Assembly: GCA_016714005.1 (NCBI GenBank) | Contig: JADJOA010000005.1 | Coordinates: 35,027 to 99,026, forward strand | Source of the DNA: Bacteroidota bacterium | Lineage (GTDB): Bacteria > Bacteroidota > Bacteroidia > AKYH767-A > OLB10 | DNA: 64,000 nt | Direction: 5' to 3' | In this document: piece by piece, positions 1 through 64,000 of the stretch | Layout: every line of letters starts with the position of its first letter | Numbering within the stretch: position 1 is the stretch's first letter | Notes under the pieces: model-generated | Seen by the model: only the letters and a program-made list of their open reading frames with translations | Told to the model about the DNA's origin: nothing | Databases searched by the model: none | Made by a program: the position numbers and the translations under genes

Positions 1-345
1 GCCTTACTTTCTAAAAATATTTTCTGTAGGGCTCCTGTCAATTTTGCTGTACTAATTTCGTGAAGTATTAATTGTGTATTACAGCAAATGTCCTGTTCAA
101 ATTCTGGCGCAGCAAAAAAACTATCAATCTGTATATTATTGTCAAAGCTTTGCAAATAGCTTTTGTTATAGGTAAAAGTAACTTTATTGGCAAGTACACT
201 ACCATCTTCGCTATCTGAATCAGCAATAGGAAAAATGTAGCGGAGAGATACCGAATCAGATTGATGGATTAACTGAGCGGTGCCCTTAATGCTGCCTACA
301 ACAGTGGATGAATGAAAGAGCAAGCCTGGTTTTATTTCAAGCATT
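1..345 (-). CDS. Hypothetical protein, partial (5' part; runs off window edge)
   Basis: Reverse-strand ORF starting ATG at ~345 (MLEIKPGLLFHSSTVVGSIKGTAQL...) continues to position 1 without stop; not in supplied ORF track because partial. No recognisable motif. Confidence 0.25.
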
Positions 346-531
346 TTTGTTAGGACTTAATAAGTTGGCTAAAATAAAACTGATTACTGCTCTTCTAATT
401 ATTTCAAAAAATAGTTGTTAACGAAATGTCATTTTAATGAGTAGATAATAATTATAGCCGACTTGCAAAAAATCATCTCTTTTAAGTAGTAATAATAAAA
501 TACTTTAATATTTTTCGCTCCACAAATAGCT

Positions 532-1301
532 ATGGACTATACTGAAGGTACTTTAAAGGCTGAACTGATTTCAATTACAGGTAAAGCAAAAAAACATTTT
601 GCCATCTTAATTATCGCTTTTGTTATACCATTAGTTATATCTGTATTTATTGGGTATAGAGATTTTCCTACCTACAACACCAAAATGCTAATTCGAATGT
701 CATTGCTTAGTGGCAGCGAATTGAGTTACTTTTTTAAAAGCTACCAGGATTTGTTGAATGCTCAGGATTACACAACCATAGAAAAAAAATTCTTTATAAG
801 TGAAAAGCATTCTTCAAAAATTAGACGCATTTGGATTGAAAAACTAAAAGATAAAAGTGATGGTTACATTATAAACTTATCGTGCTGTGATATTGACTGC
901 ATTAAACCTGTTGAGGAAGGAATTGGTTCTTTTATGCGTAATGAATCGGATGCAAACGAAAAAAACAAAATACGAAGGAAAGCACTTATTACACAAATAG
1001 ATTCTGTTAACAGCCAAATTGCAATAATGGATACTTTGGTAAGATCAATAAGAAGCAATAAGGGAATAGCAACTGATATTTATCCTTTTATGCAGCTTCT
1101 GCAACTATGAATTTATTACACTTGTACGATTTAAGAAACGATCTGAAAGAAAAATTGAGTACTACGGTTGGCTACAGCATTATAGATGGTTTTTTAATTC
1201 CTGAAAAACCTCAAACGCAAAGCCTGACAAAATTTGTAATCATAGGATTGATAGTTGGATTAGTTGTTTGTTATTTTTTGCTTAAAGAATTTTTGAGCTA
1301 A
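532..1301 (+). CDS. Wzz-like polysaccharide chain-length determinant protein, split into two ORFs (532-1110 and 1107-1301) overlapping by ATGA
   Basis: N-terminal TM helix (ILIIAFVIPLVISVFIGY), central hydrophilic/coiled region, C-terminal TM (FVIIGLIVGLVVCYFLL) = Wzz topology; sits immediately upstream of an O-antigen-ligase-like gene. Split may be genuine translational coupling or an indel. Confidence 0.35.
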
Positions 1302-3166
1302 TGCCTGAAAATGCTGAGTTAAACCTTACACAAAAGTGCTTTACATTTTTACTGTTTGTTTTAATCCCGGCTTCCTTTTTTCCTATTATATCAGATAATA
1401 CTTTATATCCGCGCTATTTGCTTTGGTCAATAGCATCAATTTTTTTTGTTATTACGGTTAAAGACTATTTGCTTCCGGTTAAACCTTTTGTTATTTCTAC
1501 AAACATTCTTTTATTATTGCTGATTTTATTGTCAGGGTATATTTTTATAACAAGTTTACTTTCCCGAAATGCAGCAGAGTCAATAACAGTGTTTTTGAAA
1601 TTCTTTCTGGTATTAACAACTGTTTTTTCTTTCTATCATTTATTTTTTACTACCTCCAACTTTTTTTCTACTGCAGTAAAATCTATAACTGCACTTTGTT
1701 TTTTGCTAGACGCAATTGCATTATGGCAGGTATTTAACTTTGATATTAATTTGTCAGATTACAATAGTATTATTCTGGTTACCTCACTCAATGGCAACAA
1801 AAATTTATATACCGAATTTTTAGTAATTAGTATTCCGTTTTGCTTTTTGGGTTTAAATAATCATAGTTTATGGTGGCGTTGTTTTTCACTGATCACAAAC
1901 TTTTTATCATTATGTGCAATCGTGTTTCTTCAGTCAAGGGGAGTTTGGGTTGCTTTTTTTGTAATGTTAATTGTATTTTTATTTGTAATCAACTTTAAAA
2001 AGTTTTGCAAATTCCATATAGTTACTGGCAAAATGATTTTCGCCATTTCAATAACCTTAGTTGTGCTTTTCTTATCAGTAAATTTTATAAATAACACTTT
2101 AAGAAATAGTTTGCTGAAGCGGGTTCATTCAATAGTTAATATTACGGAAAACGGATCGGCAAGCGGAAGATTAGTTCTATGGCAGAAGACAATGAATTTG
2201 ATAAAAGAAAATCCCATAGCAGGAATAGGAGGTAACAACTGGAAAATTGAATTTCAGCAATATGGTCAAAGTGAAATTACAAATATATTTAACGTGAGAC
2301 CAATGAATGATTACGTGTTGGCTGCTGCTGAATGGGGAATTCCGGGATTGCTCTTGTATTTATCAGTTTTTATTTATTGCATAATAGCCCTTGTAAAACT
2401 TTTGCAGAGAGAGCATGATGCCAAAGCAAAACAAAATCATATTGCAGTGCTTTGTTCATTGGTTGCTTTCATTGTAGTTTCTTTTTTTAGCTACACCAAC
2501 GAGCGCTCCGAAAACCTTATAATGCTATCTTTTTCTTTGGCTTATGTTGGATATTACATTAGTACTGAAGGAAGCCATACCAACCCTGCATCAAAGGCTA
2601 TAAGGTTAGTTTCTTTAGGAATTTTACTTTTTAGCACTGTGTTTTTCTTTTACAAAATAAAAGGAGAGTATTTCAATTATAAAATTCAAACAGCCAGAAA
2701 ATTTCAAAATCATACTGATGTTATTAACTATGCAGACAAGGCAATAAGTTCTTTTTATAATGTAGATGAAACTGGAACTCCAATAAAATGGTATAGTGGC
2801 GTGTCAAAATTTATTTTGGACAGAAGCGATGCGATTTCAGATTTTGAGTTAGCTTATGCAATTAATCCATATCACATTCATGTGCTGAATAATTATGCTA
2901 CAACTTTAGATAAAATCGGAAGACAGAATGAAGCTATTGATATTTATAAAGAGGCAATAAATATTTCTCCAAAGTTTAACGATGCCATTTTTAATTTAAC
3001 GGTGGTTTACTTTAATATGGGAAATTTTAAAGAAGCTTACGGCACCATCATAAAGTGGCATGGAAGAAAAAATGAAAACGTGTTTTATGTAACAAGTCTT
3101 TTGAAATCTAAACTGGGAATAAAACTTAGTAAAAGCGACAAGAAAACATTGTTACGTCATCAGTAA
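1301..3166 (+). CDS. O-antigen ligase/polymerase family (Wzy_C-like) polytopic membrane protein with C-terminal TPR repeats
   Basis: ~10 hydrophobic helices; loop motif 'IAGIGGNNW...MNDYVLAAAEWGIPGLLLYL' typical of the O-antigen ligase/Wzy_C periplasmic loop; C-terminal ~150 aa shows TPR-like repeats (AYAINPYH..ATTLDKIGRQNEAIDIYKEAINISPKFNDAIFNLTVVYFNMGNFKEA). Confidence 0.55.
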   Translation: MPENAELNLTQKCFTFLLFVLIPASFFPIISDNTLYPRYLLWSIASIFFVITVKDYLLPVKPFVISTNILLLLLILLSGYIFITSLLSRNAAESITVFLKFFLVLTTVFSFYHLFFTTSNFFSTAVKSITALCFLLDAIALWQVFNFDINLSDYNSIILVTSLNGNKNLYTEFLVISIPFCFLGLNNHSLWWRCFSLITNFLSLCAIVFLQSRGVWVAFFVMLIVFLFVINFKKFCKFHIVTGKMIFAISITLVVLFLSVNFINNTLRNSLLKRVHSIVNITENGSASGRLVLWQKTMNLIKENPIAGIGGNNWKIEFQQYGQSEITNIFNVRPMNDYVLAAAEWGIPGLLLYLSVFIYCIIALVKLLQREHDAKAKQNHIAVLCSLVAFIVVSFFSYTNERSENLIMLSFSLAYVGYYISTEGSHTNPASKAIRLVSLGILLFSTVFFFYKIKGEYFNYKIQTARKFQNHTDVINYADKAISSFYNVDETGTPIKWYSGVSKFILDRSDAISDFELAYAINPYHIHVLNNYATTLDKIGRQNEAIDIYKEAINISPKFNDAIFNLTVVYFNMGNFKEAYGTIIKWHGRKNENVFYVTSLLKSKLGIKLSKSDKKTLLRHQ

Positions 3167-4358
3167 ATGGCACCACTGTTCTGTAATTGTTTAGCTTAGC
3201 AATTATACGGTGGTGAAATTTATCAAGCATTTCATCTGATGAGTGACTAGCCAATAAATCAATCAGGTTTTCCATGCCGAACATTTCACCGGTTTTATTT
3301 TCCACATCGGTAATGCCATCTGTGTAACAAAACAAAATTGATTGAGGTGTGATTGAAAAATGCCCTTCATTTAAAAAAGGTAATTCATCAAACATGCCAA
3401 GCCCGGTTGTTCCTTTATCGAGCTGCTGATGATTAACACCATTATAAAACAAAGGAGGATTATGCCCGGCATTTATGTAATTAACCAAATTGTGAGCAAG
3501 GTTTATTTGCGCAATAAAAAAGGTGATAAATTTTTCGCCTTTTGCAATTTTGTTTACACACCGGTTTAACTCATGCACAATTTGCGCCAATGAGGCTTTT
3601 TGATTTACCAATGCATGCATGTTTGCCTGAAAATTTGCCATCAACATGGCAGCAGCCATTCCTTTTCCACTTACATCAGCCATACATAAGATAAACTCCT
3701 CATCACTTACTTTAATAAAGTCGTAATAATCTCCGCCTACATGCTGATGCGGTAAATAAAAAGCATCAACCTGCATGCGTGTGTGTGAATCAAGCGTAGA
3801 GGGGATTAACATTTCCTGTACCTCTGCTGCAAGTTCTAACTCTTTGCGCAAGGCAGCTTGCGCTATACTTTCTTTAGTAAGCCTTTTATTTTCTATCGCA
3901 ACAACAATAATGTTGGTTATGGTGTGAATAAATGGCAACACTTCACGTTTCGAAAAATCTTCACTGCCTTTTATATCTCCAATTAAAGCGTAAGCCAAAA
4001 GTTTATTGTTATGATAAACCGGTATGGCACTTTCATTTTTTTTCAACCATTCGGGGGCTGCAATTTTTTTTTCGTTAAGCGAGTTTAAACTGCCAGAAAA
4101 AACATCTGGATTTATTTCATTGTTTTCATCAAAGCCGAAAGAAAAAATTTTGTGCCAGCTTTCCTCATGTACAAAAAGCAAAGCCTTTCCTACCTGTAAA
4201 TGTTGCTGTAACACATTTTGATAAATGTTATAGAGCTGCGAAGCCTCTAAATTGTAATTAATGGCTTTGGTAATTTGCAACAACCAGTGCAGTTGTAGTT
4301 TTTTACTTTCTAATTCGAATTTACTTTCAATTGTCAATGGTGAATTGTGAATAGGCAA
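3126..4358 (-). CDS. GAF-domain protein serine phosphatase (SpoIIE/PP2C family, RsbU-like)
   Basis: C-terminal half has PP2C/SpoIIE signature (HVGGDYYDF...CMADVSGKGMAAAMLMANF...FCYTDGITD); N-terminal ~170 aa GAF-like. Its 3' end overlaps the convergent gene 1301-3166 by 41 nt. Confidence 0.65.
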   Translation of the reverse strand: MPIHNSPLTIESKFELESKKLQLHWLLQITKAINYNLEASQLYNIYQNVLQQHLQVGKALLFVHEESWHKIFSFGFDENNEINPDVFSGSLNSLNEKKIAAPEWLKKNESAIPVYHNNKLLAYALIGDIKGSEDFSKREVLPFIHTITNIIVVAIENKRLTKESIAQAALRKELELAAEVQEMLIPSTLDSHTRMQVDAFYLPHQHVGGDYYDFIKVSDEEFILCMADVSGKGMAAAMLMANFQANMHALVNQKASLAQIVHELNRCVNKIAKGEKFITFFIAQINLAHNLVNYINAGHNPPLFYNGVNHQQLDKGTTGLGMFDELPFLNEGHFSITPQSILFCYTDGITDVENKTGEMFGMENLIDLLASHSSDEMLDKFHHRIIAKLNNYRTVVPFTDDVTMFSCRFY

Positions 4359-4414
4359 AGGAAGATGGGCTGTGGTCTATGATCTTCTTATTTTGAACTT
4401 GACTTTTTCCTCTT

Positions 4415-5340
4415 TCAACTTTTTTTCCTGACCAAATCCGGCAAATACTTTAATGCTGCAATCTCCTTCATCTTTTCACGGGCTTCTTCTGCGGGTGAGC
4501 CAAAATATATTTTACCGGCTTTTAATGTTTGTCCTACTCCTGATTGTGCGAGCACAACTGCTCCTTTTTCAATAACAATATCGCTGCGCACACCTACCTG
4601 TCCCCACATGGTAACATTATCTTCAATTTTAACCACACCGGCAATACCAACCTGCGCGGCAAATAAGCAATTTTTACCAATAACGGTATCGTGCCCCACA
4701 TGCACATGGTTATCTAACTTGCTGCCTTTACCAATAACAGTGTTGCGACTTACACCTTTATCAATAGTTGACATTGCGCCAATTTCCACATCATCTTCTA
4801 TCACCACGCTTCCGCACGAATGCATTTTATCGTAAAACTCAGGTCTCTTTTTATAATAGAAAGCATCGGCACCTATTACGGTGTTGGCATGTATGATAAC
4901 GTTATCGCCAATGGTGCAGCCATCATACACAACCACTCCAGGATACAGCACACAATTTTTTCCAACAGTAACATCATTGCCCAGAAAAACATTAGGCATT
5001 ATGTTACTCCCCTCACCAACTTTTGCGCTCTTGCTCACCATTTCTTTTGAATAACTATTTGGAGAGAAGTGTTTGGTCAAAAATTATAATCCCTAAAAAG
5101 GATCATCACTAAACAAAAGCGACTTGCCTAAGGGGCATTTCACTTCTTTATTAATTAAAATGGTGGTGGCAGCGCTTGTTAAAGATTTGTCGTAATACTT
5201 TGGGTGATCAACAAAAAGTTAAATCCCCTGCTTCAACCATATGTATTTCGTTAATGCCGGTTACTGCAAAATTTTCATCGCCCGAAAATTTGGCGCTAAT
5301 AAGATTAGCAATTTCTTTAAGCGAATAGGAGCGGGGTAGC
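4415..5340 (-). CDS. lpxD: UDP-3-O-acylglucosamine N-acyltransferase (LpxD), interrupted by frameshift(s) between ~5080 and ~5210
   Basis: ORF 5208-5414(-) carries the LpxD N-terminus (MKLPRSYSLKEIANLISAKFSGDENFAVTGINEIHMVEAGDLTF); ORF 4415-5080(-) carries the hexapeptide-repeat left-handed beta-helix core and C-terminus (IGKNCVLYPGVVVYDGCTIGDNVIIHANTVIG...). The two parts are in different frames. Confidence 0.6.
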
Positions 5341-5576
5341 TTCATTTGTAGTGTTAAGACCTTTAAACAACAATTAAACTTGAAACAATTGTGAACAAAA
5401 GTAAAAATAACCAAATCATATTTGACATTTCTCTTTTACTTACCCTTAAAAATCCTACTTTCGCGACCCATTTTGGAAAACAAGAGATAGGGGATAAAAG
5501 TCAAAGGTCAAAAGATTAGGTAGGCTCAAGACACAAAACTCTGAACTCAAGACACAAAACTCCGAACTCATTTCAC

Positions 5577-7387
5577 ATGAATAACATCAGAAACATTGCC
5601 ATCATTGCCCACGTTGACCACGGAAAAACTACGCTGGTTGACAAAATTCTTCATCAGTCTAAAGTATTCAGAGATAACCAGGAAACCGGTGAACTCATTT
5701 TAGATAATAACGACCTTGAGCGTGAGCGAGGCATTACCATTGTTGCTAAAAACGTTTCGGTAACATACAAAGGCACCAAGATTAATATTATTGATACACC
5801 CAGGACGCAGATTTTGGCGGTGAGGTTGAACGTGTGCTTACAATGGCTGATGGAGTTTTACTTTTGGTTGATGCCTTTGAAGGGCCCATGCCACAAACAC
5901 GTTTCGTTTTACAAAAAGCTATCTCACTTGGTTTAAAACCAATTGTGGTAGTTAATAAAGTTGATAAAGAAAATTGCAGACCTGATGAAGTGCATGAGCA
6001 GGTTTTTGATTTGATGTTTCATCTTGAGGCTACTGAAGAGCAGTTGGATTTTCCTACATTTTACGGTTCTTCAAAACATGGGTGGATGAGCGCTGATTGG
6101 AAAAATCAGACTACAGATATTACCGCATTGCTGGATGGAATTATAGAACACATTCCTGCTGCACCTTATAACGAGGGTACACCACAGTTGCAGATTACAT
6201 CGCTTGATTATTCAAGTTATGTTGGGCGTATAGCCATAGGCAGATTACACCGTGGTGAGTTAAAGGAAAACATGCCTGTTAGTTTGGTAAAGCGCGATGG
6301 CACTATTAAAAAGAACCGCATTAAAGAGCTTTTTGTCTTCGAGGGCTTGGGTAGAAAAAAAGTTGCAGAGGTAAAATCAGGAGATATATGCGCCATTAAC
6401 GGTTTGGAAGATTTTGAAATTGGTGATACTGTTGCCGATTTTGAAAACCCTGAAGGATTAAAACCTATTGCCGTTGACGAGCCTACCATGAGCATGTTGT
6501 TTACCATTAACAACTCTCCGTTTTTTGGTAAGGAAGGTAAGTTTGTAACATCACGCCATTTGCGCGACAGATTATATAAAGAGACAGAAAAGAATCTTGC
6601 ATTGCGTGTTGAAGAAACGGATTCGCCCGATGCATATTTGGTTTATGGCAGGGGCATTTTGCATTTGTCTATTTTGATAGAAACAATGCGCAGAGAAGGA
6701 TATGAGCTACAGGTAGGTCAGCCGCAGGTTATTATTAAAGAGATAGATGGAATGAAGCATGAACCGGTAGAAAATTTAACAGTTGATGTACCCGGTGATG
6801 TTGCTGGTAAAGTAATTGAATTGGTTACTATGCGCAAAGGAGAGCTTTTGGTAATGGAACCAAAAGGAGATTTGCAGCATTTAGAGTTTACTATACCTGC
6901 ACGTGGTATAATTGGTTTGCGCAACAATGTGCTTACCGCTACAGCGGGCGAAGCAATTATGGCGCACCGTTTTAAGGCCTATGAAGCATGGAAAGGCTCC
7001 ATACCCGGGCGTATTGCCGGTGTGTTAATTGCAAAAGAGGCGGGTACTGCCACCGCTTATTCTATTGACAAGTTACAAGAGCGCGGAGCATTTTTTATTG
7101 ACCCGGGTGATGTTATTTACGGAGGGCAACTTATTGGCGAACATATACGCCCTACTGATTTAATTGTAAACCCCTGCGAAGCAAAAAAACTTTCTAACGT
7201 GCGCGCCACAGGCAGTGATGATGCTGCGCGCATTACACCCAAAAGAAATTTTTCCTTGGAAGAAGCCATGGAATACATTGGCAACGATGAGTATTTGGAG
7301 GTAACACCCAAAGCCCTCCGTATGCGCAAAATACACTTAGACGAAAACGTGCGCAAGCGCATGGAGCGTAAGTTGGAGAACGCTTAA
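5577..7387 (+). CDS. typA: Translational GTPase TypA/BipA, with apparent frameshift near 5806
   Basis: N-term '[22 protein letters not shown]...[11 protein letters not shown]...INIIDTP' then frame changes where '[13 protein letters not shown]' is expected (sequence 'cccaggacgcagattttggcggtgagg' reads DFGGEV in the other frame); remainder (5834-7387) matches TypA domains II-V. Confidence 0.85.
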
Positions 7388-7640
7388 AGGGAATTAGAAA
7401 TTATGAGTTATAAATTGCGCCAGCAACTCCAATCTGTGTGATAGCAAGTGTAAGAGCGAGAGGGGTTAGGGGGTGTGTTAAAACAATAGTTGCAAGGTAT
7501 TGTGCGTAAGCTCTGCTGACAGGTTTTGCTCAATTATAAAATGAAGTTTTTATTTCTTTTTTTTTCATTAATGGTTAAAACAGTTTTGTTTAATGAGTTG
7601 ATTAACTATTTAAGTTTGAAGTTCACTAATTAATTTGGTT

Positions 7641-7850
7641 ATGCTCCGTTTCTTCAACCTATTTACAGAAATAATTGGCTGGTTACAGATTGTTGCTTCT
7701 CCTTTTCTTGTAGGTATTGTAATTGGGGCTTTAATTTATTTACAAAATCCTTCTGAAACTCGTCTTATTTTCTCAACCATTATTGTATTAACAGGGTTAA
7801 TTACAGGAATTATTTTTGCAAATAGGTTTGGAGAAAAAAGGGACAATTAA
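7641..7850 (+). CDS. Small membrane protein (2 predicted TM helices), hypothetical
   Basis: ORF with two hydrophobic segments (IIGWLQIVASPFLVGIVIGALIYL; FSTIIVLTGLITGIIFA). No homology recognised. Confidence 0.25.
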   Translation: MLRFFNLFTEIIGWLQIVASPFLVGIVIGALIYLQNPSETRLIFSTIIVLTGLITGIIFANRFGEKRDN

Positions 7851-8103
7851 TTTTTTATCTCGCTTAAGTGCAACTCCTGAGCTGGATAATGAAGAGGAGT
7901 CAGAGAAAACTAAAAATTCTTCAGGATCATCAATGAGCCATTAAGGGTAGTGTAGTTAATTTTCTGTGCAACTCTGTATCTCCAAGTCTCTGTGTTGCTT
8001 TTACTACAACTTAGCCCGATGGCTATCAGACATTAAGGACACTGGGTTTAACTGATAGACCATATGGTAATAGTGTAAAGTACTATCTCAGCAATTTGTA
8101 AAT

Positions 8104-9236
8104 TTGCATTCATTCTCTACAACCATGCTTACATCAGAAACAGTTACAGACACCACCCTCCAGCAAATTGCCGATAAAGTTTACGCCTCTAAAAGAATTA
8201 CGCCCGAAGAAGGCATTTATTTATACCAACATGCCGAGCTGGGTTTTGCTGGTGAACTTGCCAATTTCATAAGAGAAAAAAAGAACGGCAACAACACGTA
8301 CTTCAATCGTAACTATCATATTGAGCCCACCAACGTTTGTATTTTTTCTTGCAAGTTTTGCAGCTACAGCCAGGAGTATAAACATAAAGAGGAAGGATGG
8401 GAGTTAAGCAAGCAGCAAATAATGGATAAGGTGTTGAGCTATACTGATGATGCTGTTACCGAAGTGCACATAGTTGGTGGTGTTCATCCTAAAATGGACA
8501 TAAATTATTTTGCTGATGTATTACGCGAAATAAAAAAGGTTAGACCTAACCTGCACATCAAAGGCTTTACGGCTGTTGAGTTGGATTACATGATTCGTAA
8601 AGCAAAAATGGAGATAAAGAAGGTTTGCAATTTTTAAAGATGCCGGACTTGATTCTATACCCGGTGGTGGTGCCGAAATTTTTGGCGAAACCATCCATAA
8701 ACAAGTTTGTGCTGATAAATGCACCGGTGAGAATGGCTTTTTATACACCAAACTGCGCACAGTATTGGTTTAAAAGTAATGCCACTATGTTGTACGGACA
8801 TATAGAAAATTTTGCGCATCGTATTGACCACATGAACCGGCTGCGTTTGTTGCAGGATAAAACCGGAGGCTTCAATACTTTTATTCCGCTTAAATTTAGA
8901 AACAAGGATAATGACATGAGCCATGTTGCGGAAAGTTCGGTGATTGAAGATTTGCGTAACTATGCCATTGCAAGAATATTTATGGACAACTTTGATCACA
9001 TAAAAGCATACTGGCCCATGATAGGCAGACAAACTGCCCAACTTTCGCAAACCTTTGGTTTGGATGATTTGGACGGAACCATAGATGACTCAACAAAAAT
9101 TTACAGTATGGCAGGTGCCGAAGAACAAACACCTTCTTTAACAACAAACGAGTTAATTGATTTGATAAAGTCGGTTGGAAAAAACCCTGTTGAAAGAGAT
9201 ACTTTGTATGGTGTGATAAAAGATTATAAAAGCTAG
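8104..9236 (+). CDS. Radical-SAM menaquinone (futalosine pathway) enzyme, MqnC/MqnE family, with >=2 apparent frameshifts (~8628, ~8750)
   Basis: CxxxCxxC radical-SAM motif (CIFSCKFCSY), 'VHIVGGVHP' and 'SNATMLYGHIENFAHRIDHMNRLRLLQDKTGGFNTFIPL' typical of MqnC/MqnE. Between the two supplied ORFs the conserved 'DAGLDSIPGGGAEIF...CADK' and 'IHQTAHSIGLK' segments are readable in the other two frames; one shift lies in an A4/A5 homopolymer (ggtttaaaagtaat). Confidence 0.65.
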
Positions 9237-9385
9237 AATTCAAAGCAATTAAGTACGAAGAACAATTGTAAATCATAAAGTCTTTTGCCAAAAAGTGTTA
9301 TTTGAAAATCTCTGAATCTTCAGCCGAATAAGTAATCTTATATTAGTTAATAATATTTAAAAATCCTGATAAACCTTCAGATGCT

Positions 9386-9766
9386 ATGAAAAATCGTATA
9401 GATTATTGTAATGCGGCAATAAGAGAGTTTTCTGATTTGATTTTTGATGAGTTTAATAATGTTTATTTTTTTTCGGTTGGTCCAGAGTACGGAATTGAAC
9501 TTAGGTCAAAAAGCTTAAAAAAGGAAATTAGAATTACATTTTCATACTATGTAAATAATAGCAACTGGATGATTGAGATTTACAACCATAAATCTTTATT
9601 TCCTTTTAACAAAAAAGCAATTAACATTGTATTGAATGAGAGGTATGAGAAAGACGAAGACTTCGTAAAAATTCCTAAGATAATTGACGACAATAATATT
9701 TCTACCGTATTTGGTATGCTATCAGACTTCTTAGTTGATAATGTTAGGATATTAGAAAAACCTTAA
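9386..9766 (+). CDS. Hypothetical protein (orphan, AT-rich)
   Basis: 126-aa ORF in a visibly AT-richer segment (~9240-9800) between two housekeeping genes; no motif recognised. Confidence 0.3.
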   Translation: MKNRIDYCNAAIREFSDLIFDEFNNVYFFSVGPEYGIELRSKSLKKEIRITFSYYVNNSNWMIEIYNHKSLFPFNKKAINIVLNERYEKDEDFVKIPKIIDDNNISTVFGMLSDFLVDNVRILEKP

Positions 9767-9809
9767 AAATCAGGCTATAGTTTTTTCATTCAAAGCATGC
9801 TTCTAGGCC

Positions 9810-11177
9810 TTACATCAACGCCTTTGCAATATCATGCTTGGTAATGATGTAAGTTTTATCCTGTTTAAAATCCTTAATCATTACCGCTTTGTTTTTTTCA
9901 GAAATCATTTTTGATAACGCGCCCACCGAAGTAGTTGCATCTACAAACAAAAATGCTTCTTCCATTATTGTTTCTATGGGTTTGTGTTTTACTTCTTTAC
10001 CGCTTAGCAAGGATTGCAAAATTCTATCTTCACTCACCGAGCCAACAATCCTGCTGCCGTTTGTTACAGGCATTTGCGAAAAATTATTTGCAGTCATAAT
10101 TGAATATGCCTCTGCAATGGTTTTGTTTTGAGCTATCGTAAGCAGCTCAATGTTCTTTCTTGATTCAACCAAATCAAGCGCTGTCATTCCTTTTGCATCT
10201 AAATAGCCTTTGGCAAGCATCCACTCATCATTAAATATTTTGGCAAGGTAGCGCGAACCGTGGTCATGAAAAATAACAACCACTACATCTGTTGGTTTTA
10301 GTTTATCTTTAAGCTGATGCAATCCTGCAATAGCGCTGCCTGCACTGTTACCAACCCATATACCTTCTTTGCGTACAATATTACGCGTCATAACAGCAGC
10401 ATCTTTATCGGTAACTTTTTCAAAATGATCTATCACTTTAAAATCGTAATTCTCAGGAATAAAATCTTCGCCAATGCCTTCGGTTACGTAAGGATAAATT
10501 TCATTCTTATCCATTTTACCTGTTTCATGAAATGTTTTTAATACTGAACCATAGGTATCAATTCCCCATACTTTAATGTTCGGATTTTTTTCTTTCAAAA
10601 ATTTTCCTGTCCCAATAATGGTTCCGCCCGTACCTGCACCAACCAAAAGATGTGTAATTTTTCCATCGGTCTGCTCCCAAATTTCAGGTCCTGTTTGCTC
10701 ATAATGTGCTGGCGGTTACTTAAATTATCATACTGGTTTGCTTTCCACGAATTAGGAATTTCTTTTACCAATCTAGATGAAACAGAATAATAAGAACGTG
10801 GGTCTTCAGGATCAACATTGGTAGGACAAACAATTACATCGGCACCAAAAGCCTTAAGCGCATCTACTTTTTCTTTAGATTGTTTATCGGTAGTGGTAAA
10901 AATACATTTATACCCTTTTATAATGGCAGCAATAGCTAGTCCCATTCCGGTGTTACCGCTGGTTGCCTTCAATAATAGTTCCACCCGGTTTTAATGCTCC
11001 CGTTTTTTCGGCATCCTCAATCATCTTTAGCGCCATACGGTCTTTAATAGAGTTACCCGGATTAAACGTTTCAACCTTGGCAAGAACCGTGGCAGAAATA
11101 CCTTCCACAACTTTATTTAATTTAACCAAAGGAGTGTTGCCAATTGCGTCTAATATATTGTTGCAAATTTTTTTCAT
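9810..11177 (-). CDS. Cystathionine beta-synthase-like protein (PLP-dependent CysK/CBS fold + C-terminal CBS-domain pair), split by 2 apparent frameshifts
   Basis: Three co-linear minus-strand ORFs: N-term '[11 protein letters not shown]...[23 protein letters not shown]' (PLP lysine motif), middle '[45 protein letters not shown]', C-term with cysteine synthase core plus two CBS-type modules. Confidence 0.65.
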
Positions 11178-11296
11178 TAAAGTATTAATAAATATTTGGG
11201 AGGCGAAGATAAAAAATGAATTCGCAAAAACTTTAGAGTAACTATTTTAGGTTTCATCAATAGTTTTATGACTTTAGCCGATAAAATTTAAAGCAA

Positions 11297-11758
11297 ATGT
11301 TAATGAAAAAGAAACACGTATTTGAGAAATTGGCGCATAGGGCAACAGAGTTTAGCGGATCAACTTTAGCCTTTATGCTAGCATTAGTTACAATATTAAT
11401 TTGGCTTATTACCGGACCGTATTTTAAGTATAGCGATACCTGGCAGTTGGTAATTAATACAGGCACCACCATTGTTACGTTTTTAATGGTATTTTTAATA
11501 CAGCGAATGCAAAACAAAGATTCTCAGGCAATACATCTTAAATTAAATGAATTGGTGGCTGCATTAGACGGACCAAGCAACAGACTTATAGATGTAGAGG
11601 AAATTTCAGAGGAAGAATTGAAAATTTTAAGTAGCTATTACCAGAAACTTGCTGAAATGGCAAAGAAAGAAAAAAAACTTTCAGTATCTCATTCAATTGA
11701 AGAAGCAATGGAACTACACGAAGAAAAGTATTCGAGAACGAAGCAAAAAAGCAAGTAA
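11297..11758 (+). CDS. Low-affinity iron permease family (small membrane protein)
   Basis: Pattern 'FEKLAHRATEFSGSTLAFMLALVTILIWLITGPYFKYSDTWQLVINTGTTIVTFLMVFLIQRMQNKDSQAIHLKLNELV' matches my recollection of bacterial low-affinity iron permease family (PF04120) members; two TM helices then charged C-terminal tail. Confidence 0.5.
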   Translation: MLMKKKHVFEKLAHRATEFSGSTLAFMLALVTILIWLITGPYFKYSDTWQLVINTGTTIVTFLMVFLIQRMQNKDSQAIHLKLNELVAALDGPSNRLIDVEEISEEELKILSSYYQKLAEMAKKEKKLSVSHSIEEAMELHEEKYSRTKQKSK

Positions 11759-11777
11759 AATATTGAAAGTTTTTTAG

Positions 11778-12817
11778 TTACTTAAAATAGAAGTCGCCCG
11801 GAATAATTCCTGCTAAAAAAGTATTGAGTTGAGTTCCTGTTGCATCGTATCGGTAAATTTTTCCACGTTGTACGTAATCAATCGCATCAGAAACATAAAT
11901 TTCATTTGATGCTGGATTAATACCAAGCCCGTAAAAGTTTTTGGTGCCGTGAGCAATAAATGGAGCAGGAGGCAGGCTTAATGCAGTAATAGACATCCTA
12001 TATAAATCGTTGTTTAAATAGTATAAAGTATCATTACCACTGTTCATGTTCAATCGCCACGGAGTTTCTGTTGGGTTTGAAAAAGTGAAGGATAGTTCCA
12101 CAGAATTATTCAATGGATTAATTCTGTGCAATGAAGCATTAACAGCGTTACTTATACTTCCGCTACATAGAACCCAAAGTTTTCCGTTTTTATCTTCTAC
12201 AATTGAGTTAGAGCCAATTCCGATTGCGATGCTATCTGTTAATACGTCTGTTAACGTATTTATCACATAGAGTTTATCGCTCAAATAGTTTGTAACAAAA
12301 ACTTTTCCGTAAGACAACGCCATTTCTTCGGTTTTCCAGAGCATGAAATAGTACCTAATATGGCGTTGTTGCTTAAATCAATTATTGAAACGTAATCAGC
12401 ATATAAATCTGTTACATAAGCTTTACTATTGCTAACCGGTAAAAAATAACGTGGAGAAGTAAGACCGGTTATGGTTGCAACCGATGCAAAATTACTTTCG
12501 TTAACCACCTCAATTTTTCCGGAGTTGTTTACTACCATATAAATCTTCCCATTAAAACGATGCATGCTCTGACAAACATCTCCCAAGGGTCTGTTGTTGG
12601 CAGGCGCAAACAAATCCTGTACACAATAATTGGAAGAGGGATCGTAATAACTTACCTGCGCATTACCAAACTGAAAGTTTCCCTCATTGGTTATATACAC
12701 TCCGTTGGCAGCAGTGTTTATTGCTGAAATGGTAACATCTTCGGGTTTATCTTTTCTGCATGCTGTTATGATGCAGAATGCAATAAGCAATAACCATTTC
12801 TTAATCAGATATTGCAT
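11778..12817 (-). CDS. YncE-like beta-propeller lipoprotein (cell-surface protein), frameshift near 12300
   Basis: Signal peptide + lipobox-like 'ITACRK'; repeated 'xYV(T/S)(N/D)' beta-propeller-blade-like segments (YITNEGNF.., KAYVTDLYADYVSIIDL.., KVFVTNYLSDKLYVIN.., EIYVSDAIDY..); last gene of the riboswitch-controlled TonB receptor operon. Confidence 0.4.
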
Positions 12818-13801
12818 GTTGAACTATTAATTTTTTTACTGCATTATTTTTTTCATCACCTAATGAAATAACATACACCCCTGCAGGAATATCTCTTATA
12901 TCAATTCTGTTTTGATTTACTTTGTTAAGATCCATTTTTCTTACTTCTTTCCCTGTTAAATCTAAAATGGAAATTTTTATTCCGTAATGTATATTGTTTA
13001 GGCTTATGTAAATAAATTCTGAAGTTGGATTAGGGTAAACACTAAAATCTAAAGCGACCTTATTTTCATGTAAGTTAAGAGGAGATTCGTGAATAACGCC
13101 CACGGCATCCAAATCAAATCCACTTGATGGAAACGGAGTAGTCCACGGGTCATTTATTTTATTTCCGTGACTATCATAACGCACATACATGTCTTGAATA
13201 GAACCAACCACATCAATAACCTTAATATGAGTAACAGCGTTTGTATTTAATCCAGGTTGCCCTGTTAATTGGTTCAAGTCAATGGAGTGCCGTACAACGC
13301 TTCGTATTTTCCTGCAAGGTTGTCAATTTGTGTGGCATCAATACTACCAAAGCCGCCAACTTGTAAAGTGTCTTGCGTATAGGATGTAGAAGGAAACCGG
13401 AAATAATTTATGCCGTCAGAGCTAACTTCAACATAAGCAAGTTCAAGAAATGTGTTGCTGAAACTGTTTTCAAAAATGGCAAAATCCCAACCTGCACCAT
13501 CTGTAACAGGATTTGCAAATGTGAGAATAGCTTCACCACCATCACCTAAACTTACAGTGCCATTTGTTCCTGCTTGCCCCAGTGCCATTGAGCTATCACC
13601 TGAATTAGCAAAACCTAAACTCTGATTTGAAATATCCTGCAAACCTATTATAACGGTGCATCCTGTTGCCCATGCGACAAACGCAGAGCTATCTTTATAC
13701 ATAGCCGTAGTTCCGGGAATGCCGGCTGGAGGTGGAAACTGTGCGGAGGCAAATTGATACATCAGCAAAGCAATATTAAATACAGATATTTTTTTCATCA
13801 C
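12801..13801 (-). CDS. Secreted protein with T9SS C-terminal sorting domain (two ORFs, stop/start overlap at 13274-13277; probably one gene)
   Basis: Upstream ORF has signal peptide (MMKKISVFNIALLMYQFASAQ); downstream ORF ends with T9SS CTD (VYPNPTSEFIYISLNN...LDLTGKEV...IPAGVYVISL...KLIVQ). Confidence 0.45.
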
Positions 13802-14860
13802 TCTTTAACAAATAGTTTTTTTATGTCTTTTACACCATCGTTTACAACAACTGTATAAACACCGGCAGATAATTGTTGAACAGAAATTCTGGAATGACCA
13901 TTGTATATATTATTCATCATCATTTTTCTTCCTGTTACATCATAAACAGAAATTATGTTTGTTGTATTTCTTGATTTTTTATGATGTATATCAATAGTAA
14001 GTATTTCTTTTGCGGGATTAGGGTATAAGTGTATATTATCTGTAGTAATCTCGTCATTAATTGAAAGAGGGTTATCTGCAGTTGTAAAATTATCAATGCA
14101 AAAGAAGGAAGGTGTGTTCATTCCAAATGAACCCATATCGGTTGATGATAATGTCATTTGCAAACTGTCAACGTTTCCTAATGAAGTTAAGTCAACCCAC
14201 TGCCATGTTTTTTAAAATATAATCCTGGGCGTTGTTTACAAAGCGGTAATCTGCTAAATAAAATTCAACGCTGTCATTGGTCATAACTCCGCCAAACCAT
14301 TTTCTGATGGTTAATTTATACCAATCAGGATCATTACCTGTTATACCTCCAAACTTTTTTGAAAAGGCATCACCATCTCTCATGCTCAAAGCCGCAAAAG
14401 TTGTGTTGGTAATATAAAATCCATTTACGACTTTGCCCATAGCCGTAGCGTTTAAATTAATTATCGGGTTTAAATTTCCAACAGCATAATTATTGGAACC
14501 ATTAAACCCGGATGCTGTAATGGCGCTGTAATTGTTTATAAAACCTGCTGTAGTGCTGTCCTGCATATTGGAATATGCCCATCCGCTTGCCCAGTAAAAA
14601 AAAGTGGAATCATATACGTTTGGAAAAATGGCATTTCCATCAGTAAATGATACGCCACCGGGAGATGCTGCTCCATCCCAATAAGAGTTTGGTGAAAGGC
14701 TTAATGATTCAAAAGTGGAAACGGTTTGTGCATTGGCTGTTTTTAATACTGTTGTTGCAATAGCCGTGATGGAGATAAGTTGTAAAATTTTCTGCATGTG
14801 TAAATTATTTAGTTGTTGTTTTATTCGGATTATTAAAAGAAAAGGAAATTCCTGTTTCAA
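13798..14860 (-). CDS. Secreted protein (DUF4465-like N-terminal region) with T9SS C-terminal sorting domain, frameshift near 14170
   Basis: 14192-14860(-) has signal peptide then Gly/Asn-rich domain (my recollection: resembles DUF4465 proteins found in Bacteroidota heme/B12 uptake loci; not verified); 13798-14163(-) ends with T9SS CTD (LYPNPAKEILTIDI...VYDVTGRKM...LSAGVYTVVV...KLFVKE). Confidence 0.4.
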
Positions 14861-16729
14861 AATTTTGTAAAGGCATGGCTCTGTTTAAAAGCAATTGATA
14901 TTCCTTGTTCCATATATTGTTTATTTGAAAGTATGCCGATGCAGATGAGTTTTTCCGTTTTATTCTATAGGAAATATTTGCTGAACCTAAATCGTAAGGT
15001 GTTAAATACTGCGTGTTATCTGTGGAAGTATAGCGGTAGCCGGTATAGTTGTGCCTGTAAGAGATTGCCAATCGCTTAAACTCTATTGTAGCTTTTGCGA
15101 GTCCGCTATACATGGGGTATAAATTAATTGTTTGTTTAGCGCTTCGTCATTTTCGTAACGTGTTTTGTTGTTGGTTGACAAAACATAATTGGTGATAACG
15201 GCAATAGAGATTTTAGTTTTTCCATTATGCACAATAAGTTTGTTATTCGTTTCAATACCTCTGCTCCAAACACTGGCAATGTTTTGCGGACTCCAGTAAG
15301 TAATGCCGGGAAGCCATAAAATCCATTCAGACATATCCCTGTTAAACACAGTTGCTTCTGATGAAAAAGTAAAATGCTTTTTTGCAACATTTAATTTCAA
15401 TCCTGCTTCCTGTGCGTATCCGCTTTCTGAAAGTAAATCGGGATTGCCACCAGGATACCAGTATAAATCATTTAAAGCAGGTATTCGATAAACTCTTGTT
15501 ACAGATGCTTTTGCCAGCAGGTAATCTGTAATTTTATAATCAGCCCCTGCTGAAAATGTAAACGGGGCAAAGTTTTTTTCTTGTAATTCCTGACGTGCAG
15601 AAACGGAAGTATTTAACTTCTCATTAATTGAACGAAATGAGTACAGTAGAAATAGTGCCGTACGGTTTTGATTTTGCTGATGGTAATAGTTTGGAGTAAT
15701 TGCTGAAACATAAGTATTATTTACACCAGCATTTACTGAATGTGATTTAGATAGTTGAAATTTATCTTCAACTTCAATAATAAATTCTGAGTCATGGCTT
15801 GTTTCAGAATAATTGTAAGTGGCATCTTCATACTTTAATTTCTCATTAAAAAAGGCTGCTCTAATTGTTGTAAGATGTTTTCCGTGGTTGTTTTTATATG
15901 CAGATGAAAATCTGTAATTATTGTCAAACTGTTCTGACCGGTTAATTTCCTGCAGCATGGTTGGAGGTATTTCACGTGCTGTCTGCTGTGACCATAACAT
16001 CAGGTTTATTTCCTGGTTCTGATCAATCTTAAAATAATTTTCAGAAACCAGTCCATAGTTTTTAAGAGTTGCATTTGTTTGTTTTCGTTTTTCAGAACTA
16101 ATGTTTATCGCATAAATGTTGTTGTACTCAAAATTATTTTTTGCCGAGGCATTATAAATTTTTAAGACTGATACAAACCTTTTTTTGCTTAGCTCAATAT
16201 TCAATTGTTGCTTGTAGCTGTTAAAACTTCCTGCTGACAGATTGATTGTTGCTGTAACCCCTTTATCATACTTTGCATAATTGTTCAGGTGAATGGCACC
16301 TCCCACTGCGCCACTTCCCCATAATGCTGTAGAACTTCCAAACTGTAGAGAAACTGATTCACTTGCAGTAACAGGTACCAACGCTAAATCGGTTTGACCA
16401 TACATGGGGCTGTTAATGTTAAAACCGTTCCATAAAACTGCTGTGTGAGACGCATTGCCTCCTCTGAATGAAGTAGAAGCAAGAGAACCCATTCCATAAG
16501 ATTTAACAAATACAGGGCTTTCATCTGCCAATAAATCAGCAAGATTTTTATCAATGTATTTGCTGTAAATTATGCTGTCGAATGTGGTGATTTTGTTCCC
16601 GCAGAAAAACCTGCAAGCCTGTTGGATGTAACGGTTACTGTTTTGATATGTATAATAGAATCAGGTTGGATCTCTTGGCAAAACCGGGTTCGTGATTAAG
16701 CAATATGGCAAAAACCAAATTCATAATTA
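14805..16729 (-). CDS. TonB-dependent outer-membrane receptor (BtuB/HmuR-size, ~640 aa) with >=3 apparent frameshifts
   Basis: Signal peptide readable at ~16729-16660 (MKTCLRFIIMNLVFAILL), then in another frame 'EIQPDSIIHIKTVTVTSNRLAGFSAGTKS' (TonB box/plug start), then 15083-16531 'ADESPVFVKSYGMGSLASTSFRGGNASHTAVLWNGFNINSP' (plug) and beta-barrel body; 14805-15113 supplies C-terminal strands. Confidence 0.65.
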
Positions 16730-16747
16730 TAAATCTCAAGCAGGTTT

Positions 16748-17356
16748 TCATTGAGAATTATGCATGGTTAGTTTTAAGTGCAGAGATTCTTTTTGTGCAA
16801 GTTCAAATGTTCCGAACAAAACAGCGCAATAAAATAAATCTCCAAGCAATGTTCCTTTAATAAATGGTATACCTGCAGCGTAGCAGGAAACTAGTCCATT
16901 TAAATTTTGTGGATAGGAACCGTAGCAGGCAAAATTTGTAACAGCAAAAAATAAAATAGTAGAAATCAATGATGCAAATAGTACTCTTTGAATATTAACT
17001 TTCTTTAAAATAGAAAAAGATACAAATGTTATAAGCAGGTAGCTTCCGTATTGCCAGTAAAAGCCTGAGTAGAACCATGTAAAAGTCTTGTAGTGTTGGG
17101 CATAAATAACGTTATTGATAAACAAATCGCTAAGCCGGTAGCGGTTATAGGAATAATAAATACCTGCCATTTTTTGAAAATAAGCTGCGCCAAATATTCC
17201 TATTGCGGCCAAAGGAGAAAAGTTTGGCATATGCGTAATGATTCGGCTGAAGGCTGCCAGCACAATAAGTGAAGCAATGACGGTAAAGCGAAGATCAATT
17301 TTGTTGTGTTTCATTTGCTGAAATTGTTTTATAAAATGCAAAGCAGCAACGAACAA
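16748..17356 (-). CDS. Polytopic membrane protein, putative transporter component (first gene after the riboswitch)
   Basis: ~6 hydrophobic helices; positioned directly downstream of the predicted cobalamin riboswitch and upstream of the TonB receptor, so plausibly an inner-membrane uptake component. Family not identified with confidence. Confidence 0.3.
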   Translation of the reverse strand: MFVAALHFIKQFQQMKHNKIDLRFTVIASLIVLAAFSRIITHMPNFSPLAAIGIFGAAYFQKMAGIYYSYNRYRLSDLFINNVIYAQHYKTFTWFYSGFYWQYGSYLLITFVSFSILKKVNIQRVLFASLISTILFFAVTNFACYGSYPQNLNGLVSCYAAGIPFIKGTLLGDLFYCAVLFGTFELAQKESLHLKLTMHNSQ

Positions 17357-17419
17357 CTGTATAGCAAATTCAGGTTACTGAAAATGCTAAGTCAGTGCAT
17401 TACTTCTATTGCGGAAGTT

Positions 17420-17550
17420 CCGGCACTAAATGTTAAGGCAAGTATCTGGCTCTTCTTTTTAAAGAATTACAGTTGCGCAACAGCCCATGATTTTCACATG
17501 GTTCCTTTTTAATTGCAGCTTAATTCAGCCGCACACCTTGACAAACTTTT
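17420..17550 (-). ncRNA. Probable cobalamin (B12) riboswitch
   Basis: On minus strand: '...GGAACCATGTGAAAATCATGGGCTGTTGCGCAACTGTAATTC...(17 nt)...AGCCAGATACTTGCC'. Compare cobalamin riboswitch core 'GGGAA..GGTGAAA.TCC...CCCGCAACTGTAA' and B12-box 'AGYCAGGAGACCTGCC', in correct order and spacing, ~70 nt upstream of the first gene of an operon ending in a TonB-dependent receptor. Confidence 0.5.
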
Positions 17551-17678
17551 AAAGAACTGGTGCAAAGAAAAGGTTTTTTTTGGTTTTTAAGCACGACCTT
17601 CAAATTTGAAATCTTGAAAACAGGTATGGGTTTTAATCCTATTTTTGAGTAGCGTTAAGTTCCCTAAATGTTATTCAA

Positions 17679-18126
17679 ATGAAAATAGCACTCACCATGT
17701 TTTGCCTTGTAACAACAATCTTTATAAGCAGAGCTAATAGTTTGCCTGGAAATAATTTAGAAGATGACAAATTAAATAAGGAGTGTATGAACAGGGTAAT
17801 TGCTCTTGATGATTCTTTAGGTAAAATACGCAACCATGCATGTGAGAAGATTTCTTTGAGCCAGAGCATAAAGGACTATAGTGCCGGTATGAAAAATTTA
17901 GTTATAAAAATGCCCTGAATCTTTTAAAAAAGCTTTTGAGAGACACAGGCAAGCGTGGGCAAATATGCTTGTTGTTACAGATAAATATCCTGACTTGCGA
18001 GGTGAAATGCATGTACTTTTTAAGCAACTGGAAGAAGGCAAGGATGCTGAACTTTTTAAACCGCTTTTAAAAGCTATATGGGATACGTGGGCAGAGGTAG
18101 AAAAAGCAATAAAGGAGAATAAGTAA
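17679..18126 (+). CDS. Hypothetical secreted protein (~150 aa), frameshift near 17905
   Basis: Signal peptide (MKIALTMFCLVTTIFISRANS); after the stop at 17916 a co-linear ORF in another frame continues (PESFKKAFERHRQAWANMLVVTDKYPDLRGEMHVLFKQLEE...KENK). Confidence 0.3.
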
Positions 18127-18224
18127 GTACGGCTTACTTAAACTGATAGGGCTGTTAGTAATTATGATATACAGTTTGTAGTTCTTTTTTGTAAATTTAT
18201 TTTTCAATATGAAAAGTTACAATA

Positions 18225-18650
18225 ATGAAAACCGCAATTATTATTTTAATGCTTTTAGTTGTGCAGCCATGCTTTGCACAGGAAAGCAAACAGGACGTTA
18301 AAAAGTTTTGTCTTTACATGAAGTTGTCAGATAAAGCAACTTCATCAACTTTAAAAGTTACCGTTAAGAATGGAAGAAAAATAATAGCTGACAGAGATGG
18401 TTACAAAAAGGTAACGAGGATTAATAAAAAGTCGTTTACCAGGTTTAAGAATGAAATAATAAACAAAAGCGGATTTTATGATCTTGCAGCAAGCATACAG
18501 TGCAATGATTGTACTCCAACAAGAACTGTAACTTTAAGGGTGAAAACAAACAGAGGAAATAAAACTATTACAGTAAACAATCCTCATGAGACGAGTAAGA
18601 TCGTAGAGCAAATTATCAGTGATGTGGAAAATATGGTTGGGACCTTATAA
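18225..18650 (+). CDS. Hypothetical secreted protein (141 aa)
   Basis: Signal peptide (MKTAIIILMLLVVQPCFAQ); Lys-rich; followed by a strong terminator. Confidence 0.35.
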   Translation: MKTAIIILMLLVVQPCFAQESKQDVKKFCLYMKLSDKATSSTLKVTVKNGRKIIADRDGYKKVTRINKKSFTRFKNEIINKSGFYDLAASIQCNDCTPTRTVTLRVKTNRGNKTITVNNPHETSKIVEQIISDVENMVGTL

Positions 18651-18682
18651 AGAAATAGATTCAGCTTGAGACATTAACAAAA

Positions 18683-18712
18683 AACGCTACCATAACTGGT
18701 AGCGTTTTTTGT
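18683..18712. terminator. Rho-independent terminator (bidirectional)
   Basis: aaaaaCGCTACCAtaacTGGTAGCGtttttt: 9-bp GC-containing stem, 4-nt loop, flanked by A-run and T-run; lies between convergent genes. Confidence 0.7.
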
Positions 18713-18740
18713 TGAACAGAAATATATTATCTCACAATGT

Positions 18741-20567
18741 TTATTTTTTGGTTATGTAATTATCGCCATATTTTATCACGCACATATATATGCCGTTGTC
18801 AAAAGCAGATGTGTTTATTTTAATGCTGCCTTTGCCACTCAGGTAACCTACAGTGGCAGCAGCAACCTGCTGCCCAGTGCTGTTAAAAATAGTGTAACTT
18901 ACATTTTGTTTAGCTACAGCATCATAACTTAGGTTGGTATAGTGCGATGCTGGGTTTGGGTATAAACTGAGAAACAAATTTTCTGCGGTTTCATTTATAC
19001 CTGTTACTTTTTCGATGTAGGCATTAATCATTACATCTTCAATTTCGCGGTAACGGTAGCTTGCCCAATTACCAATATTACTAGCCTGCCCTAAAATTTC
19101 GTAAGTGCGGTTACTCACTGGTGGAGACTGGTTTTGACCAAGAGTAACACCATCACCTCCCATTCCCCAACCAACATAAAAACTGCCTGAGCTAAGTAAT
19201 ATTGGTGTTGTAAGTACTACATCATTCCACGTACCAATTACAACTGAAGCAGGATCAACAAATACAGAGTCAAGTACATTATTAGGTGCGCCATTAGGCC
19301 CGGTATCATCTAATATCATTGCATAAAATCCAACAGCGTTTGGATCGTCAACAATAAACATTCTTACTTTGGTAATTATGCAAGGAGTGAACGGAGGAAC
19401 AAAATGCATAGCAGCGCCACCGGCACCACCTGTCCAGTTAAGTCCACCCAAGCCAGCATCTACTCCGTTATCAAAACTAAGGAGTATAGAAAGTTGTGTG
19501 GTGTCAACTGCTTGTAATTCGAGCGTTTTATCATTGTTAGAAGGCGTGGCATCACCAGCAAGTAGAGTAGAGTTAATATGGCGATATGTTCCCGGAATTG
19601 TTGGTGTCCAGGTATCAGGAAAAGTAACTAACTGTGATGGCTGGTGCAAGACCGGTCACGGCTATTGTATCACGCACCTGAATTGCATTAGCCGCATTTA
19701 CAAAACGCGAGTAAGAATTAAAACTTGCAATTGGTTCGTTGCCTGTGTTGCGTACTTCAACTACACTCGTGTAGCTACCGCCATTAACAGATCGAAAAAG
19801 CCCGCCATTCTCATCATTGTTGCAGTAGGTTGTTGATGCATCATTTATAGCAAGTGATGTAGTAGCCGGATATAAAAATTTAACTGTTGAGCCAATGGTT
19901 GGGTAAATTTCAAACAATACTTGCAGGCCTATGTTGCCTGAGTTGTTTTCAATACCTGTACTTACAAAACTTGCGGCTGATTGGCTTGCCCCAACTTGAT
20001 TTTGATATTGATAAAGTATAGAGCTATCGTTAGTTGACAATACAACTTGAAAAGTATTTAAACCTGTATAACCTGGTGCTGTCGAACTCCAGAAAGGAAC
20101 ATCTTTCCATGTAACAACAAGCGTGTCGTTACCAGAACTGAACCAGTATTTACAAGATGCTCCAGCCACGGGCTGACTTGCATTGTCAACAAATGTTAAG
20201 TCCGTTGCCATAGCTGCTAAATAATTGTTTGGATTACCGGGCACTGGTATTGGAGGAAAGGATGAGCCATAGGGCTGCTGCTAAAACCAATATATCCGTT
20301 TGAGCCAATCCAAAAGGATGCAGGCTGATACCAGTAATAAGTAAATGGAGCTTGCATAAAAAAAGGTCCGCGAATGTTATCATCTGCCAGTCCGGTAACG
20401 GTAACGGCAGTAGGCATACTGTCTAATTCTATCCAGTTGTAGCCTTGTCCAAGAGGATCGTTGCTGTTACGCCATATATAGCCATAGGCATCGGGTCCGC
20501 CAGAGGTTTGAGCTGTTGCGTTTTGTATGCAAGCAGCCATTAGTAAAAGTGTAAAGAGTTTTTTCAT
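18741..20567 (-). CDS. Secreted protein (~600 aa) with T9SS C-terminal sorting domain, split into 3 ORFs by apparent frameshifts
   Basis: 20217-20567(-) signal peptide (MKKLFTLLLMAACIQNATAQ); 18741-19649(-) ends in T9SS CTD (LYPNPASHYTNLSYD...IFNSTGQQV...FDNGIYMCVIKYGD); fragments are co-linear and adjacent. Confidence 0.5.
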
Positions 20568-20864
20568 GATAATGTTGTTTTAAGTGAGATTGATTTTGGT
20601 TTTCCAAAAGAAAGGAATTATGATGAAAAATAAAAGGAATAATGATTTTTGTTTATATTAATGAGTATATTATTTAAGATTATTCGTTACTCAAACTTTT
20701 AGTTTATTCTTCAGGCTCACACTAATTAAGACAATTTTTTTAATTTTTTAAAAAATTCTAACAATATTAAATAAAAGAACTTTTACTTATTTTTAGCATC
20801 GCAATAAGTATTAACTCAAATCTAAAAAACAACATCTCTTTTTTGATGAAAAGATTATTGAAGT

Positions 20865-23216
20865 TTGCATTTTTTCTCATTCTTTTCTTTCCTCTTTAAA
20901 ATGTTTGCCACCCACATAGTGGGTGGAGTGGTTTATTATAAAAAGCTAACCGGCAACACGTATGAAATAAAATTAATCGTTTACCGCGATTGTTTCTATG
21001 GTGTACCTCCGTTTGATGCACCTGCTTCCATAGGTTTTTTTGATGGAGCCACCAATAATCTTTTTACGGAAGTACTTCTTTCCACTTCCGATTCCGTAAA
21101 TGTGCCCAACTTTGTAAATAATGATTGCTTTACAGCACCGGTAAATATTTGCTACCGCGAAGCACGATATACTTTTAACGTTACGCTTCCACCAAATCCC
21201 AATGGATACATTATAGCTTATCAACGCTGCTGCCGAAATAATAGCATTTCAAATATTGTAAACCCTCAATCAGCTGGTGCTACTTATTTAGCTACTATTC
21301 CATCATCAGCATTTACCACAAATAATTCTAATCCGGTTTATACAAATTTTCCACCAACCTTTATCTGCCTTGGCTTTCCTCTTGTGTTTGATCATTCTGC
21401 TATTGATGCTGATGGAGACTCGTTAGTGTATGAACTCTGCACTCCTTTAGATGGTGCCTCTTTTTCCGACCCTATTCCTCAGCCTCCTTATAATCCTCCA
21501 TACTCACCAGTTACTTTTATTTCCCCATATTCAACATCTAATATGTTAAATGCAATAGGAGGAGGCGCACCTTTGTCTATTAACCCACAAACAGGAGTAT
21601 TAACTGCCACCCCAACAACCATAGGTCAGTTTGTAGTAGGGGTATGTGTTAGAGAGTATAGAGGGAATATTTTTCTTGGAAGTACCAGAAGGGATTTTCA
21701 ATTTAATGTAATTCCGTGTCCTTCCTTAATTGTAGCTGATTTCAGTGCGCAGCAGTCGAATATCATTACCTTATGTGGTTCATTTGATGTTGATTTTATA
21801 AATCAGAGTTTTGGGGCAGGCAGTTATCTTTGGAATTTTGGCGACCCAACAACTCTTGGGGATACTTCTAATGCAACAAATCCATCTTACACTTATCCCG
21901 ATACCGGTGTGTATAACGTTACGCTTATTGCCTATTCTTCCCTCAATCCAAATTGTGCCGATACGGCTTTCGCTACCGTTACCATAAAACCTGAGTTAAC
22001 TACGGATTTTACTTTTACCACTACTCCTTGTACATACAATGTTCAGTTCAATGATTTTATCACCAACAACACGGGTACATTAACTAGTGTTAGCTATAAT
22101 TTTGGTGATAATACCTCCGGTAATACCTCCGATCCATTACACACTTATGGTGGTCCCGGAACTTACACCGTTACTCTTATTACAACTTCTTCTGATGGCT
22201 GTTTAGACACCATTCAAAAACAATTAACAATAGTACCTATAATAAATGCGGGTACAGGCTCTAGGTCTGTTGTATGTAATACCGATTGCAATGGCGAGGC
22301 TTGGGCAACACCTGCAAACGGAACACCTCCTTATAATTACCTATGGAGTACCAGTGCCACTACTGACAGTATTTTTAATTTATGCTCAGGAACCTATACC
22401 GTTACCGTTTCCGATTTTAATAGTTGCTCAACTACACGTACAGTTATCGTTAATCAGCCAACACCACTTTCTTCGTCAGCATCAGCTACTGATGATTACT
22501 GCGGAGCAATTTGCATAGGCACTGCTACGGGAATTGCAACTGGTGCAACTCCTCCTTACACATTTACATGGAGCAATGGGCAAACAGGCAGCTACATTAA
22601 AAATCTTTGCCAGGGAACATATACAGTTACCATTACCGATGCATTGGGCTGCACCACACAAACACAAACTGTTAATGTAGGCTTACAAAATATTTTTCCT
22701 TCACTTTCAGTGTCTATCAGTGATGATACTATTTATGTAGGCGAATCGGTTCAACTGTTTGCTATTACCAATGGTGCTACATATACATGGACTCCATCAA
22801 ATATTTTAAATTCCGCAACAATTTATAATCCAATTGCTACACCCACCCAACCTGTTACTTTTATAGTAACAATTAATGATTCACTTGGCTGCCCAGTTAC
22901 AGATTCCATCAGCATTCACGTAAAAGAAGTTATTTGTTACGAGCCTGCTATTTTTATTCCCAATGCTTTTACACCAAACGATGATGCCAACAATGATATA
23001 TTCAGGGTAAGAGGTGACCAAATTCGCGAATTACTGGTGCGTGTGTATGACCGCTGGGGAGAAAAAGTTTTTGAAACCACTACTCCGGGCAAAGGGTGGG
23101 ATGGAACCTATAAAGGAAAAAAAGTAAACCCGGGTGTGTTTGTTTATTATGTTGAGGCGGTTTGTTTTAATAACGAAAATTTTTTTAAGAAGGGAAATGT
23201 TACAGTAATACGATGA
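20865..23216 (+). CDS. SprB-like cell-surface protein with PKD domains and gliding-motility-associated (T9SS type B) C-terminal domain
   Basis: PKD-like segments (YNFGDNTSGNTSDPLHTYGGPGTYTVTLI); C-terminus 'CYEPAIFIPNAFTPNDDANNDIFRVRGDQIRELLVRVYDRWGEKVFETTTPGKGWDGTYKGKKVNPGVFVYYVEAVCFNNE' = type-B CTD; followed directly by a PorP/SprF gene. Confidence 0.7.
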   Translation: MHFFSFFSFLFKMFATHIVGGVVYYKKLTGNTYEIKLIVYRDCFYGVPPFDAPASIGFFDGATNNLFTEVLLSTSDSVNVPNFVNNDCFTAPVNICYREARYTFNVTLPPNPNGYIIAYQRCCRNNSISNIVNPQSAGATYLATIPSSAFTTNNSNPVYTNFPPTFICLGFPLVFDHSAIDADGDSLVYELCTPLDGASFSDPIPQPPYNPPYSPVTFISPYSTSNMLNAIGGGAPLSINPQTGVLTATPTTIGQFVVGVCVREYRGNIFLGSTRRDFQFNVIPCPSLIVADFSAQQSNIITLCGSFDVDFINQSFGAGSYLWNFGDPTTLGDTSNATNPSYTYPDTGVYNVTLIAYSSLNPNCADTAFATVTIKPELTTDFTFTTTPCTYNVQFNDFITNNTGTLTSVSYNFGDNTSGNTSDPLHTYGGPGTYTVTLITTSSDGCLDTIQKQLTIVPIINAGTGSRSVVCNTDCNGEAWATPANGTPPYNYLWSTSATTDSIFNLCSGTYTVTVSDFNSCSTTRTVIVNQPTPLSSSASATDDYCGAICIGTATGIATGATPPYTFTWSNGQTGSYIKNLCQGTYTVTITDALGCTTQTQTVNVGLQNIFPSLSVSISDDTIYVGESVQLFAITNGATYTWTPSNILNSATIYNPIATPTQPVTFIVTINDSLGCPVTDSISIHVKEVICYEPAIFIPNAFTPNDDANNDIFRVRGDQIRELLVRVYDRWGEKVFETTTPGKGWDGTYKGKKVNPGVFVYYVEAVCFNNENFFKKGNVTVIR

Positions 23217-24242
23217 AGTTGATTTCAAAAAAAATATCAAAACTTTTATTTGCTGCTGCATGTTGCATGATTTGCATCAATGTTGTTGCACAAGACATTC
23301 ATTTCTCTCAGTTTTATTGTGCACCACTAGTTATAAACCCTGCCAAAACAGGAAATTTTAATGGTGACTATCGTTTCACCGGTATTCACCGCAACCAGTG
23401 GAAATCGGTAACTGTTCCCTATAAAACTTTTTCAGGTTCGTTTGATATGCGCATTAACGAAGCAGAAGAAAGCAAAGGTTTCTTAAGCGCAGGAATTGTT
23501 TTTAATAATGATAAAGCCGGTGATAGCGACTTTGGTTTAACTGAAGGTGCTTTATCTGTTGCGTATTCTTTCTATATTGATAAAGACAAAAAGAATATGA
23601 TTACCGCAGCTCTGCAACCGGGCTTTGCACAAAAAAGTATAAATTACGGCAACCTTACTTTCGATAGTCAATACAATGGTGATGTGTTTGATCCCAGCGC
23701 TCCCACAAATGAACCGTTTAATAAATTAAGCATTACTTATTTTGATATAAACACAGGTTTGCATTTCCGCCATGTAAACGAAGATAAATTTGCCCTCAGT
23801 AGTGGAATAGGTATGCAGCATCTCAACAAACCGGAGCAAAATTTTTTCAGCGATAAGGTTACATTGTTTCCAAGATATGCATTTGACCTAAACCTGGGTA
23901 TTAAAGCAAGTGAGCGTATTTTTTGTTCTTCCATCTTTACTTTATCAAATGCAGGGGAAATTTACTGAGCTAAACGGAGGTGGTAACGTAAAATTAGCGC
24001 TTAGTAAAAACGAAAAAAATGAAATGGCAATTTATCTTGGTGGTTTTTTCCGTACCAAAGATGCAGGCATTGCCCGCGTTGGTTTAGATTACAACAACCT
24101 TCATTTGGGCTTTGCTTATGATTTTAACACCAGCGATCTAGACAGGGCAAGTAATGGAAAAGGTGGTTACGAAATGGCCCTGATTTATATTTTCAAAAAA
24201 GTAAAACCGCTTAAAATTAATCCTCCATGCCCGGTTTATTAA
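23213..24242 (+). CDS. porP: Type IX secretion system membrane protein PorP/SprF family, frameshift near 23930
   Basis: N-term 'AQDIHFSQFYCAPLVINPAKTGNFNGDYRFTGIHRNQWKSV' is the PorP/SprF signature; ATGA overlap with upstream type-B CTD gene; second ORF 23910-24242 is co-linear in another frame. Confidence 0.65.
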
Positions 24243-24248
24243 ACAAAT

Positions 24249-26224
24249 ATGAGTTGCGATATGTGTAAACGATTTTTTCTTTTGCTTTTAGTTCTGTGGA
24301 GTTTTAATAACAATCATTCAAACGCACAATCTTATAATGCCTACATACGTGCAGGCGATAAAGCAATTCAGTCAGGTGATTATTACTCTGCCACATCTTA
24401 TTATTTTGAAGCACTAAAAATTAATAACGATGATGCGGAGGTACTTTATAAAATGGCTGAAGGCAGTCGCATGTTTAACGATTACATTAATGCTGCTAAG
24501 TTTTACCAACAGGTGGTTGTAAAAGATAAAAAGAGTGAGTTTCCTCTTGCTGTGTTTTGGCTTGCACGAATGAAACAATTTTTGGGCGATTATGATAATG
24601 CCAAAACGCTTTTCAGCACCTACCACTCACGCAACATTAGCAACAACGACTATTATACCAATAAAGCAAAAACAGAAATGGCTAATTGTGATTCGGCAAA
24701 AATCATTGTTGCCGACTCTTTAAATGTTGAAATTAAAAACCTTGGCGCTCCCGTAAACAGTGTTTATTCTGATTTTGCTGCACAGCAAGTTGCAGATTCT
24801 GTTCTATATTATTCTTCTTTAAAGTTTGAGATAAAAGGAAAAAAGAAAAGAGGAGGGAAGAAGTATGTATCGCGAATATTGCGTGCGCGAAATGATGATA
24901 ATAAATGGAAGGAGCCTATTGAACTTGGGAAAGTAAATGAGCAGGTAATGCACAACTGCAATGCGTCCATAAGCCCCGATGGAAAATTATGGTGTATGCA
25001 CGTTGCAATTATGTTGGCGCTAACCTTGTTTGTAATTTGTATGAAAGCGCCATGCAAAACGGGCAGTGGGCTGAGGGTGTAAAACTTCCTGCTACGATAA
25101 ATGTACCACGCTACACATCCACACAACCTTGTATAACAAGTGGCGGACCCGATGGTTACATGCTTTATTATGTTACCAATCGCCTGATGGGCAGGTAAAT
25201 TAGATGTATGGAAAGTTCCCCGCAGCGCAAATGGAGTTTACGCTACACCATCCAACATTGGCAACAGCATTAATACAAGTGATGATGATATATCTCCTTT
25301 TATGATAACAAAACACAATCACTTTACTTTTCATCAGAAGGGCATAATGGTTTAGGTGGCTTTGATGTTTACCAAAGTAAATTTAATGGTAGCGATTTTA
25401 CTTCTCCGGTAAACATCGGTTATCCACTAAACACCAGCTATAATGAAGTTTATTTTACTTCTGTTAAAGACTCAAACTATTTATTTTCGAGTAATCGCCT
25501 GGGTTCAATGTATATTAAAGCACGCACTTGCTGCTATGATATTTACAGCGCTAAGCTTTTTCCAAAAATTATTAGTCCTGTTGTTGATGTAAAAAAAGAT
25601 TCAGCTGTTACAAATGTTACTGTTAAAGATTCTGTTTACGAGCGTAACGTTTTTCTCAAACTTTATTTTGATAATGATATACCTGACAGCCGCACGCTTA
25701 AAACCACTACTCTGTTTAATTACGAAGAACTTTACCTCGATTATGTTAACAGGCGTAATGATTATATGAATTCTTTTACTGTGGATTTAACGGATTCGCA
25801 AAAGATAGATGCACAACAAGCCATGAATACTTTTTTTGAAAATAAATTAGAAAAAGGTTTTAAAGGATTGGAAAGATTTTCGGCTTATGTATTAAAATTG
25901 CTTGACGAAGGGAATAAAGTGGAACTGAAAGTGAGAGGCTCTGCAAGCCCACTTGCTAACTCTGCTTATAACACCAATTTATCAAAGAGAAGAATAGTTA
26001 GCATCATCAATTATTGGAAAGAATATAAAGATGAGGCTTTGAACAAATACCTTAAAAACAAGAGCCTTATTATAACACAGGAGCCTGTGGGCGAAAATCT
26101 TACCCAAAAAGGATTGAGCGATAATTTAAAGGATTTACGTAACTCTGTTTACAATCCTAACGTAGCAATGGAACGATACATAGAAGTCGTAAAATTCATT
26201 GTTAACGGAAAAGAAGAATATTAA
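24249..26224 (+). CDS. OmpA-family protein with N-terminal TPR and TolB-like (WD40-like) repeats, fragmented by several apparent frameshifts
   Basis: 24249-25082 signal + TPR-like; middle region readable across frames 'SPDG..LYFSS..GG.G..DIY' (TolB-like repeats); 25508-26224 C-terminal OmpA-like domain (LKVRGSASPLANSAYNTNLSKRRIVSIINYW). Third member of the SprB-like / SprF / OmpA triad. Confidence 0.6.
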
Positions 26225-27870
26225 CGTTTTTTTGTGCAGGCTCTTATTGAGTGGCAGCTTATTGCTTTGTTATACTTTTTCATTCTCACAAAATTTAGTG
26301 GTGAATGGAAGTTTTGAAAATGCCATCTGCCCGGTTCCTCCATCAGGTACAGGGCAACTATCGCAAGCCTCAGGCTGGGAAAACCCTTGCAGCAGTGGGA
26401 GCACCGCTCCGGATTTATTCAGCAGATGCTTTGATAATACACTTGCAGGAGGCACTTGTTTAGAGTTAGCGTTCCGGTAAACTTTGCTGCTGGTAACTGT
26501 GCCGCCCGCACAGGTAATAACTATGCCGGAATTATTTGCTACAGGAGCAACAATATGCTTCGAGAGTACATATCTTCCAATCTATCGGTTGCACTTATTG
26601 CCGGAAAAGTTTACAAAGTTGGATTTTATGCAAAGCGTGCGCCTAATTGCAGATATGCAACCAGTGGTTTGGCAGCGTATCTCTCAGCAGGTAAGCCCAA
26701 CCAAAGTGGTAATGGACTTATAATGCAAACCCCTCAAATTAGTTTTGCAACTCAGCTTATTGATACTACACAATGGACATTAATTGAAGGTTACTTTCTT
26801 CCACAGTCTAATCTCAATTATATAACTATCGGTAATTTTAAAAATGATGCTCAGTCTGCCATTCTGGATTTAGGAAGCGCTCCAAATACCGTTTGTCTTG
26901 ATCGTAACTCGTATTATTTTATTGAGGATGTATTTGTTGAGGAAGTAGTAGAAAATCTTTCTATTGATGGTGATACAGTAGTTTGTACAGGTGGGACCAC
27001 AACATTAACCGCATCATCTACCCACCCGTTTTGGTGGAGTACAGCAAGTAACCCTACGGATACATTTAGCCTTCAGCAAAGTATAACAGTAAATCCGTTA
27101 ATAGAACCAGCTTTTATACTTAATGGTTTCTTTCAAAAGAAATCTGTTTCAATAGATGTTATCTCTCCTCCGGCTGTAAATCTGGGTGTTGATACTACCA
27201 TTTGCGAAGGAGAAACACTTCAACTGCACGCAGCAAATATGGGCTGCAATTACGTTTGGTCAACAAATGAAAAGGAGGAATATGTGGAGGTTAAAAATTC
27301 CGGAACTTATTGGGTAGATGTAACAAACCAAGGTTGCACAGTAAGCGATACAGTTAATGTAAATGTTGAATTAGTGCCGGACATTAGTCTTGGTTTAGAT
27401 TCACTTTTTTGTTTAACAGATTACGATTCATTAGTCCTTGATGCAGGAGAAGGCAACAGTTACTTGTGGAGCCCCACCGGAGAAACAACACGTTATAAAA
27501 GCGTTTCAATACCGGGTAATTATTCAGTAACTGTTATTTACTCAAACGGATGCAGCAATGTCGATTCAATTACAGCATTGGAAACATGCCAGCCCAAAAT
27601 ATTTATTCCTAAAGCATTTTCTCCTAACAACGATTTGCTTAACGATAACTTTAAACCTTATGCAACTAATATTTTAGGATTTGAAATGACAATAGTTAAC
27701 CGCTGGGGGCAAACTGTTTTTAATGCAAACGATAAAGCCGGGACGGAAAGTTTAAACAAAAGAATGCACCACAAGGCGTGTATGTTTACCAGATAACCTG
27801 TTACATTATTAATGAGGTAGGCAAACGTGTAGCATTGAACCTAAACGGATGGGTTGCATTAATTGAATAA
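26199..27870 (+). CDS. Second cell-surface protein with gliding-motility-associated (T9SS type B) C-terminal domain, frameshifts near 26470 and 27770
   Basis: Signal peptide (LCRLLLSGSLLLCYTFSFSQ); C-term 'CQPKIFIPKAFSPNNDLLNDNFKPY...NRWGQTVF' then, after a frame change, '...PQGVYVYQITCYIINEVGKRVALNLNGWVALIE*' (canonical end of type-B CTD). Confidence 0.55.
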
Positions 27871-27904
27871 TCAGATAAAATAATAAGATGTTTCTTACAC
27901 TTAA

Positions 27905-29184
27905 GTAATCAAAACTAAGTGTACTTTGTTTTAAACCCTAAGAGGCTTAAGACCTTAAAGTAGTCTTTAAATGACTTGGAAACACATTCGTAATCATCAA
28001 GCTCAATGTGGTTTGTTTTAAGTGCAAGTGGCACAAAACTCATAGCCATGCGATGGTCTGAGTACGTTTTAATTATTTTCTGAGTGGGTTCAATTTTTGA
28101 ACGTTCAAGAATTTTAAGTTTTGAAAAATAGCAGAAGTCTGTTTTAATATTCAGTTTGTAAGCCTCCCGCTGAAAAGCATAAGCCCTGTTGGATTCTTTT
28201 TATTACAAGGTTTTTTAAACCATGTAAATCAGATACCACATTTAATCCGCCACAAGTTGCAGCTACAGGCAATGCAAGGTCGGGTGTGTTAGTAAAGTTA
28301 AACGTGAAATAATCAGGTACCACGCTTTTTGTTTTTGTAATAACTATTCCGCTTTTATTATTGCTTGTTTTAACTCCAAACAATTTAAAAATTTCTTTAG
28401 TAACCTCATCGCCTTGGAAGCTATTTGGCAAAAGGTTGTTTATTGTTATCTCGGCATTGTTACTCAAAGCAGCAATCTCATAGATAAATGCAGCAGCACT
28501 CCAATCGGCATTAATAGTAAAATTGGTAGCAGCGTACTTTTGCTTTTTAATTACAATGCTGTTTTCTTCTTGCTTAACCATTATTCCAGACTGCACCATC
28601 ATTTGGGCAGTCATGCTTATGTACGGTTGAGAGCTTATCGCATTTGTTAACGTTATCTCTAAACCTTTATCAAGAGATGGAGCAATCATCATTAGTGCCG
28701 AAACAAACTGGCTGCTTTCAGATGCATCAATACTCACCTTGTTTTGTTTGCTGAGCGATGAAGGTTTAATTCTAATAGGAGGGAAGCCTTCCTTGTCTAA
28801 ATAAGTAATGTCTGCTCCAAGTGTTTTTAGAGCATCAACCAATTTACCTATTGGGCGCAGCAACATCCTTTCACTGCCCGTAATTACTTTTTCTTGTTGA
28901 GTAGAGCAGTAGTAAGCAGTTAAAAACCTTAAAACAGTTCCGGCATTTTCGCAATTAGCTTCATCTGCATTACTACTAAGTAGCTTTTGCAAAAGGATAG
29001 TATCATCGGCATCTGATAAATTTTGTATATTACAAACATTACCACTCAGTGCATTAATAATAAGCGCCCTGTTGCTTTCGCTTTTACTATGTGGTAAACT
29101 TATTTCAGCTGAAAGTTTTTTTGTGTCAGGATGCGTTATTGTAATACCTTTCATGTTCGAGTTTGTAAATAGCAATAGCATCAA
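27905..29184 (-). CDS. aroA: 3-phosphoshikimate 1-carboxyvinyltransferase (EPSP synthase), frameshift near 28200
   Basis: 'LPHSKSESNRALIINALS...AGTVLRFLTAYY...' N-terminal motifs; after the ORF stop at 28144 the C-terminus continues in another frame ('...KTYSDHRMAMSFVPLALKTNHIELDDYECVSKSFKDYFKVLSLLGF'). Confidence 0.8.
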
Positions 29185-29210
29185 GCATATCTTGTTTGCT
29201 GCAGGTGTTA

Positions 29211-30179
29211 TTAATAGAAGCTTCTCCTATTTTGTTCAGCAAAAGTAAAATTAACTTTTCCCGAAACGTTTTTTTTGTCTGCTAGTAAAAATTTTTCAAG
29301 GTATTTTAAAGATGGCACATGAGGGGGGGGGAAATGTTTAAAAACACAGTCACCAATCGCTACTATTTCGTTTAAACTTAGTTTGTTATTTTTGAATGAA
29401 AGGCAACTTTCAATAAAAATACCTGCAGCAACGGCTTCTCCGTGTAAGATATCTAATTCGTTTTGTAAGTAGTAGCTTTCGATGGCATGTCCTATGGTAT
29501 GTCCGAAGTTTAAAAGTTTTCTATAGTTAGCTTCTTTAAAATCTTTTTCCGTAATTTTTGTTTTTACAGTAATAGATTTTTTAAGTACTTCTTCCGTCAC
29601 ATTAAAATCTTTCTCAATCAAATTCCATAAACTTTGATCTGCAATTAAAGCATGTTTAAGAATTTCTGCCTTGCCGCTGTTTAAATGTCTTGGAGGGAGT
29701 GTTGTTAAAAACTCGCGGTGAATAACGGTGGCATGTGGTTGCGTAAAGCTTCCTATCATGTTCTTGAAATGCAAAAAGTCTACACCGGTTTTACCGCCAA
29801 TGGCAGCATCCGTCATTGCCAATAAGGTAGTGGGTATGTTTACAAAGGCTATTCCTCTTTTGTAAACCGATGCAGCAAACCCTCCAATATCACAAACAGT
29901 GCCACCACCTAAATTTATCAGCAATGTATTTCGATCTGCATTCTTATTAAGTAAAGCCTTCCAGATAATTTCGCAGGTAGCTAAGGTTTTATTCTGTTCG
30001 CCCGATTTAATTTTTATTTCAGTAAAAGGTAAAACACCAATGTGTTTTTTAAAAACAGGCAGGCATTGTTTAGATGTGTTATTATCCGTTAAAACAAAAA
30101 CCTTTGAATGTTTAAATTTTGAAACCAGCAGTTTCCTTAGCTTCCTTAACGAATCCTTTCCTGTAATAATTACACTCAA
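29211..30179 (-). CDS. aroB: 3-dehydroquinate synthase (C-terminal ~30 aa possibly displaced by a frameshift near 29250)
   Basis: 'LINLGGGTVCDIGGFAASVYKRGIAFVNIPTTLLAMTDAAIGGKTGVDF' NAD/metal-binding core of AroB. Contains a G10/C10 homopolymer at 29324-29333. An alternative frame continues to a TGA overlapping the aroA start. Confidence 0.75.
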   Translation of the reverse strand: MSVIITGKDSLRKLRKLLVSKFKHSKVFVLTDNNTSKQCLPVFKKHIGVLPFTEIKIKSGEQNKTLATCEIIWKALLNKNADRNTLLINLGGGTVCDIGGFAASVYKRGIAFVNIPTTLLAMTDAAIGGKTGVDFLHFKNMIGSFTQPHATVIHREFLTTLPPRHLNSGKAEILKHALIADQSLWNLIEKDFNVTEEVLKKSITVKTKITEKDFKEANYRKLLNFGHTIGHAIESYYLQNELDILHGEAVAAGIFIESCLSFKNNKLSLNEIVAIGDCVFKHFPPPHVPSLKYLEKFLLADKKNVSGKVNFTFAEQNRRSFY

Positions 30180-30194
30180 AGCTATTGCTTAAAA

Positions 30195-31337
30195 TTATTG
30201 TTCTAACTTTTTTTCCGAATCAATATTCATTTGCATTGTTTGCTGGTAAATAGATTCGAGGTGAATGCTGTTAAGCAGATTTAATAAAAACTCGCGCGTA
30301 AGCTGTTTTTCAATTCCCGACTGTGTGCGCGTACGTAATATTTCCTCCCAGCGTTCAGGTTGAAGTATGGCTACGTTATTCTTCTTCTTGTATTTGCCAA
30401 TGGTTCTTGCCACATTCATGCGGTGTGCCAGCTTCTCAATTATCTCGGCATCTATCTCATCAATCTGGTCGCGCAGGTCTTCTAACTTACTTAACTCAAA
30501 CACATCATCAACCGATGCCGAGCGCACTACTAATTTTTGCACCAACTCTTTAAACTCAGTAGGTGTAAGTTGCTGCTGTGCATCGCTCAATGCTTGGGAA
30601 GGGTTATTGTGCACTTCAATCATTAAACCATCGTATTGTAAATCTAACGCTACCTGGCTTACATAATTTATTAACTGTGTGTTGCCGCAAATATGACTTG
30701 GATCGCAAATCAATGGTAATGCAGGAACTTTACGTCTTAACTCAATAGCTATTTCCCAAAAAGGTTTGTTGCGATATAAATGCTTTTCATAGCTCGAAAA
30801 GCCGCGGTGTATGGCAGCAACTCTGTTTATGCCTGCTTTGTTTATTCGCTCAATAGCGCCCAGCCATAAGTCCACATCGGGGTTAACGGGGTTCTTTACA
30901 AAAACAGGTATATCCACTCCGTTAAGAGAATTGGCAATCTCCTGAACTAAAAATGGATTAACTGTAGTGCGCGCTCCTATCCAAAAAAAATCAATGCCTG
31001 CCTTTAAAGCCTCTTCTACATGCTGTGGATTGGCAACCTCTGTTATTGCAGGCAGCCCAACGGCAGTGCTAACTTCTTTTATCCAGCTTAAAGCCACATT
31101 TCCCTTACCTTCAAATGCACCGGGACGTGTGCGTGGTTTCCATGCACCGGCACGTATAATATGTGCTCCACTTAATTTCAAATCCTTTACAGAATTAAAA
31201 AGCTGATCGGGGTTTTCGGCACTACAAGGACCTGCAATTAATAAAGGAGTTTGATGCGGAAACCAGGATTTGAGAGGAAGCAATGTGTATGGTGTTTCTT
31301 GTTTTATGTTTGGAGTGTTATAATGATTAAAACTCAC
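30195..31337 (-). CDS. Bifunctional 3-deoxy-7-phosphoheptulonate (DAHP) synthase / chorismate mutase
   Basis: N-terminal KDSA-like DAHP synthase fold ([13 protein letters not shown]...HRGFSSYE), C-terminal ~90 aa AroQ chorismate mutase ([37 protein letters not shown]); intact ORF. Confidence 0.75.
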
Positions 31338-32558
31338 TAAATGTTTTCTTTATAATATCAACACACTCCATTAGCTGTTCTTCGGTAATAACCAACGGAG
31401 GTGCAAACCTTATTATATCGCCATGTGTTGGTTTGGCAAGCAACCCGTTTTCAGCCAGCTTAATGCAAAACTGCCATGCGTCTTTTCCTTCATGCGGTTT
31501 TATAACAATTGCATTGAGCAACCCTTTGCCTCGCACTGTTACCAACTGCTCATGCATAATGGCTCTTAATTCGGCACGAAGCATTTCGCCAAGGTAAGCA
31601 GCGTTTTCCGAAAGATTTTCAACCATCACCACCTCCATAGCCGCAGTTGCCACTGCACAGGCAAGCGGGTTGCCGCCATAAGTAGAGCCATGCTCACCAG
31701 GCTGTATGCAAAGCATTATCTCATCATCAGCCAAAACAGCGCTAACCGGAAGCACGCCTCCGCTTAATGCTTTACCCAATATTAAAATATCAGGGCGAAC
31801 ATCTTCGTGCTCGCATGCAAGCATTTTCCGGTGCGCGCTATGCCTGTTTGTATTTCATCGGCAATAAAGAGCACATTGGCATTTTTGCAAAGACTATAAG
31901 CCCTATGCAGGAAACCATCATCAGGAACAATTACGCCTGCTTCGCCCTGTATAGGCTCAACCAAAAAGGCAGCCACCGTTGGGTCTTCCAGTGCAGCGCT
32001 TAATGCCTCCGTATCGTTATAAGGAATGGTAATATAACCAGGTGTATAAGGACCGAAATCTTTTGTGGCTGTTGTATCGGTACTTGCCGATATAATAGAA
32101 ATGGTACGACCATGAAAATTGCCTTCACAAAAAATAATCTTTGCCTGGTTGCGCGCAATATCTTTTTCCTCGTATGCCCATTTGCGCGCAAGCTTTATGG
32201 CTGTTTCCACTGCTTCGGCACCGCTGTTCATAGGCAGCACTTTATCGTAACCAAATAATTTTGACAAAAACTTTTCGTACTCACCCAATTTACTGTTGTA
32301 AAATGCGCGAGATGTAAGTGTAAGCTCTTTTGCCTGCGTAACTAATGCATTAATAATTTTAGGATGGCAGTGCCCCTGGTTTAATGCACTGTAAGCCGAT
32401 AAAAAATCGTAATAACGTTTGCCTTCTGCATCCCACACAAAAACACCTTCGCCTTTGGCAATAACCACTGGCAGCGGATGATAGTTGTGTGCACCATATT
32501 TATCTTCTAAAGCAACGTAATCGTGACTCGTCATTTTACTGAGCGTTTCTAAGTTCAT
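31327..32558 (-). CDS. rocD: Ornithine aminotransferase (class III PLP aminotransferase), frameshift near 31810
   Basis: '[43 protein letters not shown]' typical of ornithine-oxo-acid transaminase; PLP lysine region '[12 protein letters not shown]' in the second fragment (31327-31824). Confidence 0.7.
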
Positions 32559-32890
32559 AAAGTGTTTGTTTTATGTTGCGAATATAGGTATTAGGCACTA
32601 TGTTTTTAATGCCTTATGTAACACTTATTGTGAGCGAATGGTTGGTTAAAACTCTGTGACGTATAAAACAAAGGCAAGGGCCCTATATATTGATTGATTA
32701 AAGCCTTTATATTATTGTAAAGGTTTTTTTTATATAGTGAGGGCTGAGGATTAGTGCTTACTTTTTGTTTTTCCCATTCGTAAATCGTAAAATTTTCTCG
32801 CGTTTGAATAATAGCGTTTAATGGCTCAATTATATTTTTACTTTTACATAAGCTTCAGAAAATAATTTTTAACACCTTAAACTTAATTAC

Positions 32891-35791
32891 ATGGCTAAAC
32901 TCTACTCTTTAACATCCATTATTCTGTTGGCATTTTGTTTTAATTCAATTGCACAACAATCAACTATAAGGAAAGACAAAATTGTTCCTGTTACAAAGCC
33001 TATAGGGGCTGAAATGCATATCCCGGTAAGGGATATTAACCCAACGGTTGCTGCTCCAGCCAGTTCATCTGCTACACCATTATTTACCGTAATTGGATAT
33101 ACAACCTACGATTTGCAAACCAACAAATCGGCAACCAACTCGCTTTACAATAACGGAAACAACATTGGCGGTGCATGGACCTTTAGTAGTGACCCGGGCG
33201 GCAATTATCCTGACCGTGGAACCGCTGTAAACCATAGCGGCACCAACGGCACAACGTGGCAGGCGCAACCCGGTGTAAGAATTGTAGCCAACCGCACAGG
33301 GTGGGGAAATATTGATATGCTTGGCACCGGTGAATGCTTTCTTGCGCATAAGGGTAATGATTCGTTACAATTTTATTATCGCCCCACGCAGGGAACAGGT
33401 TCATGGGTAGGCTCAGGTGTTCCTTATTCGCTGGTTGCTCCTGTGTGGCCGCGGATGAAAACCGGTGGAGCAAATGGCCAGTCGGTTCATGTTATTGCAT
33501 GTTCTCAGGCACTGCCACCTTTGGTAAACGGAATGTTAAGCCCTATGATGTATTACCGGTCGCTTGATGGCGGAGTAACGTGGGATCAGTCAGATGTTTT
33601 TTTGCCGGGAGTAGATTCAACTCATTATTACGAAATGGCTGCTGATGCCTATGCAATAGATGTAAAAGGAGATATTGTAGCCATTGTGCATGCTGGGTTA
33701 ACTAATGATTTTATTTTGTGGAAGTCATTTGATAATGGATCCACATGGTTAAGAACAGTAATAAAGAATTTTCCTGTTGCTGCCTATAATCAAAACACAA
33801 TGAATACTGATTTAAACCTGGATGGTGCAGGAGATACAGTTGAAACCACCGATGGCAGCGTGGAAGTACTGATAGATAACAACGGAATGGTACATTGCTG
33901 GGTAGGAAGAATGTTTGTGCTACAGGATCCCGGTTCAAGCCTTGGTTATCTTCCAACTTCTGATGGTCTGTTTTACTGGAATGAGCAATTTCCGCTGGCT
34001 AACCCGGTTGTTCTGGTTTCAGCGCTAACCAGCGGAGGGCTACAAAATATTGGTCCCAATATTCCTACATATAATACAAGCCTTTGCAGTATGCCAACTG
34101 CAGGTATTGATAATACGTCCAACATCTATCTTGCATACTCTGCAATAGTTGAAGGCACAATAAATGGTGCCGGGCTTCAAAGTTACCGGAATGTTTATTG
34201 CATTAAATCACCAGATAATGGTCAAACATGGTCAGCACCTGTAAATCTGTCTGATGATAATTTTTCTGAAGCTGTTTACCCGGTAATGGCAAGAGATGCT
34301 GACTCTTTTATTCATATAAAGTGGATGCTTGATGGAGAACCCGGTACAGCATTACTTGAGAGTGACCCCATTAGTACAAATGATATTGTTTATGATCAGG
34401 AAGATACAACAGGATTATTTACATCGTTTGCTCCGCTGCCCCCTCATCAGAATATATTCAGCGGAACAGTATTTTTTGATGCCAATCAAAACGGAGTAAA
34501 AGACCCGGGAGAGAATGGAATGTGGCAGCAAGCAATTTTGCTTTTGCCAAGCAATGTTGTTTACTATACGAGCACCAATGGTGAGTTTAATTTTTTTGCC
34601 GACAGTGGCACTCATACAGTGCAGGTTTTACCGGGTACTAATTTTCAACTGACATCTGCGGCTACATATAACGTTACAGCAGGAGTAGGGCAAATTTTTT
34701 CAAATCTTGATTTTGGTCTTACAGGAATATCTCCTGCGTCAAGTTTAATTTCATGGCTCACAGGGAGTGTGGCACGATGCAACGGCAATGTTAATCATTG
34801 GATTAACTACGCCAATGACGGGAATATGGCACTAAATGGTGTTATTAAATTTGTAAAAGATCCTGATATGACTTTTGTTCAGAGCAACCCGCCATTTAAT
34901 TCCAGTAATGGCGACACACTGTTTTGGAATTATTCTAACCTGCTTCCGTTCGAGCAAAGATCAGTTTTGCTAATATTAAACATTTCACCTCCTGCATTAA
35001 ATCCCGGAGATACGGTTATTAACTGTGCAGAGATTAATTTTCATGTCTCAAGTACAAGCAGTAATTGTCTGCAGCAGATTGTTGTTTGCTCATTCGATCC
35101 TAATGATAAAATGGTTACACCGGCAGGAGTGGGGGCTTCGCATTACACGCTGTTGTCCGATACATTACAATACACTATCCGTTTTCAAAACACAGGAACG
35201 GATACTGCATTTACCGTAAGAATAAAGGATACACTTGACCCTTGGTTTGATTTGAATTCATTTAAGCTGCTGACAGCAAGCCATCCTGTTCAAACAAGAC
35301 TGAATAATGACGGCTCCCTTGAATTTTTATTTGCCAACATTCTGTTACCTGACAGTAATACAAACCAGGCAGCAAGCAACGGGTTTGTGAAATATGCCGT
35401 TAAACCCAAAGCATCAACACCACCATTTACAACAGTTTATAACACTGCATATATATTTTTCGATTTTAATGACCTGATTGCTACCAACACCACTTTTAAT
35501 ACACTTATAAATACGCTTGGTACTAATGATAATGCCACGGGAAATAATGCTGTACTTGTTTATCCAAATCCTTTTAAAGAATACATTCAGATAAAGTTTT
35601 CTAATACAACAGGTAAAGAGCTTAGGTTAGAAATTACCGATTTAGCAGGAAGGGTATTTCATAGAGTGCCTGCTATTACAACTGAGAGTGTACTGATTAG
35701 CACGAAAAATATTTCTGGTGGAATTTATTTTTACAGACTACTCGATATGAGTGATAAAGTTATAGGTAGCGGAAAGATTGTAGCCCAATAA
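32891..35791 (+). CDS. BNR/Asp-box repeat (sialidase-like fold) protein with conserved repeat domain and T9SS C-terminal sorting domain; intact 966-aa ORF
   Basis: Asp-box motifs S-x-D-x-G-x-T-W (SLDGGVTWDQS, SFDNGSTWLRT, SPDNGQTWSAP); signal peptide; C-term 'LVYPNPFKEYIQIKF...ITDLAGRVF...ISGGIYFYRLL' = T9SS CTD. Confidence 0.6.
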   Translation: MAKLYSLTSIILLAFCFNSIAQQSTIRKDKIVPVTKPIGAEMHIPVRDINPTVAAPASSSATPLFTVIGYTTYDLQTNKSATNSLYNNGNNIGGAWTFSSDPGGNYPDRGTAVNHSGTNGTTWQAQPGVRIVANRTGWGNIDMLGTGECFLAHKGNDSLQFYYRPTQGTGSWVGSGVPYSLVAPVWPRMKTGGANGQSVHVIACSQALPPLVNGMLSPMMYYRSLDGGVTWDQSDVFLPGVDSTHYYEMAADAYAIDVKGDIVAIVHAGLTNDFILWKSFDNGSTWLRTVIKNFPVAAYNQNTMNTDLNLDGAGDTVETTDGSVEVLIDNNGMVHCWVGRMFVLQDPGSSLGYLPTSDGLFYWNEQFPLANPVVLVSALTSGGLQNIGPNIPTYNTSLCSMPTAGIDNTSNIYLAYSAIVEGTINGAGLQSYRNVYCIKSPDNGQTWSAPVNLSDDNFSEAVYPVMARDADSFIHIKWMLDGEPGTALLESDPISTNDIVYDQEDTTGLFTSFAPLPPHQNIFSGTVFFDANQNGVKDPGENGMWQQAILLLPSNVVYYTSTNGEFNFFADSGTHTVQVLPGTNFQLTSAATYNVTAGVGQIFSNLDFGLTGISPASSLISWLTGSVARCNGNVNHWINYANDGNMALNGVIKFVKDPDMTFVQSNPPFNSSNGDTLFWNYSNLLPFEQRSVLLILNISPPALNPGDTVINCAEINFHVSSTSSNCLQQIVVCSFDPNDKMVTPAGVGASHYTLLSDTLQYTIRFQNTGTDTAFTVRIKDTLDPWFDLNSFKLLTASHPVQTRLNNDGSLEFLFANILLPDSNTNQAASNGFVKYAVKPKASTPPFTTVYNTAYIFFDFNDLIATNTTFNTLINTLGTNDNATGNNAVLVYPNPFKEYIQIKFSNTTGKELRLEITDLAGRVFHRVPAITTESVLISTKNISGGIYFYRLLDMSDKVIGSGKIVAQ

Positions 35792-35874
35792 TAAAGCAAT
35801 AGATGCATAGCCAGCGCGTTGTTAAAAGTATACCAGAGTTTGATTTTTATAAATAACTGTATTTTTATTCTACA

Positions 35875-36743
35875 ATGTTCAACATCCTTATATCAAAAAA
35901 CTTCGCATGGACTTGCTTTAGACTAGAGCGAGTAAGAACTACGACAAAAAACATTATTGTTTATGCTTTATTTCTGTGCATTTCATGCAACAATGTAAAT
36001 GGGCAAAGCAGCTCACTTTCTGAAGAATATCTTCGGTTAGCAGATGATTTTAAAAAAAGTATGAAACAGGACAGTGCAATAAAATATTATGAAAAAGCAG
36101 CAGTAGAATTTCAAGCCTTGGGAAACGTTGAAAAATTTGTGTACTCATATAACCATATAGGAATTATACTAACAAGGCAGGATAACTATGAAAAGTCAAA
36201 ATTCTATTTGGAGAAAGCGCTCTCAATAGGTCTTTCTTCGCTTGATAGCAACAACCTGGTAATTGCAACCACTTACATTAGCTTAGGAGTAAATTATAAT
36301 GCAGAAGAAAATTACAGCCGGTCATTATTTTATCATAATAAAGCTCTTGCAATACGGCTACTAAAACTGGGGGAATATCATGCTGATGTGGCAACAAGTT
36401 ATGGGAACATAGGAAACGTTTATTTTAATAGTAAGGACTACGAAAAAGCTATTGATGCCCATTTAAAAGCAATGGAAATAAGGGAAAAGCTTTTGGTAAC
36501 ACTGGCGTAGAGGTTATTCAATCTTTTACCAACTTGGGAAACGCTTACAGGGAGAAAAAGAGCTATGAGACATCATTAGCATATTTTGAAAAAGCTTTGC
36601 AGAATAAAGTTAAACAAGTTGGACAAGGGCATAAAGACCTGGTAAAACTTTATAAAAATATAAGTGACGTGTATTACTTAATGAACAACAGAGAGCAAGG
36701 TGATTTTTATAAAATAAAATCAGAGGAGATTTTGAAGAATTGA
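35875..36743 (+). CDS. Tetratricopeptide-repeat protein (TPR_12-like), frameshift near 36510
   Basis: Repeated TPR units (ATTYISLGVNYNAEENYSRSLFYHNKALAIR; ATSYGNIGNVYFNSKDYEKAIDAHLKAMEIREK; FTNLGNAYREKKSYETSLAYFEKALQ). Confidence 0.5.
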
Positions 36744-36782
36744 AATTATTTTGAGGACGAGTGGGATTTTAAAAGTATCTCT

Positions 36783-37166
36783 CTAAGTATTTTTCCCTTT
36801 ATACTTCACAAAAATATTTATCCATATCAACCTTGCCAGCCTAAAAGTAAGTGGCACCAACAAAACAGATGGAACAATAATTCCAAGTAAAAAATACATG
36901 AGGGGAAGGTTATCAGGCGCAAGCACCTCTATGGCTATCCATAGCGTTACCATTAGGGCAACATTAAGTGCATAGCTTACAAACATAGCTCCAAAATAAA
37001 AACCTGTTTCGGGCATAAAGCTGCCTTTGCAAACACTGCAATTGTTTTCCATTTTATCGAACTGACGCAGGTTAAACGGGTTAGAAGAGTTAAAAAAATG
37101 CCCCTCATGGCAATGCGGGCATTTATTATTTAGTATGCTGTATAGCTTTGAACCTTTACCTATCAT
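36783..37166 (-). CDS. DUF983-like zinc-ribbon membrane protein
   Basis: Two CxxC pairs (CPHCHEG ... CSVCKG) followed by two TM helices; size 127 aa, typical of DUF983. Confidence 0.45.
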   Translation of the reverse strand: MIGKGSKLYSILNNKCPHCHEGHFFNSSNPFNLRQFDKMENNCSVCKGSFMPETGFYFGAMFVSYALNVALMVTLWIAIEVLAPDNLPLMYFLLGIIVPSVLLVPLTFRLARLIWINIFVKYKGKNT

Positions 37167-37287
37167 CTTTTAAAAAAATAACAATGCAAATATAGTTTGC
37201 TTAGCTATTGGTGTTAATGGCTTATAAGAGGTTTAAAGTTTATACAGAGCATCACTTGCCGTTTAAATTTATTTTACTTTTCGCCTT

Positions 37288-38088
37288 GTGAATTCAAAAA
37301 TCAATAAATCTTTTCTGGCAGAGATGCTTGAAGAAAGTTACTTCAAATACAACAACAAAAAATTTATTGCCGATGACCCCATTTCTATTCCCCACGGGTT
37401 TACGCAGAAGGAAGATATAGAAATAAGCGCATTTTTAGCAGCAGCAATTGCATGGGGGCAGCGTAAAACAATACTGGTTAATGCAGGTAAGTTGATGCGT
37501 TACATGGATAATGCACCTTACGATTTTGTTATAAACAGCACAGCAACCGATTTATTACACTTTAAAAAATTTGTGCATCGCACTTTTAATGGCGATGATT
37601 GTGTACACTTTGTTAAGGCGCTTAAAAAAATATACCTGCACCATGCGGGATTAGAAGCTGTGATAAAAAATGCTATGCAAGTTAATGATCATAACCTTGT
37701 GAATGGAATAAGCGGATTGCGCGAAATATTTTTTGCATTAAAGCATTTGCCACGTACACAAAAACATTTTGCCAACCCGCTTAAAAATTCATCGTGCAAA
37801 AGAATTAATATGTTTTTGAGATGGATGATAAGAAAAGATAAAGCCGGTGTTGATTTTGGTTTATGGAATATTTCACCGGCATTGCTTCTTTGCCCTTTAG
37901 ACGTGCACACGGGCAGAATAGCACGCGAACTTGGTTTACTGAACAGAGCGCAGGATGATTTAAAAGCGGTAATTGAACTTACCAATGCGCTAAAGGAATT
38001 TGACAAAACCGATCCTGTGAAATACGACTTTGCTTTGTTTGGTTTGGGAATTGATAAAAAAGCGGGACAATTACTCAGCAAGTTTTAA
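37288..38088 (+). CDS. Conserved hypothetical protein (266 aa)
   Basis: Intact ORF with good codon usage; possibly the Bacteroidota TIGR02757/DUF2400 family (my recollection only). Confidence 0.3.
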   Translation: MNSKINKSFLAEMLEESYFKYNNKKFIADDPISIPHGFTQKEDIEISAFLAAAIAWGQRKTILVNAGKLMRYMDNAPYDFVINSTATDLLHFKKFVHRTFNGDDCVHFVKALKKIYLHHAGLEAVIKNAMQVNDHNLVNGISGLREIFFALKHLPRTQKHFANPLKNSSCKRINMFLRWMIRKDKAGVDFGLWNISPALLLCPLDVHTGRIARELGLLNRAQDDLKAVIELTNALKEFDKTDPVKYDFALFGLGIDKKAGQLLSKF

Positions 38089-38904
38089 AATATTTATTTG
38101 CATAGGGTTTGCCAGGAAAAGTTTTTTGTTTGAAAATTTTAGCCCGTAGCATTCAGCAGGAATGACTGTGCTTAATGATGATGCTTCGTTGTTTTTAATT
38201 CCGTACAGTTTAATTGCGGCATTTTCCAGAGAAATAATTGCTTCGGAGTTTATGCCAAAATCCAATGGCGCATGGGCTTGTATGCTCTTAAAATAGTTGC
38301 CTGCTACATCAAAAATTAAAAACTTATTGTTATCGGTAAGTAATACAAGCCACTTTTCGGTTTCGTACATTTTTTTTATAGCAGAAAAATCTGGTACTGT
38401 TAAATTAATGGGCTGACTTTGCGATTGAGGTTGCAACTGATCATTGTAACTGGTAAGCACTGTTGTCGCCTGATCGTAAACCCAAAAACTGGCGGTGGAT
38501 GAGTTGCATACCAGTAACGGGTTTCCACCTATGGCTTCTCTCAATTTAACAGCACTTTGCATGGCAAGCTGCGAATCGAAAAAATAAACAGTAGCAAAAA
38601 CGGATGAGTACGCTATAATTCGCAACGGGTTGTTTGCATCAATAAAATCAATAAGCCGGCCTTTATCTTGGTAAACGTTAAGCAGTTTGCTGTTTTCATC
38701 GTGCTTGCTTATAACTCCTTTGTGGAGTGCAAAAACGTTACCAAGGTTATCAATGCTGAATTGCTGAGATGCAATGTCTAAATTTTTATAAGGAATAAAC
38801 TGTGCTTTGGTATGTAAAAACAAAACGTTTAGCAAAATAATTAATACTATGTACTTTATTTTTTTAGTAATTATCATCCCATACAAAAATAGAATATCCG
38901 GCAA
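38071..38904 (-). CDS. Hypothetical secreted protein (277 aa)
   Basis: Signal peptide (IKYIVLIILLNVLFLHTKAQ); no recognisable domain. Confidence 0.3.
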   Translation of the reverse strand: MPDILFLYGMIITKKIKYIVLIILLNVLFLHTKAQFIPYKNLDIASQQFSIDNLGNVFALHKGVISKHDENSKLLNVYQDKGRLIDFIDANNPLRIIAYSSVFATVYFFDSQLAMQSAVKLREAIGGNPLLVCNSSTASFWVYDQATTVLTSYNDQLQPQSQSQPINLTVPDFSAIKKMYETEKWLVLLTDNNKFLIFDVAGNYFKSIQAHAPLDFGINSEAIISLENAAIKLYGIKNNEASSLSTVIPAECYGLKFSNKKLFLANPMQINILKLAE

Positions 38905-38907
38905 AAC

Positions 38908-38948
38908 AAAAACGGCACTTCTTTAGAAGTGCCGTTTTTGTTTTAACG
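38908..38948 (-). terminator. Rho-independent terminator
   Basis: AAAAACGGCACTTCTttagAAGTGCCGTTTTTGTTTT: 13-bp stem plus T-run, immediately 3' of the T9SS-cargo gene ending at 38957. Confidence 0.65.
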
Positions 38949-38956
38949 TCTGCCTG

Positions 38957-41334
38957 TTATTGCAGCACTACCTTAACTTGCTTGTTAAGGTAAGCGCTCC
39001 TTACCTGTAGCATATAAACTCCTTTTGCATAACCACTCAAATCAAGCACTGATGAATTCAATCCTTGGGAAGTATGAAGAGTATTGATTAAAACCACTTT
39101 GCCTGAAAAATCTGTTAGCGACAGGCTAACGGGCTCAGCGCTTTCCGTCATCAGTTCAATATTTAAAGTGGAGCTTGTAGGGTTAGGGAAAACATTCAGC
39201 CCTTCATTAGAGGCAACAGAAGTATTACCCGCCACCCTGCAAACCGGGGAAGCATTGTAAGTACGAGTACCGTTGCCACAACCATTGGTGGTGATAAGGC
39301 TAACGGTGGCGTTGCCTGTGTTCCAGTCAACTACCAGGTTATTGGTGCCTTGCCCGTTTATGATGGTAGCGGCTGAAGAAGGAATGATACTCCATACAAG
39401 ATTGTAAACTCCTGTAACCCCAGTTAGGTTACCTGAAAGGTAATACCTGCATCGTTATTACACCATACAACCGGGTTGGCGGTAATGGCCCCCGATGTGT
39501 TTGGAGCGCCTTTGGTAGTAATTGTTCTTGGCAAGCTTAACCCGCAACTGTTTTGCGATTGTACGGTTACAGTGCCCGTGGTAAATCCAGATGAAGGGAA
39601 AGTAACGGCAATGGCATTGCTGGCGCTGGTGCCTGTTGCACCTGCTGGCAAAGACCATACATAGCCGGTGGCACCTGCTACGGCAGGGCAACTGTAGTTA
39701 ACTGTTTGTCCGCATACGCCATTGCTGTTACCGCTAATGGCAGCAGGCATTGCAGGCAGCCCTGTGGTAACGCTCTTGCAGCGCTGCACTGTTTGCACCC
39801 CACATACGCTTGTAGCCTTAACGCACAGGTTAGAACTTGTAAAGCCTGTATTAAAGGTAACATTAATGCTGTTGGTTGACGAACTACCCGAAGTAGAACC
39901 TGGCAAAGTCCACTGATAGCTGGCTGCACCTGCTGCAGCAGGCACCGTATAAAGCTGAGTGCTGCCGGGGCATGCAACGGCAGAACCTGCAATGGTGCTT
40001 AAAGCAACAGTAGTGGTGCTGACATTTAAAGTACGTGCAGCGCTGACAAAACAAGCCACATTAGCCGTAACACTTATAGCACCCGTGGTAAACACAGGCG
40101 GCATTTGAATGTTTACGGAAGTAGCCGCAGTGGTAAGCGTGTTTCCACCACCGTTAATGCTTGCACCAGCGGGAGCAGTCCATGTATAATTATCGGCACC
40201 GGTAACCGGAGCAATAGAGTAGGGGTATGATTGAGCAGCACAAGCCACAGTAGTGCCGGTAATGGCAGCGGGCGTGCCAACAGAGCGCCTGATGCTAACG
40301 GCACGGTATAAAGAACTGCCACAGGCATTGGCAGCCGTAACGCGAATGTTATACGTACTGTTGGTGGTAGTGCCAATGTCAATAACCTGGGTGTTGGTAG
40401 TAGAAACCGGATTAAATGTAATGCCATTACTGCCCGGAGCATTAGCCCAGGTGTAAGAGGTTACATTGGCATTTGGAGTTACAGAAAGAGAAACACCATT
40501 TAACGGAGGACAAACACTAGGAGGAGCGCCACTAACAACCGATGGCTGCAACGGCAGGGTAGTGCGCACAGTAACAGCCAGCGGACTAGGTGCTGACTGG
40601 CACCCGCCCACAGCCGTGGTGGTTACCAGATTAAGGGTAACGGTGCCAGTTGTTTTATCATTATTGCCGGGAGTGTAAACCGCATTGGCAATGTTGGCAT
40701 TGTTAAATGTACCATCACCTGAAGTTGACCAGGTATAGCTGCTGCCACCAACCGATGTACCATTAAGGAATACAGGATTGGGTGCGCATATTTCTTGTGC
40801 TGCACCTGCTATGGCAGTGGGTGTTTCCACAATTTGAATATTAGTTCCATTGTCTGTTCCTACCTTGTTAGGCGCGCTTGCCACTACACGTATGCGGTAG
40901 CCGTTGCCTGCGGTGGTGTTGGCAGGTATGGTAACGCTTATGTTGCTGTTAGAAGCATTACCAGCCAGTGTGCCAATGGTATCGGGCGAGGCAAAGCTGC
41001 CTGTGGCATCGCTTAACTCGGCAGTAAAGGTGTTGCCACCTCCTATATCTATAGCTGTATAGGGCAGGCTAAAGGTGCTGCCTGCACATATTGCTGCAGC
41101 TACCGTGCCGGTGCGTATTTGCTCGCCCGGTTGCTGGAAGCCCTGGGTGATGATGTTACCTCCTGCGCTAAGCGAAGGAATAACGGTTTCGCCAATAGTA
41201 AAGGTTACCATGCTGCTGCCACCAGTGAGGGTGCCTCCGGCTGTGGAGATTGCCTTGCGGCTGATGGATTGCGAATTGGCAATTGGCAATTGACTATTGG
41301 CAATGAGCAATGCTATGATTAGTTTTTTTGTCAT
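38957..41334 (-). CDS. Thr/Ala/Gly-rich cell-surface protein with PKD-like repeats and T9SS C-terminal sorting domain, frameshift near 39300
   Basis: Signal peptide; N-term '...TIGETVIPSLSAGGNIITQGFQQP'; repeated Cys-containing Ig/PKD-like modules; final ORF 38957-39235 = T9SS CTD (VFPNPTSSTLNIEL...LTDFSGKVV...AKGVYMLQVRS). Locally elevated GC from the Ala/Gly/Thr codon bias. Confidence 0.5.
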
Positions 41335-41523
41335 GATACGTTTTGTATTAATAGTTATTTAACTGCACAAATATGGAGCTGATACTATTATCCGTCAATA
41401 GTTGATATGAATGATTTGTGGATGGTAACATGCTTTGTTTAGTCATTGATATGAATGATTTGTTGTTACTTAACCTTACAGGGGTTGCGTGAAGGGGCGC
41501 AACGACCTGTCAGGTTAGGTTGA

Positions 41524-44500
41524 TTACTTTTTGGTTTCTTCTTTTGGTGCATTTTGCTTTGTCCATGCCTCGCGGTATTCAGAAGGAACATCGTTAACAT
41601 TGGGATAAAGGAATTTATCAGTGTAAGCACCGGGTGCTTTCTTCAGGCGTAAGTCTTCGTAACCTTTGCGCTTGGCTACCATGCGGTAGGCAAAGGCAGT
41701 GCCATTGGCTGCTGAAGGTGCATGCACGGTAAAGGTGTTGCCATTCATTTCTATCCACCAGTTGCCCATGTTGCCGTAAGGAGTAATAAAGGCATGCATA
41801 GGGTGAGTGGCATTAATGGTAACGGTTTGTTCATAATCGGCAGCTACGGTAACTGTTGCCACTCCGTTTTGTATGGTGCCTTTGCCAAAGTCTTCAAACC
41901 AGTTTTCTGGCGACTCCTGGCTGTAAAGCTCCTTAGGCCCATCAGGCGTTTTAACGGTGGCAGCCTTGGTGCCTGAGCAGGTAAAGTTACCTGCTGCGTA
42001 AACACCATAAGCATTGGTGCCGCTGGCAGTGCCATAAATTCCAATGTTTGCTGTACCTCCGCCAGCATTACCATAAACCCCATAACGGTTTCCGGAACCG
42101 GCAAGGTAGCAGCGGCATTAACACCCATATAACCACCTACAGCTCCTACTCCATAACCATAAAAGGGTGTGTTGTTGGTTGAGCCATAAACACCATAATA
42201 ATCTGCGCTGGTTATTGTGTTAATACCATTTACAACTCTGCTAGTGTTGCCTGTGACATCTAATTTATTGGAAGGTATATTTGTTCCTATGCCCACATTG
42301 CCTTCTATAATAGCTCCATTGGCAGGTGCTGAAGTGGTGCCGCTGTATGTTGCACCTACTGCCAAGCCGCCTTCAACATCTAATTTGCTGGCAGGTGTGG
42401 TAGTGCCTAAGCCTACATTGCCACCATTGTTATGTATATTGCTTGAGTTTACTATCCATGATGTGCCATTCCAATAAGGCGTGTTGCCTGCTGCTGTGCC
42501 GCTTGTTAATAAACCTGCGGGGCCTGTGGGGCCTGCAGGACCAGTTGCACCTGTGGGGCCTGCAGGACCAGTTGCACCTGTAGGGCCAGCCGGACCTTGT
42601 GGGCCAACTAAGCCTGCTGTTGATTGCCAACTTGCCAAGCCTGCTGCATCCGACATTAAAACCTTGCCTGCACCCTGTGTGCCATCAGTAATCTTTACAG
42701 TACCTATTACATCTAACTTAGCAGCAGGGGTAGTAGTACCTAAGCTAAGATTACCATTAAAATCTATTTGAGCCTTGGGAGTTGCAAAATTGGCACCTGT
42801 GTAAAACCTTAAATAGTCGCTTCCATAGGTACCTCCAACAATTGCCTGGCCGGGCGTACCTGGCCGCAAACGTAAGCGATACATCATTTGCAGCCGGAAA
42901 CACTGCAGTAGTATTACTATTGGTTAATGATAAACCTGTGCGGCTCATAATAGCAGCACCTGAAACTGCATTCACTTCTGTTTCTAATTTAGCATCCGGG
43001 CTAAGAGTACCTATACCCACGTTTCCATTTCCATGTACACGCATTTTAGTATTAGACACGGCATTGCCTGCAACCCTAAAGTCAATATAAGCATTTGCGC
43101 CATATACATTGGCTAAATAAACTCCATTGTCTGAGGTAATTTCGCCCAGTTTACCCATTTTATAGCTTTGGCTGCCAAAAGAAATGGCATCGCCATCTCC
43201 GGCTGCATCTGCGCGGCTTACATCCAATTTGGTACCCGGTGATGTTGTTCCAATACCCACGTTTCCGCCATTGTTAAATATATTGCTTGAGTTTGTTATC
43301 CATGATGTGCCATCCCAATAAGGCGTATTGCCTGCTGCTGTGCCGCTGGCAATGGTGCCACCCGGAGTAACCCATGATGCCAAGCCTGCTGCATCAGATG
43401 TTAACACTTTGCCTGCACCGGGCGCACCACCTGTAATTTTAACCTGCCCTGCTACTTCTAATTTGCTGGTGGGGGCAGATGTGCCAATACCCACATTGCC
43501 GCTATTTGTATTACTAACATTATTTCCTGATGTGCTCATTGAGCTACAATAGCCGTAGTTGCCCTGTTACGGGGTTAAGCGTAATATTTAAAGCACCGCA
43601 TTCCATATTTAACACCTTTAAAGTATTAGTTGGCTGATCATTTACCACATACGCATAATTGCCCAATACAGTAACACACATTGGATCACTACCTGTTGCC
43701 ACCGAGTTTGTTACTGTTGGCGATGCCGGATTGGTAATGTCAATCACCTGCAAAGTACCGCTACTGTTATTTACCACATAAGCCTTATTGCCCGATAGCG
43801 ATACGGATGCCGGACCGTTAGCGGTTGTTACCGTGCCTGCCACTGTTGGCGATGCCGGATTGGTAATGTTAATAACCTGCATAGAATTGCTACCCTGATT
43901 AACCACATACGCATAATTGCCCGATACGGCTACCGATACAGTAGCTGACCCCGTTGTTACCGTGCCCACCACTGATGGTGATGCCGGATTACTAATATCA
44001 ATCACCTGCATGCTTCCTGAATAATTTGTCACATAAGCATAATTGCCGCTACTGCTACATTAACTGGGGTACTGTTGGTTGTTACCGTACCTACTATGGT
44101 TGGCGTTGCCGGGTTAGTTATGTTAAGCACTTTCATATTATGGCTAGACTGGTTAACAACGTATGCATAATTGCCCGAAATAGCCACTGAACGAGGAAGA
44201 ATTCCTGTATTTGTGCTGCTAACAAGGCTTGGTGAGGCAGGGTTTGAAATGTTAATTACTTTAAGGTGCCCGACAAAAGTGGTTACATACGCATAATTTC
44301 CCGAAACAGCTATTGAAACAGGTGAAACTAAGCCAGACAAGGAACCTGTAACTGTTGGAGCTGCGGCATTGCTTATGTTTATAACCTGCATAGTCCCTGA
44401 GGAATAATTTACTACATAAGCATATGTGCCTGATACAGCAACGTAGTGTGGACGGTCGTCAGTGCCAACAGAGCCTACAACAGAAAGACAGGATGGTATA

Positions 44501-45202
44501 GGGGTACTTAATATATCAGTGGCTGATAAACTTTTCCAGCTTGCCAAGCCTGTTGCAGAAGATGATAAAACCTTGCCAGCACCCTGTGTGCCATCGGTTA
44601 TTTTTACTGCGCCTGCCACATCAAGCTTAGCGGCAGGGGTTGCAGTGCCCACGCCTACGTTGGTTCCGTTGTTAAACAAAGCATTGTCTGCCACCCATGC
44701 AGTGCCGTTCCAGCGCATGGTGTTGCCGGGGCTGTGCCTGCGGGTAAGTCGGCACTCTTTCCTGCAAACAAAGCATAAGGCACGCTGTTAAGCTGCGTAG
44801 TGCCCATGTCGGTATAGCTTGTGCCTCCGGCAGGGTCCATCTCTACCTGTATAAACTTGGCGCCATTGCCCCAGTTTACTGCGGCAAGGGTTCCTATGCC
44901 TGGTGTGCCTGTGCCTATGTTTATATTAAACAAGCCCAGGGCTGTTGTTGTAGGCGTATGTGTTTCCTGGTACACTATGGTGCCGCCTGCTGTTACATCG
45001 CGTAAGCTTATGCGCAGGCCTATGGCTTGTGTAGGCAGAATTTCGCCACTGGCATTACGCGCCACTCCCGGTAAGGGGATGGCATTGGGCGATGGGCTAT
45101 TGTGGCAAAGCCATTAGCCATAAAGCAAAAACCATAAAGGCTGTTTGCCATTGTCTTAGTACTTGGTACTGATGTCCGGGTACTGTTTTGTGTGTGTTGC
45201 AT
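41524..45202 (-). CDS. Large repetitive surface protein, paralog A: signal peptide, conserved N-domain, LVIVD beta-propeller repeats, tail-fibre-like NVGIGTTxPxxKLDV repeats, collagen-like Gly-X-Y tract, conserved C-terminal domain; fragmented by many frameshifts
   Basis: Seven co-linear minus-strand ORFs. LVIVD repeats: 'VAVSGNYAYVVNQGSNSMQVINITNPASPTVAGTVTT' x ~7 (43544-44718). Collagen tract '[31 protein letters not shown]' (42430-42600). Ends nearly identical at DNA level to paralog B (5' ~44760-45200 vs 49530-49970; 3' 41524-41860 vs 45800-46140). Confidence 0.55.
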
Positions 45203-45253
45203 ATTTGTTTGATATTTAGTTATGGTGTTATTTGTTGTTAGTGTTGCTTTTGC

Positions 45254-45338
45254 TTAATCCCTTAATTACCTCAATCCCTTAATTACCTCAATCACTCAAT
45301 TACCTCAATCCCTCAATTGCCTCAATCCCCCAATTACC
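45254..45338. repeat. 17-nt tandem repeat (ccttaattacctcaatc) x ~4.7 located ~50 nt upstream of paralog A start codon
   Basis: Direct reading: ccttaattacctcaatc / ccttaattacctcaatc / actcaattacctcaatc / cctcaattgcctcaatc / ccccaattacc. Confidence 0.85.
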
Positions 45339-45535
45339 TTTTCTTTTAACGCCACAAAGATGCCGTGCTAAACCGCGCCCGTCAATCGTTCATTCCAATG
45401 AATTGGGTGTGGTGATGGGTGTGGTTTTGTAGTTGATATCAATGAGGGCAGGCGCACAAGCGTTTGTAAAAGCACCATGCAGGCAGGTCCCCTTTAGGGA
45501 TTTGGGGGTTAAACGCAAAGCAGACTTACCGGCAA

Positions 45536-45574
45536 ACCTGCAAACCCGTGAGGTTTTATAAACCTCGCAGGTTG
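45536..45574. repeat. Imperfect palindrome (aaacccgtgaggttt-tat-aaacctcgcaggttt), copy 1 of 2
   Basis: 12-bp stem with one mismatch and one G-U pair; same motif recurs at 45750-45786. Confidence 0.6.
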
Positions 45575-45749
45575 TTTAAAATTAATCCCGGAGGGATGAA
45601 ATTATTGTAGAATAAACAATGATTATGCGCTGAAACCCCGTAGGGGTGGTATGTCATCCCTACAGGATTTTTGTACCGGCTGCTCATCTTGCTGTTCTAA
45701 CATAATTTCATGCCTACGGCATTAGGCACAGGATAGTATTTTATTTGGA

Positions 45750-45786
45750 TTAAACCCGTGAGGTTTTATAAACCTCGCGGGTTTAA
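45750..45786. terminator. Palindromic hairpin (ttaaacccgtgaggttt-tat-aaacctcgcgggtttaa) immediately 3' of paralog B; possible terminator
   Basis: Stem of about 16 bp with one non-Watson-Crick position, 3-nt loop, 12 nt beyond the stop of gene 45798-49970(-); weak U-tract, so terminator function uncertain. Confidence 0.4.
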
Positions 45787-45797
45787 TGGGATGTGGG

Positions 45798-48700
45798 TTA
45801 TTTAGCTGCCGGGCTTTGCTCCATTGGTGCATTTTGCTTTAACCATGCTTCGCGGTATTCAGAAGGAACATCGTTAACATTGGGATAAAGGAATTTATCG
45901 GTGTAAGCACCCGGTGCTTTCTTCAGGCGTAAGTCTTCGTAACCTTTGCGCTTGGCTACCATGCGGTAGTCAAAGGCAGTGCCGTTGGCAGCAGTGGGTG
46001 CATGTACGGTAAAGGTGTTGCCGTTGTACTCAATCCACCAGTTGCCCATGTTGCCATTGGGTGTAATAAATGCATGCATAGGGTGTGTGGCGTTTATGGT
46101 TACGGTTTGTTCATAATCGGGCGCTACGGTAACGGTTGCCACTCCGTTTTGTATAGTGCCTTTGCCAAAGTCTTCAAACCAGTTTTCTGGCGACTCCTGG
46201 CTGTAAAGCTCCTTAGGCCCATCAGGCGTTTTAACGGTGGCAGCCTTGGTGCCTGTGCAGGTAAAGTTACCTGCTGCGTAAACACCATAAGCACCTGTGC
46301 CGCTGGCAGTGCCATAAACCCCATAGTTGTTTGTTGTACCTCCGGTAGCATTACCCAAAACCCCATAACGGCTTCCGGTACCGGCAAGGGTAGCAGCGGC
46401 ATTAACACCAATATATCCACCTAAAGCCCCTACTCCATAACCATAAAAGGGTGTGTTGTTGGTTGAGCCAAAAACACCATAATAATCTGCGCTGGTTATT
46501 GTGTTAATACCATTTACAACTCTGTTAGTGTTGCCTGTTACATCTAATTTATTGGAAGGTGCTGTGGTTCCAATACCCACGTTACCATTTCCATGTACAC
46601 GCATTTTAGTATTAGCCACAGCATTGCCTGCAACCCTAAAATCAATATAAGCATTTGCTCCATATACATTGGCTAAATAAACTCCATTGTCTGAGGTAAT
46701 TTCGCCCAGTTTACCCATTTTATAGCTCTGGCTGCCAAAAGAAATGGCATCGCCATCTCCGGCTGCATCTGCGCGGCTTACATCCAATTTGGTATCCGGT
46801 GATGTTGTTCCAATACCCACATTACCATTTCCTTGAATACGCATTAATTCATTAGAAGTGGTTGCAGATGCAGAGGCATAAAAAATATGGTTCGCTCCAG
46901 TATGTTCTACCTGGTATCGGAGAGCACCACCGTTTATTCCGAATCCATAAAATTGATGTTCGTTATTAGCCGCTTCATACAGAACCACTTTACGGTTTGT
47001 ACTGCATTAGATAATTGAAGTTGTGCATTAGGTGTGGTTGTTCCAATACCACGTTTCCACCATTGTTAAATATATTGCTTGAGTTTACTATCCATGATGT
47101 GCCATTCCAATAAGGCGTGTTGCCTGCCTGCTGCTGCCAAAAGGTTGGGGCCGGCAGGGCCGATAGGTCCTTGTGGGCCTGTGGCTCCAGGTTGCTCCAG
47201 TTGGGCCAGCAGGACCTGTAGCTCCTGTTGGGCCAGTTGGGCGAGTAGGGCCTGTTGCTCCAGTTGCACCAGTAGGTCCTGTGGCACCGGCACCAATCGA
47301 ATGCCATCCAAGGGAAGGGCTATTCATTTTTGTAGTAAAAACTAAATCGTATGCAGATACATTAACATTGTTATAGTAAAAACTTCCACTGGCATAAGGA
47401 TTGGTTGTATAAAGCAGGAATCCAAACGAATTTCCAGTAATTACCTCAAACGTATATGTGGTACCTGCCGTCAAAGCAGGAGGGCTTGTAATAACAAATT
47501 CTTGAAATGAACCAGATGCGCCCGCAACTGCTATTGACTGCGTTGCTAAAATAGCCCCCCGGTACCTACACCACTACGAATGTTCAGAGTTCCAGTTCCA
47601 GCATCGCCATCTCTCTTTAAAGAAATAGAATATAATGTGCCCGTTATATTGGGTACAAAAGATTGCGCGTGGTTACCATTACCATAGGCTGTTCCTCCAG
47701 CAGCACCGCTACTAACATCATTACTTGGTGTGACTCCATTGCCGATAGCTGTTGTATATGCCTGCGTGGTATTGTTTGTGGTGTTGTGAATAACCATGCC
47801 GGGTGTGGCAATAAGCGCATCGCGCTGGGTTTGTGTCATGCGGGGTACTAACACGGCACCGGTGGTGCTGGTTACATCAAGTGCTGCGCTGGTGTTGGGG
47901 CGTGGTGCCTATGCCTATGCGTGTGCCGTTATTATATAAGTTGCTTGAGTTGGTTATCCATGATGTGCCATCCCAATAAGGCGTGTTGCCTGCTGCTGCT
48001 CCACTGGTTAATAAACCTGCAGGGCCTGTTGGGCCTGCAGGACCAGTTGCACCTGTGGGGCCTGCAGGACCAGTTGCACCTGTAGGGCCAGCCGGACCTT
48101 GGCCAACTAAGCCTGCTGTTGATTGCCAACTTGCCAAGCCTGCTGCATCCGACATTAAAACCTTGCCTGCACCCCTGTGTGCCATCAGTAATCTTTACAG
48201 TACCTATTACATCTAACTTAGCAGCAGGGGTAGTAGTACCTAAGCTAAGATTACCATTAAAATCTATTTGAGCCTTGGGAGTTGCAAAATTGGCACCTGT
48301 GTAAAACCTTAAATAGTCGCTTCCATAGGTACCTCCAACAATTGCCTGGCCGGGCGTACCTGGCCGCCCAAACGTAAGCGATACATCATTTGCAGCCGGA
48401 AACACTGCAGTAGTATTACTATTGGTTAATGATAAACCTGTGCGGCTCATAATAGCAGCACCTGAAACTGCATTCACTTCTGTTTCTAATTTAGCATCCG
48501 GGCTAAGAGTACCTATACCCACATTGCCACCATTGTTATGTATATTGCTTGAGTTTACTATCCAGGAAGTGCCATTCCAATAAGGCGTGTTGCCTGCTGC
48601 TGCACCCGGGTTTAAGCCCGATGCGCCTTGTATGCCTTGTATGCCTTGTGCACCCGTTGCACCTGTTGGGCCGGTTGCTCTGTTAAACCAATTGGACCCT

Positions 48701-49970
48701 GAGCACCTGTTGCCCCTGTGGGGCCAGTTGCACCTGTTGCACCTGTTGGGCCGGTAGCTCCGGTTGCACCCGTTGCACCTGTTGCACCGGGAGAACCTAC
48801 ACCTACTGAATACCAGCCAAGGGATGTACCGCCTGTCATTTTAGTTTTAAAATATAAATCAGAGGCAGATTGGATGGCTCCGTTAGCGTATGCATTGCCA
48901 CCGGCATAAGGATTAGCTGTAGAAACTCTGAATCCGAATGAACCTCCTGTAACAACCTCAAAAGTATAAACGTTGCCCGACACCAAAGCAGGAGCGGCTG
49001 TAATAATAAATTCTTGTTCGGTACCCGCAGCAGCAGAAACAGTTATTGACTGTGTAGCTATAATAGCGCCCCCTGTGCCGGCTCCGTTGCGAATGTTCAT
49101 GGTATTAGTGCCACTACCTCCATCAATCAATAAAGTAATAGAGTATAAACTGCCTGTTACCGTGGGAACAAAGGATTGCCCATAAGTTACACCACCCAAG
49201 GTTGAAGTCCCTACCGTTTGGGAAATATTAACCGTAGGTGTGCCGGTGGTGCCCATTGTATAAGCCTGCGTGGTATTGCTGGTGGTGTTGTGTATAACCA
49301 TGCCGGGTGTGGCAACAAGTGCATCGCGCTGGGTTTGTGTCATGCGGGGCAATAACACGGCACCGGTAGTAGATGTTACATCAAGTGCTGCGCTGGTGTT
49401 GGGGCTTGTGGTTCCTATGCCTATGCGGCTTCCGTTGTTAAACAAAGTATTGTCGGCCACCCATGCAGTGCCGTTCCAGCGCATGGTGTTGCCGTTGGCT
49501 GTGCCTGCGGGCAAATCAGAACTCTTGCCTGCAAACAAAGCATAAGGCACGCTGTTAAGCTGCGTAGTGCCCATGTCGGTATAGCTTGTGCCTCCGGCAG
49601 GGTCCATTTCTACTTGTATAAACTTGGCGCCATTGCCCCAGTTTACTGCGGCAAGGGTTCCTATGCCCGGTGTGCCTGTGCCTATGTTTATATTAAACAA
49701 GCCAAGGGCTGTTGTTGTAGGCGTATGTGTTTCCTGGTACACTATGGTGCCGCCTGCTGTTACATCGCGTAAGCTTATGCGCAGGCCTATGGCTTGTGTA
49801 GGCAGAATTTCGCCACTGGCATTACGCGCCACTCCCTGGTAAGGGATGGCATTGGGCGATTGGGCTATTGTGGCAAAAGCCATTAGCCATAAAGCAAAAA
49901 CCATAAAGGCTGTTGCCATTGTCTTAGTACTTGGTACTGATGTACGGGTACTGTTTAGTGTGTGTTGCAT
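45798..49970 (-). CDS. Large repetitive surface protein, paralog B: signal peptide, conserved N-domain, two '[12 protein letters not shown]' modules each followed by a collagen-like (GATGPT)n tract, tail-fibre-like NVGIGTTxPxxKLDV repeats, conserved C-terminal domain; fragmented by frameshifts
   Basis: 48612-49970(-) N-terminal 452 aa incl. '[31 protein letters not shown]'; 47546-47854 and 47088-47474 form a second copy of the module; 45798-46988 holds the tail-fibre-like repeats and C-terminal domain (…[36 protein letters not shown]…) almost identical to 41524-41862. Confidence 0.55.
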
Positions 49971-50020
49971 ATTTGTTTGATGTTTAGTTATGGTGTTATT
50001 TGTTGTTAGTGTTGCTTTTA

Positions 50021-50056
50021 CTTAATCACTTAATTACCTCAATCCCCCAATTACCT
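50021..50056. repeat. Same 17-nt repeat family upstream of paralog B, only ~1.7 copies
   Basis: cttaatc acttaattacctcaatc ccccaattacc, followed (50057-50160) by a leader that is near-identical to 45340-45420. Confidence 0.8.
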
Positions 50057-50160
50057 TTTCTTTTAACGCCACAAAGATGCCGTGCTAAACCGCGCCCGTC
50101 AATCGTTCATTCCAATGAATTGGTGTGGTGATGGGTGTGGTTTTGTAGTTGATATCAATG

Positions 50161-50520
50161 ATGTAAGGGCAGATTCCTCACTGCGTTCGGAGTGACAAAC
50201 CTATTTGCTCTTAGAGATTCCTCACTGCGTTCGGAATGACAGTTGGTTGGTTTTATAAAGACTGAAATGGGAAAAGGAAGGGCGCGCTTTGCGCGCCCTT
50301 CCTTTTCCCATTTCAGTCACACGCCAGCTCAGCCCCTGTCATTCCGAACCCGCTTTTCGCGGGTGAGGAATCTCTCATTTCACAAGCATCGCACTGTCAT
50401 TCCGAAACGTAGTGAAGAATCTTTTCTTCCATGCAGTACATTGCAGTGTCATTCCGAGTGAAACGAGGAATCTACTCTTTAGCTTCACCAACATTAACAG
50501 ATTCCTCACTGCGTTAGTAA
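50161..50520. repeat. Cluster of 26-nt palindromic repeat units (gattcctcactgcgttcggaatgaca and its reverse complement) around a 27-bp-stem perfect palindrome; MITE/REP-like
   Basis: Forward units at 50172-50197 and 50215-50240; perfect palindrome 50263-50319 (ctgaaatgggaaaaggaagggcgcgc-tttg-gcgcgcccttccttttcccatttcag); inverted units at 50337-50372, 50395-50422 and 50447-50472; partial forward unit 50501-50516. Each unit conserves an ATTCC...GGAAT stem with a variable loop. Confidence 0.7.
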
Positions 50521-50614
50521 TCTAGGTATTTACTTAATCAATTACTTTTGCTTTTACCAATCTTACTCAGTAAAAAATAGAGATGTATTTAACTTTAATT
50601 CAGTAACAACTTAA

Positions 50615-50935
50615 ATGTTAATACACAACTACTTTGTTTATGTCTTAACTAATGCGAGCCACAAGGTTTTATACACTGGTGTAACAAACGATTTGACAAG
50701 AAGAATCTTTGAACACAAGAAAAAATTGGTTAAGGGATTTACCTCTAAATACAACACCAATAAGCTCGTCTATTTTGAACGATTTGATTATATAGATTTA
50801 GCTATTCATCGCGAAAAACAAATTAAGGGCTATTCACGTGAAAAAAAGGAATCCCTAATTAACTCATTTAATCCTTCATGGATGGAATTATATGACAATG
50901 GTAAAAATAGTGCTTCCTACCTAGTTAACTTATAA
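50615..50935 (+). CDS. GIY-YIG nuclease family protein (small, YhbQ/UPF0213-like)
   Basis: 'YFVYVLTNASHKVLYTGVTNDLTRRIFEHKK' = GIY-YIG motif (Y-x10-Y, then R, E); 106 aa; embedded between two clusters of the 26-nt palindromic repeats. Confidence 0.65.
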   Translation: MLIHNYFVYVLTNASHKVLYTGVTNDLTRRIFEHKKKLVKGFTSKYNTNKLVYFERFDYIDLAIHREKQIKGYSREKKESLINSFNPSWMELYDNGKNSASYLVNL

Positions 50936-50964
50936 AGATGCTAAAGCAGCGGCAAAGGCATTCC

Positions 50965-51380
50965 GCACCACCTATAGAAGATGCCTCAGTACGTTCGGAA
51001 TGACAATCGTATTTGTTCTTGAAGGATTCCTCACTGCGTTCCCAATGACAAACGTATTTGCTCGTAGAGATTCCTCACTGCGTTCCCAATGACAAACGTA
51101 TTTGCTCGTAGAGATTCCTCACTGCGTTCGGAATGACAAGAGCAGCGCGTGTTGGTGAGAGAAAGGGAAAAGCAAAGGCGAGCTTTGCTCGCCTTTGCTT
51201 TTCCCTTTTCTCTCTTGATATCTTCAACCAACTGTCATTCCGAACGCAGTGAGGAATCTATGCTTTTCCCTTTTCTCTCTTGATATCATCAACCAACCGT
51301 CATTCCGAACGCAGTGAGGAATCTCGTTTTCCATATAGTACATTGCACTTTCATTCCGAATGCATTTAGGAATCTCCTTA
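50965..51380. repeat. Second cluster of the 26-nt palindromic units incl. a 44-nt tandem duplication and a ~150-bp MITE-like element with perfect 26-bp terminal inverted repeats
   Basis: Forward units 51025-51050, 51069-51094 (44-nt tandem repeat), 51113-51138; perfect palindrome 51160-51217 (gagagaaagggaaaagcaaaggcgagc-tttg-gctcgcctttgcttttccctttctctc); inverted units 51233-51258 (exact reverse complement of 51113-51138), 51299-51324, 51350-51375. The right half (~64 nt) is tandemly duplicated (51195-51258 / 51261-51324). Confidence 0.7.
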
Positions 51381-51461
51381 CTTTAGTCAACTTCAAAAAA
51401 CCGAAGCCTTGTCAGATCAATTAGCATATAACAGCAAATCTCTTTTCTTTGTATCACCGCT

Positions 51462-54400
51462 ATGAAGCACCTCTGCTGTTTCCTTTCCTTCCTCATCCTC
51501 TGCCTCAGTACACATGCACAGTACAGCCCCGACTCTGTGCGCATGAACTTTGACAAAATCACCGTTGAAGACGGACTCTCGCAGGGCATGGTGCAATGCA
51601 TCATACAGGACAAAGATGGCTACATGTGGTTTTCAAGCAAGGATGGGCTTAACCGGTACGATGGCTACCACATCACCGTGTTTCGCAACAATCCCGATGA
51701 CCCGCACTCCCTGCCCGATAACTATGTAACCTTTATGCAGCAAGATGATAAAGGCAACTTTTGGATAGGAACCAGTTCAAAAGGCGTTTGCCTGTATGAT
51801 AAACGCAGCGAAAGGTTTTTTCCCATAGCTGCCGTAACCAATGCCCTTCAAAAAACGAAGATATTTATGCACTTAAAGTAGATAATAACAAACTATTAAT
51901 TTCCACCAATAACAGTGCCCATGCCTTTGATGTAAGCCGGCTTAAAGAAGGTAACTTTACCAATGAAAACCTCAGCCGCATCAAACTCCTGTATAACTAT
52001 AATGCATCGCAACCCTTACCATCACGAAAGTATCAACTGGGGCATGGCATTACACAGTTATGGTTAAGTGATAGTTCTTTATGGACTTACTTTCTTGACT
52101 CTGTTTGTATAACCACCTTCAGCAGTTCTTTTACCACGCCTGCATATACTTGTTTACCCGCCACACAACTGGGCACAAACGGAACCGAACGATACAGCAT
52201 TGCGGAATTACCGGGCATAAACAAGGTTACTCTTTTATGCTTAGATAAGCTTATCTTGTATGATACCAAACTGCGTAAGGTTACTTATACTACCGCTATC
52301 ACCAAAAATAATATTGGACAAGGAAGTTGTTTTACCGATAAGCAAAACAGGTTTTATTTTGATACTACCACAGGCAATTATTGTTTTAACCCTGCCACGT
52401 TTGAACTAACTCCTGTTGTAAGTAACATGGGTTCTTTCATTATCGCACTTAATAGCTGCACCGACCGCAGCGGCACCTTGTGGGTTGGCAGCAGCGGGCA
52501 TGGTATTTTTAAATACAACGCCCGCAAGCAATACTTTCGTAACCCGGGCATAGGCAGTTGGTATTATGCACAGGGCAAAACGGGTGAAATACTCATGTTT
52601 GACCCTGATGTTTTCCTGAAACGATTAAACCCTGTTACAGGTAAGGTTATTGGCACTGTTCCTTTTCCTAACAAAAAACCCGATGGCACTCTTTGGAATG
52701 ATGGGAGAGTATTAATAAATGGTATGCAATGCGATAAAGACGGAATAATTTGGATGGAATGCAATGACAAACCAATTTCTGAATATTTGCTTTGGTACAA
52801 TACGGCAAACAAGGCAATAGGCATAAAACAAATAGCTACAGCAGGCAGAGAACAGTATCGTAAATTGTTTATTGATAACAACAACCGCCTTTGGCTTGTT
52901 AAACACAATGCCAACCACAGCCGTAGTTGGATTGAGTTTGATAAAACCACCAAAGAACCTGTAAGAGAATACAAATTCCCAATTGAAAAGATTTAAACAC
53001 ATACCCCTTTGTATCTGATATGTGGCAGGATGCACAAGGTGTGTTTTGGTTTGGCACCATACAGGGCTTGTTTAGTTTTAATGAAAAGAAGAATGAATGG
53101 CATCAATGGAAAAACATTCCAAACAACAATGCTTCCCTTAGCGGGGATATGATATTCTCCCTTTGCCCCGATGCCAAACAACCCGATAAATATTTATGGG
53201 TAGGTACAAACGGTACTGGACTTAACCGTTTTGAGTACGCCACCGGCAAATGCATACGCTACACCGAAGCAGATGGACTGCCCAATAACGTTGTGTACTC
53301 CATGCTTAATGACAATGCAGGCAACTTATGGCTAAGCACTAATAACGGATTAAGTTGCATGCTCTCCGGCAAAGACTTCCGCAACTTTACTACCGATGAT
53401 GGCTTACCCGGCAATGAGTTTAACCGGTTCGAAAAGCTCAAACTAAGTTCGGACGAATTATTGTTTGGGGGTGTGGCAGGCGGCACTATCTTTAATCCTG
53501 CCGAAATACTAAAACAAAACCCTGCACCTAATTTGGTGCTTACCGGGCTATCTATCTACAACAAACCTGCAACCCACACCACCGATAGCACCATTATTCA
53601 AGCACCCATTGGGTATGCAAACACCATCACCCTTCCGCACAACAAAAACATGTTCACGCTGGAGTTTGCAGCATTAGAGTCATCACCTGCCAACAAAAAA
53701 CAATATGCTTACCGGTTATTGGGCTTTGACAACAACTGGATACCCAATGGTGCAAAGAATGCCGCCACCTATACCAACCTGCCTCACGGCAGCTACACCT
53801 TTCAGGTAAAAGGCGCAGGCAGCGATGGTGTTTGGAACGAGCAAGGCGCATCCATCAACATTATCATTCTTCCGGCCTGGTATCAAACGTGGTGGTTTAA
53901 GTTGGCAGTGTTGCTTGCTGTGGCAGGAGGTTTGTATGCACTTTACCGCTACCGCCTCAGGCAGCAACTCAAACTCCTCACCGTGCGCAACCGCATAGCA
54001 GCCGACTTGCACGATGAAATTGGCAGCACCCTCAGCAGCATTGCCCTGTCAAGTACTGTTATCCAAAACAAATTGAATGGCAGCGCCCCCGAAGTAAACA
54101 CACTGCTCAACCAAATTAGCACCAACACCAATAACATGATGGAAGCCATGAGCGACATTGTGTGGACCATCAACACCAAAAACGACAGGTTTGATAACGT
54201 CATCAACCGCATGCGCGCCTTTGCCATCGAGATATTAGAACCTAAGGATTGCCTCGTTCACTTTAATGCTTCCGAACAGCTAAACAACCTTACCCTTGAC
54301 ATGGCGCAGCGCAAGAACCTTTACTTGTTGTTTAAAGAAACCATTAACAATGCTGCCAAGTATTCGCATTGTCAAAACGTGTGGATTGACATTACCATGA

Positions 54401-54609
54401 ACGGAAGCAACAAGCTTATGCTAAAGATTAAAGACGATGGCGTTGGGTTTGCCACACATGCCACTGTAGGTAGCAATGGTAAAAGCGAAGCCTTTGGTGG
54501 CAACGGCTTAGCCAGCATGCGCAAACGCGCCCACGAGTTGGAAGGAACAGTAACCATCAATTCAGAAATAAACAAAGGAACTGAAGTGGTATTAGAGTTT
54601 AAGATTTAA
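51462..54609 (+). CDS. Hybrid-architecture sensor histidine kinase: signal peptide, two-component-regulator beta-propeller repeats, Y_Y_Y domain, TM helix, HisKA_3 + HATPase; broken into >=4 ORFs by frameshifts
   Basis: Propeller repeats ('YMWFSSKDGLNRYDGYHITVF', 'FWIGTSSKGVCLYD', 'LWVGTNGTGLNRFEY', 'LWLSTNNGLSC'); Y_Y_Y-like 'KKQYAYRLLGFDNNWIPNGAKNAATYTNLPHGSYTFQVKG'; TM 'WWFKLAVLLAVAGGLYALY'; H-box 'RIAADLHDEIGSTLSSIAL'; G-boxes 'DDGVGF', 'GNGLASMRKRAHELEG'. Confidence 0.7.
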
Positions 54610-54663
54610 AAATCATTGGTATCAATGATTGCATCATAACATAACATCCATCATCTTTGCCCC

Positions 54664-55338
54664 ATGCAAACAATAAAGGTAGCCGTATTTGACGATAACA
54701 ACCCACGCAGGGAGTTATTGCAACTCCTGCTTAACAGCAGCTAAGGACTTACATGCACAGGCGCGTATGAAGACTGCCGCAATGTGGTAAGTAACATAAC
54801 TGCCAATATACCTGATGTGGTGCTGATGGATATTGACATGCCTTACGTTAACGGCATTGAAGGATTAAAACTTATCCGCAAACATGTTCCCGATGTTAAG
54901 GTACTTATGCAAACCATTTTTGAAGACGAGGATAAGATATTTGATGCCATAGTTGCCGGTGCCGATGGTTACCTGCTAAAGAAAACACCGCCCGCCAAAC
55001 TCCTCGAAGCCATTGCCGATGTAGTACAAGGTGGCGCACCCATGACACCTACCGTAGCCTAACAAGTGCTGATGCTTTTCCACAACAAACACCACAGCAT
55101 TCCCAAAAACAACTTTGACCTTACCACCCGCGAACAAGAAATACTTGGCTACCTGGTACAGGGATTAAGCTATAAGATGATAGCTGCCAAATGCAACATC
55201 AGCTACCCAACGGTTAACTCGCACATAAGCCACATTTACGAAAAGCTTCACGTTAGCTCAGGCACCGAAGCAGTGGCTAAAGCTATTGAGCATAACATTA
55301 CGGGGTCAAATAAAATTTCGATGTTGCTGAGTTTTTAA
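54664..55338 (+). CDS. Response regulator, NarL/LuxR family (REC + HTH_LuxR), 2 apparent frameshifts (~54740, ~55062)
   Basis: 'MQTIKVAVFDDN' start; 'PDVVLMDIDMPYVNGIEGLKLIRKHVPDVKVLMQTIFEDEDKIFDAIVAGADGYLLKKTPPAKLLEAI' (REC); 'LTTREQEILGYLVQGLSYKMIAAKCNISYPTVNSHISHIYEKL' (LuxR HTH). Confidence 0.7.
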
Positions 55339-55389
55339 ATAGTGTTTTACCATTCACTAAAAAATTACATACACTATAATCCAAACTGC

Positions 55390-56271
55390 TTAAATAATTT
55401 TATAGTTCCTGTATTCACCAACCCGCCAGCCAGTTACTTTTTCAATTCCATGAAGTAACTTTCCCTTAGTTGAAAATCTTTTTCTGAATGGGTCAAAATC
55501 AAAATGCCAGTTTTTTTCGGCAATTCTTTTTTGCATAACAGATGGATGTGTACCGGTAAATCTTTTTAAAGAGTCTATGCCTGTGTAATCAAACTCATCA
55601 GCTTTAGCAACATTTTTTTCTACCCAGTCATCGTTATGCCAAAGTTTATGAAACTGTTTTTGTTTTTCCTGCTGCTTTGATGGTGGCTTTACCCAGCCAT
55701 AGTGATAAACCTCTGCATCTACGGGTTTTACTTTCATCAGCCTGTTATCAATCCTAAAGCCTTGCGCATCTCTAAAAGACTTAACACCGGCATTATTTCT
55801 CACCACACGTATTTCATTTCGGTACCATTTGCGCGAGTCGCCAATAAAATCGTAAGAGCCGTAAAAGTGAACATACTTCAGTAGAAGACCTTCAACTCTT
55901 TTGTCATCTTTAAACTTCAGCATCGCTTCCCGCAAAGCTTTGTGGTGTTTTTCATGTATTACTTCATCTGCCTGCATATAAAAAGCCCAGTCACTGTCTT
56001 TCGAAACCTTTTGCAAAGCTTTATCTGTTTCGGCAGCAAGCGCTCTGCCGCCTTCGCGCAAAGAATCATCCCAAATGCTGTCAAATATTTTTATTTTGGG
56101 TGATGTAATGGACTCAATCAAACCTCTTGTTTCATCTTCGGAATTACCAACCAAAACGATCATCTCATCACACAAAGGAAGAATAGAGTTGATGGATTCA
56201 ACAACGGGATAATCAAACTTTATGGCGTTGCGCACAAAAGTAAATCCGCTTACTTTAACATCTTTACTCAT
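55390..56271 (-). CDS. Glycosyltransferase-like protein (293 aa)
   Basis: N-terminal 'VSGFTFVRNAIKFDYPVVESINSILPLCDEMIVLVGNSED' resembles GT-A fold glycosyltransferases; translationally coupled (ATGA) to the upstream GT2 gene; intact ORF. Confidence 0.45.
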   Translation of the reverse strand: MSKDVKVSGFTFVRNAIKFDYPVVESINSILPLCDEMIVLVGNSEDETRGLIESITSPKIKIFDSIWDDSLREGGRALAAETDKALQKVSKDSDWAFYMQADEVIHEKHHKALREAMLKFKDDKRVEGLLLKYVHFYGSYDFIGDSRKWYRNEIRVVRNNAGVKSFRDAQGFRIDNRLMKVKPVDAEVYHYGWVKPPSKQQEKQKQFHKLWHNDDWVEKNVAKADEFDYTGIDSLKRFTGTHPSVMQKRIAEKNWHFDFDPFRKRFSTKGKLLHGIEKVTGWRVGEYRNYKII

Positions 56272-57028
56272 GGTTGTTTTCCTTTATAAAGATTTTTAAG
56301 CTTAACGTATTTTAAAAAAGTAGAGTAGGAGTTGTTGCGGCAAATGATGTAACCGTAAAAGCCATCTCGCCAGCCGCTCAACAAAAAATAATCGCGCACA
56401 AAACGGTAAAACGGGTTAAACAAAATTTTAAACCAACTGCTTTTTTTTCCTGACTTAAATTCTGCGCAGCACTAATGCTGCTGAACTTGTTGAGTTGAAT
56501 AATATGCTCTTCTAAAGTGTAATAGCTGTAATGTAAAATATCGCCTTTGAGATGAATAATTGTATTTCTGTTTTCAGGAATCAACTCATCGTGCGGGTTA
56601 ACACCACCCCATTTGGCAGTTTTGTGTTTAATGAGTCGTACTTTTTTATCAGGGTACCAGCTACCGTGTTTAATCCATTGCCCGCAATAATTTGTGAGCC
56701 GGTTCATTGAATAAGAATTATTTGCTGCCGATGTTTTAACCAAACTGATTTCTTGCTTCAACTCATCGCTTAAAGCCTCGTCAGCATCAAGCGATAAAAT
56801 AAAATCGGAAGTTGCCTGGTCTAATGCAAAGTTCTTTTGTTCAATATGTCCTTTAAAGGGGTTTTGAATAAAAGTTGCTCCGTATTCTTTACAAATGGCT
56901 TCAGTTCTGTCTGTACTAAAGCTGTCAACCACAATAATTTCATCGGCAATTTCTTTAACCGAAGCTAAGCATCTGCCAATGTTCTTTTCCTCGTTAAGCG
57001 TTATAATTACTACCGATAGTGTTGTCAC
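56269..57028 (-). CDS. Family 2 glycosyltransferase (WaaE/KdtX-like LPS core type), frameshift in an A8 homopolymer near 56440
   Basis: 'LSVVIITLNEEKNIGRCLASV...IIVVDSFSTDRTEAI...LSLDADE' GT2 DxD-type motifs; C-terminus '...GWRDGFYGYIIC...' readable in another frame after 'gaaaaaaaagc'. Confidence 0.6.
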
Positions 57029-57187
57029 AAAGAATAAATTTTTTGCGAAGAAAAGGTTTTATTTTTAGTCTTAAATAAACTTGAGGTTTTAAACAGAAGC
57101 TGCTAGTAATGTTATTAAATTGTTTCCGTAAGGTTAACAAGGCATACTTCTTTTTATACATTCGCACTCTTTAATCCCCAACCTGTT

Positions 57188-57832
57188 ATGTCTCTTTCCT
57201 TTCTTAAAATTTTTGTTCCGCAGGACAAAAAGTTCTTTGTATTGTTTGATAAAGCCGCTCTTAACCTTAGCGAAGCCGGTAAAGCAAGGGCTAAATTGGT
57301 AAGTGCCAATACAAAAGAAGAGCGCCAGCACATGTTTCGCGGAATTGAAAAAATAGAGCACATAGGCGATGAAATTACCCATGAGATATTTAGAGAGCTT
57401 TCTAAAAACTTTATTACACCGTTTGACCGCGAAGACATACACCGCCTTGTAAGCGCTATTGACGATATTGTAGATTACATACATGGCTCAAGCAAGCGTA
57501 TTGAACTTTACAAGGTAAATGAGTGTACTACCGAAATGATTAAACTGAGTGAATTGCTTCAGACACAAACCGAAGAGTTGCGCAGAATCATTTATGAGCT
57601 AAAGAATATGGATAAGGTTCGTAACATATCAGAATCGCTGGTACTTATCAACAGCATAGAGAACCATGCTGATGATATTTTTGATAATGCCGTTGCACGT
57701 TTATTTGAGAGCGAAACCAATGCCATTGAGATAATCAAACAAAAGGAAATTCTTTCGGCATTAGAAACGGCTACCGATATGTGCGAAGATGCCGCTAATG
57801 TAATTGATTCCATTATTGTTAAAATGGCGTAA
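57188..57832 (+). CDS. DUF47 (PhoU-like, TIGR00153) Pit-accessory protein
   Basis: 214-aa all-helical protein with pattern matching DUF47/YkaA-type proteins that pair with PitA; immediately upstream of a PiT-family transporter. Confidence 0.6.
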   Translation: MSLSFLKIFVPQDKKFFVLFDKAALNLSEAGKARAKLVSANTKEERQHMFRGIEKIEHIGDEITHEIFRELSKNFITPFDREDIHRLVSAIDDIVDYIHGSSKRIELYKVNECTTEMIKLSELLQTQTEELRRIIYELKNMDKVRNISESLVLINSIENHADDIFDNAVARLFESETNAIEIIKQKEILSALETATDMCEDAANVIDSIIVKMA

Positions 57833-57856
57833 CTTTTAAACAGCGTCAAAATCTTA

Positions 57857-58852
57857 TGGAGATAAACCTACTTGTTATTGTAATCATACTTTGCACTGAT
57901 ATTTGATTTTATAAACGGATTTCATGATGCAGCCAATTCCATAGCCACTGTTGTTTCTACAAAAGTACTTTCACCGGTTACGGCAGTTTTGTGGGCGGCA
58001 TTGTTTAATTTTTTAGCCTACTGGATATTTGAATTGAAAGTTGCTGATACGGTTTCTAAAACTGTGCGCACCGAGAATATTACCTTAGTTGTTGTGTGTA
58101 GCGGACTTATTGCGTCTATCATTTGGAATTTACTTACCTGGTGGTGGGGAATACCCTCATCATCATCTCACACATTAATTGGTGGGTTTGCAGGTGCCGG
58201 TATAGCACATGCCGGCACTTTTCATGCAGTGCAGTTAGATAAAGTAATGCCTGTTGTTTATTTTATTGTGCTTGCTCCGCTTATAGGTTCCATTATGTCA
58301 TGGATTATTTCTGTTATCACATTAAACATTTGCAAACGATCAAGCCCAAGCAAGGTTGATAAAGTTTTCAGAAGGCTGCAATTGCTTTCATCGGCAGCAT
58401 ACAGTTTGGGGCATGGTGGTAACGATGCCCAAAAAGTAATGGGAATAATAGGCGCTGCCATGCTGGCAAACGGACAAATAGCAGACTTAAAACACATTCC
58501 CGAATGGGTGCCACTTGCTTGTTACACCGCCATAGCTTTAGGAACAATGTTTGGTGGATGGCGTATTGTAAAACAATGGGGCAACGCGTTACAAAGCTTA
58601 CTCCTTTTGAAGGATTTGCTGCAGAAACAGCAGGAGCAATAACACTATTCGAACACAACATTTTAAAATTCCGGTTTCAACTACACATACTATTACAGGA
58701 TCTATTATTGGTGTAGGGTTAACAAAAAGAATTTCTGCAGTAAGGTGGGGAGTAACGCTGCAATTAATATGGGCATGGGTGCTCACCATACCTGTTTCAG
58801 CAGGGTTAGCTGCTCTTATTTTTTATATTTGGAATGCGTTAGCTAGTTAGTT
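57857..58852 (+). CDS. pitA: Inorganic phosphate transporter, PiT family (PitA), >=3 apparent frameshifts
   Basis: Across frames: 'DFINGFHDAANSIATVVSTKVLSP' (N-terminal PiT signature), 'GHGGNDAQKVMGIIGA' (second signature), C-terminal 'IPVSTTHTITGSIIGVGLTKRISAVRWGV...AWVLTIPVSAGLAALIFYIW'. Confidence 0.75.
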
Positions 58853-58947
58853 CGCATTAATTTTAAGTGTTTTCTTCCTAGAGGCTTTAACTGCGTTTTT
58901 CTTATATCAATTAAAAGTTATTTTCGTGCCTCCAAAAAAATTAAATA

Positions 58948-59639
58948 ATGATAAAACAATTTTCAGCGCTTGCATTGATATGTTCAGTAAGTGCATGTGC
59001 ATTTGCACAAAACAACAAAGAAGTGGTTCTGAAAAATCAGAGCGACTCTATTAGCTATGCAATTGGTTCAAGCATAGGAGGCAGTTTAAAAAAAGATGGG
59101 TTAGATGCATCTCTCAATCTTGATATTTTAAAAGCGGCAATGGAAGCAGCTTTTAAAGGGCAAAGCCTTTTAATAGACGGTAATCAAGCTCAACAAGTTC
59201 TTAATGCATACTTTGCAGAGCAACAAGCTAAAAAGGAAAAGAGGCTATAGAAAAGGACAAAAGTTTTTGGCCGAAAACAAAAAACGCCGGTGTGGTAGAA
59301 TTACCAAGTGGTTTGCAGTATGAAATATTGAAACCAGGTACTGGTCCAAAACCAACTAAGGAAGATAAAGTTACAACACACTACCACGGCACAACCATAG
59401 ATGGGAAAGTTTTTGATAGTAGCGTTGAGCACGGTCAGCCTGCACAATTTGGCATTAGCCAGGTTATTGCTGGATGGACAGAGGCTTTACAATTAATGCC
59501 TGTAGGCAGCAAATGGAAATTGTTTATACCATCGAACCTTGCCTACGGTGAGCGTGGCGCAGGAGGCAACATAGGGCCTAATGAAACTTTGGTTTTTGAA
59601 GTGGAGCTTATATCAATTGATAAAGAGCCTGCCAAATAA
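58948..59639 (+). CDS. FKBP-type peptidyl-prolyl cis-trans isomerase (FkpA/Mip-like: N-terminal dimerisation domain + FKBP domain), frameshift near 59255
   Basis: Signal peptide (MIKQFSALALICSVSACAFAQ); FKBP domain 'GLQYEILKPGTGPKPTKEDKVTTHYHGTTIDGKVFDSSVEHGQPAQFGISQVIAGWTEALQLMPVGSKWKLFIPSNLAYGERGAGGNIGPNETLVFEVELISI'. Confidence 0.75.
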
Positions 59640-59681
59640 CGTTGGTATCGAAGAAACAAACGCAAAATTTGAAAATGTAAA

Positions 59682-59712
59682 AGCTACCTTCGGGTAGCTT
59701 TTTAGTTTTTAA
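59682..59712 (+). terminator. Rho-independent terminator
   Basis: aaAAGCTACCttcgGGTAGCTTtttagttttt, stem + T-run right after the FKBP gene. Confidence 0.65.
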
Positions 59713-60157
59713 AGAAACGAGCGGAAGTCTTTACCTAAATTCTAGAATATAGATTATTTTTAAATGGAATAATCCTAAGAGATAAAAGGATTAAACAAAA
59801 GACCAAAGAGTCACTAACACTAACCGTGAGTAAGATCACTGAAACAAAAAGGATAAGGGTAAAGCCATTTCCGAATTAATTATGAACCCAATGGAATAAA
59901 CCGGAAACCAAATGGAAGGAGCTAAGAAACGGGCGGAAGAGGCTATAAACTGAAATGTAATTTTAGCAATATGGTTATATGGATTTATCGCACCATGGGT
60001 GATATTAAAATTATGATAGTCAATTAGATATGTTTTTTTCAAATCAATTATAAGTGCAGGCTATTTTTAGGTGCAATTAAAAAAAATTGGTTCTTAAGCA
60101 AGTTAGACCGACCTAAAACTGTTGAGTAAGATGAGGTGGGTCTTTAAAAAAAGAAAA

Positions 60158-60200
60158 GCCTGCTGTGAAAGAACTTTCACAGCAGGCTTTTCTTTTTTTA
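60158..60200. terminator. Rho-independent terminator (bidirectional)
   Basis: aaaaaaagAAAAGCCTGCTGTGAAAGaactTTCACAGCAGGCTTTTCttttttt: 17-bp perfect stem flanked by A- and T-runs, 3' of gene 60292-61560(-). Confidence 0.75.
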
Positions 60201-60291
60201 CCTACTTGTTATCTGAACCAAACTCTCCTTATCAAAGCGTTTGGTTAAAGTGTTTATGAAAGCTCTTTTTTTAAAAAGGCGCTCTGTTTGA

Positions 60292-61560
60292 TTAACGTAT
60301 CAAAACATTGTCAACTCTGTAATTGCTTGTTTGTCCTGTAGCACCATTTCCTACATACTTAAATCCAATAAAACCTGTTCCGGTAAAACCACTAAGGGAA
60401 ACATTACCTGAAGGAACAAAGGTATTAGAACCTGATGTGCCGGTAGCAAGATTGCATGTAAGAGGAACCCATGTGGCGGCAGATGGATTACAAACGTCAA
60501 AATTTTGTGAGAACCAAACAGATAATCCGTCCTGAACCCAAAAAGATTGTGCAGACTCAAATGAAAGTGTATCGGCACTGGTTAAATCAAATGGTGGGGA
60601 AACAAGCCATGTTTCTACTGCTCCGTTTGACTGATATGCTGTAGCTTCTGGATAGGAGTTACCGCCAGATGATTTACCCAACCAGCTTTTTTCGCCAGTT
60701 ATTGTCATGCTTAGCCAGCCGGTATCGCTTACGGCTACATTGGCGGCAATACCTGTAAAATTCTCTTCAATAGTATCAAAAGGTACAGTTATAGTTCCAC
60801 AGCGGTCTATATTCATATCCAAATCTTCAGTATTTCTCAAAAATATCTGAGCAGTACTTCCATAAAATTGAACTACACCGCGCACCATACCACCTTTACA
60901 TGGAATAACAGAAGAGGCAAAATTTGCAAAACCACTTGTTCTAACAATTATTGTCCCCGAACCGCAATCCTGTAAGTACCTGTTTACATCAGTTTGTGTT
61001 ATGGCATCGGCAAATGTTTTTCCAATATCGGCAGACTGAAACTGTACTGTATCAAACTCAACAAGTGTGTTAATATCAGTACTGTTAATTTGTGATAATT
61101 TTTTCTTTTTGGCTGTTACTTCAAGGTTCCACTTCCCAGGAAAAAAGTGACTTGTTATAGATGTATTTGGAATGCGCGCTAATGCTCCATTTTCTATAGA
61201 GCCAATTTTTATGTTACCATCAACACTGGCAATATATAATCCCCGTAGTTTAATAAATACCCTGCGTCCGATAGGGTAGGTGGTGTAATATTCACTTTGG
61301 TCTATAAGCACGCTGATTCCGGCAGTGTTATCCTGCAGCACAATTTCTTTGTAAAAGTTACCAGATTTATCATCGGCAGCTACTATACCTACGCATATTA
61401 AATCATCGTTTATATAGGTTGGGTTTACTCCATTAACTGCCAGCGTTAGCAAACTGTCAAATTCAATGTTGGCTGTTAAATTGGGGTCAACATTGGTCGA
61501 TGGAGTATCACTGTCATAATCATCTTTTTAACGCAGGATGTGGTTAAACTGATAACAGCA
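60292..61560 (-). CDS. Hypothetical surface lipoprotein (~420 aa) downstream of a TonB-dependent receptor; frameshift in an A5/A6 run near 61470
   Basis: Start readable at ~61560 (MIKSIKTFPVLLLAVISLTTSC = signal + lipobox Cys) then frame change at 'gttaaaaagatg'; remainder 60292-61452. Confidence 0.4.
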
Positions 61561-61639
61561 AGAAGCAATACCGGAAATGTTTTAATTGATTTTATCATTG
61601 TATTAAAATTTTATCTGTTTAATTCTTTGTTTTGATTTT

Positions 61640-64000
61640 GTTTTTAATTCATTCTTAAAATAAAGCTCAGCATATAAGTTCTTCCAAATGCATAGCTAAA
61701 CTTTGGAGCAAAAATATCCACATCGCGCTCAGTATATCCTACTCTGTCAAGCCTGCCTTGCTCATATCCATTGGTAATAATATCGGTGTTGTCAAGCAGG
61801 TTGTTTTACATTTAAGTAAACAAGAAAAAACGTATTGCGTTTTAACGACTTAAATTTATTGTTGAGCTTGTATGACCAACCGGCTGATAGGTCTAAAGTA
61901 AACTGACCGTCAGTGCGTTGTTGCGAAAGAAGGTTTTTCCATGTTTCGCTGTCCTTTTCTATGTTTTGCAAAGCATCATCAGTTCTTCGTGCCGGGCTGA
62001 AATCAAAATAGCTGTTGGCAAAATAGTTGGCGGATAAACCTACATTCCAAAATTTTGTAGAGCGGTAATTTACCCCAAACGCATAAGCATTTTGTGGAGT
62101 TAACTCCACATGCAGGTTTTTAATGTAAACAGTTTCACCTGTTGAGTTTACAGTATTTGTATTATCTATAGTAATTGTTGCAAGTGGTCGGCTGCTATAA
62201 AAATAACTGCCTATGGCAGCAGCGGCTGTTGCCGAAAATCCTTTGCCCAAATTAGCATCAACAGAAAGTTCTGTTCCTGAGTGCGTTCTTTCAATATCCG
62301 TTAAAGTATAGTTGATGTAGCTTTTAAAACTACCATAATCAAGATAAAAGCTTCTGTTTTCTATAGCATCATTAAAAATGGTATGATAGAAAACAGCTTT
62401 TGCTTTAAGGCGTGGCGCTGTATAAAGATAACCCCCTTCAACTGAAGTAATTTTTTCGTTAGTAACATCATCAACCACCACATCGCGCGTGCGGGGAGAC
62501 ACAAAAACATTGTCAAACAAAGGTGCGCGTGTGAGGTAGGCTGCATTTGCAAATAAGTAATTACGTCCGTTTACTTTGTATGTAGCTCCGCCTTTTAAGC
62601 CAATGTCAGAGAATCTTAGTTTTTCTGACTTGCCGAAAGAATTATCGGGAAACAAACCGTTTTTATAATTGCCTTCTCTGAACATGGTGGTGCTGGTTGT
62701 ACTTATTGCGCCAAAAACATCTATTCGGTCAAATTTGGCATTAGCCTGGCTCACACATTTACCTTGCTGACATGTGCTTCGTAATCGTAACCAAATTTAT
62801 CACCTTCTCTAACAATCCTGTTAGGGTTATTTAAGTCATTCTGACTTGCCGATGGGTCACCCTGAAAATCAATGGCTGCATATTTATCAATATCTAAATA
62901 AAAATCGGCACCAAGCAAATCTTCAATCTCTTTATAAAAGCGAGAACTTTGCGATTGATAATTAGCACCTGCATTAATGGTAACATTATCACCGGCAAGT
63001 GTGGCGTAGTAAGTGCTTATAGATTGACGTTGTGTTTCAGTAATCCTGTTCTCAATAATGTAAAGCGCTTTACGACCTGTTACTGAGTTTCCGGCAATGC
63101 CATCAACATTATTTACAGTTTCAATGTTGCGGTAATTTGCAGCAACCAAATCATCCCACTGAATTTGTAACAAGTCAGGATTATTCTTGAGCTTTTGCTC
63201 GGTAAAAGCAGCAAGAGCAGCATCTTCATAGTAAGAAGGTAAATAGCGGTAGTAAGTAGGGCGTGGGTCTGGTGCATCAATCCAGTTTAACGATGTTGAC
63301 CTCTTTTACCTGAAGTATAAGAGACAGCAGAAGTTAAAGAAGATTTATTGCTTATTTTCCAGTCGTGCGAAAAAATATAAAGTGGCTGATAATTTGTACC
63401 AATATTTGAATTTCGCACTTTACCACCCTGATAGCCCCAGTTTGAATTGTAGTAATTATCGCCAGTTAAATCGTAAACTTCCTGTGTGTTTGCCGAACTG
63501 CGTGCACTTTCTACACTACTTGCAAGCATGGTTAAAGATAACTCGTGCTTGTTTGTAATTTTTGAAATGCCTGCATAGTATGCAAATCCATCGTAGTAGG
63601 TTCCCTTAACAAAGCCCTCATTGGCCCACCTACGCGAAATGGAAGCGCTAAACGCCCATCCTTTGTTCAAAATACCTGAACCATAAGTAAGCATAAAACG
63701 ATTATCGTATGTTCTGTTACTTAAACCATAAGTGGCAGATAATTGCTTTCTCTGGCGAGTTGCTCTTGAGTCTATACTTGAAGTGCCTCCAACAGAGCCA
63801 AATGAATAATTGGCAGGAGTAAGCCCTCTGGTATTTTCACGCGAGCGCAGCACATCATTTAACCCACTCCAGCTTGAATATGCGGTGCGCCCGTTGTATA
63901 AATCGCTTTCTTCAATTCCATTCATTAGGGTAATGCTGTTAACGTCATCATATCCTCTGGCTTTAAATCGAGCAATGCTCCAGTTAAAGTTGGCGGCACT
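61640..64000 (-). CDS. TonB-dependent outer-membrane receptor, partial (N-terminus beyond window end), fragmented by frameshifts
   Basis: Co-linear minus ORFs 63287-63925, 62751-63173, 61792-62754 plus tail to ~61640 ('...GYEQGRLDRVGYTERDVDIFAPKFSYAFGRTYMLSF...') show beta-barrel strand periodicity and Tyr/Asn/Gly-rich loops typical of TonB-dependent receptors. Confidence 0.55.

Follow-up and report, generated by a model that had tools for sequence, protein, structure and literature searches.

In a 64,000-nt stretch of DNA from an uncultured Bacteroidota bacterium (hereafter the window), many genes appear as series of co-linear fragments, raising the question of whether they are broken in the organism itself or in its assembled sequence. 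The initial annotation had counted more than 40 pervasive frameshifts and ascribed them most probably to homopolymer indels left uncorrected in a long-read or low-coverage assembly, naming massive pseudogenisation as the alternative. By comparison with other assemblies, we directly verified 59 indel events of 1-2 nt in the comparable ~52 kb, exceeding that count. No other assembly compared shares the indels, which depend on run length and sequence motif and whose removal restores the compared genes. Judged from sequence comparison, the gene breaks almost certainly arose as errors in the consensus of a long-read metagenome assembly, an artefact and not biology, because the compared genes are intact in other assemblies of the same species.

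Reference assemblies

The window was compared with Logan contigs (L001-L021) and with a contig (L102) of the NCBI MAG GCA_035356635.1 over positions 1-32666, 35054-41338 and 51436-64000. The Logan contigs derive from 10 other SRA runs (SRR17347193, 195, 198, 209, 220, 231; SRR28981378, 381; SRR30605900, 901), covering 45.5 kb of the window with 98.6-100% identity over the matches, and the NCBI MAG represents a strain ~98.5% identical to the window and structurally different from it. The region at 41.5-50 kb has no close reference; since this locus is structurally different between strains, a reference-based indel count was impossible there, and an estimate from homology-supported reading frames was used in its place.

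In GTDB, the closest relatives are Bacteroidota MAGs from the environment, including a complete genome of 3.7 Mb. An exact 48-mer of the window was absent from GTDB representative genomes and JGI metagenomes, and exact-protein look-ups gave no match for the ORFs at 24249-25082, 32891-35791, 39424-41334, 50615-50935 and 53020-54609 or for P0121; in the cases later given a reference, the look-ups missed because the ORF is a fragment or carries private substitutions. A literature search on the accessions of the runs, assembly and proteins gave no relevant paper.

Indels private to a single assembly

Logan contigs support 56 of the 59 indels, and the three others, in aroB, rocD and the PKD_6 gene, come from the NCBI MAG alone (Table 1). 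At each of the 56 sites with Logan coverage, the covering contigs without exception show an allele different from that of the window, in concordance with one another, with a single contig giving the support from 58652 onwards; the NCBI MAG agrees with them at all 8 shared events, located at 23.9-28.2 kb. The indel sites are non-polymorphic among the 10 run-level assemblies and the 98.5% strain, and a lesion-sharing test found 0 lesions in common with any of them. Over the compared sequence, the lesions are the 59 indels plus two nonsense substitutions that fall in the same gene.

Table 1. Affected features of the window; run lengths are given as true→window
Feature	Position (strand)	Length (aa)	Lesion in the window	Support
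Hypothetical gene	499..1298 (+)	256 in references	T5→T4 at 1086	5/5 contigs
SpoIIE-domain gene	3129..4333 (-)	401	GG→G at 4317	5/5 contigs
lpxD	4418..5347 (-)	309	A6→A5 at 5079, A4→A5 at 5095, A4→A5 at 5213	
typA/bipA	5577..7387 (+)	603	C lost at 5805, G>A at 5802; true CCCGGGC	
Intergenic	7557..7558		T7→T9	One covering contig
Radical-SAM menaquinone (mqn) gene	8104..9236 (+)	371	Deletions 8616 (A4→A3), 8636 (A4→A3), 8731 (GG→G), 8772 (A5→A4)	
cbs (PALP + CBS domains)	9810..11246 (-)	455	C lost in CCTGG at 10709, T inserted at 10963	
DUF5074 gene	11778..12823 (-)	346	T5→T4 at 12332	
Two genes (Por_Secre_tail; DUF4465 + Por_Secre_tail)	12804..14884 (-)	332 each	A3→A2 at 13281, T5→T6 at 14208	
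TonB-dependent receptor	14808..16757 (-)	640	G5→G4 at 15114, T5→T4 at 16591, A5→A4 at 16680	
DUF6580 gene	16761..17374 (-)	186	T6→T5 at 16790, A lost in CCAGG at 17137, T8→T6 at 17170	
Hypothetical gene	17649..18123 (+)	149	A6→A5 at 17892 and 17906	
NIDO/Por_Secre_tail surface protein	18730..20579 (-)	605	T7→T6 at 18744, CA lost at 19640 (true CAGCTG), G3→G2 at 20255	
Intergenic and 5' leader of PKD/CHU_C gene	20742..20895		T8→T7 at 20742, T7→T6 at 20744, A8→A6 at 20750, T5→T4 at 20887, T4→T3 at 20895	
porP/sprF	23189..24239 (+)	342	T5→T6 at 23919	Logan and NCBI MAG concordant
PD40-repeat gene	24243..26221 (+)	655	Deletions 24983 (A5→A4), 25183, 25191, 25298 (T5→T4)	
CHU_C surface protein	26193..27867 (+)	541	T4→T3 at 26459, T lost in CCTGG at 27740	
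aroA	27916..29154 (-)	412	T4→T5 at 28197	
aroB	29126..30178 (-)	350 in NCBI MAG; 322-aa ORF in window	A3→A4 at 29244	NCBI MAG
rocD (ornithine aminotransferase)	31326..32558 (-)	402 as called in NCBI MAG; 410 from upstream ATG (merged query)	A5→A4 on gene strand at 31824-31828	NCBI MAG
TPR gene	35857..36740 (+)	289	T5→T4 at 36495	
PKD_6/Por_Secre_tail surface protein	38956..41334 (-)	792 in NCBI MAG; 636-aa ORF in window	A4→A3 at 39439	NCBI MAG
Collagen-like/tail-fibre-like paralog A	41506..45202 (-)		At least 6 co-linear fragments	No same-strain reference
Collagen-like paralog(s) B	45798..49970 (-)		About 7 frame switches	Homology
Y_Y_Y/HisKA_3 sensor kinase	51462..54609 (+)	1049	A7→A6 at 51856, A5→A4 at 52990	
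Response regulator	54667..55341 (+)	224 in references	No indel; in-frame stops from private substitutions at 54742 (T vs G) and 55060 (T vs A)	
Family 2 glycosyltransferase	56271..57170 (-)	297	T lost at 56466 (true CTGCAG), T5→T6 at 57044	
pitA/PHO4 phosphate transporter	57823..58847 (+)	331	Insertion 57892, deletions 58574 (A5→A4), 58652 (GG→G)	
fkpA (FKBP_N + FKBP_C)	58945..59639 (+)	231	A6→A5 at 59235, A5→A4 at 59255, AG lost in CCAGG at 59289	One contig
Intergenic, beside fkpA	59672		C lost	One covering contig
DUF5689 gene	60295..61610 (-)	435	T6→T5 at 61525-61530	One covering contig
CarboxypepD_reg TonB-type receptor	61647..64000 (-), runs off window	925	T3→T4 at 61807, CC→C at 62753, C3→C2 at 63302	One contig

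The affected genes are whole in the reference contigs, among them lpxD, typA, the mqn gene, cbs, aroA, aroB and rocD, and the window is otherwise 99.7-100% identical to these intact versions. When the window was edited at the 56 Logan-supported indels only, single ORFs were obtained with lengths matching the gene calls of the contigs. The rocD indel had been predicted from the protein junction before a reference was seen. Selection has left no visible mark on where the indels fall: 51 of 56 events are within ORFs, approximating the coding fraction, and essential genes are struck repeatedly. Error density is uneven, at 0.2-0.5 per kb in 28.6-41.3 kb vs 1.1-1.7 per kb elsewhere, and in the paralog-rich 41.5-50 kb, where the homology-supported reading frames switch about 12 times, we estimate roughly 12-17 more frame changes.

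These comparisons uphold most of the split genes named in the initial annotation (typA, lpxD, the mqn radical-SAM gene, cbs, aroA, rocD, pitA, fkpA, porP, both TonB-type receptors, the sensor kinase and the surface-protein genes), with the exception of the regulator, which carries stop-creating substitutions and not a frameshift. Beyond those genes, aroB is split too. Regarding individual sites, the A4 proposed in place of an expected A5 at ~8765 was found at 8772, and the shift assigned to an A5 run at ~61470 does occur in such a run but really lies at 61525-61529, as T5 on the + strand vs a true T6. The A8 run blamed at ~56440 proved to be innocent, the T8 run at 56443-56450 being identical in 5/5 contigs and the error being the missing T at 56466. 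Among the long ORFs described as intact, the 621-aa ORF is exactly so, the 783-aa ORF holds the intact 771-aa PKD/CHU_C gene, and the 966-aa ORF looks intact, with Pfam domains up to the C-terminus and a comparison that covered only its last ~740 nt (35054-35791).

Error spectrum

Deletions outnumber insertions in the window by 48 to 11 (p = 1e-6), and 36 of the 56 Logan-supported events fall within true homopolymers of at least 4 bases, although 11% of bases belong to such runs (p = 5e-21). The errors per run rise from 0.04%, 0.1%, 0.2% and 1% for true run lengths of 1-4 to 6%, 7%, 9% and 21% for lengths of 5-8. This dependence alone does not discriminate between explanations, because mutational slippage in vivo likewise increases with run length. 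Outside homopolymers, 4 of 16 indels (10709, 17137, 27740 and 59289) lie in CCWGG, whose 33 sites represent 0.36% of bases (p = 3e-7 in a post hoc test, eight motifs having been tried), and a further CCAGG→CCGG change occurs in paralog A. None of the 16 falls in GATC, CCGG or CCSGG, and GCGC holds one, without enrichment (p = 0.15). CTGCAG, GGCC and CAGCTG hold one indel each, too weak for interpretation. Taken with the privacy of the indels, the run-length dependence, the 4:1 deletion bias and the CCWGG excess strongly support the assembly-error origin first proposed.

Some shifts do occur in A/T runs, as would be expected if programmed ribosomal frameshifting or transcriptional slippage rescued the genes in vivo. 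However, these runs are short, mostly 4-6 nt, many sites lie outside any run, no common slippery motif or downstream structure accompanies them, and all other assemblies have these genes in frame at every site compared, making such a rescue vanishingly improbable.

Substitutions and strain-variable patches

In 1-13 kb and 56.7-64 kb there are 14 isolated private substitutions, every one of them nonsynonymous, again without a mark of selection. Clustered substitutions, ~50% synonymous, occupy 15523-15695 and 51.4-56.7 kb, and these clusters show real strain variation or recombination patches in the window. Outside the two patches, substitutions amount to ~0.06% and indels to ~0.12% between the window and the contigs. 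The response regulator stops sit inside a patch truly differing between strains, beside the sensor-kinase region, and could be real rather than errors.

The same clusters, together with the structurally different strain of the NCBI MAG, speak for a consensus blurred by co-assembled strains, with indels where the strains of the sample differ and not from basecalling. Such blurring would be expected to leave mostly substitutions and in-frame differences, whereas the indel sites are invariant among the ten run-level assemblies and the 98.5% strain, and their dependence on run length and CCWGG indicates signal-level errors. As the source of the indels it is very unlikely; it too would be an artefact of assembly, and some of the substitutions may stem from it.

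Collagen-like paralogs and deposited fragments

Differences in run length between the paralogous 5' ends (ggcaaagcc vs ggcaaaagcc and others) had been pointed out earlier, and we confirm them, with paralog A as the deviant copy against both paralog B and the MAG orthologue. In a three-way alignment of these sequences, paralog A has 6 or more indels within its opening ~500 nt. Two window ORFs of this region, 42757-43539 and 45798-46988, whose ends are a product of the frameshifts, are letter-identical to the NCBI proteins MBK7854799.1 (locus tag IPJ79_07700) and MBK7854803.1 (locus tag IPJ79_07720), respectively. Both proteins are annotated as "MAG: Bacteroidetes bacterium" and lie on one 237,460-bp contig; therefore, the window is evidently a piece of that MAG deposit.

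Discussion

Genuine, recent genome-wide pseudogenisation in a host-restricted or relaxed-selection lineage would account for many broken genes, some struck several times, for a slippage bias at homopolymers that is also a real mutational one, and for a response regulator with two private nonsense substitutions. In genomes under reductive evolution, such as those of Mycobacterium leprae and Sodalis glossinidius, the same lesions recur across a lineage, nonsense mutations, deletions and IS insertions are among them, and pseudogenes decay. The window resembles these genomes in its large share of interrupted genes but differs in that its lesions are private indels of 1 nt, set in sequence that is identical apart from them. 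All indels are private to the assembly, the 10 run-level assemblies and a 1.5%-divergent strain keeping the genes intact, and the sequence 3' of each shift is undecayed. Moreover, the ratio of substitutions to indels outside the patches is unlike natural divergence, loss of bases within CCWGG is not known as a mutational signature, and neither large deletions nor IS elements occur in the window. Environmental MAGs with ~3.7-Mb genomes are the nearest relatives, and the gene content, with T9SS cargo, TonB receptors and a full aromatic amino-acid pathway, would suit a free-living organism. Pseudogenisation is contradicted by the data and extremely unlikely.

In the favoured explanation, that of consensus errors, the window is a stretch of a deposited MAG whose consensus retains ~1.1 small indel errors per kb and scattered substitutions. 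Noisy long-read basecalling of the nanopore type would miscount homopolymers, mostly one base short, and miscalls at the CCWGG motif, probably methylated, would be a second source. Each error shifts the frame, such that ORF finders and the NCBI annotation split ~70% of genes into co-linear fragments. From the error spectrum, we infer a nanopore platform with incomplete short-read polishing. The IPJ-series locus tags (IPJ79) may belong to the set of activated-sludge MAGs obtained by nanopore sequencing that Singleton et al. described in 2021. That pipeline combined Canu, Racon, two rounds of medaka and one Illumina Racon round (Singleton et al. 2021, Nat Commun 12:2009, PMC8012365), and would leave such residual errors at low Illumina coverage. 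The NCBI label "MAG: Bacteroidetes bacterium", the long contig (237 kb) and the IPJ-series tags would all fit a MAG of that set.

Dcm CCWGG motifs and homopolymer lengths are the two main classes of ONT consensus errors (Wick et al. 2019, Genome Biol 20:129, PMC6591954). As in R9.4-era consensus sequences, the differences in the window are dominated by indels, increase with homopolymer length, are mostly deletions and include a CCAGG/CCTGG excess, and identity to accurate data is ~99.7-99.9% (PMC6591954). Unlike the Klebsiella benchmark, in which CCWGG accounts for ~70% of consensus errors (PMC6591954), the window has 4-5 CCWGG errors among about 60, a low share that partial polishing or partial methylation would fit. 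There is also a slim chance that a minority of the private lesions is real, the regulator stops at 54742 and 55060 being the best candidate, or that the population is a mismatch-repair-deficient lineage with real homopolymer indels.

The gene boundaries, "pseudogenes" and short "hypothetical proteins" of the window are untrustworthy, and at least two frameshift-made fragments, MBK7854799.1 and MBK7854803.1, are already in NCBI. Findings from the window that rest on frames, ORF lengths or homopolymer tracts should be checked first against corrected sequence, intact gene versions being obtainable from the Logan contigs and GCA_035356635.1. If the regulator stops are real, the strain would have lost that two-component system.

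Genes broken in the window are whole in other assemblies of the species

The ORF listing of the window contains short co-linear ORFs in long same-strand runs. The 621-aa Wzy_C/TPR ORF at 1301-3166 is intact, and the same protein was found on five Logan contigs, which are assemblies of other SRA runs of the same species, from five separate runs. Its neighbours lpxD (309 aa), typA/bipA (603 aa) and a radical-SAM menaquinone gene (371 aa) are whole on those five contigs, as are cbs (455 aa) and a DUF5074 gene (346 aa), and each of these five genes is fragmented in the window. Over window positions 1-13162 the longest Logan contig aligned at 99.83% identity (8 mismatches, 15 gap positions), and wherever contigs overlapped, all five gave the same reading, against that of the window.

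Further Logan contigs were retrieved by exact look-ups of small ORFs (18225-18650, 36783-37166 and 55390-56271), yielding a reference set of ten runs from three accession series that covers 1-28636, 35054-39367 and 51436-64000, the sites from 58652 onwards being covered by a single contig. Additionally, a merged rocD query matched a 99%-identical protein in the NCBI MAG GCA_035356635.1; its contig L102, representing a strain of about 98.5% identity, was compared over a 21-kb stretch and added coverage of 28637-32666 and 39368-41338. A 4.1-kb segment (32667-36792), encoding a 966-aa DUF7619/Por_Secre_tail protein and a TPR protein, is missing from L102 and is therefore a strain-specific insertion or deletion.

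Indels private to the window account for the fragmentation

Comparison with the Logan contigs and L102 identified 59 indel events of 1-2 nt in total. After alignment-ambiguous placements inside one run had been merged, every covering contig carried the non-window allele at 56 of the 56 Logan-covered events. The 1.5%-divergent MAG confirmed the same eight events at 23.9-28.2 kb and contributed three more, in aroB (29244), rocD (31828) and a PKD_6/Por_Secre_tail gene (39439); for rocD, the protein junction of the two fragments implied an A5 read as A4, and L102 showed the predicted site. With the 56 Logan-supported corrections alone, each gene that is split within the covered regions became a single ORF whose length matches the gene call on the reference contigs.

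The indels hit about 28 of about 40 genes, several of these three or four times; among the genes hit are lpxD, typA, aroA, aroB, the mqn gene, cbs, rocD, pitA, fkpA, porP, those for two TonB-type receptors and the sensor kinase, and most of those for type IX secretion cargo. Since the share of events inside ORFs (51/56) approximates the coding fraction, the events show no depletion by selection.

Among the individual shifts proposed in the initial annotation, an A4 in place of A5 near 8765 was rightly identified as a shift, its exact site being 8772-8775, and a shift in an A5 near 61470 is real, though located at 61525-61529. An A8 suspected near 56440 (T8 at 56443-56450) is the same in five of five reference contigs; the true lesion nearby is a T lost at 56466, inside a true CTGCAG. 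The response regulator, also thought to be frameshifted, is instead disrupted by in-frame stops (Table), adjoined by a 140-nt patch with 14 substitutions (55137-55278), and these stops may be either errors or a real loss.

Table. Coordinates of the response regulator and of two ORF fragments with database entries
Feature	Position	Strand	Observation
Response regulator	54667-55341	+	Two private in-frame stops via substitutions at 54742 (T vs G) and 55060 (T vs A)
ORF fragment, 260 aa	42757-43539	-	Letter-identical to NCBI MBK7854799.1, locus tag IPJ79_07700
ORF fragment, 396 aa	45798-46988	-	Letter-identical to NCBI MBK7854803.1, locus tag IPJ79_07720

The collagen-like locus and adjacent repeats

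The minus strand of 41506-49970 holds two or three tandem paralogous genes for collagen-like (GXY repeat)/tail-fibre-like surface proteins, with 46-47% GC against about 37% elsewhere in the window. The structure of this locus is strain-variable, L102 carrying a single 1006-aa gene. A three-way alignment of two paralog 5' ends and the MAG orthologue revealed at least six private indels in one paralog, among them the run-length differences quoted in the initial annotation. Along the locus, homologue-supported reading frames switch about 12 times; the total for the whole window is therefore roughly 70-75 indels, about 1.1 per kb. The two tabulated fragments are deposited as separate hypothetical proteins of "MAG: Bacteroidetes bacterium" on the same 237,460-bp contig, each being the only member of its 90% cluster in the protein collection. 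Since frameshifts created the ends of both fragments, the window must come from that deposit.

Next to this locus, 50171-51378 contains at least 12 copies of a unit of about 27 nt, TGTCATTCCGAACGCAGTGAGGAATCT, in both orientations and on both sides of a 106-aa GIY-YIG ORF (50615-50935), partly arranged in 44-nt and 65-nt tandem arrays. A perfect hairpin of 28 nt occupies 50260-50318, and L102 has the repeats as well. Elsewhere, 17420-17555 on the minus strand matches the cobalamin riboswitch (RF00174, 54.6 bits), and the genes of the minus-strand run downstream of it (DUF6580, TonB-dependent receptor, DUF4465, a Por_Secre_tail gene and DUF5074) probably form a B12-uptake operon.

The error spectrum and its origin

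The proportion of runs miscounted rises with true run length, from 0.04%, 0.1%, 0.2% and 1% for runs of one to four bases to 6%, 7%, 9% and 21% for runs of five to eight. Runs of at least 4 bases hold 36 of 56 events in 11% of bases (p = 5e-21), and the window shows 48 deletions against 11 insertions (p = 1e-6). In 4 of the 16 non-homopolymer events a base was deleted inside CCAGG or CCTGG (p = 3e-7; 33 such sites, 0.36% of bases), a post hoc test with eight motifs tried and a large margin; the affected paralog of the collagen-like locus supplies a fifth case, CCAGG to CCGG. According to Wick et al. 2019 (PMC6591954), nanopore basecallers leave consensus errors mainly of two classes, at Dcm CCWGG motifs and in homopolymer lengths, and both are present in the window.

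Isolated private substitutions (1-13 kb and 56.7-64 kb) look random, 14 of 14 being nonsynonymous. Substitutions clustered at 15523-15695 and 51436-56700, distinguishing the window from all Logan contigs, are synonymous in about half of cases and probably reflect true strain variation or recombination patches, not errors. Indel density is 0.2-0.5 per kb at 28.6-41.3 kb, including a 2.5-kb stretch without any difference from the references, and 1.1-1.7 per kb in other parts, an unevenness that may stem from variable polishing. IPJ-series locus tags probably mark the set of nanopore-based MAGs from activated sludge described by Singleton et al. 2021. The pipeline of that study (PMC8012365) combined Canu, Racon, two medaka r941 rounds and one Illumina Racon round, and would leave such residual errors where short-read coverage is low.

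Because the lesions are private to the window and their spectrum is platform-typical, genuine pseudogenisation, a consensus built from a strain mixture and programmed frameshifting are each contradicted or demoted, and the uncorrected assembly errors proposed from the sequence initially are upheld. The closest GTDB species, with only 80% TypA identity, are environmental Bacteroidota MAGs, one of them a complete 3.7-Mb genome; nothing among them hints at a host-restricted symbiont, the setting suggested for pseudogenisation. From these sequence comparisons, we infer that the frameshifts of the window are a sequencing and assembly artefact.

Follow-up and report, generated by a model that had tools for sequence, protein, structure and literature searches.

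In Bacteroides thetaiotaomicron, Btu loci 1–3 bring together a cobalamin riboswitch, BtuB, BtuG, BtuH and BtuJ, and all the accessory proteins are surface lipoproteins. B12 has few microbial makers and many users; in ocean, lake and soil habitats, Flavobacteriia, Chitinophagia and related groups count as major consumers, and their way of capturing it has been inferred from gut Bacteroides, whose extracellular helpers are all lipoproteins. In Porphyromonas gingivalis, T9SS-exported heme/hemoglobin-binding domains feed a TonB-dependent receptor. The chains of structures 8BMX and 8P97, used below as references, were identified as BtuB-BtuG complexes via PMC13616437. With regard to DUF4465 proteins, B12 binding has been proven biochemically for eight divergent members, and their genes are co-located with those of TonB receptors and PF16819 propellers (PMC13398666); that study classes the members as lipoproteins (>70%) or as proteins with 'periplasmic targeting signals', and T9SS is not mentioned.

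Here, we analyzed a locus in which five closely spaced minus-strand genes lie 3' of a cobalamin riboswitch. The features found in the window (i.e., the whole 64-kb stretch of DNA that was analyzed) were as follows.

17420..17555, minus strand: cobalamin riboswitch aptamer (RF00174, 54.6 bits)
17315..17419, minus strand: leader from the aptamer to the DUF6580 start codon; the aptamer thus lies 105 nt upstream of the first btu operon gene
16758..17314, minus strand: DUF6580 gene, encoding a small six-helix membrane protein of 186 aa (intact copy)
14805..16724, minus strand: btuB, TonB-dependent corrinoid receptor (Plug and barrel), 640 aa in the intact copy
13798..14797, minus strand: BtuJ-like protein (DUF4465-CTD), 332 aa, DUF4465 (PF14717) and T9SS type A C-terminal domain (CTD; PF18962)
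12801..13798, minus strand: BtuH-like protein ('CTD2'), 332 aa, a domain without a Pfam family and a T9SS type A CTD
11778..12817, minus strand: btuG, predicted surface lipoprotein with a seven-bladed propeller, 346 aa, DUF5074 (PF16819)

Contig L001, which is 99.66% identical to the window, carries all the operon genes intact, and their spacing there (33, 7, −1 and −17 nt) is consistent with a single operon. Next to the operon but not part of it, a convergent gene on the opposite strand encodes a low-affinity iron permease. Rfam and Pfam/NCBIfam searches recovered in place every element listed in a first-pass annotation of this DNA: a B12 riboswitch, put at 17420–17550 on the minus strand; a membrane protein after it, which belongs to the DUF6580 family; a BtuB/HmuR-sized TonB-dependent receptor; two secreted proteins with T9SS C-terminal domains (Por_Secre_tail in both); and a YncE-like beta-propeller lipoprotein. 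For the latter, the lipoprotein assignment stood and the contrast drawn with BtuG did not, since the propeller is BtuG itself (7e-67).

The covariance-model match to RF00174 (54.6 bits, with the gathering score at 31.5; E 7.9e-11) covered the full model (positions 1–189) and was the sole Rfam match within the 64 kb, and the aptamer interval aligned with that of L001 with zero differences. These results support control of the operon by a cobalamin riboswitch. The aptamer is of a short form (136 nt), in which only 7 nt stand in for the peripheral P6 extension, which spans 62 consensus positions in the model; this shorter and lower-scoring form counts against our best explanation. A pattern scan of the leader found no intrinsic terminator, and its minimum-free-energy fold, which is not decisive, showed no clear terminator or sequestering helix. 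Across the operon, a sigma-70 promoter scan gave 16 promoter-like sites vs. 24 in shuffles and a pattern scan gave terminator-like sites at chance level, with consensus patterns not built for Bacteroidota promoters.

The receptor harbors PF07715 (Plug) and PF00593 (barrel), and its top relatives in the PDB were BtuB3 (8P97, 6.8e-64) and BtuB2 (8BMX_C, 1e-62) of B. thetaiotaomicron, followed by BtuB1 (1e-17) and E. coli BtuB (1e-8). Its largest window fragment scored below the BtuB equivalog cut-offs (62.6 vs. 599.7 bits for TIGR01779 and 48.7 vs. 836 for PRK10641), which presumably suit close relatives of the E. coli-type BtuB. The assignment of the receptor as a BtuB of the BtuG-partnered Bacteroides type is thus supported by homology. 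Similarly, the btuG product matched PF16819 (DUF5074) with 97.2 bits and aligned full-length to BtuG2 (8BMX_D, 6.8e-67, residues 11–346) and to BtuG3 (8P97_B) with 4e-66. This DUF5074 propeller carries a lipobox, LLLIAFCIITAC, in which ITAC is followed by RKDKPED, and has no CTD. Among CTD-less BtuG orthologs, the lipobox was kept in 45 out of 48, and a lipoprotein BtuG is present even in each of the two genomes that encode a BtuG-like propeller with a CTD.

Both accessory proteins showed the opposite configuration, with Sec signal peptides (called by inspection and with a rule-based scan) and CTDs scoring about twice the cut-offs of 27 bits for PF18962 and 23 bits for TIGR04183. The signal peptide of the DUF4465 protein ends in …KTANAQ/T and has no lipobox cysteine; this protein matched PF14717 with 96 bits, and its CTD (~13801–14028) scored 55.0 bits for PF18962 and 46.5 bits for TIGR04183. 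Its DUF4465 domain, of the beta-jellyroll B12-binding family, matched the structures of BtuJ1 (9FCT, 6e-23), D5EK51 (9HMU, 3.9e-22) and 9I2L (1.9e-5), and P0001 is an intact homolog that is 99% identical. By homology to experimentally proven binders, it is a plausible corrinoid binder. The two B12-ligand tyrosines of BtuJ1 (Y245 in the HI-loop NTPxY and Y146 in the DE-loop) are Phe in this protein (NTPSF and NTTF), so affinity or specificity may differ. While the HI-loop tyrosine (Y245) is reported in 97% of homologs, Phe was found there in ~70% of the closest CTD-type homologs; over the 120 closest homologs, F outnumbered Y by 97 to 39 at the HI position, and Y outnumbered F by 144 to 31 at the DE position.

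In CTD2, the signal peptide ends in …FASAQ/F without a lipobox and is directly followed by a ~220-aa beta-sandwich domain and then by the CTD (~12822–13040; 57.4 bits for PF18962 and 48.0 bits for TIGR04183). No Pfam family matched the N-domain even at E values up to 1, and none was gained for DUF6580 either. Searches against the whole PDB, including 7BIZ (BtuH2, per PMC8941943) and 8BLW, with phmmer and with a 42-sequence profile returned CTD matches only at E values up to 10; hence, sequence homology to BtuH1, BtuH2 or BtuG1, which serves as the criterion in PMC8941943, was not observed for CTD2. It also lacks the N-terminal Ig-like/PKD or propeller domains of BtuH and a lipoprotein anchor. 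On its fold and genomic context, CTD2 appears to be BtuH-like and is plausibly a corrinoid binder. The peptidases or adhesins that the first-pass annotation had considered as alternatives therefore do not fit the CTD proteins, one being a DUF4465/BtuJ homolog (6e-23 to BtuJ1) and the other apparently BtuH-like by fold and context.

The BtuH-like family is encoded by at least 588 species genomes. In 52 out of 81 loci, its gene adjoins that of BtuB and/or BtuG, and the commonest order (BtuB, DUF4465-CTD, CTD2, BtuG) is that of the window; a further 24 of the 81 loci contain CTD2 without BtuB or BtuG nearby. RF00174 was present, with the same operon-leader placement, in all 17 syntenic loci tested, so that the gene set does recur with riboswitches in many genomes, and was absent from the four non-syntenic loci tested. 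The 81 loci consistently showed plain signal peptides on both cargo proteins and, on BtuG, a lipobox, and all 38 DUF4465 domains found beside CTD2 carried a T9SS CTD. DUF4465-CTD2N-CTD fusion proteins also occur. From these sequence features, the predicted T9SS-sorted arrangement is common in environmental Bacteroidota. The 64-kb window contains no T9SS core genes (sprA, gldKLMN, porU/V); the window and L001 also encode a PorP/SprF-family protein, an SprB/CHU_C protein (type B CTD) and more type A cargo.

Of the proposal that the surface partners are anchored by T9SS instead of lipidation, predicted T9SS sorting held for the BtuJ-like and BtuH-like proteins, which may equally well be released, and failed for BtuG, the obligate partner of BtuB and a lipoprotein in ~46 out of 48 orthologs. 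Since BtuG keeps its lipobox, T9SS in place of lipidation for all partners was ruled out, and T9SS would substitute for lipidation solely in the accessory binders; the BtuB-BtuG core is predicted to stay lipid-anchored. In a literature search with thin coverage of subscription journals, no published description of T9SS sorting of B12 binders was found, which is in line with the earlier claim of an undescribed variant; likewise, no prior description of DUF6580 or of BtuG with Flavobacterium was found.

The first gene of the operon encodes a DUF6580 protein whose fold is BtuM-like, of the solitary ECF-S-component type. At 14% sequence identity, there was no sequence-level match to BtuM. In BtuM of Thiobacillus denitrificans (8OVV; PMC6072759), a solitary ECF-S-component-like cobalamin transporter, an invariant loop-3 cysteine (Cys80) ligates cobalt; this residue is absent from DUF6580, as read from the sequence of its loop between helices 3 and 4 (residues ~72–85, YAQYYPxFTWFYEGF). 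The near-invariant cysteines of DUF6580 are at positions 131 and 145. DUF6580 was present in only five of the 81 loci; CTD2 and DUF6580 also adjoin cobT-cobS-cobC and lie downstream of riboswitch-controlled metE. No btuFCD genes are found in the operon. Based on the fold and the riboswitch linkage in other genomes, DUF6580 is a candidate inner-membrane corrinoid transporter.

In the window, all five operon genes are interrupted, each being split over at least two frames, with the switches falling in short homopolymer runs; these disruptions had gone unnoticed in the first-pass annotation. Alignment with L001 revealed 10 indels within the operon, which in the window copies comprise those at ~17170 (−2), ~17137 (−1) and ~16790 (−1) in the DUF6580 gene, single-base deletions at ~16680, ~16591 and ~15114 in btuB, ~13281 in CTD2 and ~12332 in btuG, and one extra A (+1) in an A-run at ~14208 in the DUF4465 gene. 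Because of its three indels, an exact-sequence look-up of the window DUF6580 protein returned no record. Over the 19.7 kb shared with L001, we counted 29 indels and 33 substitutions, a ratio of about 1:1; 23 of the 29 indels were missing bases and 6 extra ones, nearly all in homopolymers. Indels were also present in intergenic DNA and in housekeeping genes encoding BipA, a radical-SAM enzyme and cystathionine beta-synthase (CBS), and 10 of the 12 genes mapped in this stretch carried them. At about 1.5 homopolymer indels per kb, 'pseudogene' calls from the window are unsafe.

That all five genes are frame-broken, and that homopolymer slippage is also a natural mode of mutation, would suit a decaying genome in which the operon is truly pseudogenised and B12 uptake by this locus has been lost. 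The spread of the indels over the window, housekeeping genes included, points instead to sequencing errors and rules out operon-specific pseudogenisation; furthermore, the indel-to-substitution ratio and the bias towards missing bases follow the pattern of homopolymer under-calling, unlike evolution, and every gene is intact in the nearly identical contig. Real frameshifts are thus very unlikely, and the frame breaks are almost certainly homopolymer-length assembly errors rather than biology. As for the ligand, the size of the receptor is also that of TonB-dependent importers of heme and siderophores, and an iron permease gene is next to the operon; this gene is, however, convergent and outside it, the leader is a cobalamin riboswitch, the four best solved relatives of the receptor are all BtuB, and its partners are homologs of BtuG and DUF4465/BtuJ. 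We therefore regard import of heme or a siderophore, the former being the alternative left in the first-pass annotation, as highly improbable. It is unlikely, though less so, that CTD2 accompanies B12 loci without binding corrinoids, as a generic jellyroll or CBM32-like surface module (e.g., for glycan binding, adhesion or scaffolding).

The location of the two cargo proteins is a closer matter. They could be released as soluble 'corrinophores', comparable to hemophores, rather than anchored at the surface. Both fates, release and attachment, occur among cargo with type A CTDs, the two proteins here have no lipobox, and BtuJ of B. thetaiotaomicron works at a distance from the cell, on extracellular vesicles (PMC13616437); on the other hand, binders at the cell surface would pass their ligand to BtuG more efficiently, and the sequence offers nothing that separates release from attachment. 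Release is accordingly a serious possibility to which we lend slightly less than even credence, and, as far as the locus is concerned, it is as possible as surface anchoring.

Taken together, the locus is probably a functional BtuB-BtuG-type operon for B12 (corrinoid) scavenging with two T9SS-routed accessory binders, its frame breaks being assembly errors. Going by the riboswitch family, low intracellular cobalamin would leave the riboswitch unliganded and allow the five genes to be expressed. The BtuJ-like and BtuH-like proteins would cross the inner membrane by means of their Sec signal peptides and the outer membrane via T9SS, where, as established T9SS biology suggests, their type A CTDs would normally be cleaved and the proteins attached to the surface or released. 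Outside the cell, they would bind corrinoids, DUF4465 by homology and the BtuH-like domain to judge from fold and context, and hand them to the lipoprotein BtuG, which may cap BtuB as in the solved BtuB2-BtuG2 and BtuB3-BtuG3 complexes, to which homology is full-length. BtuB would then import the corrinoid using TonB, and DUF6580, given its fold and its riboswitch linkage in other genomes, might carry it over the inner membrane. A wider reading, which we offer tentatively, joins these points into a distinct version of the Bacteroides B12 relay in environmental, T9SS-bearing Bacteroidota: secreted binders, maybe soluble, whose mostly Phe-for-Tyr ligand positions perhaps favor hand-off over sequestration, would feed a conserved lipoprotein BtuG-BtuB gate, with DUF6580, as an S-component-like family not characterised before, replacing BtuFCD and the CTD2 N-domain making up a novel and very large BtuH-fold branch that also serves CobT-CobS-CobC clusters for cobamide salvage or remodelling.

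If, in hundreds of environmental species, the helpers are indeed exported by T9SS, B12 capture in those species would depend on T9SS function, shed B12-binding proteins may shape B12 availability to neighbours, and the recent view of non-lipoprotein DUF4465 proteins as periplasmic would need revisiting. Two large unannotated families would also gain candidate functions: corrinoid transport across the inner membrane for DUF6580, and BtuH-like binding for the CTD2 N-domain.

Compared with Btu loci 1–3 of B. thetaiotaomicron, the locus has in common the cobalamin riboswitch, the BtuB subfamily, a lipoprotein BtuG and a DUF4465/BtuJ binder encoded beside a BtuH-like domain, an adjacency also seen in locus 2 for BtuH2 (BT1956) and BtuJ2 (BT1957). 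It differs in that the binders lack a lipobox and carry Sec signal peptides together with T9SS type A CTDs, that btuG is the last gene and does not directly follow btuB, and that DUF6580 comes first, with no btuFCD. Unlike BtuJ, the window protein has Phe at both 'conserved' B12-binding tyrosines, and, unlike BtuH, its BtuH-like partner has no N-terminal Ig/PKD domains. The DUF4465 proteins of PMC13398666, including Fluviicola taffensis F2I9N3, share the Pfam domain of the window protein; in contrast to the classes proposed there, those beside CTD2 carry a T9SS CTD in every case (38/38). The DUF6580 family occurs in Bacteroidota, whereas BtuM is mostly proteobacterial. Finally, heme capture in P. 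gingivalis follows a like logic, with T9SS cargo that catches a tetrapyrrole for a TonB importer; this is an analogy only, as that system uses other protein families, captures another ligand and has no riboswitch.

A covariance-model scan of the 64-kb window returned RF00174 as the sole Rfam family at or above its gathering score, and the match fell within five bases of the position at which the first-pass annotation had placed a probable B12 riboswitch. The domain list which that annotation had proposed downstream, on the same strand, was borne out by Pfam and NCBIfam/TIGRFAM profiles. The operon comprises, in order:

17420-17555, minus strand: cobalamin riboswitch RF00174 (54.6 bits against a gathering score of 31.5, E 7.9e-11, full model covered)
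Downstream of the riboswitch, minus strand: DUF6580 membrane protein (domain profile)
Downstream of the riboswitch, minus strand: receptor with Plug and TonB barrel (domain profile)
13798-14797, minus strand: DUF4465 plus Por_Secre_tail protein (domain profile)
Downstream of the riboswitch, minus strand: CTD2, the second protein with a C-terminal sorting domain (CTD) of the type IX secretion system (T9SS), Por_Secre_tail being its only recognised domain
Downstream of the riboswitch, minus strand: DUF5074 propeller with lipobox (domain profile)

The ORF map of the window was fragmented and Pfam profiles ran on across ORF borders, DUF5074, for example, being split into positions 1-136 and 147-337 on two successive ORFs. 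Three-frame analysis located three frame switches in the receptor gene and a single one in each of the three genes that end the operon, all of those found lying within short homopolymer runs. When the frame-corrected DUF4465 protein was used as query, a homolog search recovered an intact protein of 332 aa with 99% identity (P0001), whose contig (L001, run SRR17347209) carries the entire operon intact, encoding proteins of 186, 640, 332, 332 and 346 aa. Over window positions 5086-24779, this contig was 99.66% identical, with 33 substitutions and 29 indels; bases were missing from the window at 23 sites and extra at 6, nearly all of them homopolymeric. Indels affected 10 of the 12 mapped genes, including those for BipA, a radical-SAM enzyme and cystathionine beta-synthase, as well as intergenic DNA, and even the seemingly intact DUF6580 ORF harbored three (-2, -1 and -1). 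Taken together, the indel-to-substitution ratio of about 1:1, the deletion bias, the homopolymer context and the fact that housekeeping genes were not spared point to homopolymer-length errors of this assembly. Loss of the operon in this organism, which would also break its frames, was rejected on the same pattern, as housekeeping genes were hit as well. Functional inference was therefore based on the L001 proteins. Since the apparent error rate of this interval was about 1.5 indels per kb, apparent pseudogenes elsewhere in the window are not to be trusted.

Separately, window positions 39000-50000 showed 43-50% GC, compared with about 36% in the first 30 kb, and contained same-strand, partly overlapping ORFs (PKD_6 and LVIVD repeats; several without a Pfam match). 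This region may represent one or more giant surface-protein genes split by indel noise, or acquired DNA.

With regard to the riboswitch, the window aptamer measures only 136 nt and has a 7-nt stretch in place of the P6 extension, which spans 62 positions in the Rfam model. Riboswitches of related loci were 179-311 nt long and scored 68-124 bits, the short form of the window (54.6 bits) being well below this range, which counts among the points that the B12-uptake reading does not account for or that weigh against it. In class II cobalamin riboswitches the P6 extension is lost and ligand selectivity is different, and the missing extension suggests that the window aptamer may have a class-II-like selectivity. 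RF00174 was present at the operon head in all 17 syntenic loci tested and in none of the four non-syntenic loci tested. The element would act as an OFF switch.

The best solved relatives of the receptor were BtuB3 (6.8e-64), BtuB2 (1e-62) and BtuB1 (1e-17) of B. thetaiotaomicron, followed by BtuB of E. coli (1e-8). As a side observation, of the 33 substitutions that separate the window from L001, 13 fell within 385 nt of btuB (15523-15907, minus strand, about residues 273-401), a local divergence of about 3.4% compared with about 0.1% elsewhere; several change the amino acid, and the cluster may mark a tract acquired by recombination or a barrel segment that evolves fast. The propeller lipoprotein matched 8BMX chain D (6.8e-67) and 8P97 chain B (4e-66) along its entire length. 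These entries are the structures of the BtuB2-BtuG2 and BtuB3-BtuG3 complexes (2026 review PMC13616437), and the full-length alignment to BtuG chains identifies its gene as btuG, encoding the obligate lid of BtuB. In 45 of 48 BtuG proteins a lipobox was present with C-[RK]-[KS]-D-x-P-[ED] after it, and in one further BtuG, that of locus L052, a lipobox was apparently missed.

The DUF4465 protein matched BtuJ1 (9FCT, 6e-23) and D5EK51 (9HMU, 4e-22). Homology to solved and characterised proteins shows what BtuB, BtuG and this DUF4465 domain are. Proteins of the DUF4465 family adopt a beta-jellyroll fold and have been shown experimentally to bind B12 with high affinity (PMC13398666; bioRxiv 10.1101/2025.07.01.662609); their B12-ligand tyrosines (Y146 and Y245 in BtuJ1) are described as conserved, Y245 being 'retained in 97% of homologs'. 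The window protein carries Phe at both ligand positions (NTTF and NTPSF), which speaks against a B12-capture role or is left unexplained by it. Among the best 120 CTD-type homologs, the HI-loop position was occupied by Phe in 97 cases versus Tyr in 39, and in the T9SS-sorted clade Phe replaces the HI-loop Tyr in about 70% of domains. These 120 matches were mostly about 500-580 aa long, compared with 332 aa here.

The CTD2 family is large and well conserved: 7989 of 8000 candidates scored reached E <= 0.001, a count that may include CTD-only matches as the query was the whole protein, and mean column identity in an alignment of 42 sequences was 61%. Its N-terminal domain (CTD2N, ~220 aa) had no Pfam family and no match in the PDB by sequence or profile search. 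Modelling this alignment with AlphaFold gave a pLDDT of 78, rising to near 90 in the domain core. BtuH2 (7BIZ) binds B12 through its C-terminal globular domain, reportedly one without structural homologs (PMC8941943). It has nothing in common with BtuG1 and its fused BtuH domain (8BLW_B) except the BtuH domain. CTD2 is read as a BtuH-like binder on its fold alone, and would bind corrinoids.

Relatives of CTD2N were detected in at least 588 species-representative genomes by means of two CTD2N-specific peptide patterns. In 52 of 81 loci, CTD2 shared the strand of BtuB and/or BtuG and lay no more than 7 kb away, and the order of the window, BtuB > DUF4465-CTD > CTD2 > BtuG, was the commonest. Tandem DUF4465 x2-CTD and CTD2N x2-CTD arrangements and DUF4465-CTD2N-CTD fusions (P0002, P0013, P0124, P0172 and P0193) tie the two cargo domains together. 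In one otherwise syntenic operon (L082, 4111-4557), an IS200-type (Y1_Tnp) transposase gene sits between CTD2 and btuG.

Both CTDs of the operon scored roughly double the cut-offs of Pfam and TIGRFAM, and the N-termini of the DUF4465 and CTD2 cargo classes are plain signal peptides with AQ as their last residues. Valid signals for the T9SS and for lipidation are present in the encoded sequences. The architecture count was as follows.

Architectures across 81 loci (L001 to L081)
CTD2N-CTD: 76
DUF4465-CTD: 36
DUF4465-CTD2N-CTD: 2
BtuG without CTD: 48
BtuG-like with CTD: 2

In Mesonia ostreae (L055) and Aequorivita capsosiphonis (L078), at ~6-11 kb, a second BtuG-like propeller combines a plain signal peptide with a T9SS CTD; both loci keep a lipoprotein BtuG adjoining BtuB, in the order BtuB > BtuG > BtuG-CTD > CTD2, with a cobalamin riboswitch upstream. 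Further T9SS-related genes, type A cargo among them, lie near the operon in the window:

20901-24242: SprB/PKD protein carrying a CTD of type B (CHU_C), adjoining a PorP/SprF gene
32891-35791: DUF7619 protein of 966 aa carrying a type A CTD

On the basis of this further type A cargo, the SprB-like type B protein and PorP/SprF, the source organism very probably has a T9SS. The cargo would be exported by it to its final location, presumably handing its ligand to BtuG.

DUF6580, which would transport across the inner membrane, occurred in only a few syntenic loci, a further point against the reading or left unexplained by it. Several 'solitary' CTD2 genes lay in a conserved cluster of DUF6580, Cys_rich_CWC/DUF5522, 4HBT thioesterase, CTD2, CobT, CobS and a CobC-type phosphatase (L021 8698-13315; L083 4267-8884; L085 6001-10613), in which a secreted BtuH-like protein is paired with cytoplasmic genes for cobamide lower-ligand attachment. 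Furthermore, in L084 and L085, DUF6580 comes after a metE gene that is headed by a strong cobalamin riboswitch (105-106 bits). These clusters and the riboswitch-metE linkage tie DUF6580 and CTD2 each to cobamide biology independently of the operon.

The BtuJ, BtuH and DUF4465 literature examined does not mention the T9SS, and the DUF4465 survey calls non-lipoprotein members periplasmic (PMC13398666); a targeted search, in a literature incompletely covered, found no prior description. The core of the locus is the known Bacteroides Btu system, with its riboswitch, BtuB, lipoprotein BtuG, BtuJ and BtuH. In contrast to the Bacteroides system, the two accessory binders carry a T9SS CTD rather than lipidation, the BtuH-like protein is pared down, without Ig domains, and the locus contains a BtuM-like DUF6580 protein instead of BtuFCD.

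Follow-up and report, generated by a model that had tools for sequence, protein, structure and literature searches.

Does the tandem pair of large mosaic genes in this wastewater Bacteroidota genome, both with broken reading frames, encode a recognisable type of surface fibre, and how would such fibres reach the cell surface? The window, namely the whole 64-kb stretch of DNA that was analysed, was examined for gene integrity, domain content, related loci and neighbouring genes.

Organization of the two fibre genes

A preliminary description had reported two minus-strand genes of about 3.7 and 4.2 kb, and the lengths obtained here were 3.68 kb for gene A and 4.17 kb for gene B. The window proteins correspond to the NCBI MAG proteins MBK7854795-97. 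The features of the two genes, all on the minus strand, are as follows.

41524..45202: fibre gene A, about 1227 aa after frame repair (ORF fragments and stitching, module map)
45798..49970: fibre gene B, about 1391 aa after frame repair (ORF fragments and stitching, module map)
45203..45452 (A) = 49971-50168 (B): duplicated upstream region (promoter/5'-UTR)
44760..45092: N-terminal (MAT-type) base domain of A, about 97 % DNA identity to that of B
49527..49859: N-terminal (MAT-type) base domain of B (NF053851 Bdello_MAT_N, E 1e-8 to 9e-11; family HMM)
43562..44430: seven LVIVD β-propeller blades, A only, period 43 aa / 129 nt (TRF period 129)
48795..49355: QRDAL lectin-like jelly-roll module 1 of B (AlphaFold model, pLDDT 91)
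47286..47851: QRDAL lectin-like jelly-roll module 2 of B, 72-91 % DNA identity to module 1 (repeat families D12 and D14)
48610..48797: collagen-like Gly-X-Y tract of B, 21 triplets
B 48015-48098 and 47147-47288, A 42513-42596: further collagen tracts
A 43006..43266 = B 46566-46826: module X, 96 %, also in a sister strain (L086, 8610-8872) at 96.6 %
A 42424..43027 = B 47926-48529: block Y, 96 % overall, 355 nt of it at 99-100 %
A 41527..42302 = B 45824-46586: shared 3' block, YGVYG-repeat neck and β-sandwich tip, 763 nt at 91.5 %
A 41527-41991 and B 45801-46271: tip proper, β-sandwich

Gene A thus starts with the signal peptide and N-domain, followed by the seven-blade LVIVD propeller and the stalk; after module X come block Y, which includes collagen, and finally the YG-repeat neck and the β-sandwich tip. 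In gene B, the signal peptide and N-domain precede lectin-like module 1; block Y then lies between two collagen tracts, and lectin-like module 2 follows with another collagen tract behind it. The stalk, module X, the YG-repeat neck and the β-sandwich tip complete gene B. The tandem order of the two genes was taken from one error-prone long-read metagenome assembly. The signal peptide and conserved N-domain described earlier were recovered in both genes, as was a C-terminal domain common to them, the β-sandwich tip, which resembles the C-termini of phage tailspikes.

The estimate of about seven LVIVD repeats in A proved exact: seven blades were counted, and two A fragments matched Pfam PF08309 with E values of 6.6e-23 and 1.5e-29 (80.2 and 101.5 bits; gathering threshold 20.2). 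The duplicated QRDAL and collagen module of B was likewise found, and a module containing PGMVIHNTT, which had been assigned to each gene, occurs twice in B and is absent from A. QRDAL module 1 has 1066 representative homologs, and its Foldseek matches include phage tail-tip/baseplate proteins, the lectin-like domain of Cwp84 and CBM6/35. The bacterial collagen-like tracts are present in both genes as uninterrupted Gly-X-Y runs of 10-21 triplets that can be read directly in the sequence; the number of triplets per tract is 12 in A and 21, 10, 5 and 10 in B. Window fragments scored 19.9-24.9 bits against Pfam PF01391, below its gathering threshold of 27.2, a shortfall due to short tracts and broken frames; the intact sister protein scored 41.7 bits. 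As in collagens generally, the Gly-X-Y tracts would imply trimers.

Reading frames are broken by homopolymer errors

Neither gene forms one open frame, A containing at least six frameshifts and B at least seven. All 1-2-nt indels between the near-identical stretches of A and B are changes in homopolymer length. Among the single-base indels that distinguish the flanks of the window from those of a sister assembly, 14 of 17 are homopolymeric, and at least three homopolymeric flank indels split window genes that are intact in the sister assembly. Genes are intact in the near-identical short-read sister assemblies, among them the flanking housekeeping and sensor genes that this same type of indel splits in the window. 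In addition, a 348-aa protein from another metagenome differs by one residue from the C-terminal part of B. The frameshifts of A and B were shown to be homopolymer errors of long-read metagenome assembly, and the genes are intact in the real organism.

It is very improbable that A and B are instead decaying pseudogenes, surface-protein relics inactivated by real frameshifts. Such decay would be suggested by the density of frame changes, at least 13 in 8.4 kb, which exceeds that of several long window ORFs that are intact, but the enrichment of G/C homopolymers in Gly/Pro/Ala coding sequence raises the error density and accounts for it. In-frame stop codons and point-mutation decay were sought within the A and B frames and none was found, and the homopolymeric nature of the indels, the intact flanking genes of the sister assemblies and the 348-aa protein all argue against pseudogenes.

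Modules are exchanged between fibre copies and strains

The preliminary description had noted near-identical ends of roughly 440 nt (5') and 340 nt (3') around divergent middles. The similarity of the ends was confirmed, but the lengths were not: the common 5' block spans 814 columns (about 250 nt upstream and about 555 nt of coding sequence) at about 97 % identity, barring a 51-nt repeat indel, and the 3' block spans 763 nt as listed above. The indel lies in a 17-nt tandem repeat (45256-45339) with 4.9 copies upstream of A and three copies fewer (51 nt) upstream of B. The cores do differ, but they also share a 260-nt and a 607-nt block, each at 96 %, that are ordered differently in the two genes. 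The similarity of A and B is far above chance, with identical blocks running for hundreds of bases.

Comparison of the locus in related strains, proposed earlier as a check on cassette shuffling, bore out the idea of recombining cassettes. Sister strains with flanks 96.5-98.7 % identical carry at the same locus a single fibre gene of 1006 aa with a different tip, Peptidase_S74 (45 bits, threshold 22). The identity of module X begins and ends at a GNVGIGT-coding motif in all three genes, A, B and the sister allele. Modules have therefore been exchanged between fibre copies and between strains, in blocks bounded by the DNA motif of a capping loop. As the block boundaries and the S74-tipped sister allele show, new fibres arise via homologous recombination among paralogs and alleles, with the repeated capping-loop DNA as the crossover site.

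The single gene of the sister strains also raises the question of whether a long-read assembler concatenated two strain alleles of a single-gene locus into an artefactual pair. The error-prone assembly and the identical promoter regions that lie inside the duplicated unit are in keeping with such an event, which is nevertheless quite unlikely. A and B differ in their 3' flanks and are separated by a unique 350-nt spacer, the sister allele matches neither of them, and tandem arrays of 2-9 paralogs of the fibre family are common elsewhere, including in cultured isolates such as Mesonia profundi. An 8-kb repeat unit, as found here, can be covered by normal nanopore reads.

The fibres probably belong to the mosaic adhesive trimer superfamily

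The base domain occupies residues ~36-146 in both proteins, directly after the signal peptide, and is invariably N-terminal among relatives, whose lengths range from 150 to 2000 aa. The NCBIfam profile NF053851 (Bdello_MAT_N) matches 80 of 81 N-domain relatives, with a best E value of 1.2e-15 and 9e-11 for the window protein. The full protein scores 35.1 bits and its N-terminal 181 aa score 41.8 bits, both below the curated cut-off of 60 bits, and the alignment spans only positions 3-83 of the 162 in the profile; the kinship to the Bdellovibrio proteins is therefore remote. By this sequence measure, A and B are outside the Bdellovibrio subfamily and related to it at the superfamily level only.

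The repeated units reminiscent of phage tail fibres were confirmed as NVGIGTTxPxxKL, with six in A and four plus two variants in B. These units match the capping-loop motif published for mosaic adhesive trimer (MAT) fibres, which recurs along the fibre with the consensus V-G-G/N-π-x-x-P-x-x-x-L, as in Bd2133 NVGIGATAPTAKLE and Bd0884 NVGIGATSPSAKLQ (Caulton et al. 2024, Nat Microbiol, PMC10769870). The variable tip that characterises MAT proteins was also found: a β-sandwich in A and B, Peptidase_S74 in the sister allele and, in other relatives, Lcl_C, C1q, H_lectin, S74, Fib_succ_major or Gly_rich.

The best explanation of the whole is that A and B probably encode secreted trimeric surface fibres of the MAT type. 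In such a fibre, a Sec signal peptide would be followed by a conserved base domain of ~110-130 aa and then by a long stalk of collagen triple-helix tracts and β-rich segments, broken up by the NVGIGTTxPxxKL capping loops. Globular binding modules would be threaded into the stalk: in A this is the seven-blade LVIVD propeller, in B the pair of lectin-like jelly rolls. The distal end of both would carry the same β-sandwich tip, similar to domains that terminate phage tailspikes and fibres. The fibres are most likely adhesins for glycans or other surface ligands. The earlier view that the combination represents an undescribed system in Bacteroidota no longer holds, given probable MAT superfamily membership: FCB-group members, one of them a collagen-like Saprospiraceae protein, already appear in the MAT Supplementary Table S3 (PMC10769870).

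Phage-like modules lie in a bacterial locus

Several features could be taken as signs of a decayed prophage tail-fibre module: A and B match PHROGs tail-fibre families, both the tip and the lectin-like module look like receptor-binding domains of phages, and the sister allele has a Peptidase_S74 chaperone at its end. Most of the PHROG matches, however, are to collagen tracts. The reported absence of nearby phage genes was upheld within the 64-kb window by a Pfam scan of 20 flanking ORFs; the neighbours encode aromatic amino-acid biosynthesis, BipA, TonB-dependent receptors, a histidine kinase, glycosyltransferases and T9SS cargo, and the locus is syntenic in the sister strains. Among 2.9 million viral contigs the N-domain turned up in only 3, compared with over 587 stretches from genomes of bacterial species, and in at least two of those three contigs a small T9SS-CTD partner gene lies directly upstream. 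A prophage origin is hardly credible.

Comparison with known fibre and adhesin systems

As in A and B, the MAT proteins of Bdellovibrio bacteriovorus (PMC10769870) have a signal peptide directly before a conserved β-rich N-domain (homology at the HMM level), long fibres with the capping-loop motif, interchangeable S74 and non-S74 (β-sandwich) tips, and multiple paralogs per genome, with phage-like modules outside any phage. A and B differ in that their N-domain does not reach the NCBIfam cut-off and aligns with no more than the first half of the profile, collagen tracts occur in the stalk, and globular modules (LVIVD propeller, lectin-like jelly rolls) lie inside the fibre rather than just at the tip. 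They come from a Bacteroidota MAG in which nothing points to predation, and they are coupled to a gene for a T9SS-sorted QG-domain protein, of which no Bdellovibrio counterpart has been described.

Phage S74 fibres and tailspikes (K1F endosialidase, the T5 L-shaped fibre) share the capping-loop motif and, with the sister allele, the S74 tip; the lectin-like module of B resembles phage baseplate/tail-tip domains, and the C-terminal β-sandwich domains of the Pam1 tailspike, K1 lyase and R2 pyocin fibre are further comparators. In A and B, however, a signal peptide and bacterial N-terminal base domain replace the virion-attachment domain, the chromosomal locus is syntenic and free of phage genes, and the N-domain is virtually missing from viral contigs.

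The Thr/Ala/Pro-rich Gly-X-Y tracts, predicted to be trimeric spacers, are reminiscent of the surface proteins Scl1/Scl2, Legionella Lcl and Bacillus BclA. HMM matches of A and B to SclB and Lcl are weak and all far below the family cut-offs, and Lcl_C ends many relatives, a likeness to Legionella Lcl; unlike these proteins, A and B have no LPXTG anchor, and their collagen is short (5-21 triplets) and one of several stalk elements. Like the T9SS adhesins SprB and RemA (type A/B CTD), A and B are large, repetitive, predicted surface proteins of Bacteroidota, and the gene adjacent to them encodes a bona fide type A CTD protein, whereas the fibres themselves lack a T9SS C-terminal domain. Trimeric autotransporter adhesins of the YadA family are alike in concept, with a modular trimeric stalk, heads and module shuffling, but A and B have no C-terminal β-barrel translocator, their conserved end is N-terminal, and no sequence relationship was found.

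A T9SS-sorted QG gene is coupled to the fibre genes

Directly downstream of A lies a gene with the following features, all on the minus strand.

38957..41334: partner gene encoding a signal peptide, a QG domain, PKD_6 repeats (Pfam 2e-46) and a T9SS type A sorting domain
41125-41280: QG domain, ~50 aa (QG HMM, E 9e-22)
38960-39193: T9SS type A sorting domain (Por_Secre_tail, 9e-14)

A 1-nt homopolymer deletion near 39435 interrupts the gene in the window, and the sister strains carry it as one intact ORF of 792 aa; with this size and its PKD_6 repeats it is an atypically large member. The minimal partner consists of a QG domain and a sorting signal and nothing else, and Por_Secre_tail or TIGR04183 type A was found in 8 of 10 small partners. 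Across 82 related loci, 59 QG ORFs were detected, all of them on the fibre strand and 57 within 400 bp of a fibre gene, often overlapping it or at a spacing of 50 bp or less. As a control, unrelated T9SS-CTD cargo ORFs adjoin a fibre gene in 3 of 26 cases. The coupling spans Bacteroidota orders, whatever the length or tip of the fibre, and a whole array of many fibres shares one partner (locus L001).

The preliminary description had excluded T9SS cargo. This stands for the fibres, since 0 of 114 family ORFs match the CTD HMM and no match to Por_Secre_tail, CHU_C or TIGR04183 (Pfam, NCBIfam) was obtained in A or B, but probably not for the system, since the adjacent gene product is type A cargo. 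The QG protein may be an anchor or export partner of the fibre. T9SS would export it and attach it to the cell surface, and it would dock or co-export the fibre through the conserved N-domain, which itself has no T9SS signal. Surface display by such a partner, docking or co-exporting the fibre N-domain, comes close to an even chance. More specifically, Bacteroidota MAT fibres might form a two-component display in which a small QG and T9SS type A protein docks or piggybacks a Sec-only fibre trimer, a model put forward tentatively.

Somewhat doubtful, but to be taken seriously, is the opposite reading, in which the fibres are autonomous adhesins with non-T9SS export and anchoring, and the QG/T9SS-CTD gene is co-regulated or functionally parallel and no physical partner. 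Bdellovibrio MAT fibres are displayed on the surface without T9SS (PMC10769870), so that a T9SS partner is no general requirement of the MAT family; a recognisable partner is absent from about 12 of the 68 loci with adequate flanks, and in a profile comparison the QG domain proved unrelated to the N-domain. Against autonomy stand the tight spacing and uniform strand of the QG ORFs across Bacteroidota orders, the sharing of one partner by many-fibre arrays, and the minimal partner, which is hard to explain as an independent adhesin. If the two-component display is correct, the QG protein would be the first candidate for whatever holds the MAT N-domain at the surface, and the system would represent T9SS-dependent display of a protein without a C-terminal sorting domain.

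Anatomy of the tandem paralogs A and B

The tandem pair of mosaic surface-protein paralogs reported in the preliminary description proved to be real, with corrections needed to its details. The features concerned are as follows.

Features of the fibre locus
45202 to 41524, minus strand: gene A, ~1227 aa after stitching of the frames
49970 to 45798, minus strand: gene B, ~1391 aa after stitching of the frames
45203-45452 (A), corresponding to 49971-50168 (B): duplicated upstream region, differing by three 17-nt repeat units (51 nt)
41334 to 38957, minus strand, same strand as A and ~190 nt downstream of it: QG gene, with a signal peptide, the QG domain, PKD_6 repeats and a type A sorting domain of the type IX secretion system (T9SS)

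Neither gene is a single open frame, with at least six frame changes in A and at least seven in B. Both ends are shared, as had been noted, but over larger extents: the duplication begins ~250 nt upstream of each start codon, and the common 5′ block spans the signal peptide and the conserved base domain directly after it (N-domain), ending ~555 nt into the coding sequence, while the 3′ ends match over 763 nt at 91.5% identity. The middles, which had been taken as different, do differ in module order but have two blocks in common at 96% identity, X (260 nt) and Y (607 nt, including 355 nt at 99-100%), which stand in different order in the two genes. Gene A reads N-domain, LVIVD propeller, X, Y and tip; gene B reads N-domain, QRDAL1, collagen, Y, QRDAL2, collagen, stalk, X and tip.

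Pfam matched the LVIVD repeats of A, giving seven blades in line with the earlier count of about seven, and weakly the collagen tracts (5-21 triplets), and recognised no other family. A PDB sequence search with the whole fibre protein returned collagen-type matches only, and a PDB profile search with the N-domain returned nothing meaningful. The QRDAL unit was modelled as a jelly-roll β-sandwich (pLDDT 91), with the best structural matches to phage tail-tip and baseplate proteins (Bxb1, phi812 and Douge), the lectin-like domain of Cwp84 and CBM6/35. There were 1066 representative homologs of this unit; among the best 150, 61 also carried the N-domain, often with the QRDAL unit as the terminal tip. 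The T9SS C-terminal sorting domain (CTD), already reported as missing from A and B, was detected in neither gene by Pfam or NCBIfam, nor in any of 114 family ORFs by a CTD HMM.

A 17-nt tandem repeat, AATCCCTCAATTACCTC (plus strand, 4.9 copies), lies ahead of gene A at 45256-45339, next to the shared upstream region; upstream of B (compare 50000-50060) it is shorter by three units (51 nt). The difference in copy number within an otherwise ~97% identical promoter/5′-UTR could alter the expression of A relative to B. Counts from a sigma-70 promoter and terminator scan equalled the shuffled expectation and so carry no information, Bacteroidota promoters lying outside the models of the scan.

Intactness and origin of the fibre genes

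The window is identical to the proteins MBK7854795-97 (IPJ79_07680-90) of an NCBI 'Bacteroidetes bacterium' MAG. Related MAGs have names and 'tig' contig labels of the kind that long-read assemblies of wastewater usually bear, and the window assembly is presumably of long-read origin as well. It was compared with six sister-strain contigs (L086-L091) from short-read assemblies and metagenomes, whose flanks are 96.5-98.7% identical to the window. These flanks differ from the window by 17 single-base indels, 14 of them in homopolymers, and at least three of the homopolymer indels coincide with breaks in the window's copies of the histidine-kinase gene and of the PKD_6 gene downstream, both of which are intact in the sister assembly (1022 and 792 aa). 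Likewise, where A and B are near-identical, all of their 1-2-nt indels are differences in homopolymer length (GGG vs G; GGGG vs GGG). The frame changes by themselves would suit a pair of pseudogenes, a reading rejected on this indel pattern together with the intact sister ORFs; A and B are intact genes apart from assembly errors and should be read as such.

Two further readings concern the origin of the locus. Horizontal transfer was considered from its high GC content (0.47-0.50 vs 0.31-0.42) and rejected, as GC3 (0.38-0.43) does not leave the span covered by other genes; the excess resides mostly at codon position 2 (0.48-0.61) and thus reflects the Gly/Ala/Thr/Pro composition of the proteins. 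A prophage origin was rejected on gene content, which bears out the earlier remark that no phage genes lie near A and B, on synteny and on the near-absence of the N-domain from viral contigs, in which it was found in three of 2.9 million (IMG/VR). Two of these three carry a small T9SS-CTD ORF directly upstream of the fibre gene, one of them with the QG domain too.

Many other genes of the window are also split or truncated, for example at 51462-54609 (plus strand), 39435, 11778-14860 (minus strand) and 5834-7387 (plus strand). They include the histidine kinase, which has Reg_prop/Y_Y_Y domains, the PKD_6/T9SS gene, several small minus-strand ORFs in a row and a BipA lacking its N-terminus. Given the single-base, mostly homopolymer indels against the sister assemblies, ORFs are an unreliable basis for annotating this contig. 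Gly/Pro-rich genes of the fibre type are exactly those that homopolymer errors break up into "hypothetical" fragments in long-read MAGs.

A and B belong to the mosaic adhesive trimer superfamily

In NCBIfam, the domain that immediately follows the signal peptide hits NF053851 ('Bdello_MAT_N, mosaic adhesive trimer family chimeric fiber protein'), with the window N-domain (49527-49859 in B) scoring 35-42 bits against a curated cut-off of 60 over profile positions 3-83 of 162. The same profile matched 80 of 81 independent N-domain relatives (best E-value 1.2e-15). Four features define mosaic adhesive trimer (MAT) proteins, namely a signal peptide, a β-rich N-domain that is conserved over ~130 aa, a trimeric fibre of great length and a tip, S74 or non-S74, that can be exchanged, and their capping loops follow the consensus V-G-G/N-π-x-x-P-x-x-x-L, with NVGIGATAPTAKLE among the examples (PMC10769870). 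The repeat units previously likened to phage tail fibres are exactly this motif, present in six copies in A and in four copies plus two variants in B. Homology at the family level thus identifies A and B, on sequence grounds, as new members of the MAT superfamily.

The preliminary description had regarded the domain combination as an undescribed system in Bacteroidota. That claim does not hold, because Supplementary Table S3 of PMC10769870 already lists MAT proteins of the FCB group (Bacteroidota), one of which is collagen-like and comes from a Saprospiraceae MAG. MAT fibres are nevertheless barely explored outside Bdellovibrio, and A and B differ from the Bdellovibrio fibres in having internal propeller and lectin-like modules, a collagen stalk and a conserved T9SS-sorted partner. 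The Bacteroidota form is a distinct variant of MAT fibres, above all through this partner.

Exchange of modules at capping-loop borders

Block X is 94-97% identical among A, B and the fibre gene of the sister strains. Its identity starts within the motif GTGGGTATTGGAAC (…NVGIGT) and stops at the same motif on the other side, outside of which the three genes are wholly different. At the same locus, between the GIY-YIG gene and the PKD_6/T9SS gene, the sister strains carry a single intact gene of 1006 aa with the promoter and N-domain of the window. Next come a diverged form of the QRDAL module and a collagen tract of greater length, then X, and the gene ends in a Peptidase_S74 tip, which the window lacks. 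The comparison of related strains yielded ~98% identical flanks, yet another tip and one gene instead of two. The alignments show that the recombination borders map to the capping-loop motif and that the tip has been replaced at the strain level. The earlier idea of recombining cassettes is supported by X being bounded by this motif in three genes and by the S74-tipped sister gene; as for where crossovers occur, the crossover points are the short repeated capping-loop motifs, and not the conserved termini proposed before alone.

In a metagenome fragment from ENA (P0002, 308 aa), which represents another fibre gene, the mature N-domain agrees with that of A and B at 100% over 112 aa, and the signal peptide and the stalk, a YadA-like 'NTAIG' repeat, both differ from those of the window. 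This points to homogenisation of the N-domain among the paralogs of one population, or to its exchange as a block. The locus offers a clean natural case of MAT-fibre diversification, in which recurring capping-loop DNA marks the exact borders of the exchanged blocks.

Near the fibre locus, the window contains an extra ~4.1 kb (32666-36793) relative to the sister strains (L086 14543-14681), with a 966-aa T9SS type A cargo gene (BNR-like, DUF7619, Por_Secre_tail) and a 211-aa ORF; it is a second strain-variable surface-protein insertion.

Distribution of the N-domain

A pattern scan of one genome per bacterial or archaeal species confirmed more than 587 N-domain stretches. The best 80 of these came from Chitinophagales, Flavobacteriales, Saprospiraceae, Cytophagales and Sphingobacteriales, and included the cultured Taibaiella koreensis (THG-DT86), Cnuella takakiae (RG1-1) and Mesonia profundi (MT50). 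Full-length relatives were taken from genome loci and from a representative search. In those loci the N-domain is always N-terminal, the proteins range from ~150 to ~2000 aa, and tandem arrays of 2-9 fibre paralogs are frequent; short members end in Lcl_C, C1q, H-type lectin, Peptidase_S74, Fib_succ_major or Gly-rich tips.

LVIVD blades also occur in an N-domain gene of a second genome (L062 4915-9278; MAG Bacteroidota SSA2, CP058707.1), so the window is not alone in combining propeller and fibre. This gene is likewise fragmented by frameshifts, and a further N-domain fibre gene and a QG gene come immediately after it.

A T9SS-sorted candidate partner gene is genetically coupled to the fibre gene

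The QG domain of the gene downstream of A (41125-41280; ~50 aa, ending in LTQGFQQP) had no match in Pfam or NCBIfam and nothing meaningful in a PDB profile search, and profile comparison found it unrelated to the N-domain. Across 82 external loci, a QG HMM retrieved 59 ORFs, all on the strand of the fibre gene (43 upstream, 16 downstream) and 57 within 400 bp of it, mostly overlapping or at ≤50 bp. Most are 150-180 aa long, consisting of the QG domain and a sorting signal, and a T9SS CTD was recognisable in 44. The control set, 26 unrelated ORFs with a CTD from these loci, included just three that lie next to a fibre gene. Divergent small CTD proteins occupy the partner position in three further loci, and a recognisable partner was absent from ~12 of 68 loci with adequate flanks. 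Partner-fibre pairs occur in all three cultured species, with two consecutive pairs in M. profundi, and one partner is shared by an array of at least seven fibres. Minimal pairs are present in M. profundi (L072 1383-1925 with 1941-4589) and in T. koreensis (L063). The fibre gene is thus tightly coupled genetically to a T9SS type A cargo gene. The literature searched contained no paper linking MAT fibres to T9SS and none with the QG motif.

No sorting domain was recognised by Pfam or NCBIfam in the QG partners of two loci that rank among the closest to the window (L005 10599-11165; L006 11746-12381 and 15954-16538; 189-212 aa); these partners either bear a different C-terminal signal or have a sorting domain diverged beyond detection. 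After the QG/PKD_6 gene, a 277-aa ORF (38071-38904, minus strand) with a signal-peptide-like start and no Pfam match keeps its position in all sister contigs (268-277 aa); a homolog (24% identity) was present in one of the 82 other loci, on the opposite strand. Further T9SS cargo genes lie at 20865-23216 (PKD, SprB repeats, CHU_C type B), 26456-27796 (CHU_C) and 32891-35791 (type A); the display of surface proteins through T9SS is clearly a heavy investment of this organism.

Proposed model and significance

From the collagen tracts and the MAT precedent, the A and B proteins are predicted to form trimers, which would project from the cell surface as adhesins whose propeller, lectin-like modules and β-sandwich tip may bind ligands, most likely glycans. 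T9SS would export the QG protein and attach it to the surface, where it could dock the fibre, or co-export it, via the conserved N-domain; we offer this role of the partner tentatively, with confidence falling just short of even. Bdellovibrio displays MAT fibres without having T9SS (PMC10769870), and any T9SS-type partner would therefore be a Bacteroidota solution.

These data extend the reach of the MAT superfamily into an abundant wastewater lineage of Bacteroidota, the N-domain being no speciality of Bdellovibrio. The most useful outcome of the analysis is the adjacent QG/T9SS-CTD gene, which recasts a question of the MAT work, how the N-domain is held on the cell, as a hypothesis of two genes that can be tested directly.

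Follow-up and report, generated by a model that had tools for sequence, protein, structure and literature searches.

Two tandemly duplicated tail-fibre-like genes in a 64,000-nt stretch of Bacteroidota DNA (hereafter the window) are preceded by five and two units, respectively, of an imperfect 17-nt direct repeat. We read this array, with a probability of roughly 0.6, as a lineage-specific leader minisatellite that arose through slippage and is either neutral or, at the most, affects how strongly the genes are expressed. An earlier note on this DNA had instead presented the repeat as a classic phase-variation arrangement, in which copy-number change alters how far an upstream element stands from the core promoter.

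Anatomy of the repeat and its predicted promoter

The genes and arrays concerned are as follows.

41524-45202, minus strand: paralog A, tail-fibre-like with collagen and LVIVD repeats, in at least six reading-frame pieces
45798-49970, minus strand: paralog B, first 452 codons intact, followed by several frameshifts, in at least five pieces
45254-45338, minus strand: array A, five 17-nt units (Tandem Repeats Finder, unit search and alignment); promoter-proximal first, A1 GGTAATTGGGGGATTGA, A2 GGCAATTGAGGGATTGA, A3 GGTAATTGAGTGATTGA, A4 GGTAATTAAGGGATTGA and A5 GGTAATTAAGGGATTAA
50022-50055, minus strand: array B, two 17-nt units, B1 GGTAATTGGGGGATTGA (identical to A1) and B2 GGTAATTAAGTGATTAA

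On the coding strand the 17-nt unit reads GGTAATTGAGGGATTGA and consists of an 8-mer, GGTAATTGA, and a 9-mer, GGGATTGA, with the cores TAATTGA/GATTGA. Tandem Repeats Finder called positions 45256-45339 with a period of 17, 4.9 copies, 91% matches and a score of 133, together with a weaker 8-nt sub-period, and gave no report for array B. With up to three mismatches allowed, GGTAATTGAGGGATTGA occurs seven times in the 64-kb window, only ever on the minus strand: a contiguous run of five at 45254-45338 and a pair at 50022-50055. In shuffled sequence the mean was 0.15, and not one of 100 shuffles reached seven. The repeat noticed upstream of both paralogs is therefore real. It was rightly placed before the genes, and its orientation required correction: both genes lie on the minus strand, with start codons at 45202 (A) and 49970 (B). 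A relaxed motif scan of the 64 kb found no further arrays of the 17-nt type beyond these two. An inverted partner, hairpin or invertible element at the locus was considered and rejected, given that all seven matches share one strand and that no other arrays occur. On neither strand does an ORF of at least 50 aa reach into 45203-45797.

Pairwise alignment of the two upstream regions placed a single 51-nt gap in B, equal to exactly three units, within sequence that is otherwise near-identical between A and B, and the distance from array to ATG is 51 nt in both paralogs. The difference implied by the previous estimate of about 4.7 and 1.7 copies thus stands, while the counts themselves become 5.0 and 2.0. 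Slipped-strand mispairing, as was proposed, would be the obvious route to such a whole-unit difference. The units are not pure. Those of array A differ from one another by one to three mismatches, with no identical pair, and the longest exactly 17-nt-periodic stretch is 21 nt. B1 and B2 differ at 4 of 17 positions (76% identical), the longest periodic match being 8 nt, and array B is barely a tandem repeat. Overall, units are 76-94% identical, and neither array has the pure, identical units of an SSR contingency locus. The coding strand of array A contains one C in 85 nt.

The -33 TTTG and -7 TAnnTTTG elements form the Bacteroidota housekeeping consensus, established from Bacteroides promoters, and both upstream regions were scanned for them with a spacing of about 19-21 nt. 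The resulting predictions and the segments around them are listed below.

45355-45362, minus strand: predicted -7 box of paralog A, CATCTTTG, matching TAnnTTTG at 5/6 positions
45383-45386, minus strand: predicted -33 ATTG of paralog A, within GATTGAC, 20 nt upstream of the -7 box
50072-50079, minus strand: predicted -7 box of paralog B, CATCTTTG, in a segment identical to that of A
50100-50103, minus strand: predicted -33 ATTG of paralog B
45339-45443 (B: 50056-50160), minus strand: upstream block of about 105 nt common to both paralogs, holding the predicted promoter
45203-45253 (B: 49971-50021), minus strand: A/C-rich distal leader from array to start codon, alignable with the leader at homolog locus L010
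45389-45402 (A) and 50106-50119 (B), strandless: perfect 14-bp palindrome TTCATTGGAATGAA, abutting the predicted -33 element

The sole candidate scoring at least 5/6 and common to both paralogs, -33 ATTG followed after 20 nt by the -7 box CATCTTTG, lies upstream of the array. The 33-nt segment that contains it, GATTGAC-N18-CATCTTTG, is identical in A and B, and departs from the consensus at the first position of the -7 box (C, not T) and in its -33 element (ATTG, not TTTG). GATTGAC is invariant in a five-sequence alignment. The homolog P0001, at locus L010, has GATTGAC-N18-TAGTTTTG, with a perfect TAnnTTTG and exactly the spacing of A and B, and directly after this promoter L010 has an A-rich leader that aligns with the distal leader of the window and contains no array. 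In both upstream regions, no candidate of at least 5/6 was found within or downstream of the array, no TTTG occurs between array and ATG, and a scan for sigma-70-type promoters returned no site on the strand of the genes. Across the window, TAnnTTTG lies within 200 nt of the start of only 3 of 34 mechanically defined ORFs, a set in which starts are over-extended and many genes are frameshifted or sit within operons, so that the count says little about how general the motif is in this genome.

Judged by consensus and homology, this promoter would initiate transcription near 45347-45350 in A and 50064-50067 in B, giving leaders of about 147 and 96 nt, respectively, in which the array would occupy about +10 to +96 (A) and +10 to +45 (B). 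Because the predicted promoter lies upstream of the array and is homologous to that of L010, with no candidate within or downstream of the array, we take the array to be transcribed leader. It is thus predicted to fall between the TSS and the start codon, and neither between promoter hexamers nor between a regulator site and the core promoter; from within the 5' UTR, it could not change promoter geometry. The segments 45340-45443 and 50057-50160, described before as a conserved leader downstream of the array, are indeed conserved; however, they lie upstream of it and hold the predicted promoter. Similarity between A and B ends at the distal edge of this block (alignment; repeat families D14 and D16). 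The palindrome TTCATTGGAATGAA is kept at the related loci L014 and L015, is absent from L010, and is possibly a transcription-factor or other regulator site.

Two ways in which the leader might act as a structured nucleic acid were examined and rejected. Dinucleotide-shuffled sequences fold more stably than the predicted leader RNAs, whose z-scores are +1.4 (A) and +2.3 (B). Rfam gave nothing over the array or leader, its 28 weak matches all falling at generic hairpins elsewhere in the region, and a structured RNA or riboswitch was discarded. A G-quadruplex array was likewise discarded, on the grounds of a low G4Hunter score (0.87-0.91) and the lack of any quadruplex in the minimum-energy fold calculated with quadruplex energies in ViennaRNA.

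The paralogs and their locus in related genomes

Two loci were recovered when metagenome contigs were scanned with the 22 nt adjoining the array at its promoter end. L014 is 97.6% identical to the window across the upstream region of paralog B, and L015, a 209-kb contig that ends about 90 nt upstream of the array, matches the window at 98.4-98.7% identity in its flanks. Not a single base of the two-unit array differs among window B, L014 and L015, whereas their flanks contain substitutions and are 2-6% divergent. Among these four alleles, which come from three assemblies only, two units occur in three and five units once, in window A. Two units are the commoner state and probably the ancestral one. 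In its 5' gene region L015 matches A and B alike at about 94% identity, so its gene is assignable to neither; as the gene at the A position has two units where the window has five, this could be read as between-strain variation.

Upstream of homologs at all eight more distant loci (L010, L012, L016, L018, L019, L025, L026 and L028) the array is absent, and it is therefore specific to this species-level lineage. Database searches returned no full-length protein homolog closer than 53% identity, the closest being P0001 (L010). An exact look-up of a flanking 127-aa protein retrieved five Logan contigs of the same organism, each of 4.3 kb or less and stopping before the locus; the runs with the identical protein are SRR17347231, SRR17347220, SRR28981381, SRR28981378 and SRR17347209. 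A scan of viral contigs for the repeat gave no match. The P0003 gene at L016 is preceded, 150-420 nt before its start codon (about 1581-1850), by a tandem repeat of another kind, each unit being about 47 nt long and containing a GTGAGC...CTCAC hairpin.

The first 452 codons of paralog B encode a signal peptide extended N-terminally by an S/T/K-rich stretch, then an N-terminal domain and the start of a collagen Gly-X-Y tract. The homolog at L012 has a similar S/T/K-rich extension after its first ATG, and for this reason the first ATG of paralog B is likely its start. The ortholog at L015 is intact: it encodes 1006 aa with collagen repeats and, at the C terminus, a Peptidase_S74 chaperone domain, and a PKD_6/Por_Secre_tail gene comes next. 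On this basis, the products of A and B read as secreted, tail-fibre-like collagen-repeat surface proteins, in agreement with the surface role previously ascribed to them. In distant relatives, a Reg_prop/Y_Y_Y/HisKA_3 sensor kinase again adjoins one or two tail-fibre-like genes, with a PKD_6/T9SS gene after these. In the window, this kinase (51462-54609, plus strand) is the divergent neighbor of paralog B, as it is of the collagen-like gene at L010, and is a candidate regulator of the locus.

Set against L015 7488-10508, the tail-fibre-like genes at 41524-49970 form a mosaic: their 5' ends are 94% identical, and the middle can hardly be aligned. Two tandem copies are present in the window, and L015 has one intact gene before the contig ends. 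Judged from these alignments, the locus is a hypervariable, recombining surface-protein locus. The minus strand at 48625-48649 has three copies of ATACAAGGC, which encode YKA repeats in the open frame and Gly-Ile-Gln collagen triplets in another, and they mark the frameshift that ends the 452-codon ORF of paralog B. L015, otherwise collinear with the window, lacks a segment of about 4.1 kb (32666-36793) whose products are a 966-aa DUF7619/Por_Secre_tail protein (32891-35791) and part of a TPR protein (35875-36510). Upstream of paralog B, about 2 kb of non-coding DNA (50160-52250) is packed with REP-like GTCATTCCGAACGCAGTGAGGAATCT elements. This stretch, which L014 has as well, contains tandem repeats with periods of 44 nt (50979-51139) and 65 nt (51196-51324), two long hairpins (about 50250-50320 and 51150-51220) and a small GIY-YIG ORF (50615-50935).

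Frameshifts are frequent in conserved genes of the window, suggesting that either the assembly is error-prone or the locus is decaying. The translational GTPase gene typA (5577-7387) is split at about 5800-5936, with about 75 N-terminal residues in the ORF at 5577-5936 and the rest at 5834-7387, and the sensor kinase is spread over three ORFs (51462-51881, 52256-52996 and 53020-54609). Downstream of A, the PKD_6 gene (39424-41334, minus strand) encodes 636 aa and lacks the Por_Secre_tail domain present in its 792-aa L015 ortholog, a single gap in the DNA alignment with L015 accounting for the truncation. Within the first 620 nt, six 1-nt indels are private to paralog A, mostly in short homopolymer contexts and with five crowded into 80 nt; paralog B has no such indels relative to L015.

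Known repeat systems and competing readings

Promoter-spacing SSR contingency loci include porA, opc and nadA of Neisseria meningitidis and hifA/B of Haemophilus influenzae. Their tracts, composed of pure units of 1-9 nt, lie between -35 and -10 or between an activator or repressor site and the core promoter, and vary among near-identical isolates. The window shares with them a tandem repeat near the promoter of a surface or host-interaction gene (signal peptide, collagen, LVIVD and, in the L015 ortholog, Peptidase_S74) and a whole-unit copy difference, but in the window the predicted TSS precedes the array, the units are 17 nt long and 76-94% identical, and one allele is constant across flanks that diverge by 2-6%. 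Repeats between promoter and start codon are found in H. influenzae hmw1A/hmw2A (7 bp) and in the 5' UTR of Moraxella catarrhalis uspA2 (AGAT), where units are short and pure, the effect of copy number on expression has been demonstrated, and variation occurs within strains. As in those genes, a repeat in the predicted leader of an adhesin-like surface gene differs in unit number between paralogous or allelic copies; unlike theirs, the units in the window are 17 nt and impure. Surface structures in Bacteroides undergo phase variation by invertible promoters. The present locus likewise concerns surface-component expression in Bacteroidota, but no inverted repeats flank its promoter block, and the window holds no opposite-strand partner of the array.

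Direct repeats of the heptamer TAACTGA lie between genes or in leaders of Beggiatoaceae, cyanobacteria and five Bacteroidetes, usually forward-oriented and close before start codons, without a demonstrated function; present in one species, they are missing from the same intergenic region of a close relative (MacGregor 2015, PMC4679880). The arrays of the window are also head-to-tail intergenic direct repeats, forward upstream of an ORF and missing in relatives, and their half-unit TAATTGA is, by a relatedness judged visually, one base off TAACTGA. They differ in having a period of 17 (8+9) rather than 7, in lying 51 nt from the start codon rather than within a few nucleotides, and in numbering two in 64 kb as opposed to a genome-wide set. 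The G-rich intergenic heptamers GGGNATC of Xanthomonas and GGGGA(C/T)T of Nostoc form G-quadruplexes and are likewise without demonstrated function (Rehm et al. 2015, PMC4692102). Like these, the window repeats are G-rich, C-poor, non-coding 7-9-nt elements near ORF starts, transcribed (here by prediction) and variable in copy number, and their unit contains GGGGGATT and GGGATT. However, runs of three or more G are 14-31 nt apart in the window repeats, which, with the low G4Hunter score and the quadruplex-free fold, show no convincing quadruplex potential.

Under the minisatellite reading, the array would lie inside the transcribed 5' leader of the two duplicated genes, beginning about 10 nt past the putative TSS of a promoter identical in both copies. 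Replication slippage or unequal exchange would have produced one copy-number change, leaving two units in B and the orthologs and five in A, and the three extra units would lengthen the leader of A from about 96 to about 147 nt with the promoter untouched. The array forms no stable RNA structure. It would most likely be neutral or nearly so, and any effect would be quantitative and post-initiation, on promoter escape, mRNA stability or translation, rather than on/off. The impure units fit a slow minisatellite, its single recorded copy-number change coming with several point substitutions. Against slowness stands the 21-nt exactly periodic stretch in A, which is still open to slippage, and a moderate rate of change is possible given four alleles from three assemblies. 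Against neutrality stands the recurrence of similar purine-rich 8/9-mer arrays in intergenic DNA of unrelated Bacteroidota, which hints that such sequences may not be purely neutral.

The switch put forward in the earlier note, whereby the array sits within the promoter or between an activating element and the core promoter and slippage turns the protein on or off, draws on the whole-unit difference near the promoter of a surface-protein gene and on the possible regulator palindrome upstream. Palindrome and both predicted promoter elements nevertheless lie together on one side of the array, which separates none of them and could not shift their spacing; nothing promoter-like lies downstream of it, and the array-less homolog at L010 has its promoter at the equivalent place. 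With imperfect units and a two-unit allele that is identical in three assemblies, the locus does not resemble a classic phase-variation arrangement, and we consider such a switch very improbable. Expression tuning, also suggested before, accordingly loses its promoter-spacing route, and tuning through the length of the 5' UTR is conceivable but finds no support here. A functional leader in which the copy number of the transcribed array adjusts each paralog after initiation, via promoter escape, mRNA half-life, ribosome loading or one site per unit for an RNA- or DNA-binding protein, is unlikely but not negligible. It would parallel the hmw1A/hmw2A and uspA2 repeats and would fit the position of the array in the predicted 5' UTR, the differing copy numbers behind an identical promoter, and the synteny of the sensor kinase in the window and L010, and post-transcriptional regulators have been suggested to act at leader heptamer repeats, those of five Bacteroidetes among them (PMC4679880). 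Yet the gene family does without the array at eight other homolog loci, the units are degenerate, the two-unit allele is unchanged in three assemblies, and the five-unit allele fronts the heavily frameshifted copy, while the occurrence of other Bacteroidota arrays in either gene orientation argues against a strand-specific mRNA element. GAGG motifs, which resemble Shine-Dalgarno cores and number five in array A and one in array B, would favor such a role, but Shine-Dalgarno pairing is known to be little used by Bacteroidota.

The five-unit allele might also be an assembly or consensus artefact, adjoining as it does the worst-affected stretch of paralog A. It is known from this window alone, in which frameshifts split typA and the sensor kinase, shorten the PKD_6 gene and break both paralogs, and the A-specific 1-nt indels cluster close by. 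The errors elsewhere, however, are 1-nt indels and not 51-nt insertions. A base-calling artefact is unlikely because the extra DNA amounts to three whole units, each with its own substitutions and so unlike simple stutter, and both flanks align cleanly with B; we accordingly give an artefactual origin little credence.

Purine-rich repeats in other Bacteroidota

For a wider view, a degenerate 24-mer spanning 1.4 units was used to scan a collection of one genome per species, to which the genome of the window does not belong. Nine loci were detected in seven MAGs, against an estimated chance expectation of about 0.3, and the MAGs belonged to Balneolales, Chryseobacterium, Chitinophagaceae, Chitinophagales, Cytophagales and one unclassified Bacteroidota. 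Each of the nine arrays is an intergenic run of 8/9-mers resembling GGTAATTGAGG/GGGATTGAGG (L001-L009; for example L001 3833-3945, L005 4177-7942, L007 4372-4665 and L008 3918-4057), and they occur in either orientation relative to neighboring genes. In a motif-cluster scan, four of the nine had a clear inverted partner about 30-130 nt away. Such inverted pairs would form long hairpins, and one 8-kb Balneolales locus has five arrays. Because arrays of this type occur in unrelated Bacteroidota, the motif is not special to the tail-fibre-like gene family, and they may constitute an undescribed dispersed repeat class. That this class is phylum-wide and recognized by a conserved binding factor, with unit number in the 5' UTR setting the expression level of each paralog, seems to us a long shot; if true, surface proteins would be tuned by slippage in a phylum otherwise known for invertible promoters. 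Should the array tune expression at all, environmental Bacteroidota would offer a rare instance of a surface protein controlled by repeat number.

As it stands, the finding is mostly cautionary: a copy-number difference beside a promoter does not by itself amount to a phase-variation switch. For that, the repeat has to lie between promoter elements, be pure and vary among close relatives. Here it is predicted to lie outside the promoter and is impure; as for variation, one allele is unchanged in three assemblies and the other is recorded once. The purine-rich short repeats of Bacteroidota intergenic DNA, for their part, may merit a survey of their own.

Follow-up and report, generated by a model that had tools for sequence, protein, structure and literature searches.

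The window (the whole 64-kb stretch of Bacteroidia DNA analysed here) contains an island of short palindromic repeats around a small GIY-YIG nuclease gene. The first-pass annotation described these repeats as MITE-like and considered that their link with the nuclease might be coincidental. The question raised by the locus is whether the repeats are transposons, transcriptional signals, or the sites on which the neighboring nuclease acts.

Repeat island and hairpin units

The island extends from position 50171 to 51375 and consists of 12–13 complete units of 26–28 nt and one truncated unit, in both orientations, around a gene for a 106-amino-acid GIY-YIG protein, in agreement with the earlier count of at least 12 units around a GIY-YIG gene at 50615–50935. 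When the window was searched with the 26-mer at ≤3 mismatches, eight matches were obtained, versus none in 100 shuffles, and a looser pattern gained further, diverged copies; across the whole 64-kb window, neither search found units outside 50171–51375. Five complete units and the truncated one lie upstream of the gene, and seven complete units lie downstream. We designate the orientation as S when the + strand reads AGATTCCTC..GGAATGACA and as A when the unit is reversed and the + strand reads TGTCATTCCGA..GAGGAATCT. In the following list of features, the strand given for a unit is its recognition-type strand (YGTC-ATTCC..GGAAT-C).

50171–50198 and 50215–50242, − strand: two S units, 44 nt apart, identified by repeat comparison and 26-mer matches
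50260–50287 / 50291–50318, no strand: left core, a perfect 28-bp palindrome with a 3-nt loop, at the centre of the dimer 50215–50374
50337–50374, 50395–50421, and 50447–50472, + strand: three A units
50499–50521, − strand: truncated S unit, AGATTCCTCACTGCGTT followed by unrelated sequence, a 64% copy 94 nt upstream of the start codon
50615–50935, + strand: ssn-type gene encoding a 106-amino-acid single-domain GIY-YIG nuclease (Pfam PF01541, residues 5–78, E 3.7e-14, the only Pfam match)
50979–51006, 51024–51051, 51068–51095, and 51112–51139, − strand: four S units in a 44–45-nt tandem array, the first one 44 nt past the stop codon
51157–51213, no strand: right core, at the centre of the dimer 51112–51259
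51233–51259, 51298–51324, and 51349–51375, + strand: three A units, the first two within a 65-nt tandem duplication (51193–51322)

The A unit at 50337–50374 has an extended 6-bp apical stem, and, of the complete units upstream of the gene, that at 50447–50472 lies closest to it. The period of the 44-nt tandem duplication reported previously was confirmed, and the S array downstream of the gene has 3, 4, or 6 copies depending on the strain, which shows that strains differ by units gained or lost locally in tandem. The second duplication, described as 64 nt at 51195–51324, is real, but its period is 65 nt (51193–51257 / 51258–51322, 95%). A CRISPR-like array was rejected because the 44-nt array repeats one and the same 18-nt "spacer", and integron attC sites were rejected because the conserved core does not fit.

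The unit consensus is (T/C)GTC-ATTCC-GA-[variable stem-loop]-GA-GGAAT-C; this GA-type unit is written out as (T/C)GTCATTCC-GA-[stem-loop]-GA-GGAATC, and as a pattern it is YGTCATTCCGA-N(4-40)-GAGGAATC. Over 361 distinct units, position −3 of the tag was T in 285 and C in 61, position −2 was G in 358, and position −1 was T in 359, followed by C; the window units have the tag TGTC, with one CGTC. The base 3′ of the stem (+1) was C in 353 of the 361 units and in every window unit with a retained stem. The outer 5 bp of the stem are invariant, stem positions 6–7 form a tandem G·A / A·G internal loop (T·C / C·T on the other strand), the loops are 3–40 nt long, and the tail is CT(C).

The ATTCC/GGAAT stem with a variable loop, as originally proposed, held up with respect to hairpin formation, because the apical stem covaries across copies from many loci (one pair is GC in 21, AU in 10, and CG in 4). 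This covariation comprised 16 double-sided changes, its observed score was reached by none of 500 shuffles, and slid controls collapsed. The 5-bp stem alone, at −1.7 kcal/mol as DNA, was no better than shuffles (z about 0), whereas the long-loop unit at 50336–50379 folded as DNA with −10.1 kcal/mol (z −3.8). Covariation was used as support for the hairpin because the thermodynamics of the short units are not distinctive. No Rfam family matched the region or a single unit, with sub-threshold microRNA and sRNA look-alikes appearing on the long palindromes only, and a literature search with the unit sequence strings returned nothing relevant.

The two composite elements recognized in the first-pass annotation, which share a layout and differ in their cores, are dimers of the form unit–palindromic core–inverted unit (left, 50215–50374; right, 51112–51259). 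The palindromic nature of the left core was borne out, as were the perfect terminal inverted repeats of the right element (51112–51138 / 51233–51259), which are 100% complementary over 27 nt. The right core had been taken for a perfect 27-bp stem, and this needs correction: it is perfect for 22 bp only (51162–51183 / 51187–51208) and reaches 27–28 bp only with a 1-nt bulge (A). In related strains, one extra A at 51162 makes it a perfect 28-bp stem. The left and right cores differ at three stem positions, and every change is mirrored in the opposite arm. Read on the + strand, the right core resembles a terminator and lies 230 nt beyond the ssn stop codon.

Dimers of S followed by A, with the tags inward, recur on both sides of the gene, and the 80 distinct dimers analysed had a median spacer of 93 nt. 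The usual layout at 80 metagenomic loci of homologues was [unit-palindrome-unit] gene [unit-palindrome-unit], and the unit–core–unit module was also found at unlinked positions in other genomes (e.g., loci L234 and L238 on one Prolixibacteraceae contig).

The GIY-YIG gene and its association with the units

The first report of an Ssn nuclease paired with hairpins came from Neisseria (Chenal et al., Nat Commun 2025, PMC11893778). SsnA recognises its hairpin in single-stranded DNA and cleaves immediately 5′ of it, whereas double-stranded DNA is not cut and RNA is not bound; its residues Y6, Y17, and E64 (two tyrosines and a metal-binding glutamate) are essential, and SsnA and three homologues were assayed biochemically (PMC11893778). 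In the Neisseria hairpin (NTS), the GTC tag before the stem and the C after it are critical, the 3′ C being the most critical for SsnA binding, and activity is abolished when the stem sequence is changed and the structure kept (PMC11893778). The gene has an NTS–ssnA–NTS architecture, 71% of the homologues have a nearby SRM (Ssn-related motif), and the demonstrated phenotype in Neisseria concerns transformation; homology to SsnA was defined by E < 1e-10 with 75% coverage (PMC11893778). The family corresponds to CDD cd10448 (GIY-YIG_unchar_3). Its features include a single GIY-YIG domain in a protein of under 150 amino acids and, within 500 bp on either side of the gene, 20–50-nt inverted repeats able to form hairpins, and the window locus has both.

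In the window protein, the conserved domain is intact and the C-terminal tail is non-conserved, with a compensated +1/+2 frameshift relative to the 105-amino-acid protein of related strains (P0001). Because of this tail frameshift, no exact match was found for the 106-amino-acid form, and P0001 was found instead. The catalytic-type residues Y9, Y20, R30, H34, E67, and N86 were invariant in 20 homologues, and the spacing Y9-11-Y20-47-E67 is that of the mutated SsnA residues Y6, Y17, and E64, to which they are equivalent by spacing. In many homologues, the reading frame runs into an S unit, which supplies the stop codon. The homologue search yielded 7,998 of 8,000 scored candidates at E ≤ 1e-5, and the best 120 listed were 65–100% identical to the query.

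The homologue profile also detected GIY-YIG genes flanked by the exact canonical NTS (GTCATTCCCGCGMAVGCGGGAATC), with E values of 2e-29 to 9e-22, and P0001 shared 39–44% identity with such NTS-flanked proteins (L412, L445, and others) over 87–90 of its 105 residues (E 1e-23 to 2e-30). The protein thus appears to belong to, or to sit very near, the Ssn family, judging from its homology to the proteins flanked by canonical NTS. The gene is not YhbQ-like, contrary to the earlier description: the UPF0213/YhbQ structures (PDB 1ZG2 and 1YWL) are of the same fold family and similar size, but have only weak sequence similarity to the protein (E 8e-5, the best such match, and 0.11). We know of no repeat association of UPF0213/YhbQ genes.

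The association of gene and units was measured at 80 metagenomic loci of homologues (329 kb, 267 units). Up to 300 nt from the gene, unit density was 2–4 per kb, versus 0.05–0.25 per kb beyond 1 kb, which is a 10–40-fold enrichment across 80 independent loci. A unit was present within 500 nt of the gene on at least one side at 70 of the 80 loci and on both sides at 28. Upstream of the gene, the first unit was A at 38 of 48 loci, and downstream it was S at 37 of 50, which is the same orientation as around the canonical NTS-flanked genes (L412). The link between nuclease and units is an organising principle of these loci and not a coincidence, contrary to the caution of the first-pass annotation.

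Genes were flanked by their own hairpin type only. The two types were almost never on one contig, with no GA-type hairpin among 200 NTS-type matches and 1–7 NTS-type hairpins among 90–193 GA-type matches; a quick identity matrix was no more than suggestive of specificity-linked clades. When about 240 loci were instead chosen for the hairpin, an ssn gene was within reach at 0 of 120 viral and 4 of 120 genomic loci; that these loci mostly have no ssn gene is expected for dispersed sites and proves nothing. All-against-all clustering at the 240 loci revealed, as recurrent partner proteins near the hairpins, only phage structural proteins from the viral collection, and the 1,652 ORFs located no more than 300 nt from a unit contained no recurrent transposase-like cluster.

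Among the matches listed, the exact 26-mer occurred in many phyla, and it was dispersed over many contigs elsewhere, with at least 12 stretches in one Ruminococcus MAG and at least 5 in one Chloroflexota MAG. Bacteroidota isolates with the 26-mer include Pedobacter sp. ASV17 and Tannerella forsythia ATCC 43037. The contigs listed with GA-type hairpins were from Chloroflexota, Bacillota, Acidobacteriota, Patescibacteria, Planctomycetota, and others. On two hand-checked contigs, the units lay 0–10 nt after the stop codons of consecutive co-directional ORFs; with mechanical ORFs, the placement of units relative to stop codons was uninformative in high-GC contigs.

Explanations of the locus

We consider the locus to be an Ssn / SRM system, in which the 26–28-nt units are the cognate hairpin sites of the nuclease, with a probability of about 0.8, and the GIY-YIG protein probably recognises the hairpins that flank its gene. 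By analogy with N. meningitidis SsnA, the strand reading 5′-(T/C)GTC-ATTCC-GA-[stem-loop]-GA-GGAAT-C-3′ would form the hairpin when the DNA is single-stranded, as in incoming transforming or conjugative DNA, the lagging-strand template, or extruded cruciforms. The protein would bind this hairpin sequence-specifically via the 3′ C and the GTC tag, both nearly invariant here, and would cut the same strand a few nucleotides 5′ of the tag, whereas double-stranded DNA, RNA, and the complementary strand would not be substrates. The units flanking the gene face outward (A upstream, S downstream), and the predicted cuts would thus bracket the gene on opposite strands in an IS-like NTS–ssn–NTS layout. 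In the unit–core–unit dimers, the tags point inward (head-to-head), as in REP dimers and REPINs. At loci marked by SRMs, such a system may limit or shape how incoming single-stranded DNA recombines, or the nuclease may propagate the hairpins in the manner of REP/RAYT. The uptake role in Neisseria cannot simply be transferred to this organism.

The MITE-like nature put forward in the first-pass annotation implies that the ~150-bp unit–core–unit elements are non-autonomous transposons with 26-bp termini, moved by a conventional transposase in trans, with the GIY-YIG gene as a bystander. The elements do resemble MITEs in being ~150 bp long, non-coding, and foldable, and the perfect 27-nt terminal inverted repeats, the common layout of the two window elements, and the recurrence of the module at unlinked positions elsewhere are in its favor; nevertheless, no target-site duplication was found at 56 dimers, where the longest flanking direct repeats did not exceed those of control flanks, or at the two window dimers. 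Furthermore, the island contains no transposase or parent insertion sequence, no transposase recurs near the units at the 240 loci analysed, and the "terminal repeats" are autonomous hairpin units, which are also found singly, in tandem, or in the opposite arrangement around the gene. Together with the very strong association of the units with the GIY-YIG gene, this makes a MITE family highly improbable.

We find it similarly hard to believe that the units serve the flanking genes as ordinary terminators or as regulatory hairpins at the RNA level and that no protein is dedicated to them. The terminator-like right core, the units close behind stop codons on the two hand-checked contigs, and the general location of REPs, mostly downstream of genes, are consistent with this function, which, however, does not need 19 flanking and stem nucleotides that are nearly invariant across phyla. 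The short unit is unstable by nearest-neighbour rules and has no T-tail, both orientations occur in a divergent promoter region, the units match no Rfam family, and RNA is not bound by SsnA. A free-standing homing-endonuclease cassette, in which the GIY-YIG protein makes double-strand breaks in empty hairpin sites and is copied in by repair, would account for the truncated S unit that precedes the gene by 94 nt and for the coincidence of the gene end with the start of an S unit in many homologues; the NCBIfam scan also gave a weak match to a group I intron endonuclease model, below the cut-off (E 7e-4). However, the protein does not have the DNA-binding extension typical of homing GIY-YIG enzymes, the characterised family member leaves double-stranded DNA uncut, and most of the genes are flanked by complete units rather than split halves, and we therefore regard such a cassette as very unlikely.

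The remaining alternative is a selfish IS- or REPIN-like system in which Ssn is the mobilising enzyme, a GIY-YIG analogue of RAYT that spreads the dimers and itself, and any effect on incoming DNA is secondary. This alternative concerns the role of the system rather than its identity and overlaps with the Ssn / SRM explanation. The bracketing of the gene by outward-facing units resembles REP-flanked RAYT genes, and the compensated, perfectly palindromic cores differ between dimers as in REPINs; the large number of homologues, the high conservation of the best 120 listed, the presence of the exact 26-mer in many phyla among the matches listed, which suggests horizontal spread, and the strain-to-strain change in unit copy number are also compatible with mobility. 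On the other hand, GIY-YIG enzymes are nucleases that act by hydrolysis and are not known to catalyse strand transfer, the strain differences consist of tandem gains and losses that slippage can explain, none of the strain differences seen was a new insertion site, and the phenotype shown in Neisseria is on transformation. We consider a selfish system less likely than not. In terms of the Ssn / SRM system, we also put forward, tentatively and as a proposal that may well prove wrong, that the GA-type hairpins and their Ssn subfamily constitute a distinct and very widespread specificity class outside the published SRM definition and, at the same time, that the ~150-nt dimers are REPIN-like replicators spread by Ssn.

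Relation to known repeat families and significance

The family had been considered poorly catalogued, but it is close to two sets of described repeats. Like the NTS/SRM system with SsnA (PMC11893778), the locus combines a single-domain GIY-YIG protein of ~100 amino acids with oriented hairpin repeats that bracket its gene on both sides and cluster beside surface-protein genes, and the NTS/dRS3 hairpin (CGTCATTCCCGCG..GCGGGAATC) shares with the unit the YGTC tag, the ATTCC../..GGAAT outer stem, and the C directly after the stem. In contrast, the GA-type stem is broken by the tandem G·A / A·G internal loop and carries a variable, covarying apical stem-loop of 4–40 nt, and the host is a Bacteroidia bacterium. 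The published SRM consensus, HGTCWYN(0-2)YYVSBRHN(0-5)WNVSBRGN(0-2)RNCYNB, had no matches in the window and a literal match within 500 nt of the gene at only 1 of the 80 homologue loci; as a regular expression it accepts the NTS, whereas the consensus GA-type unit fails it at the G·A positions. Because the unit fails this consensus and a changed stem sequence abolishes activity in Neisseria, the hairpin specificity here would have to differ from that in Neisseria.

The CGTC-tagged REPs comprise the families CGTC-1 to CGTC-4, including Neisseria dRS3 and Rickettsia RPE-4/6 (Di Nocera et al. 2013, PMC3733652). They similarly have an unpaired CGTC (often TGTC) tag and stems that start with AT, are found in Bacteroidetes, occur mostly as head-to-head dimers with spacers of 20–100 bp that are sometimes structured, and leave peptide relics (VIPAKAGI / DSRFRGND there; VIPNAVRN / DSSLRSE here) (PMC3733652). 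However, their stems are fully paired over 8–9 bp, with a 4–5-nt loop and a CCA tail, whereas in the unit here the stem is mismatched at two positions, the loops vary, and the tail is CT(C); no dedicated enzyme was found for them (PMC3733652), whereas the units here are tied to an ssn gene. From these sequence comparisons, the GA-type unit is related to the four described CGTC families but lies outside them.

The REP/REPIN and RAYT (IS200/IS605-like) systems also consist of short hairpins whose tag is unpaired, inverted dimers that show compensatory changes and can fold as a single long hairpin, and a gene for a hairpin-binding single-stranded DNA nuclease (binding being predicted in our case) flanked by its own repeats. 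They differ in that the flanked gene here encodes a GIY-YIG hydrolase, not an HUH (Y1) tyrosine transposase, and in that the tag is YGTC, not GTAG; any transposition by the system here is putative. The Neisseria intergenic mosaic elements (NIMEs) are repeat units flanked by dRS3. They too are 50–150-bp blocks that have inverted ATTCC..GGAAT hairpins at their ends and group close to surface-protein genes, but their internal blocks differ; the block centre here is a perfect 19–28-bp palindrome of variable sequence.

Three observations go beyond the published work on Ssn: the G·A-loop hairpin missed by the SRM consensus, the near-absence of contig sharing with the NTS type, and the exact 26-mer in many phyla among the matches listed. 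A repeat island with a hypothetical nuclease can thus be annotated as a system with a predicted bound strand and cut site, and the units also explain one source of the spurious small ORFs and odd C-terminal tails (..DSSLRSE* and ..EIPHSASLHSE*) in metagenomic protein sets. These results indicate that the Ssn / SRM pairing extends to a Bacteroidia genome and, via the GA-type hairpin, to contigs of other phyla, and that GA-type sites are under-counted by the published SRM consensus. Ssn enzymes are under development as site-specific single-stranded DNA cutters, and the GA-type hairpin, which is almost never found on a contig with the NTS type, is a candidate for a new orthogonal specificity. If the dimers are indeed REPIN-like and driven by Ssn, Ssn would be a second, independently recruited nuclease family (GIY-YIG, not HUH) driving REP-type repeats across many phyla.

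Organization of the repeat island

Reading of positions 49900–51700, together with a repeat finder, identified 13 complete copies and one truncated copy of a 26–28-nt hairpin unit at 50171–51375, in both orientations around the GIY-YIG gene, which bears out the repeat island of the first-pass annotation. Units are designated S when the + strand reads AGATTCCTCACTGCGTTCGGAATGACA and A when it reads the reverse complement, TGTCATTCCGA..GAGGAATCT. A search tolerating up to three mismatches recovered the 26-mer eight times in the window and never in 100 shuffles; diverged copies were additionally recovered with looser patterns, and neither search placed a unit elsewhere in the 64-kb window. The intergenic regions on both sides of the ORF were alike, with tandem S units followed by a long palindrome (the core) and then A units.

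Features of the island and its surroundings (window positions)
48612–49970, − strand: ORF with a collagen-like repeat match
50006–50066 and 50529–50557: short direct repeats (TTTACTTAATCA..AATTAC.TTTT..TTTAC) flanking the left hairpin cluster
50215–50374: left composite element, S-core-A (repeat finder)
50615–50935, + strand: GIY-YIG nuclease gene
51112–51259: right composite element, S-core-A, with 27-nt arms 100% complementary (repeat finder)
51435–51450: the short direct repeat again, right before the kinase start
51462–54609: sensor histidine kinase (Reg_prop / Y_Y_Y / HisKA_3 / HATPase_c)

The two composite elements share a layout, as annotated earlier. The left core forms a stem of 28 bp without mismatch; its counterpart on the right, previously read as a perfect 27-bp stem, is perfect over 22 bp and reaches 27–28 bp only with a bulged A. 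Both tandem duplications are real, with periods of 44 nt and, instead of the reported 64 nt, 65 nt. Ten further assemblies carried the locus at approximately 96–98% identity; among them were two MAGs named 'Bacteroidia bacterium' and metagenomes from wastewater and digesters. Between strains, the numbers of upstream S units (one or two), downstream S units (three, four, or six), and downstream A units (three or four) varied, indicating that the arrays change by the gain and loss of units. The short direct repeats could be the remnant of a duplication at the insertion or expansion of the cluster, or merely a common leader sequence.

A class that recurred among 80 distinct S-then-A pairs had a spacer of 81–101 nt, centered on a perfect 19–28-bp palindrome with a loop of ~3 nt, 17–24 nt from each unit. 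The tags (the unpaired YGTC directly 5' of the stem) face each other in these S-core-A modules, which are thus head-to-head dimers. The core sequences were very different between loci, yet their palindromy was perfect; the left and right cores of the window differ at three stem positions, each change mirrored in the other arm. One Prolixibacteraceae contig carried two dimers 0.57 Mb apart (L234 930–1066 and L238 5085–5219) with differing cores, each a perfect 20–21-bp palindrome, indicating that the dimer module is dispersed and that perfect palindromy is maintained outside ssn loci. That the cores are perfect yet specific to each copy points to a process, or to selection, that acts on intrastrand pairing, as in REPINs; fold-back synthesis, quasi-palindrome correction, or selection could produce them, and the right core may also serve as a terminator for ssn. 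Target-site duplications, looked for at 56 dimers, did not rise above the control, and we therefore rejected the earlier identification of these elements as MITE-like, the system being already described in kind.

The nuclease gene and its association with the unit

The ORF encodes a single-domain GIY-YIG protein (PF01541, E 3.7e-14), which is 105 amino acids long in related strains (P0001). In the window, a +1 insertion in an A-run at 50903 is followed 21 nt further by a +2 insertion (50924) that restores the frame and stop codon, so that the last residues read GKNSASYLVNL rather than GKIVLPTHNL; the conserved domain remains intact. Homologues all share the catalytic-type residues, whose spacing, Y-11-Y-47-E, is identical to that of Y6, Y17, and E64 in SsnA, the site-specific single-stranded DNA nuclease of Neisseria. 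In related strains, the downstream kinase is a single gene of 1022–1049 amino acids. The window has three ORFs in its place, the A-runs at 51850 and 52986 each having lost one base, through either homopolymer assembly errors or real pseudogenization.

The annotation had called the association between repeat and nuclease suggestive but possibly coincidental. The suspicion of a link was right, and coincidence is contradicted by the concentration of units near homologous genes. In 80 metagenomic loci with homologues (57–100% identity; up to 4 kb on either side), 267 units were found in 329 kb, at a density of 2–4 per kb on each flank up to 300 nt from the gene versus 0.05–0.25 per kb past 1 kb, and 70 of the 80 loci had at least one unit within 500 nt of the gene. 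The nearest upstream unit was A in 38 of 48 loci, the nearest downstream unit was S in 37 of 50, and the commonest map was S..A – gene – S..A. Many homologue C-termini are translated S units (DSSLRSE*, EIPHSASLHSE*, IPHFVRND, GLGMTG), indicating that the unit begins where the conserved protein stops and often provides the stop codon. The link is systematic. Conversely, among stretches picked for the hairpin, a homologous gene lay nearby in 0 of 120 viral and 4 of 120 genomic stretches, indicating that most units are dispersed away from the gene. Unit-derived tails, with a TGA stop from the unit, occur in P0008, P0019, P0021, P0032, P0039, P0091, P0117, and other homologues; in protein databases, these tails, like free-standing mini-ORFs encoded by the hairpin, are probably artefacts of annotation.

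In many bacteria, the Neisseria repeat NTS (CGTCATTCCCGCGMAVGCGGGAATCYRG, with dRS3 inside) flanks ssnA, a 94-aa GIY-YIG gene; proteins of the Ssn family (CDD cd10448) number in the thousands, most of them flanked by 'Ssn-related motifs' (SRMs) (Chenal et al. 2025, PMC11893778). Family membership was assessed via proteins flanked by exact NTS copies, from 120 stretches of viral contigs. Searched with a profile built from homologues of the window protein, these stretches yielded five GIY-YIG genes, each beside NTS copies (E 2e-29 to 9e-22). Two NTS-flanked proteins were 39% and 44% identical to P0001 over nearly the full length (E 1e-23 and 2e-30), whereas the best UPF0213 structure, representing the YhbQ-type family to which the gene had been assigned, matched the window protein at only E 8e-5. 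In one locus (L412), NTS copies bracket the gene in outward orientation, as the A and S units do in the window. From this homology to NTS-flanked proteins, we conclude that the window protein is probably an Ssn-family nuclease.

A GA-type hairpin in many phyla

In the folded unit, an outer ATTCC/GGAAT stem of 5 bp is followed by a tandem G·A/A·G internal loop (T·C/C·T when the other strand is read) and capped by a variable apical hairpin, hence the name GA type. Both sides of the apical stem-loop change together (GCGAAGC, ACGAAGT, GTGAAAC, ACCCCGGAGGGGT, and others). Across 40 distinct variants with a 7-nt loop, the first apical pair was GC in 21, AU in 10, and CG in 4, and 16 double-sided changes were observed; none of 500 shuffles attained the observed covariation score, and slid controls collapsed. 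The flanks are nearly invariant, with (T/C)GT ahead of the C of CATTCC and a C following GGAAT in 353 of 361 distinct units. By nearest-neighbour rules, the short form was no more stable than shuffles (z about 0), and the long-loop copy at 50337–50374 had a stable fold (−10.1 kcal/mol, z −3.8).

The unit and NTS have the tag, outer stem, and 3' C in common. The published degenerate SRM consensus nevertheless had no match in the window and matched at only 1 of the 80 homologue loci, because the G·A positions break the match. No GA-type unit occurred among 200 NTS-type matches in the 120 NTS stretches; elsewhere, only 1–7 NTS-type units occurred among 90–193 GA-type matches, and the types were almost never on the same contig. 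Each gene was flanked solely by its own hairpin type. This separation fits the co-evolved enzyme–site pairs anticipated previously (PMC11893778) and marks the GA type as a separate hairpin class.

In species-representative genomes, the exact window 26-mer occurred, among the matches listed, in many phyla and often on several contigs per genome: Chloroflexota; Bacteroidota (Tannerella forsythia ATCC 43037, Pedobacter, Alistipes, Prolixibacteraceae); Pseudomonadota (Luteimonas, Nitrosomonas, Methylophilus); Bacillota (Ruminococcus); Acidobacteriota, Armatimonadota, Planctomycetota, Nitrospirota, Patescibacteria, and others. Rfam contained no family for the unit. A scan of viral contigs with the pattern GTCATTCCGA-N(5–20)-GAGGAATC returned at least 120 stretches. 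One viral contig (L037 5777–11868, GC 0.63) carried six units on the same strand, five of them 0–10 nt past the stop codons of successive same-strand ORFs, the stop overlapping with the GAG that is conserved ahead of ATTCC, which suggests a preference for gene 3' ends. Long regular arrays, far bigger than the window island, were present on one Dehalococcoidia chromosome (L204 2198–3497 and L218 4336–5140), at L306 3499–4769, and upstream of the gene in L313, their forms including alternating S/A pairs every ~190–270 nt and five A units in a row with a period of 52 nt. A viral-collection contig derived from an isolate genome (L345 89–1186) contained thirteen exact canonical NTS copies, at least eight within 1.2 kb, indicating that NTS-type arrays too end up as 'viral' contigs.

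Relation to known systems and possible roles

The unit shares its TGTC/CGTC tag with the 'CGTC-tagged REPs' of Di Nocera et al. (2013, PMC3733652), defined in five phyla including Bacteroidetes, which have an unpaired CGTC (often TGTC) tag, 8–9-bp stems beginning with AT, and 4–5-nt loops and form mostly head-to-head dimers; according to their authors, they 'apparently lack a dedicated transposase'. The CGTC-1 peptides of that study, VIPAKAGI and DSRFRGND (PMC3733652), back-translate to GTCATTCCCGCGAAGGCGGGAATC, a near relative of the window unit. The family is thus not poorly catalogued, as had been supposed: the system is already described in kind (PMC3733652, PMC11893778) and is not a new element class.

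SsnA binds NTS only as single-stranded DNA and on one strand only, cutting a few nucleotides 5' of NTS; RNA and double-stranded DNA are not substrates. The C after the stem is most important for binding, and the three bases before the stem for cutting (PMC11893778). Architecture, conservation pattern, covariation, association, and strain-level array dynamics were observed here; for folding, binding, and nicking, we infer from SsnA that the YGTC-ATTCC-GA-(stem-loop)-GA-GGAAT-C strand would fold once single-stranded, and that the nuclease would bind this folded strand and nick directly 5' of the tag. Cuts around the gene would then lie on opposite strands, outside the A-gene-S block, and those in head-to-head dimers between each unit and the palindromic core.

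SsnA reduces transformation by NTS-bearing DNA (PMC11893778). One possible role of the window system is to shape how incoming single-stranded DNA recombines at marked loci; another is a REP/RAYT-like propagation of the hairpins. Large surface-type proteins adjoin the island, including, in a related strain (L001 3903–9358), a 1006-aa protein and a 792-aa PKD_6/Por_Secre_tail protein. This arrangement resembles the situation in Neisseria, where NTS is reported to cluster near surface-protein genes, and the large Por-secretion-tail surface-protein genes abutting the island echo that pattern. The novelty is modest but concrete, namely a variant hairpin class, together with its putative Ssn subfamily, in a Bacteroidia genome; the GA-type hairpin itself extends to many phyla, and the published motif misses this class.
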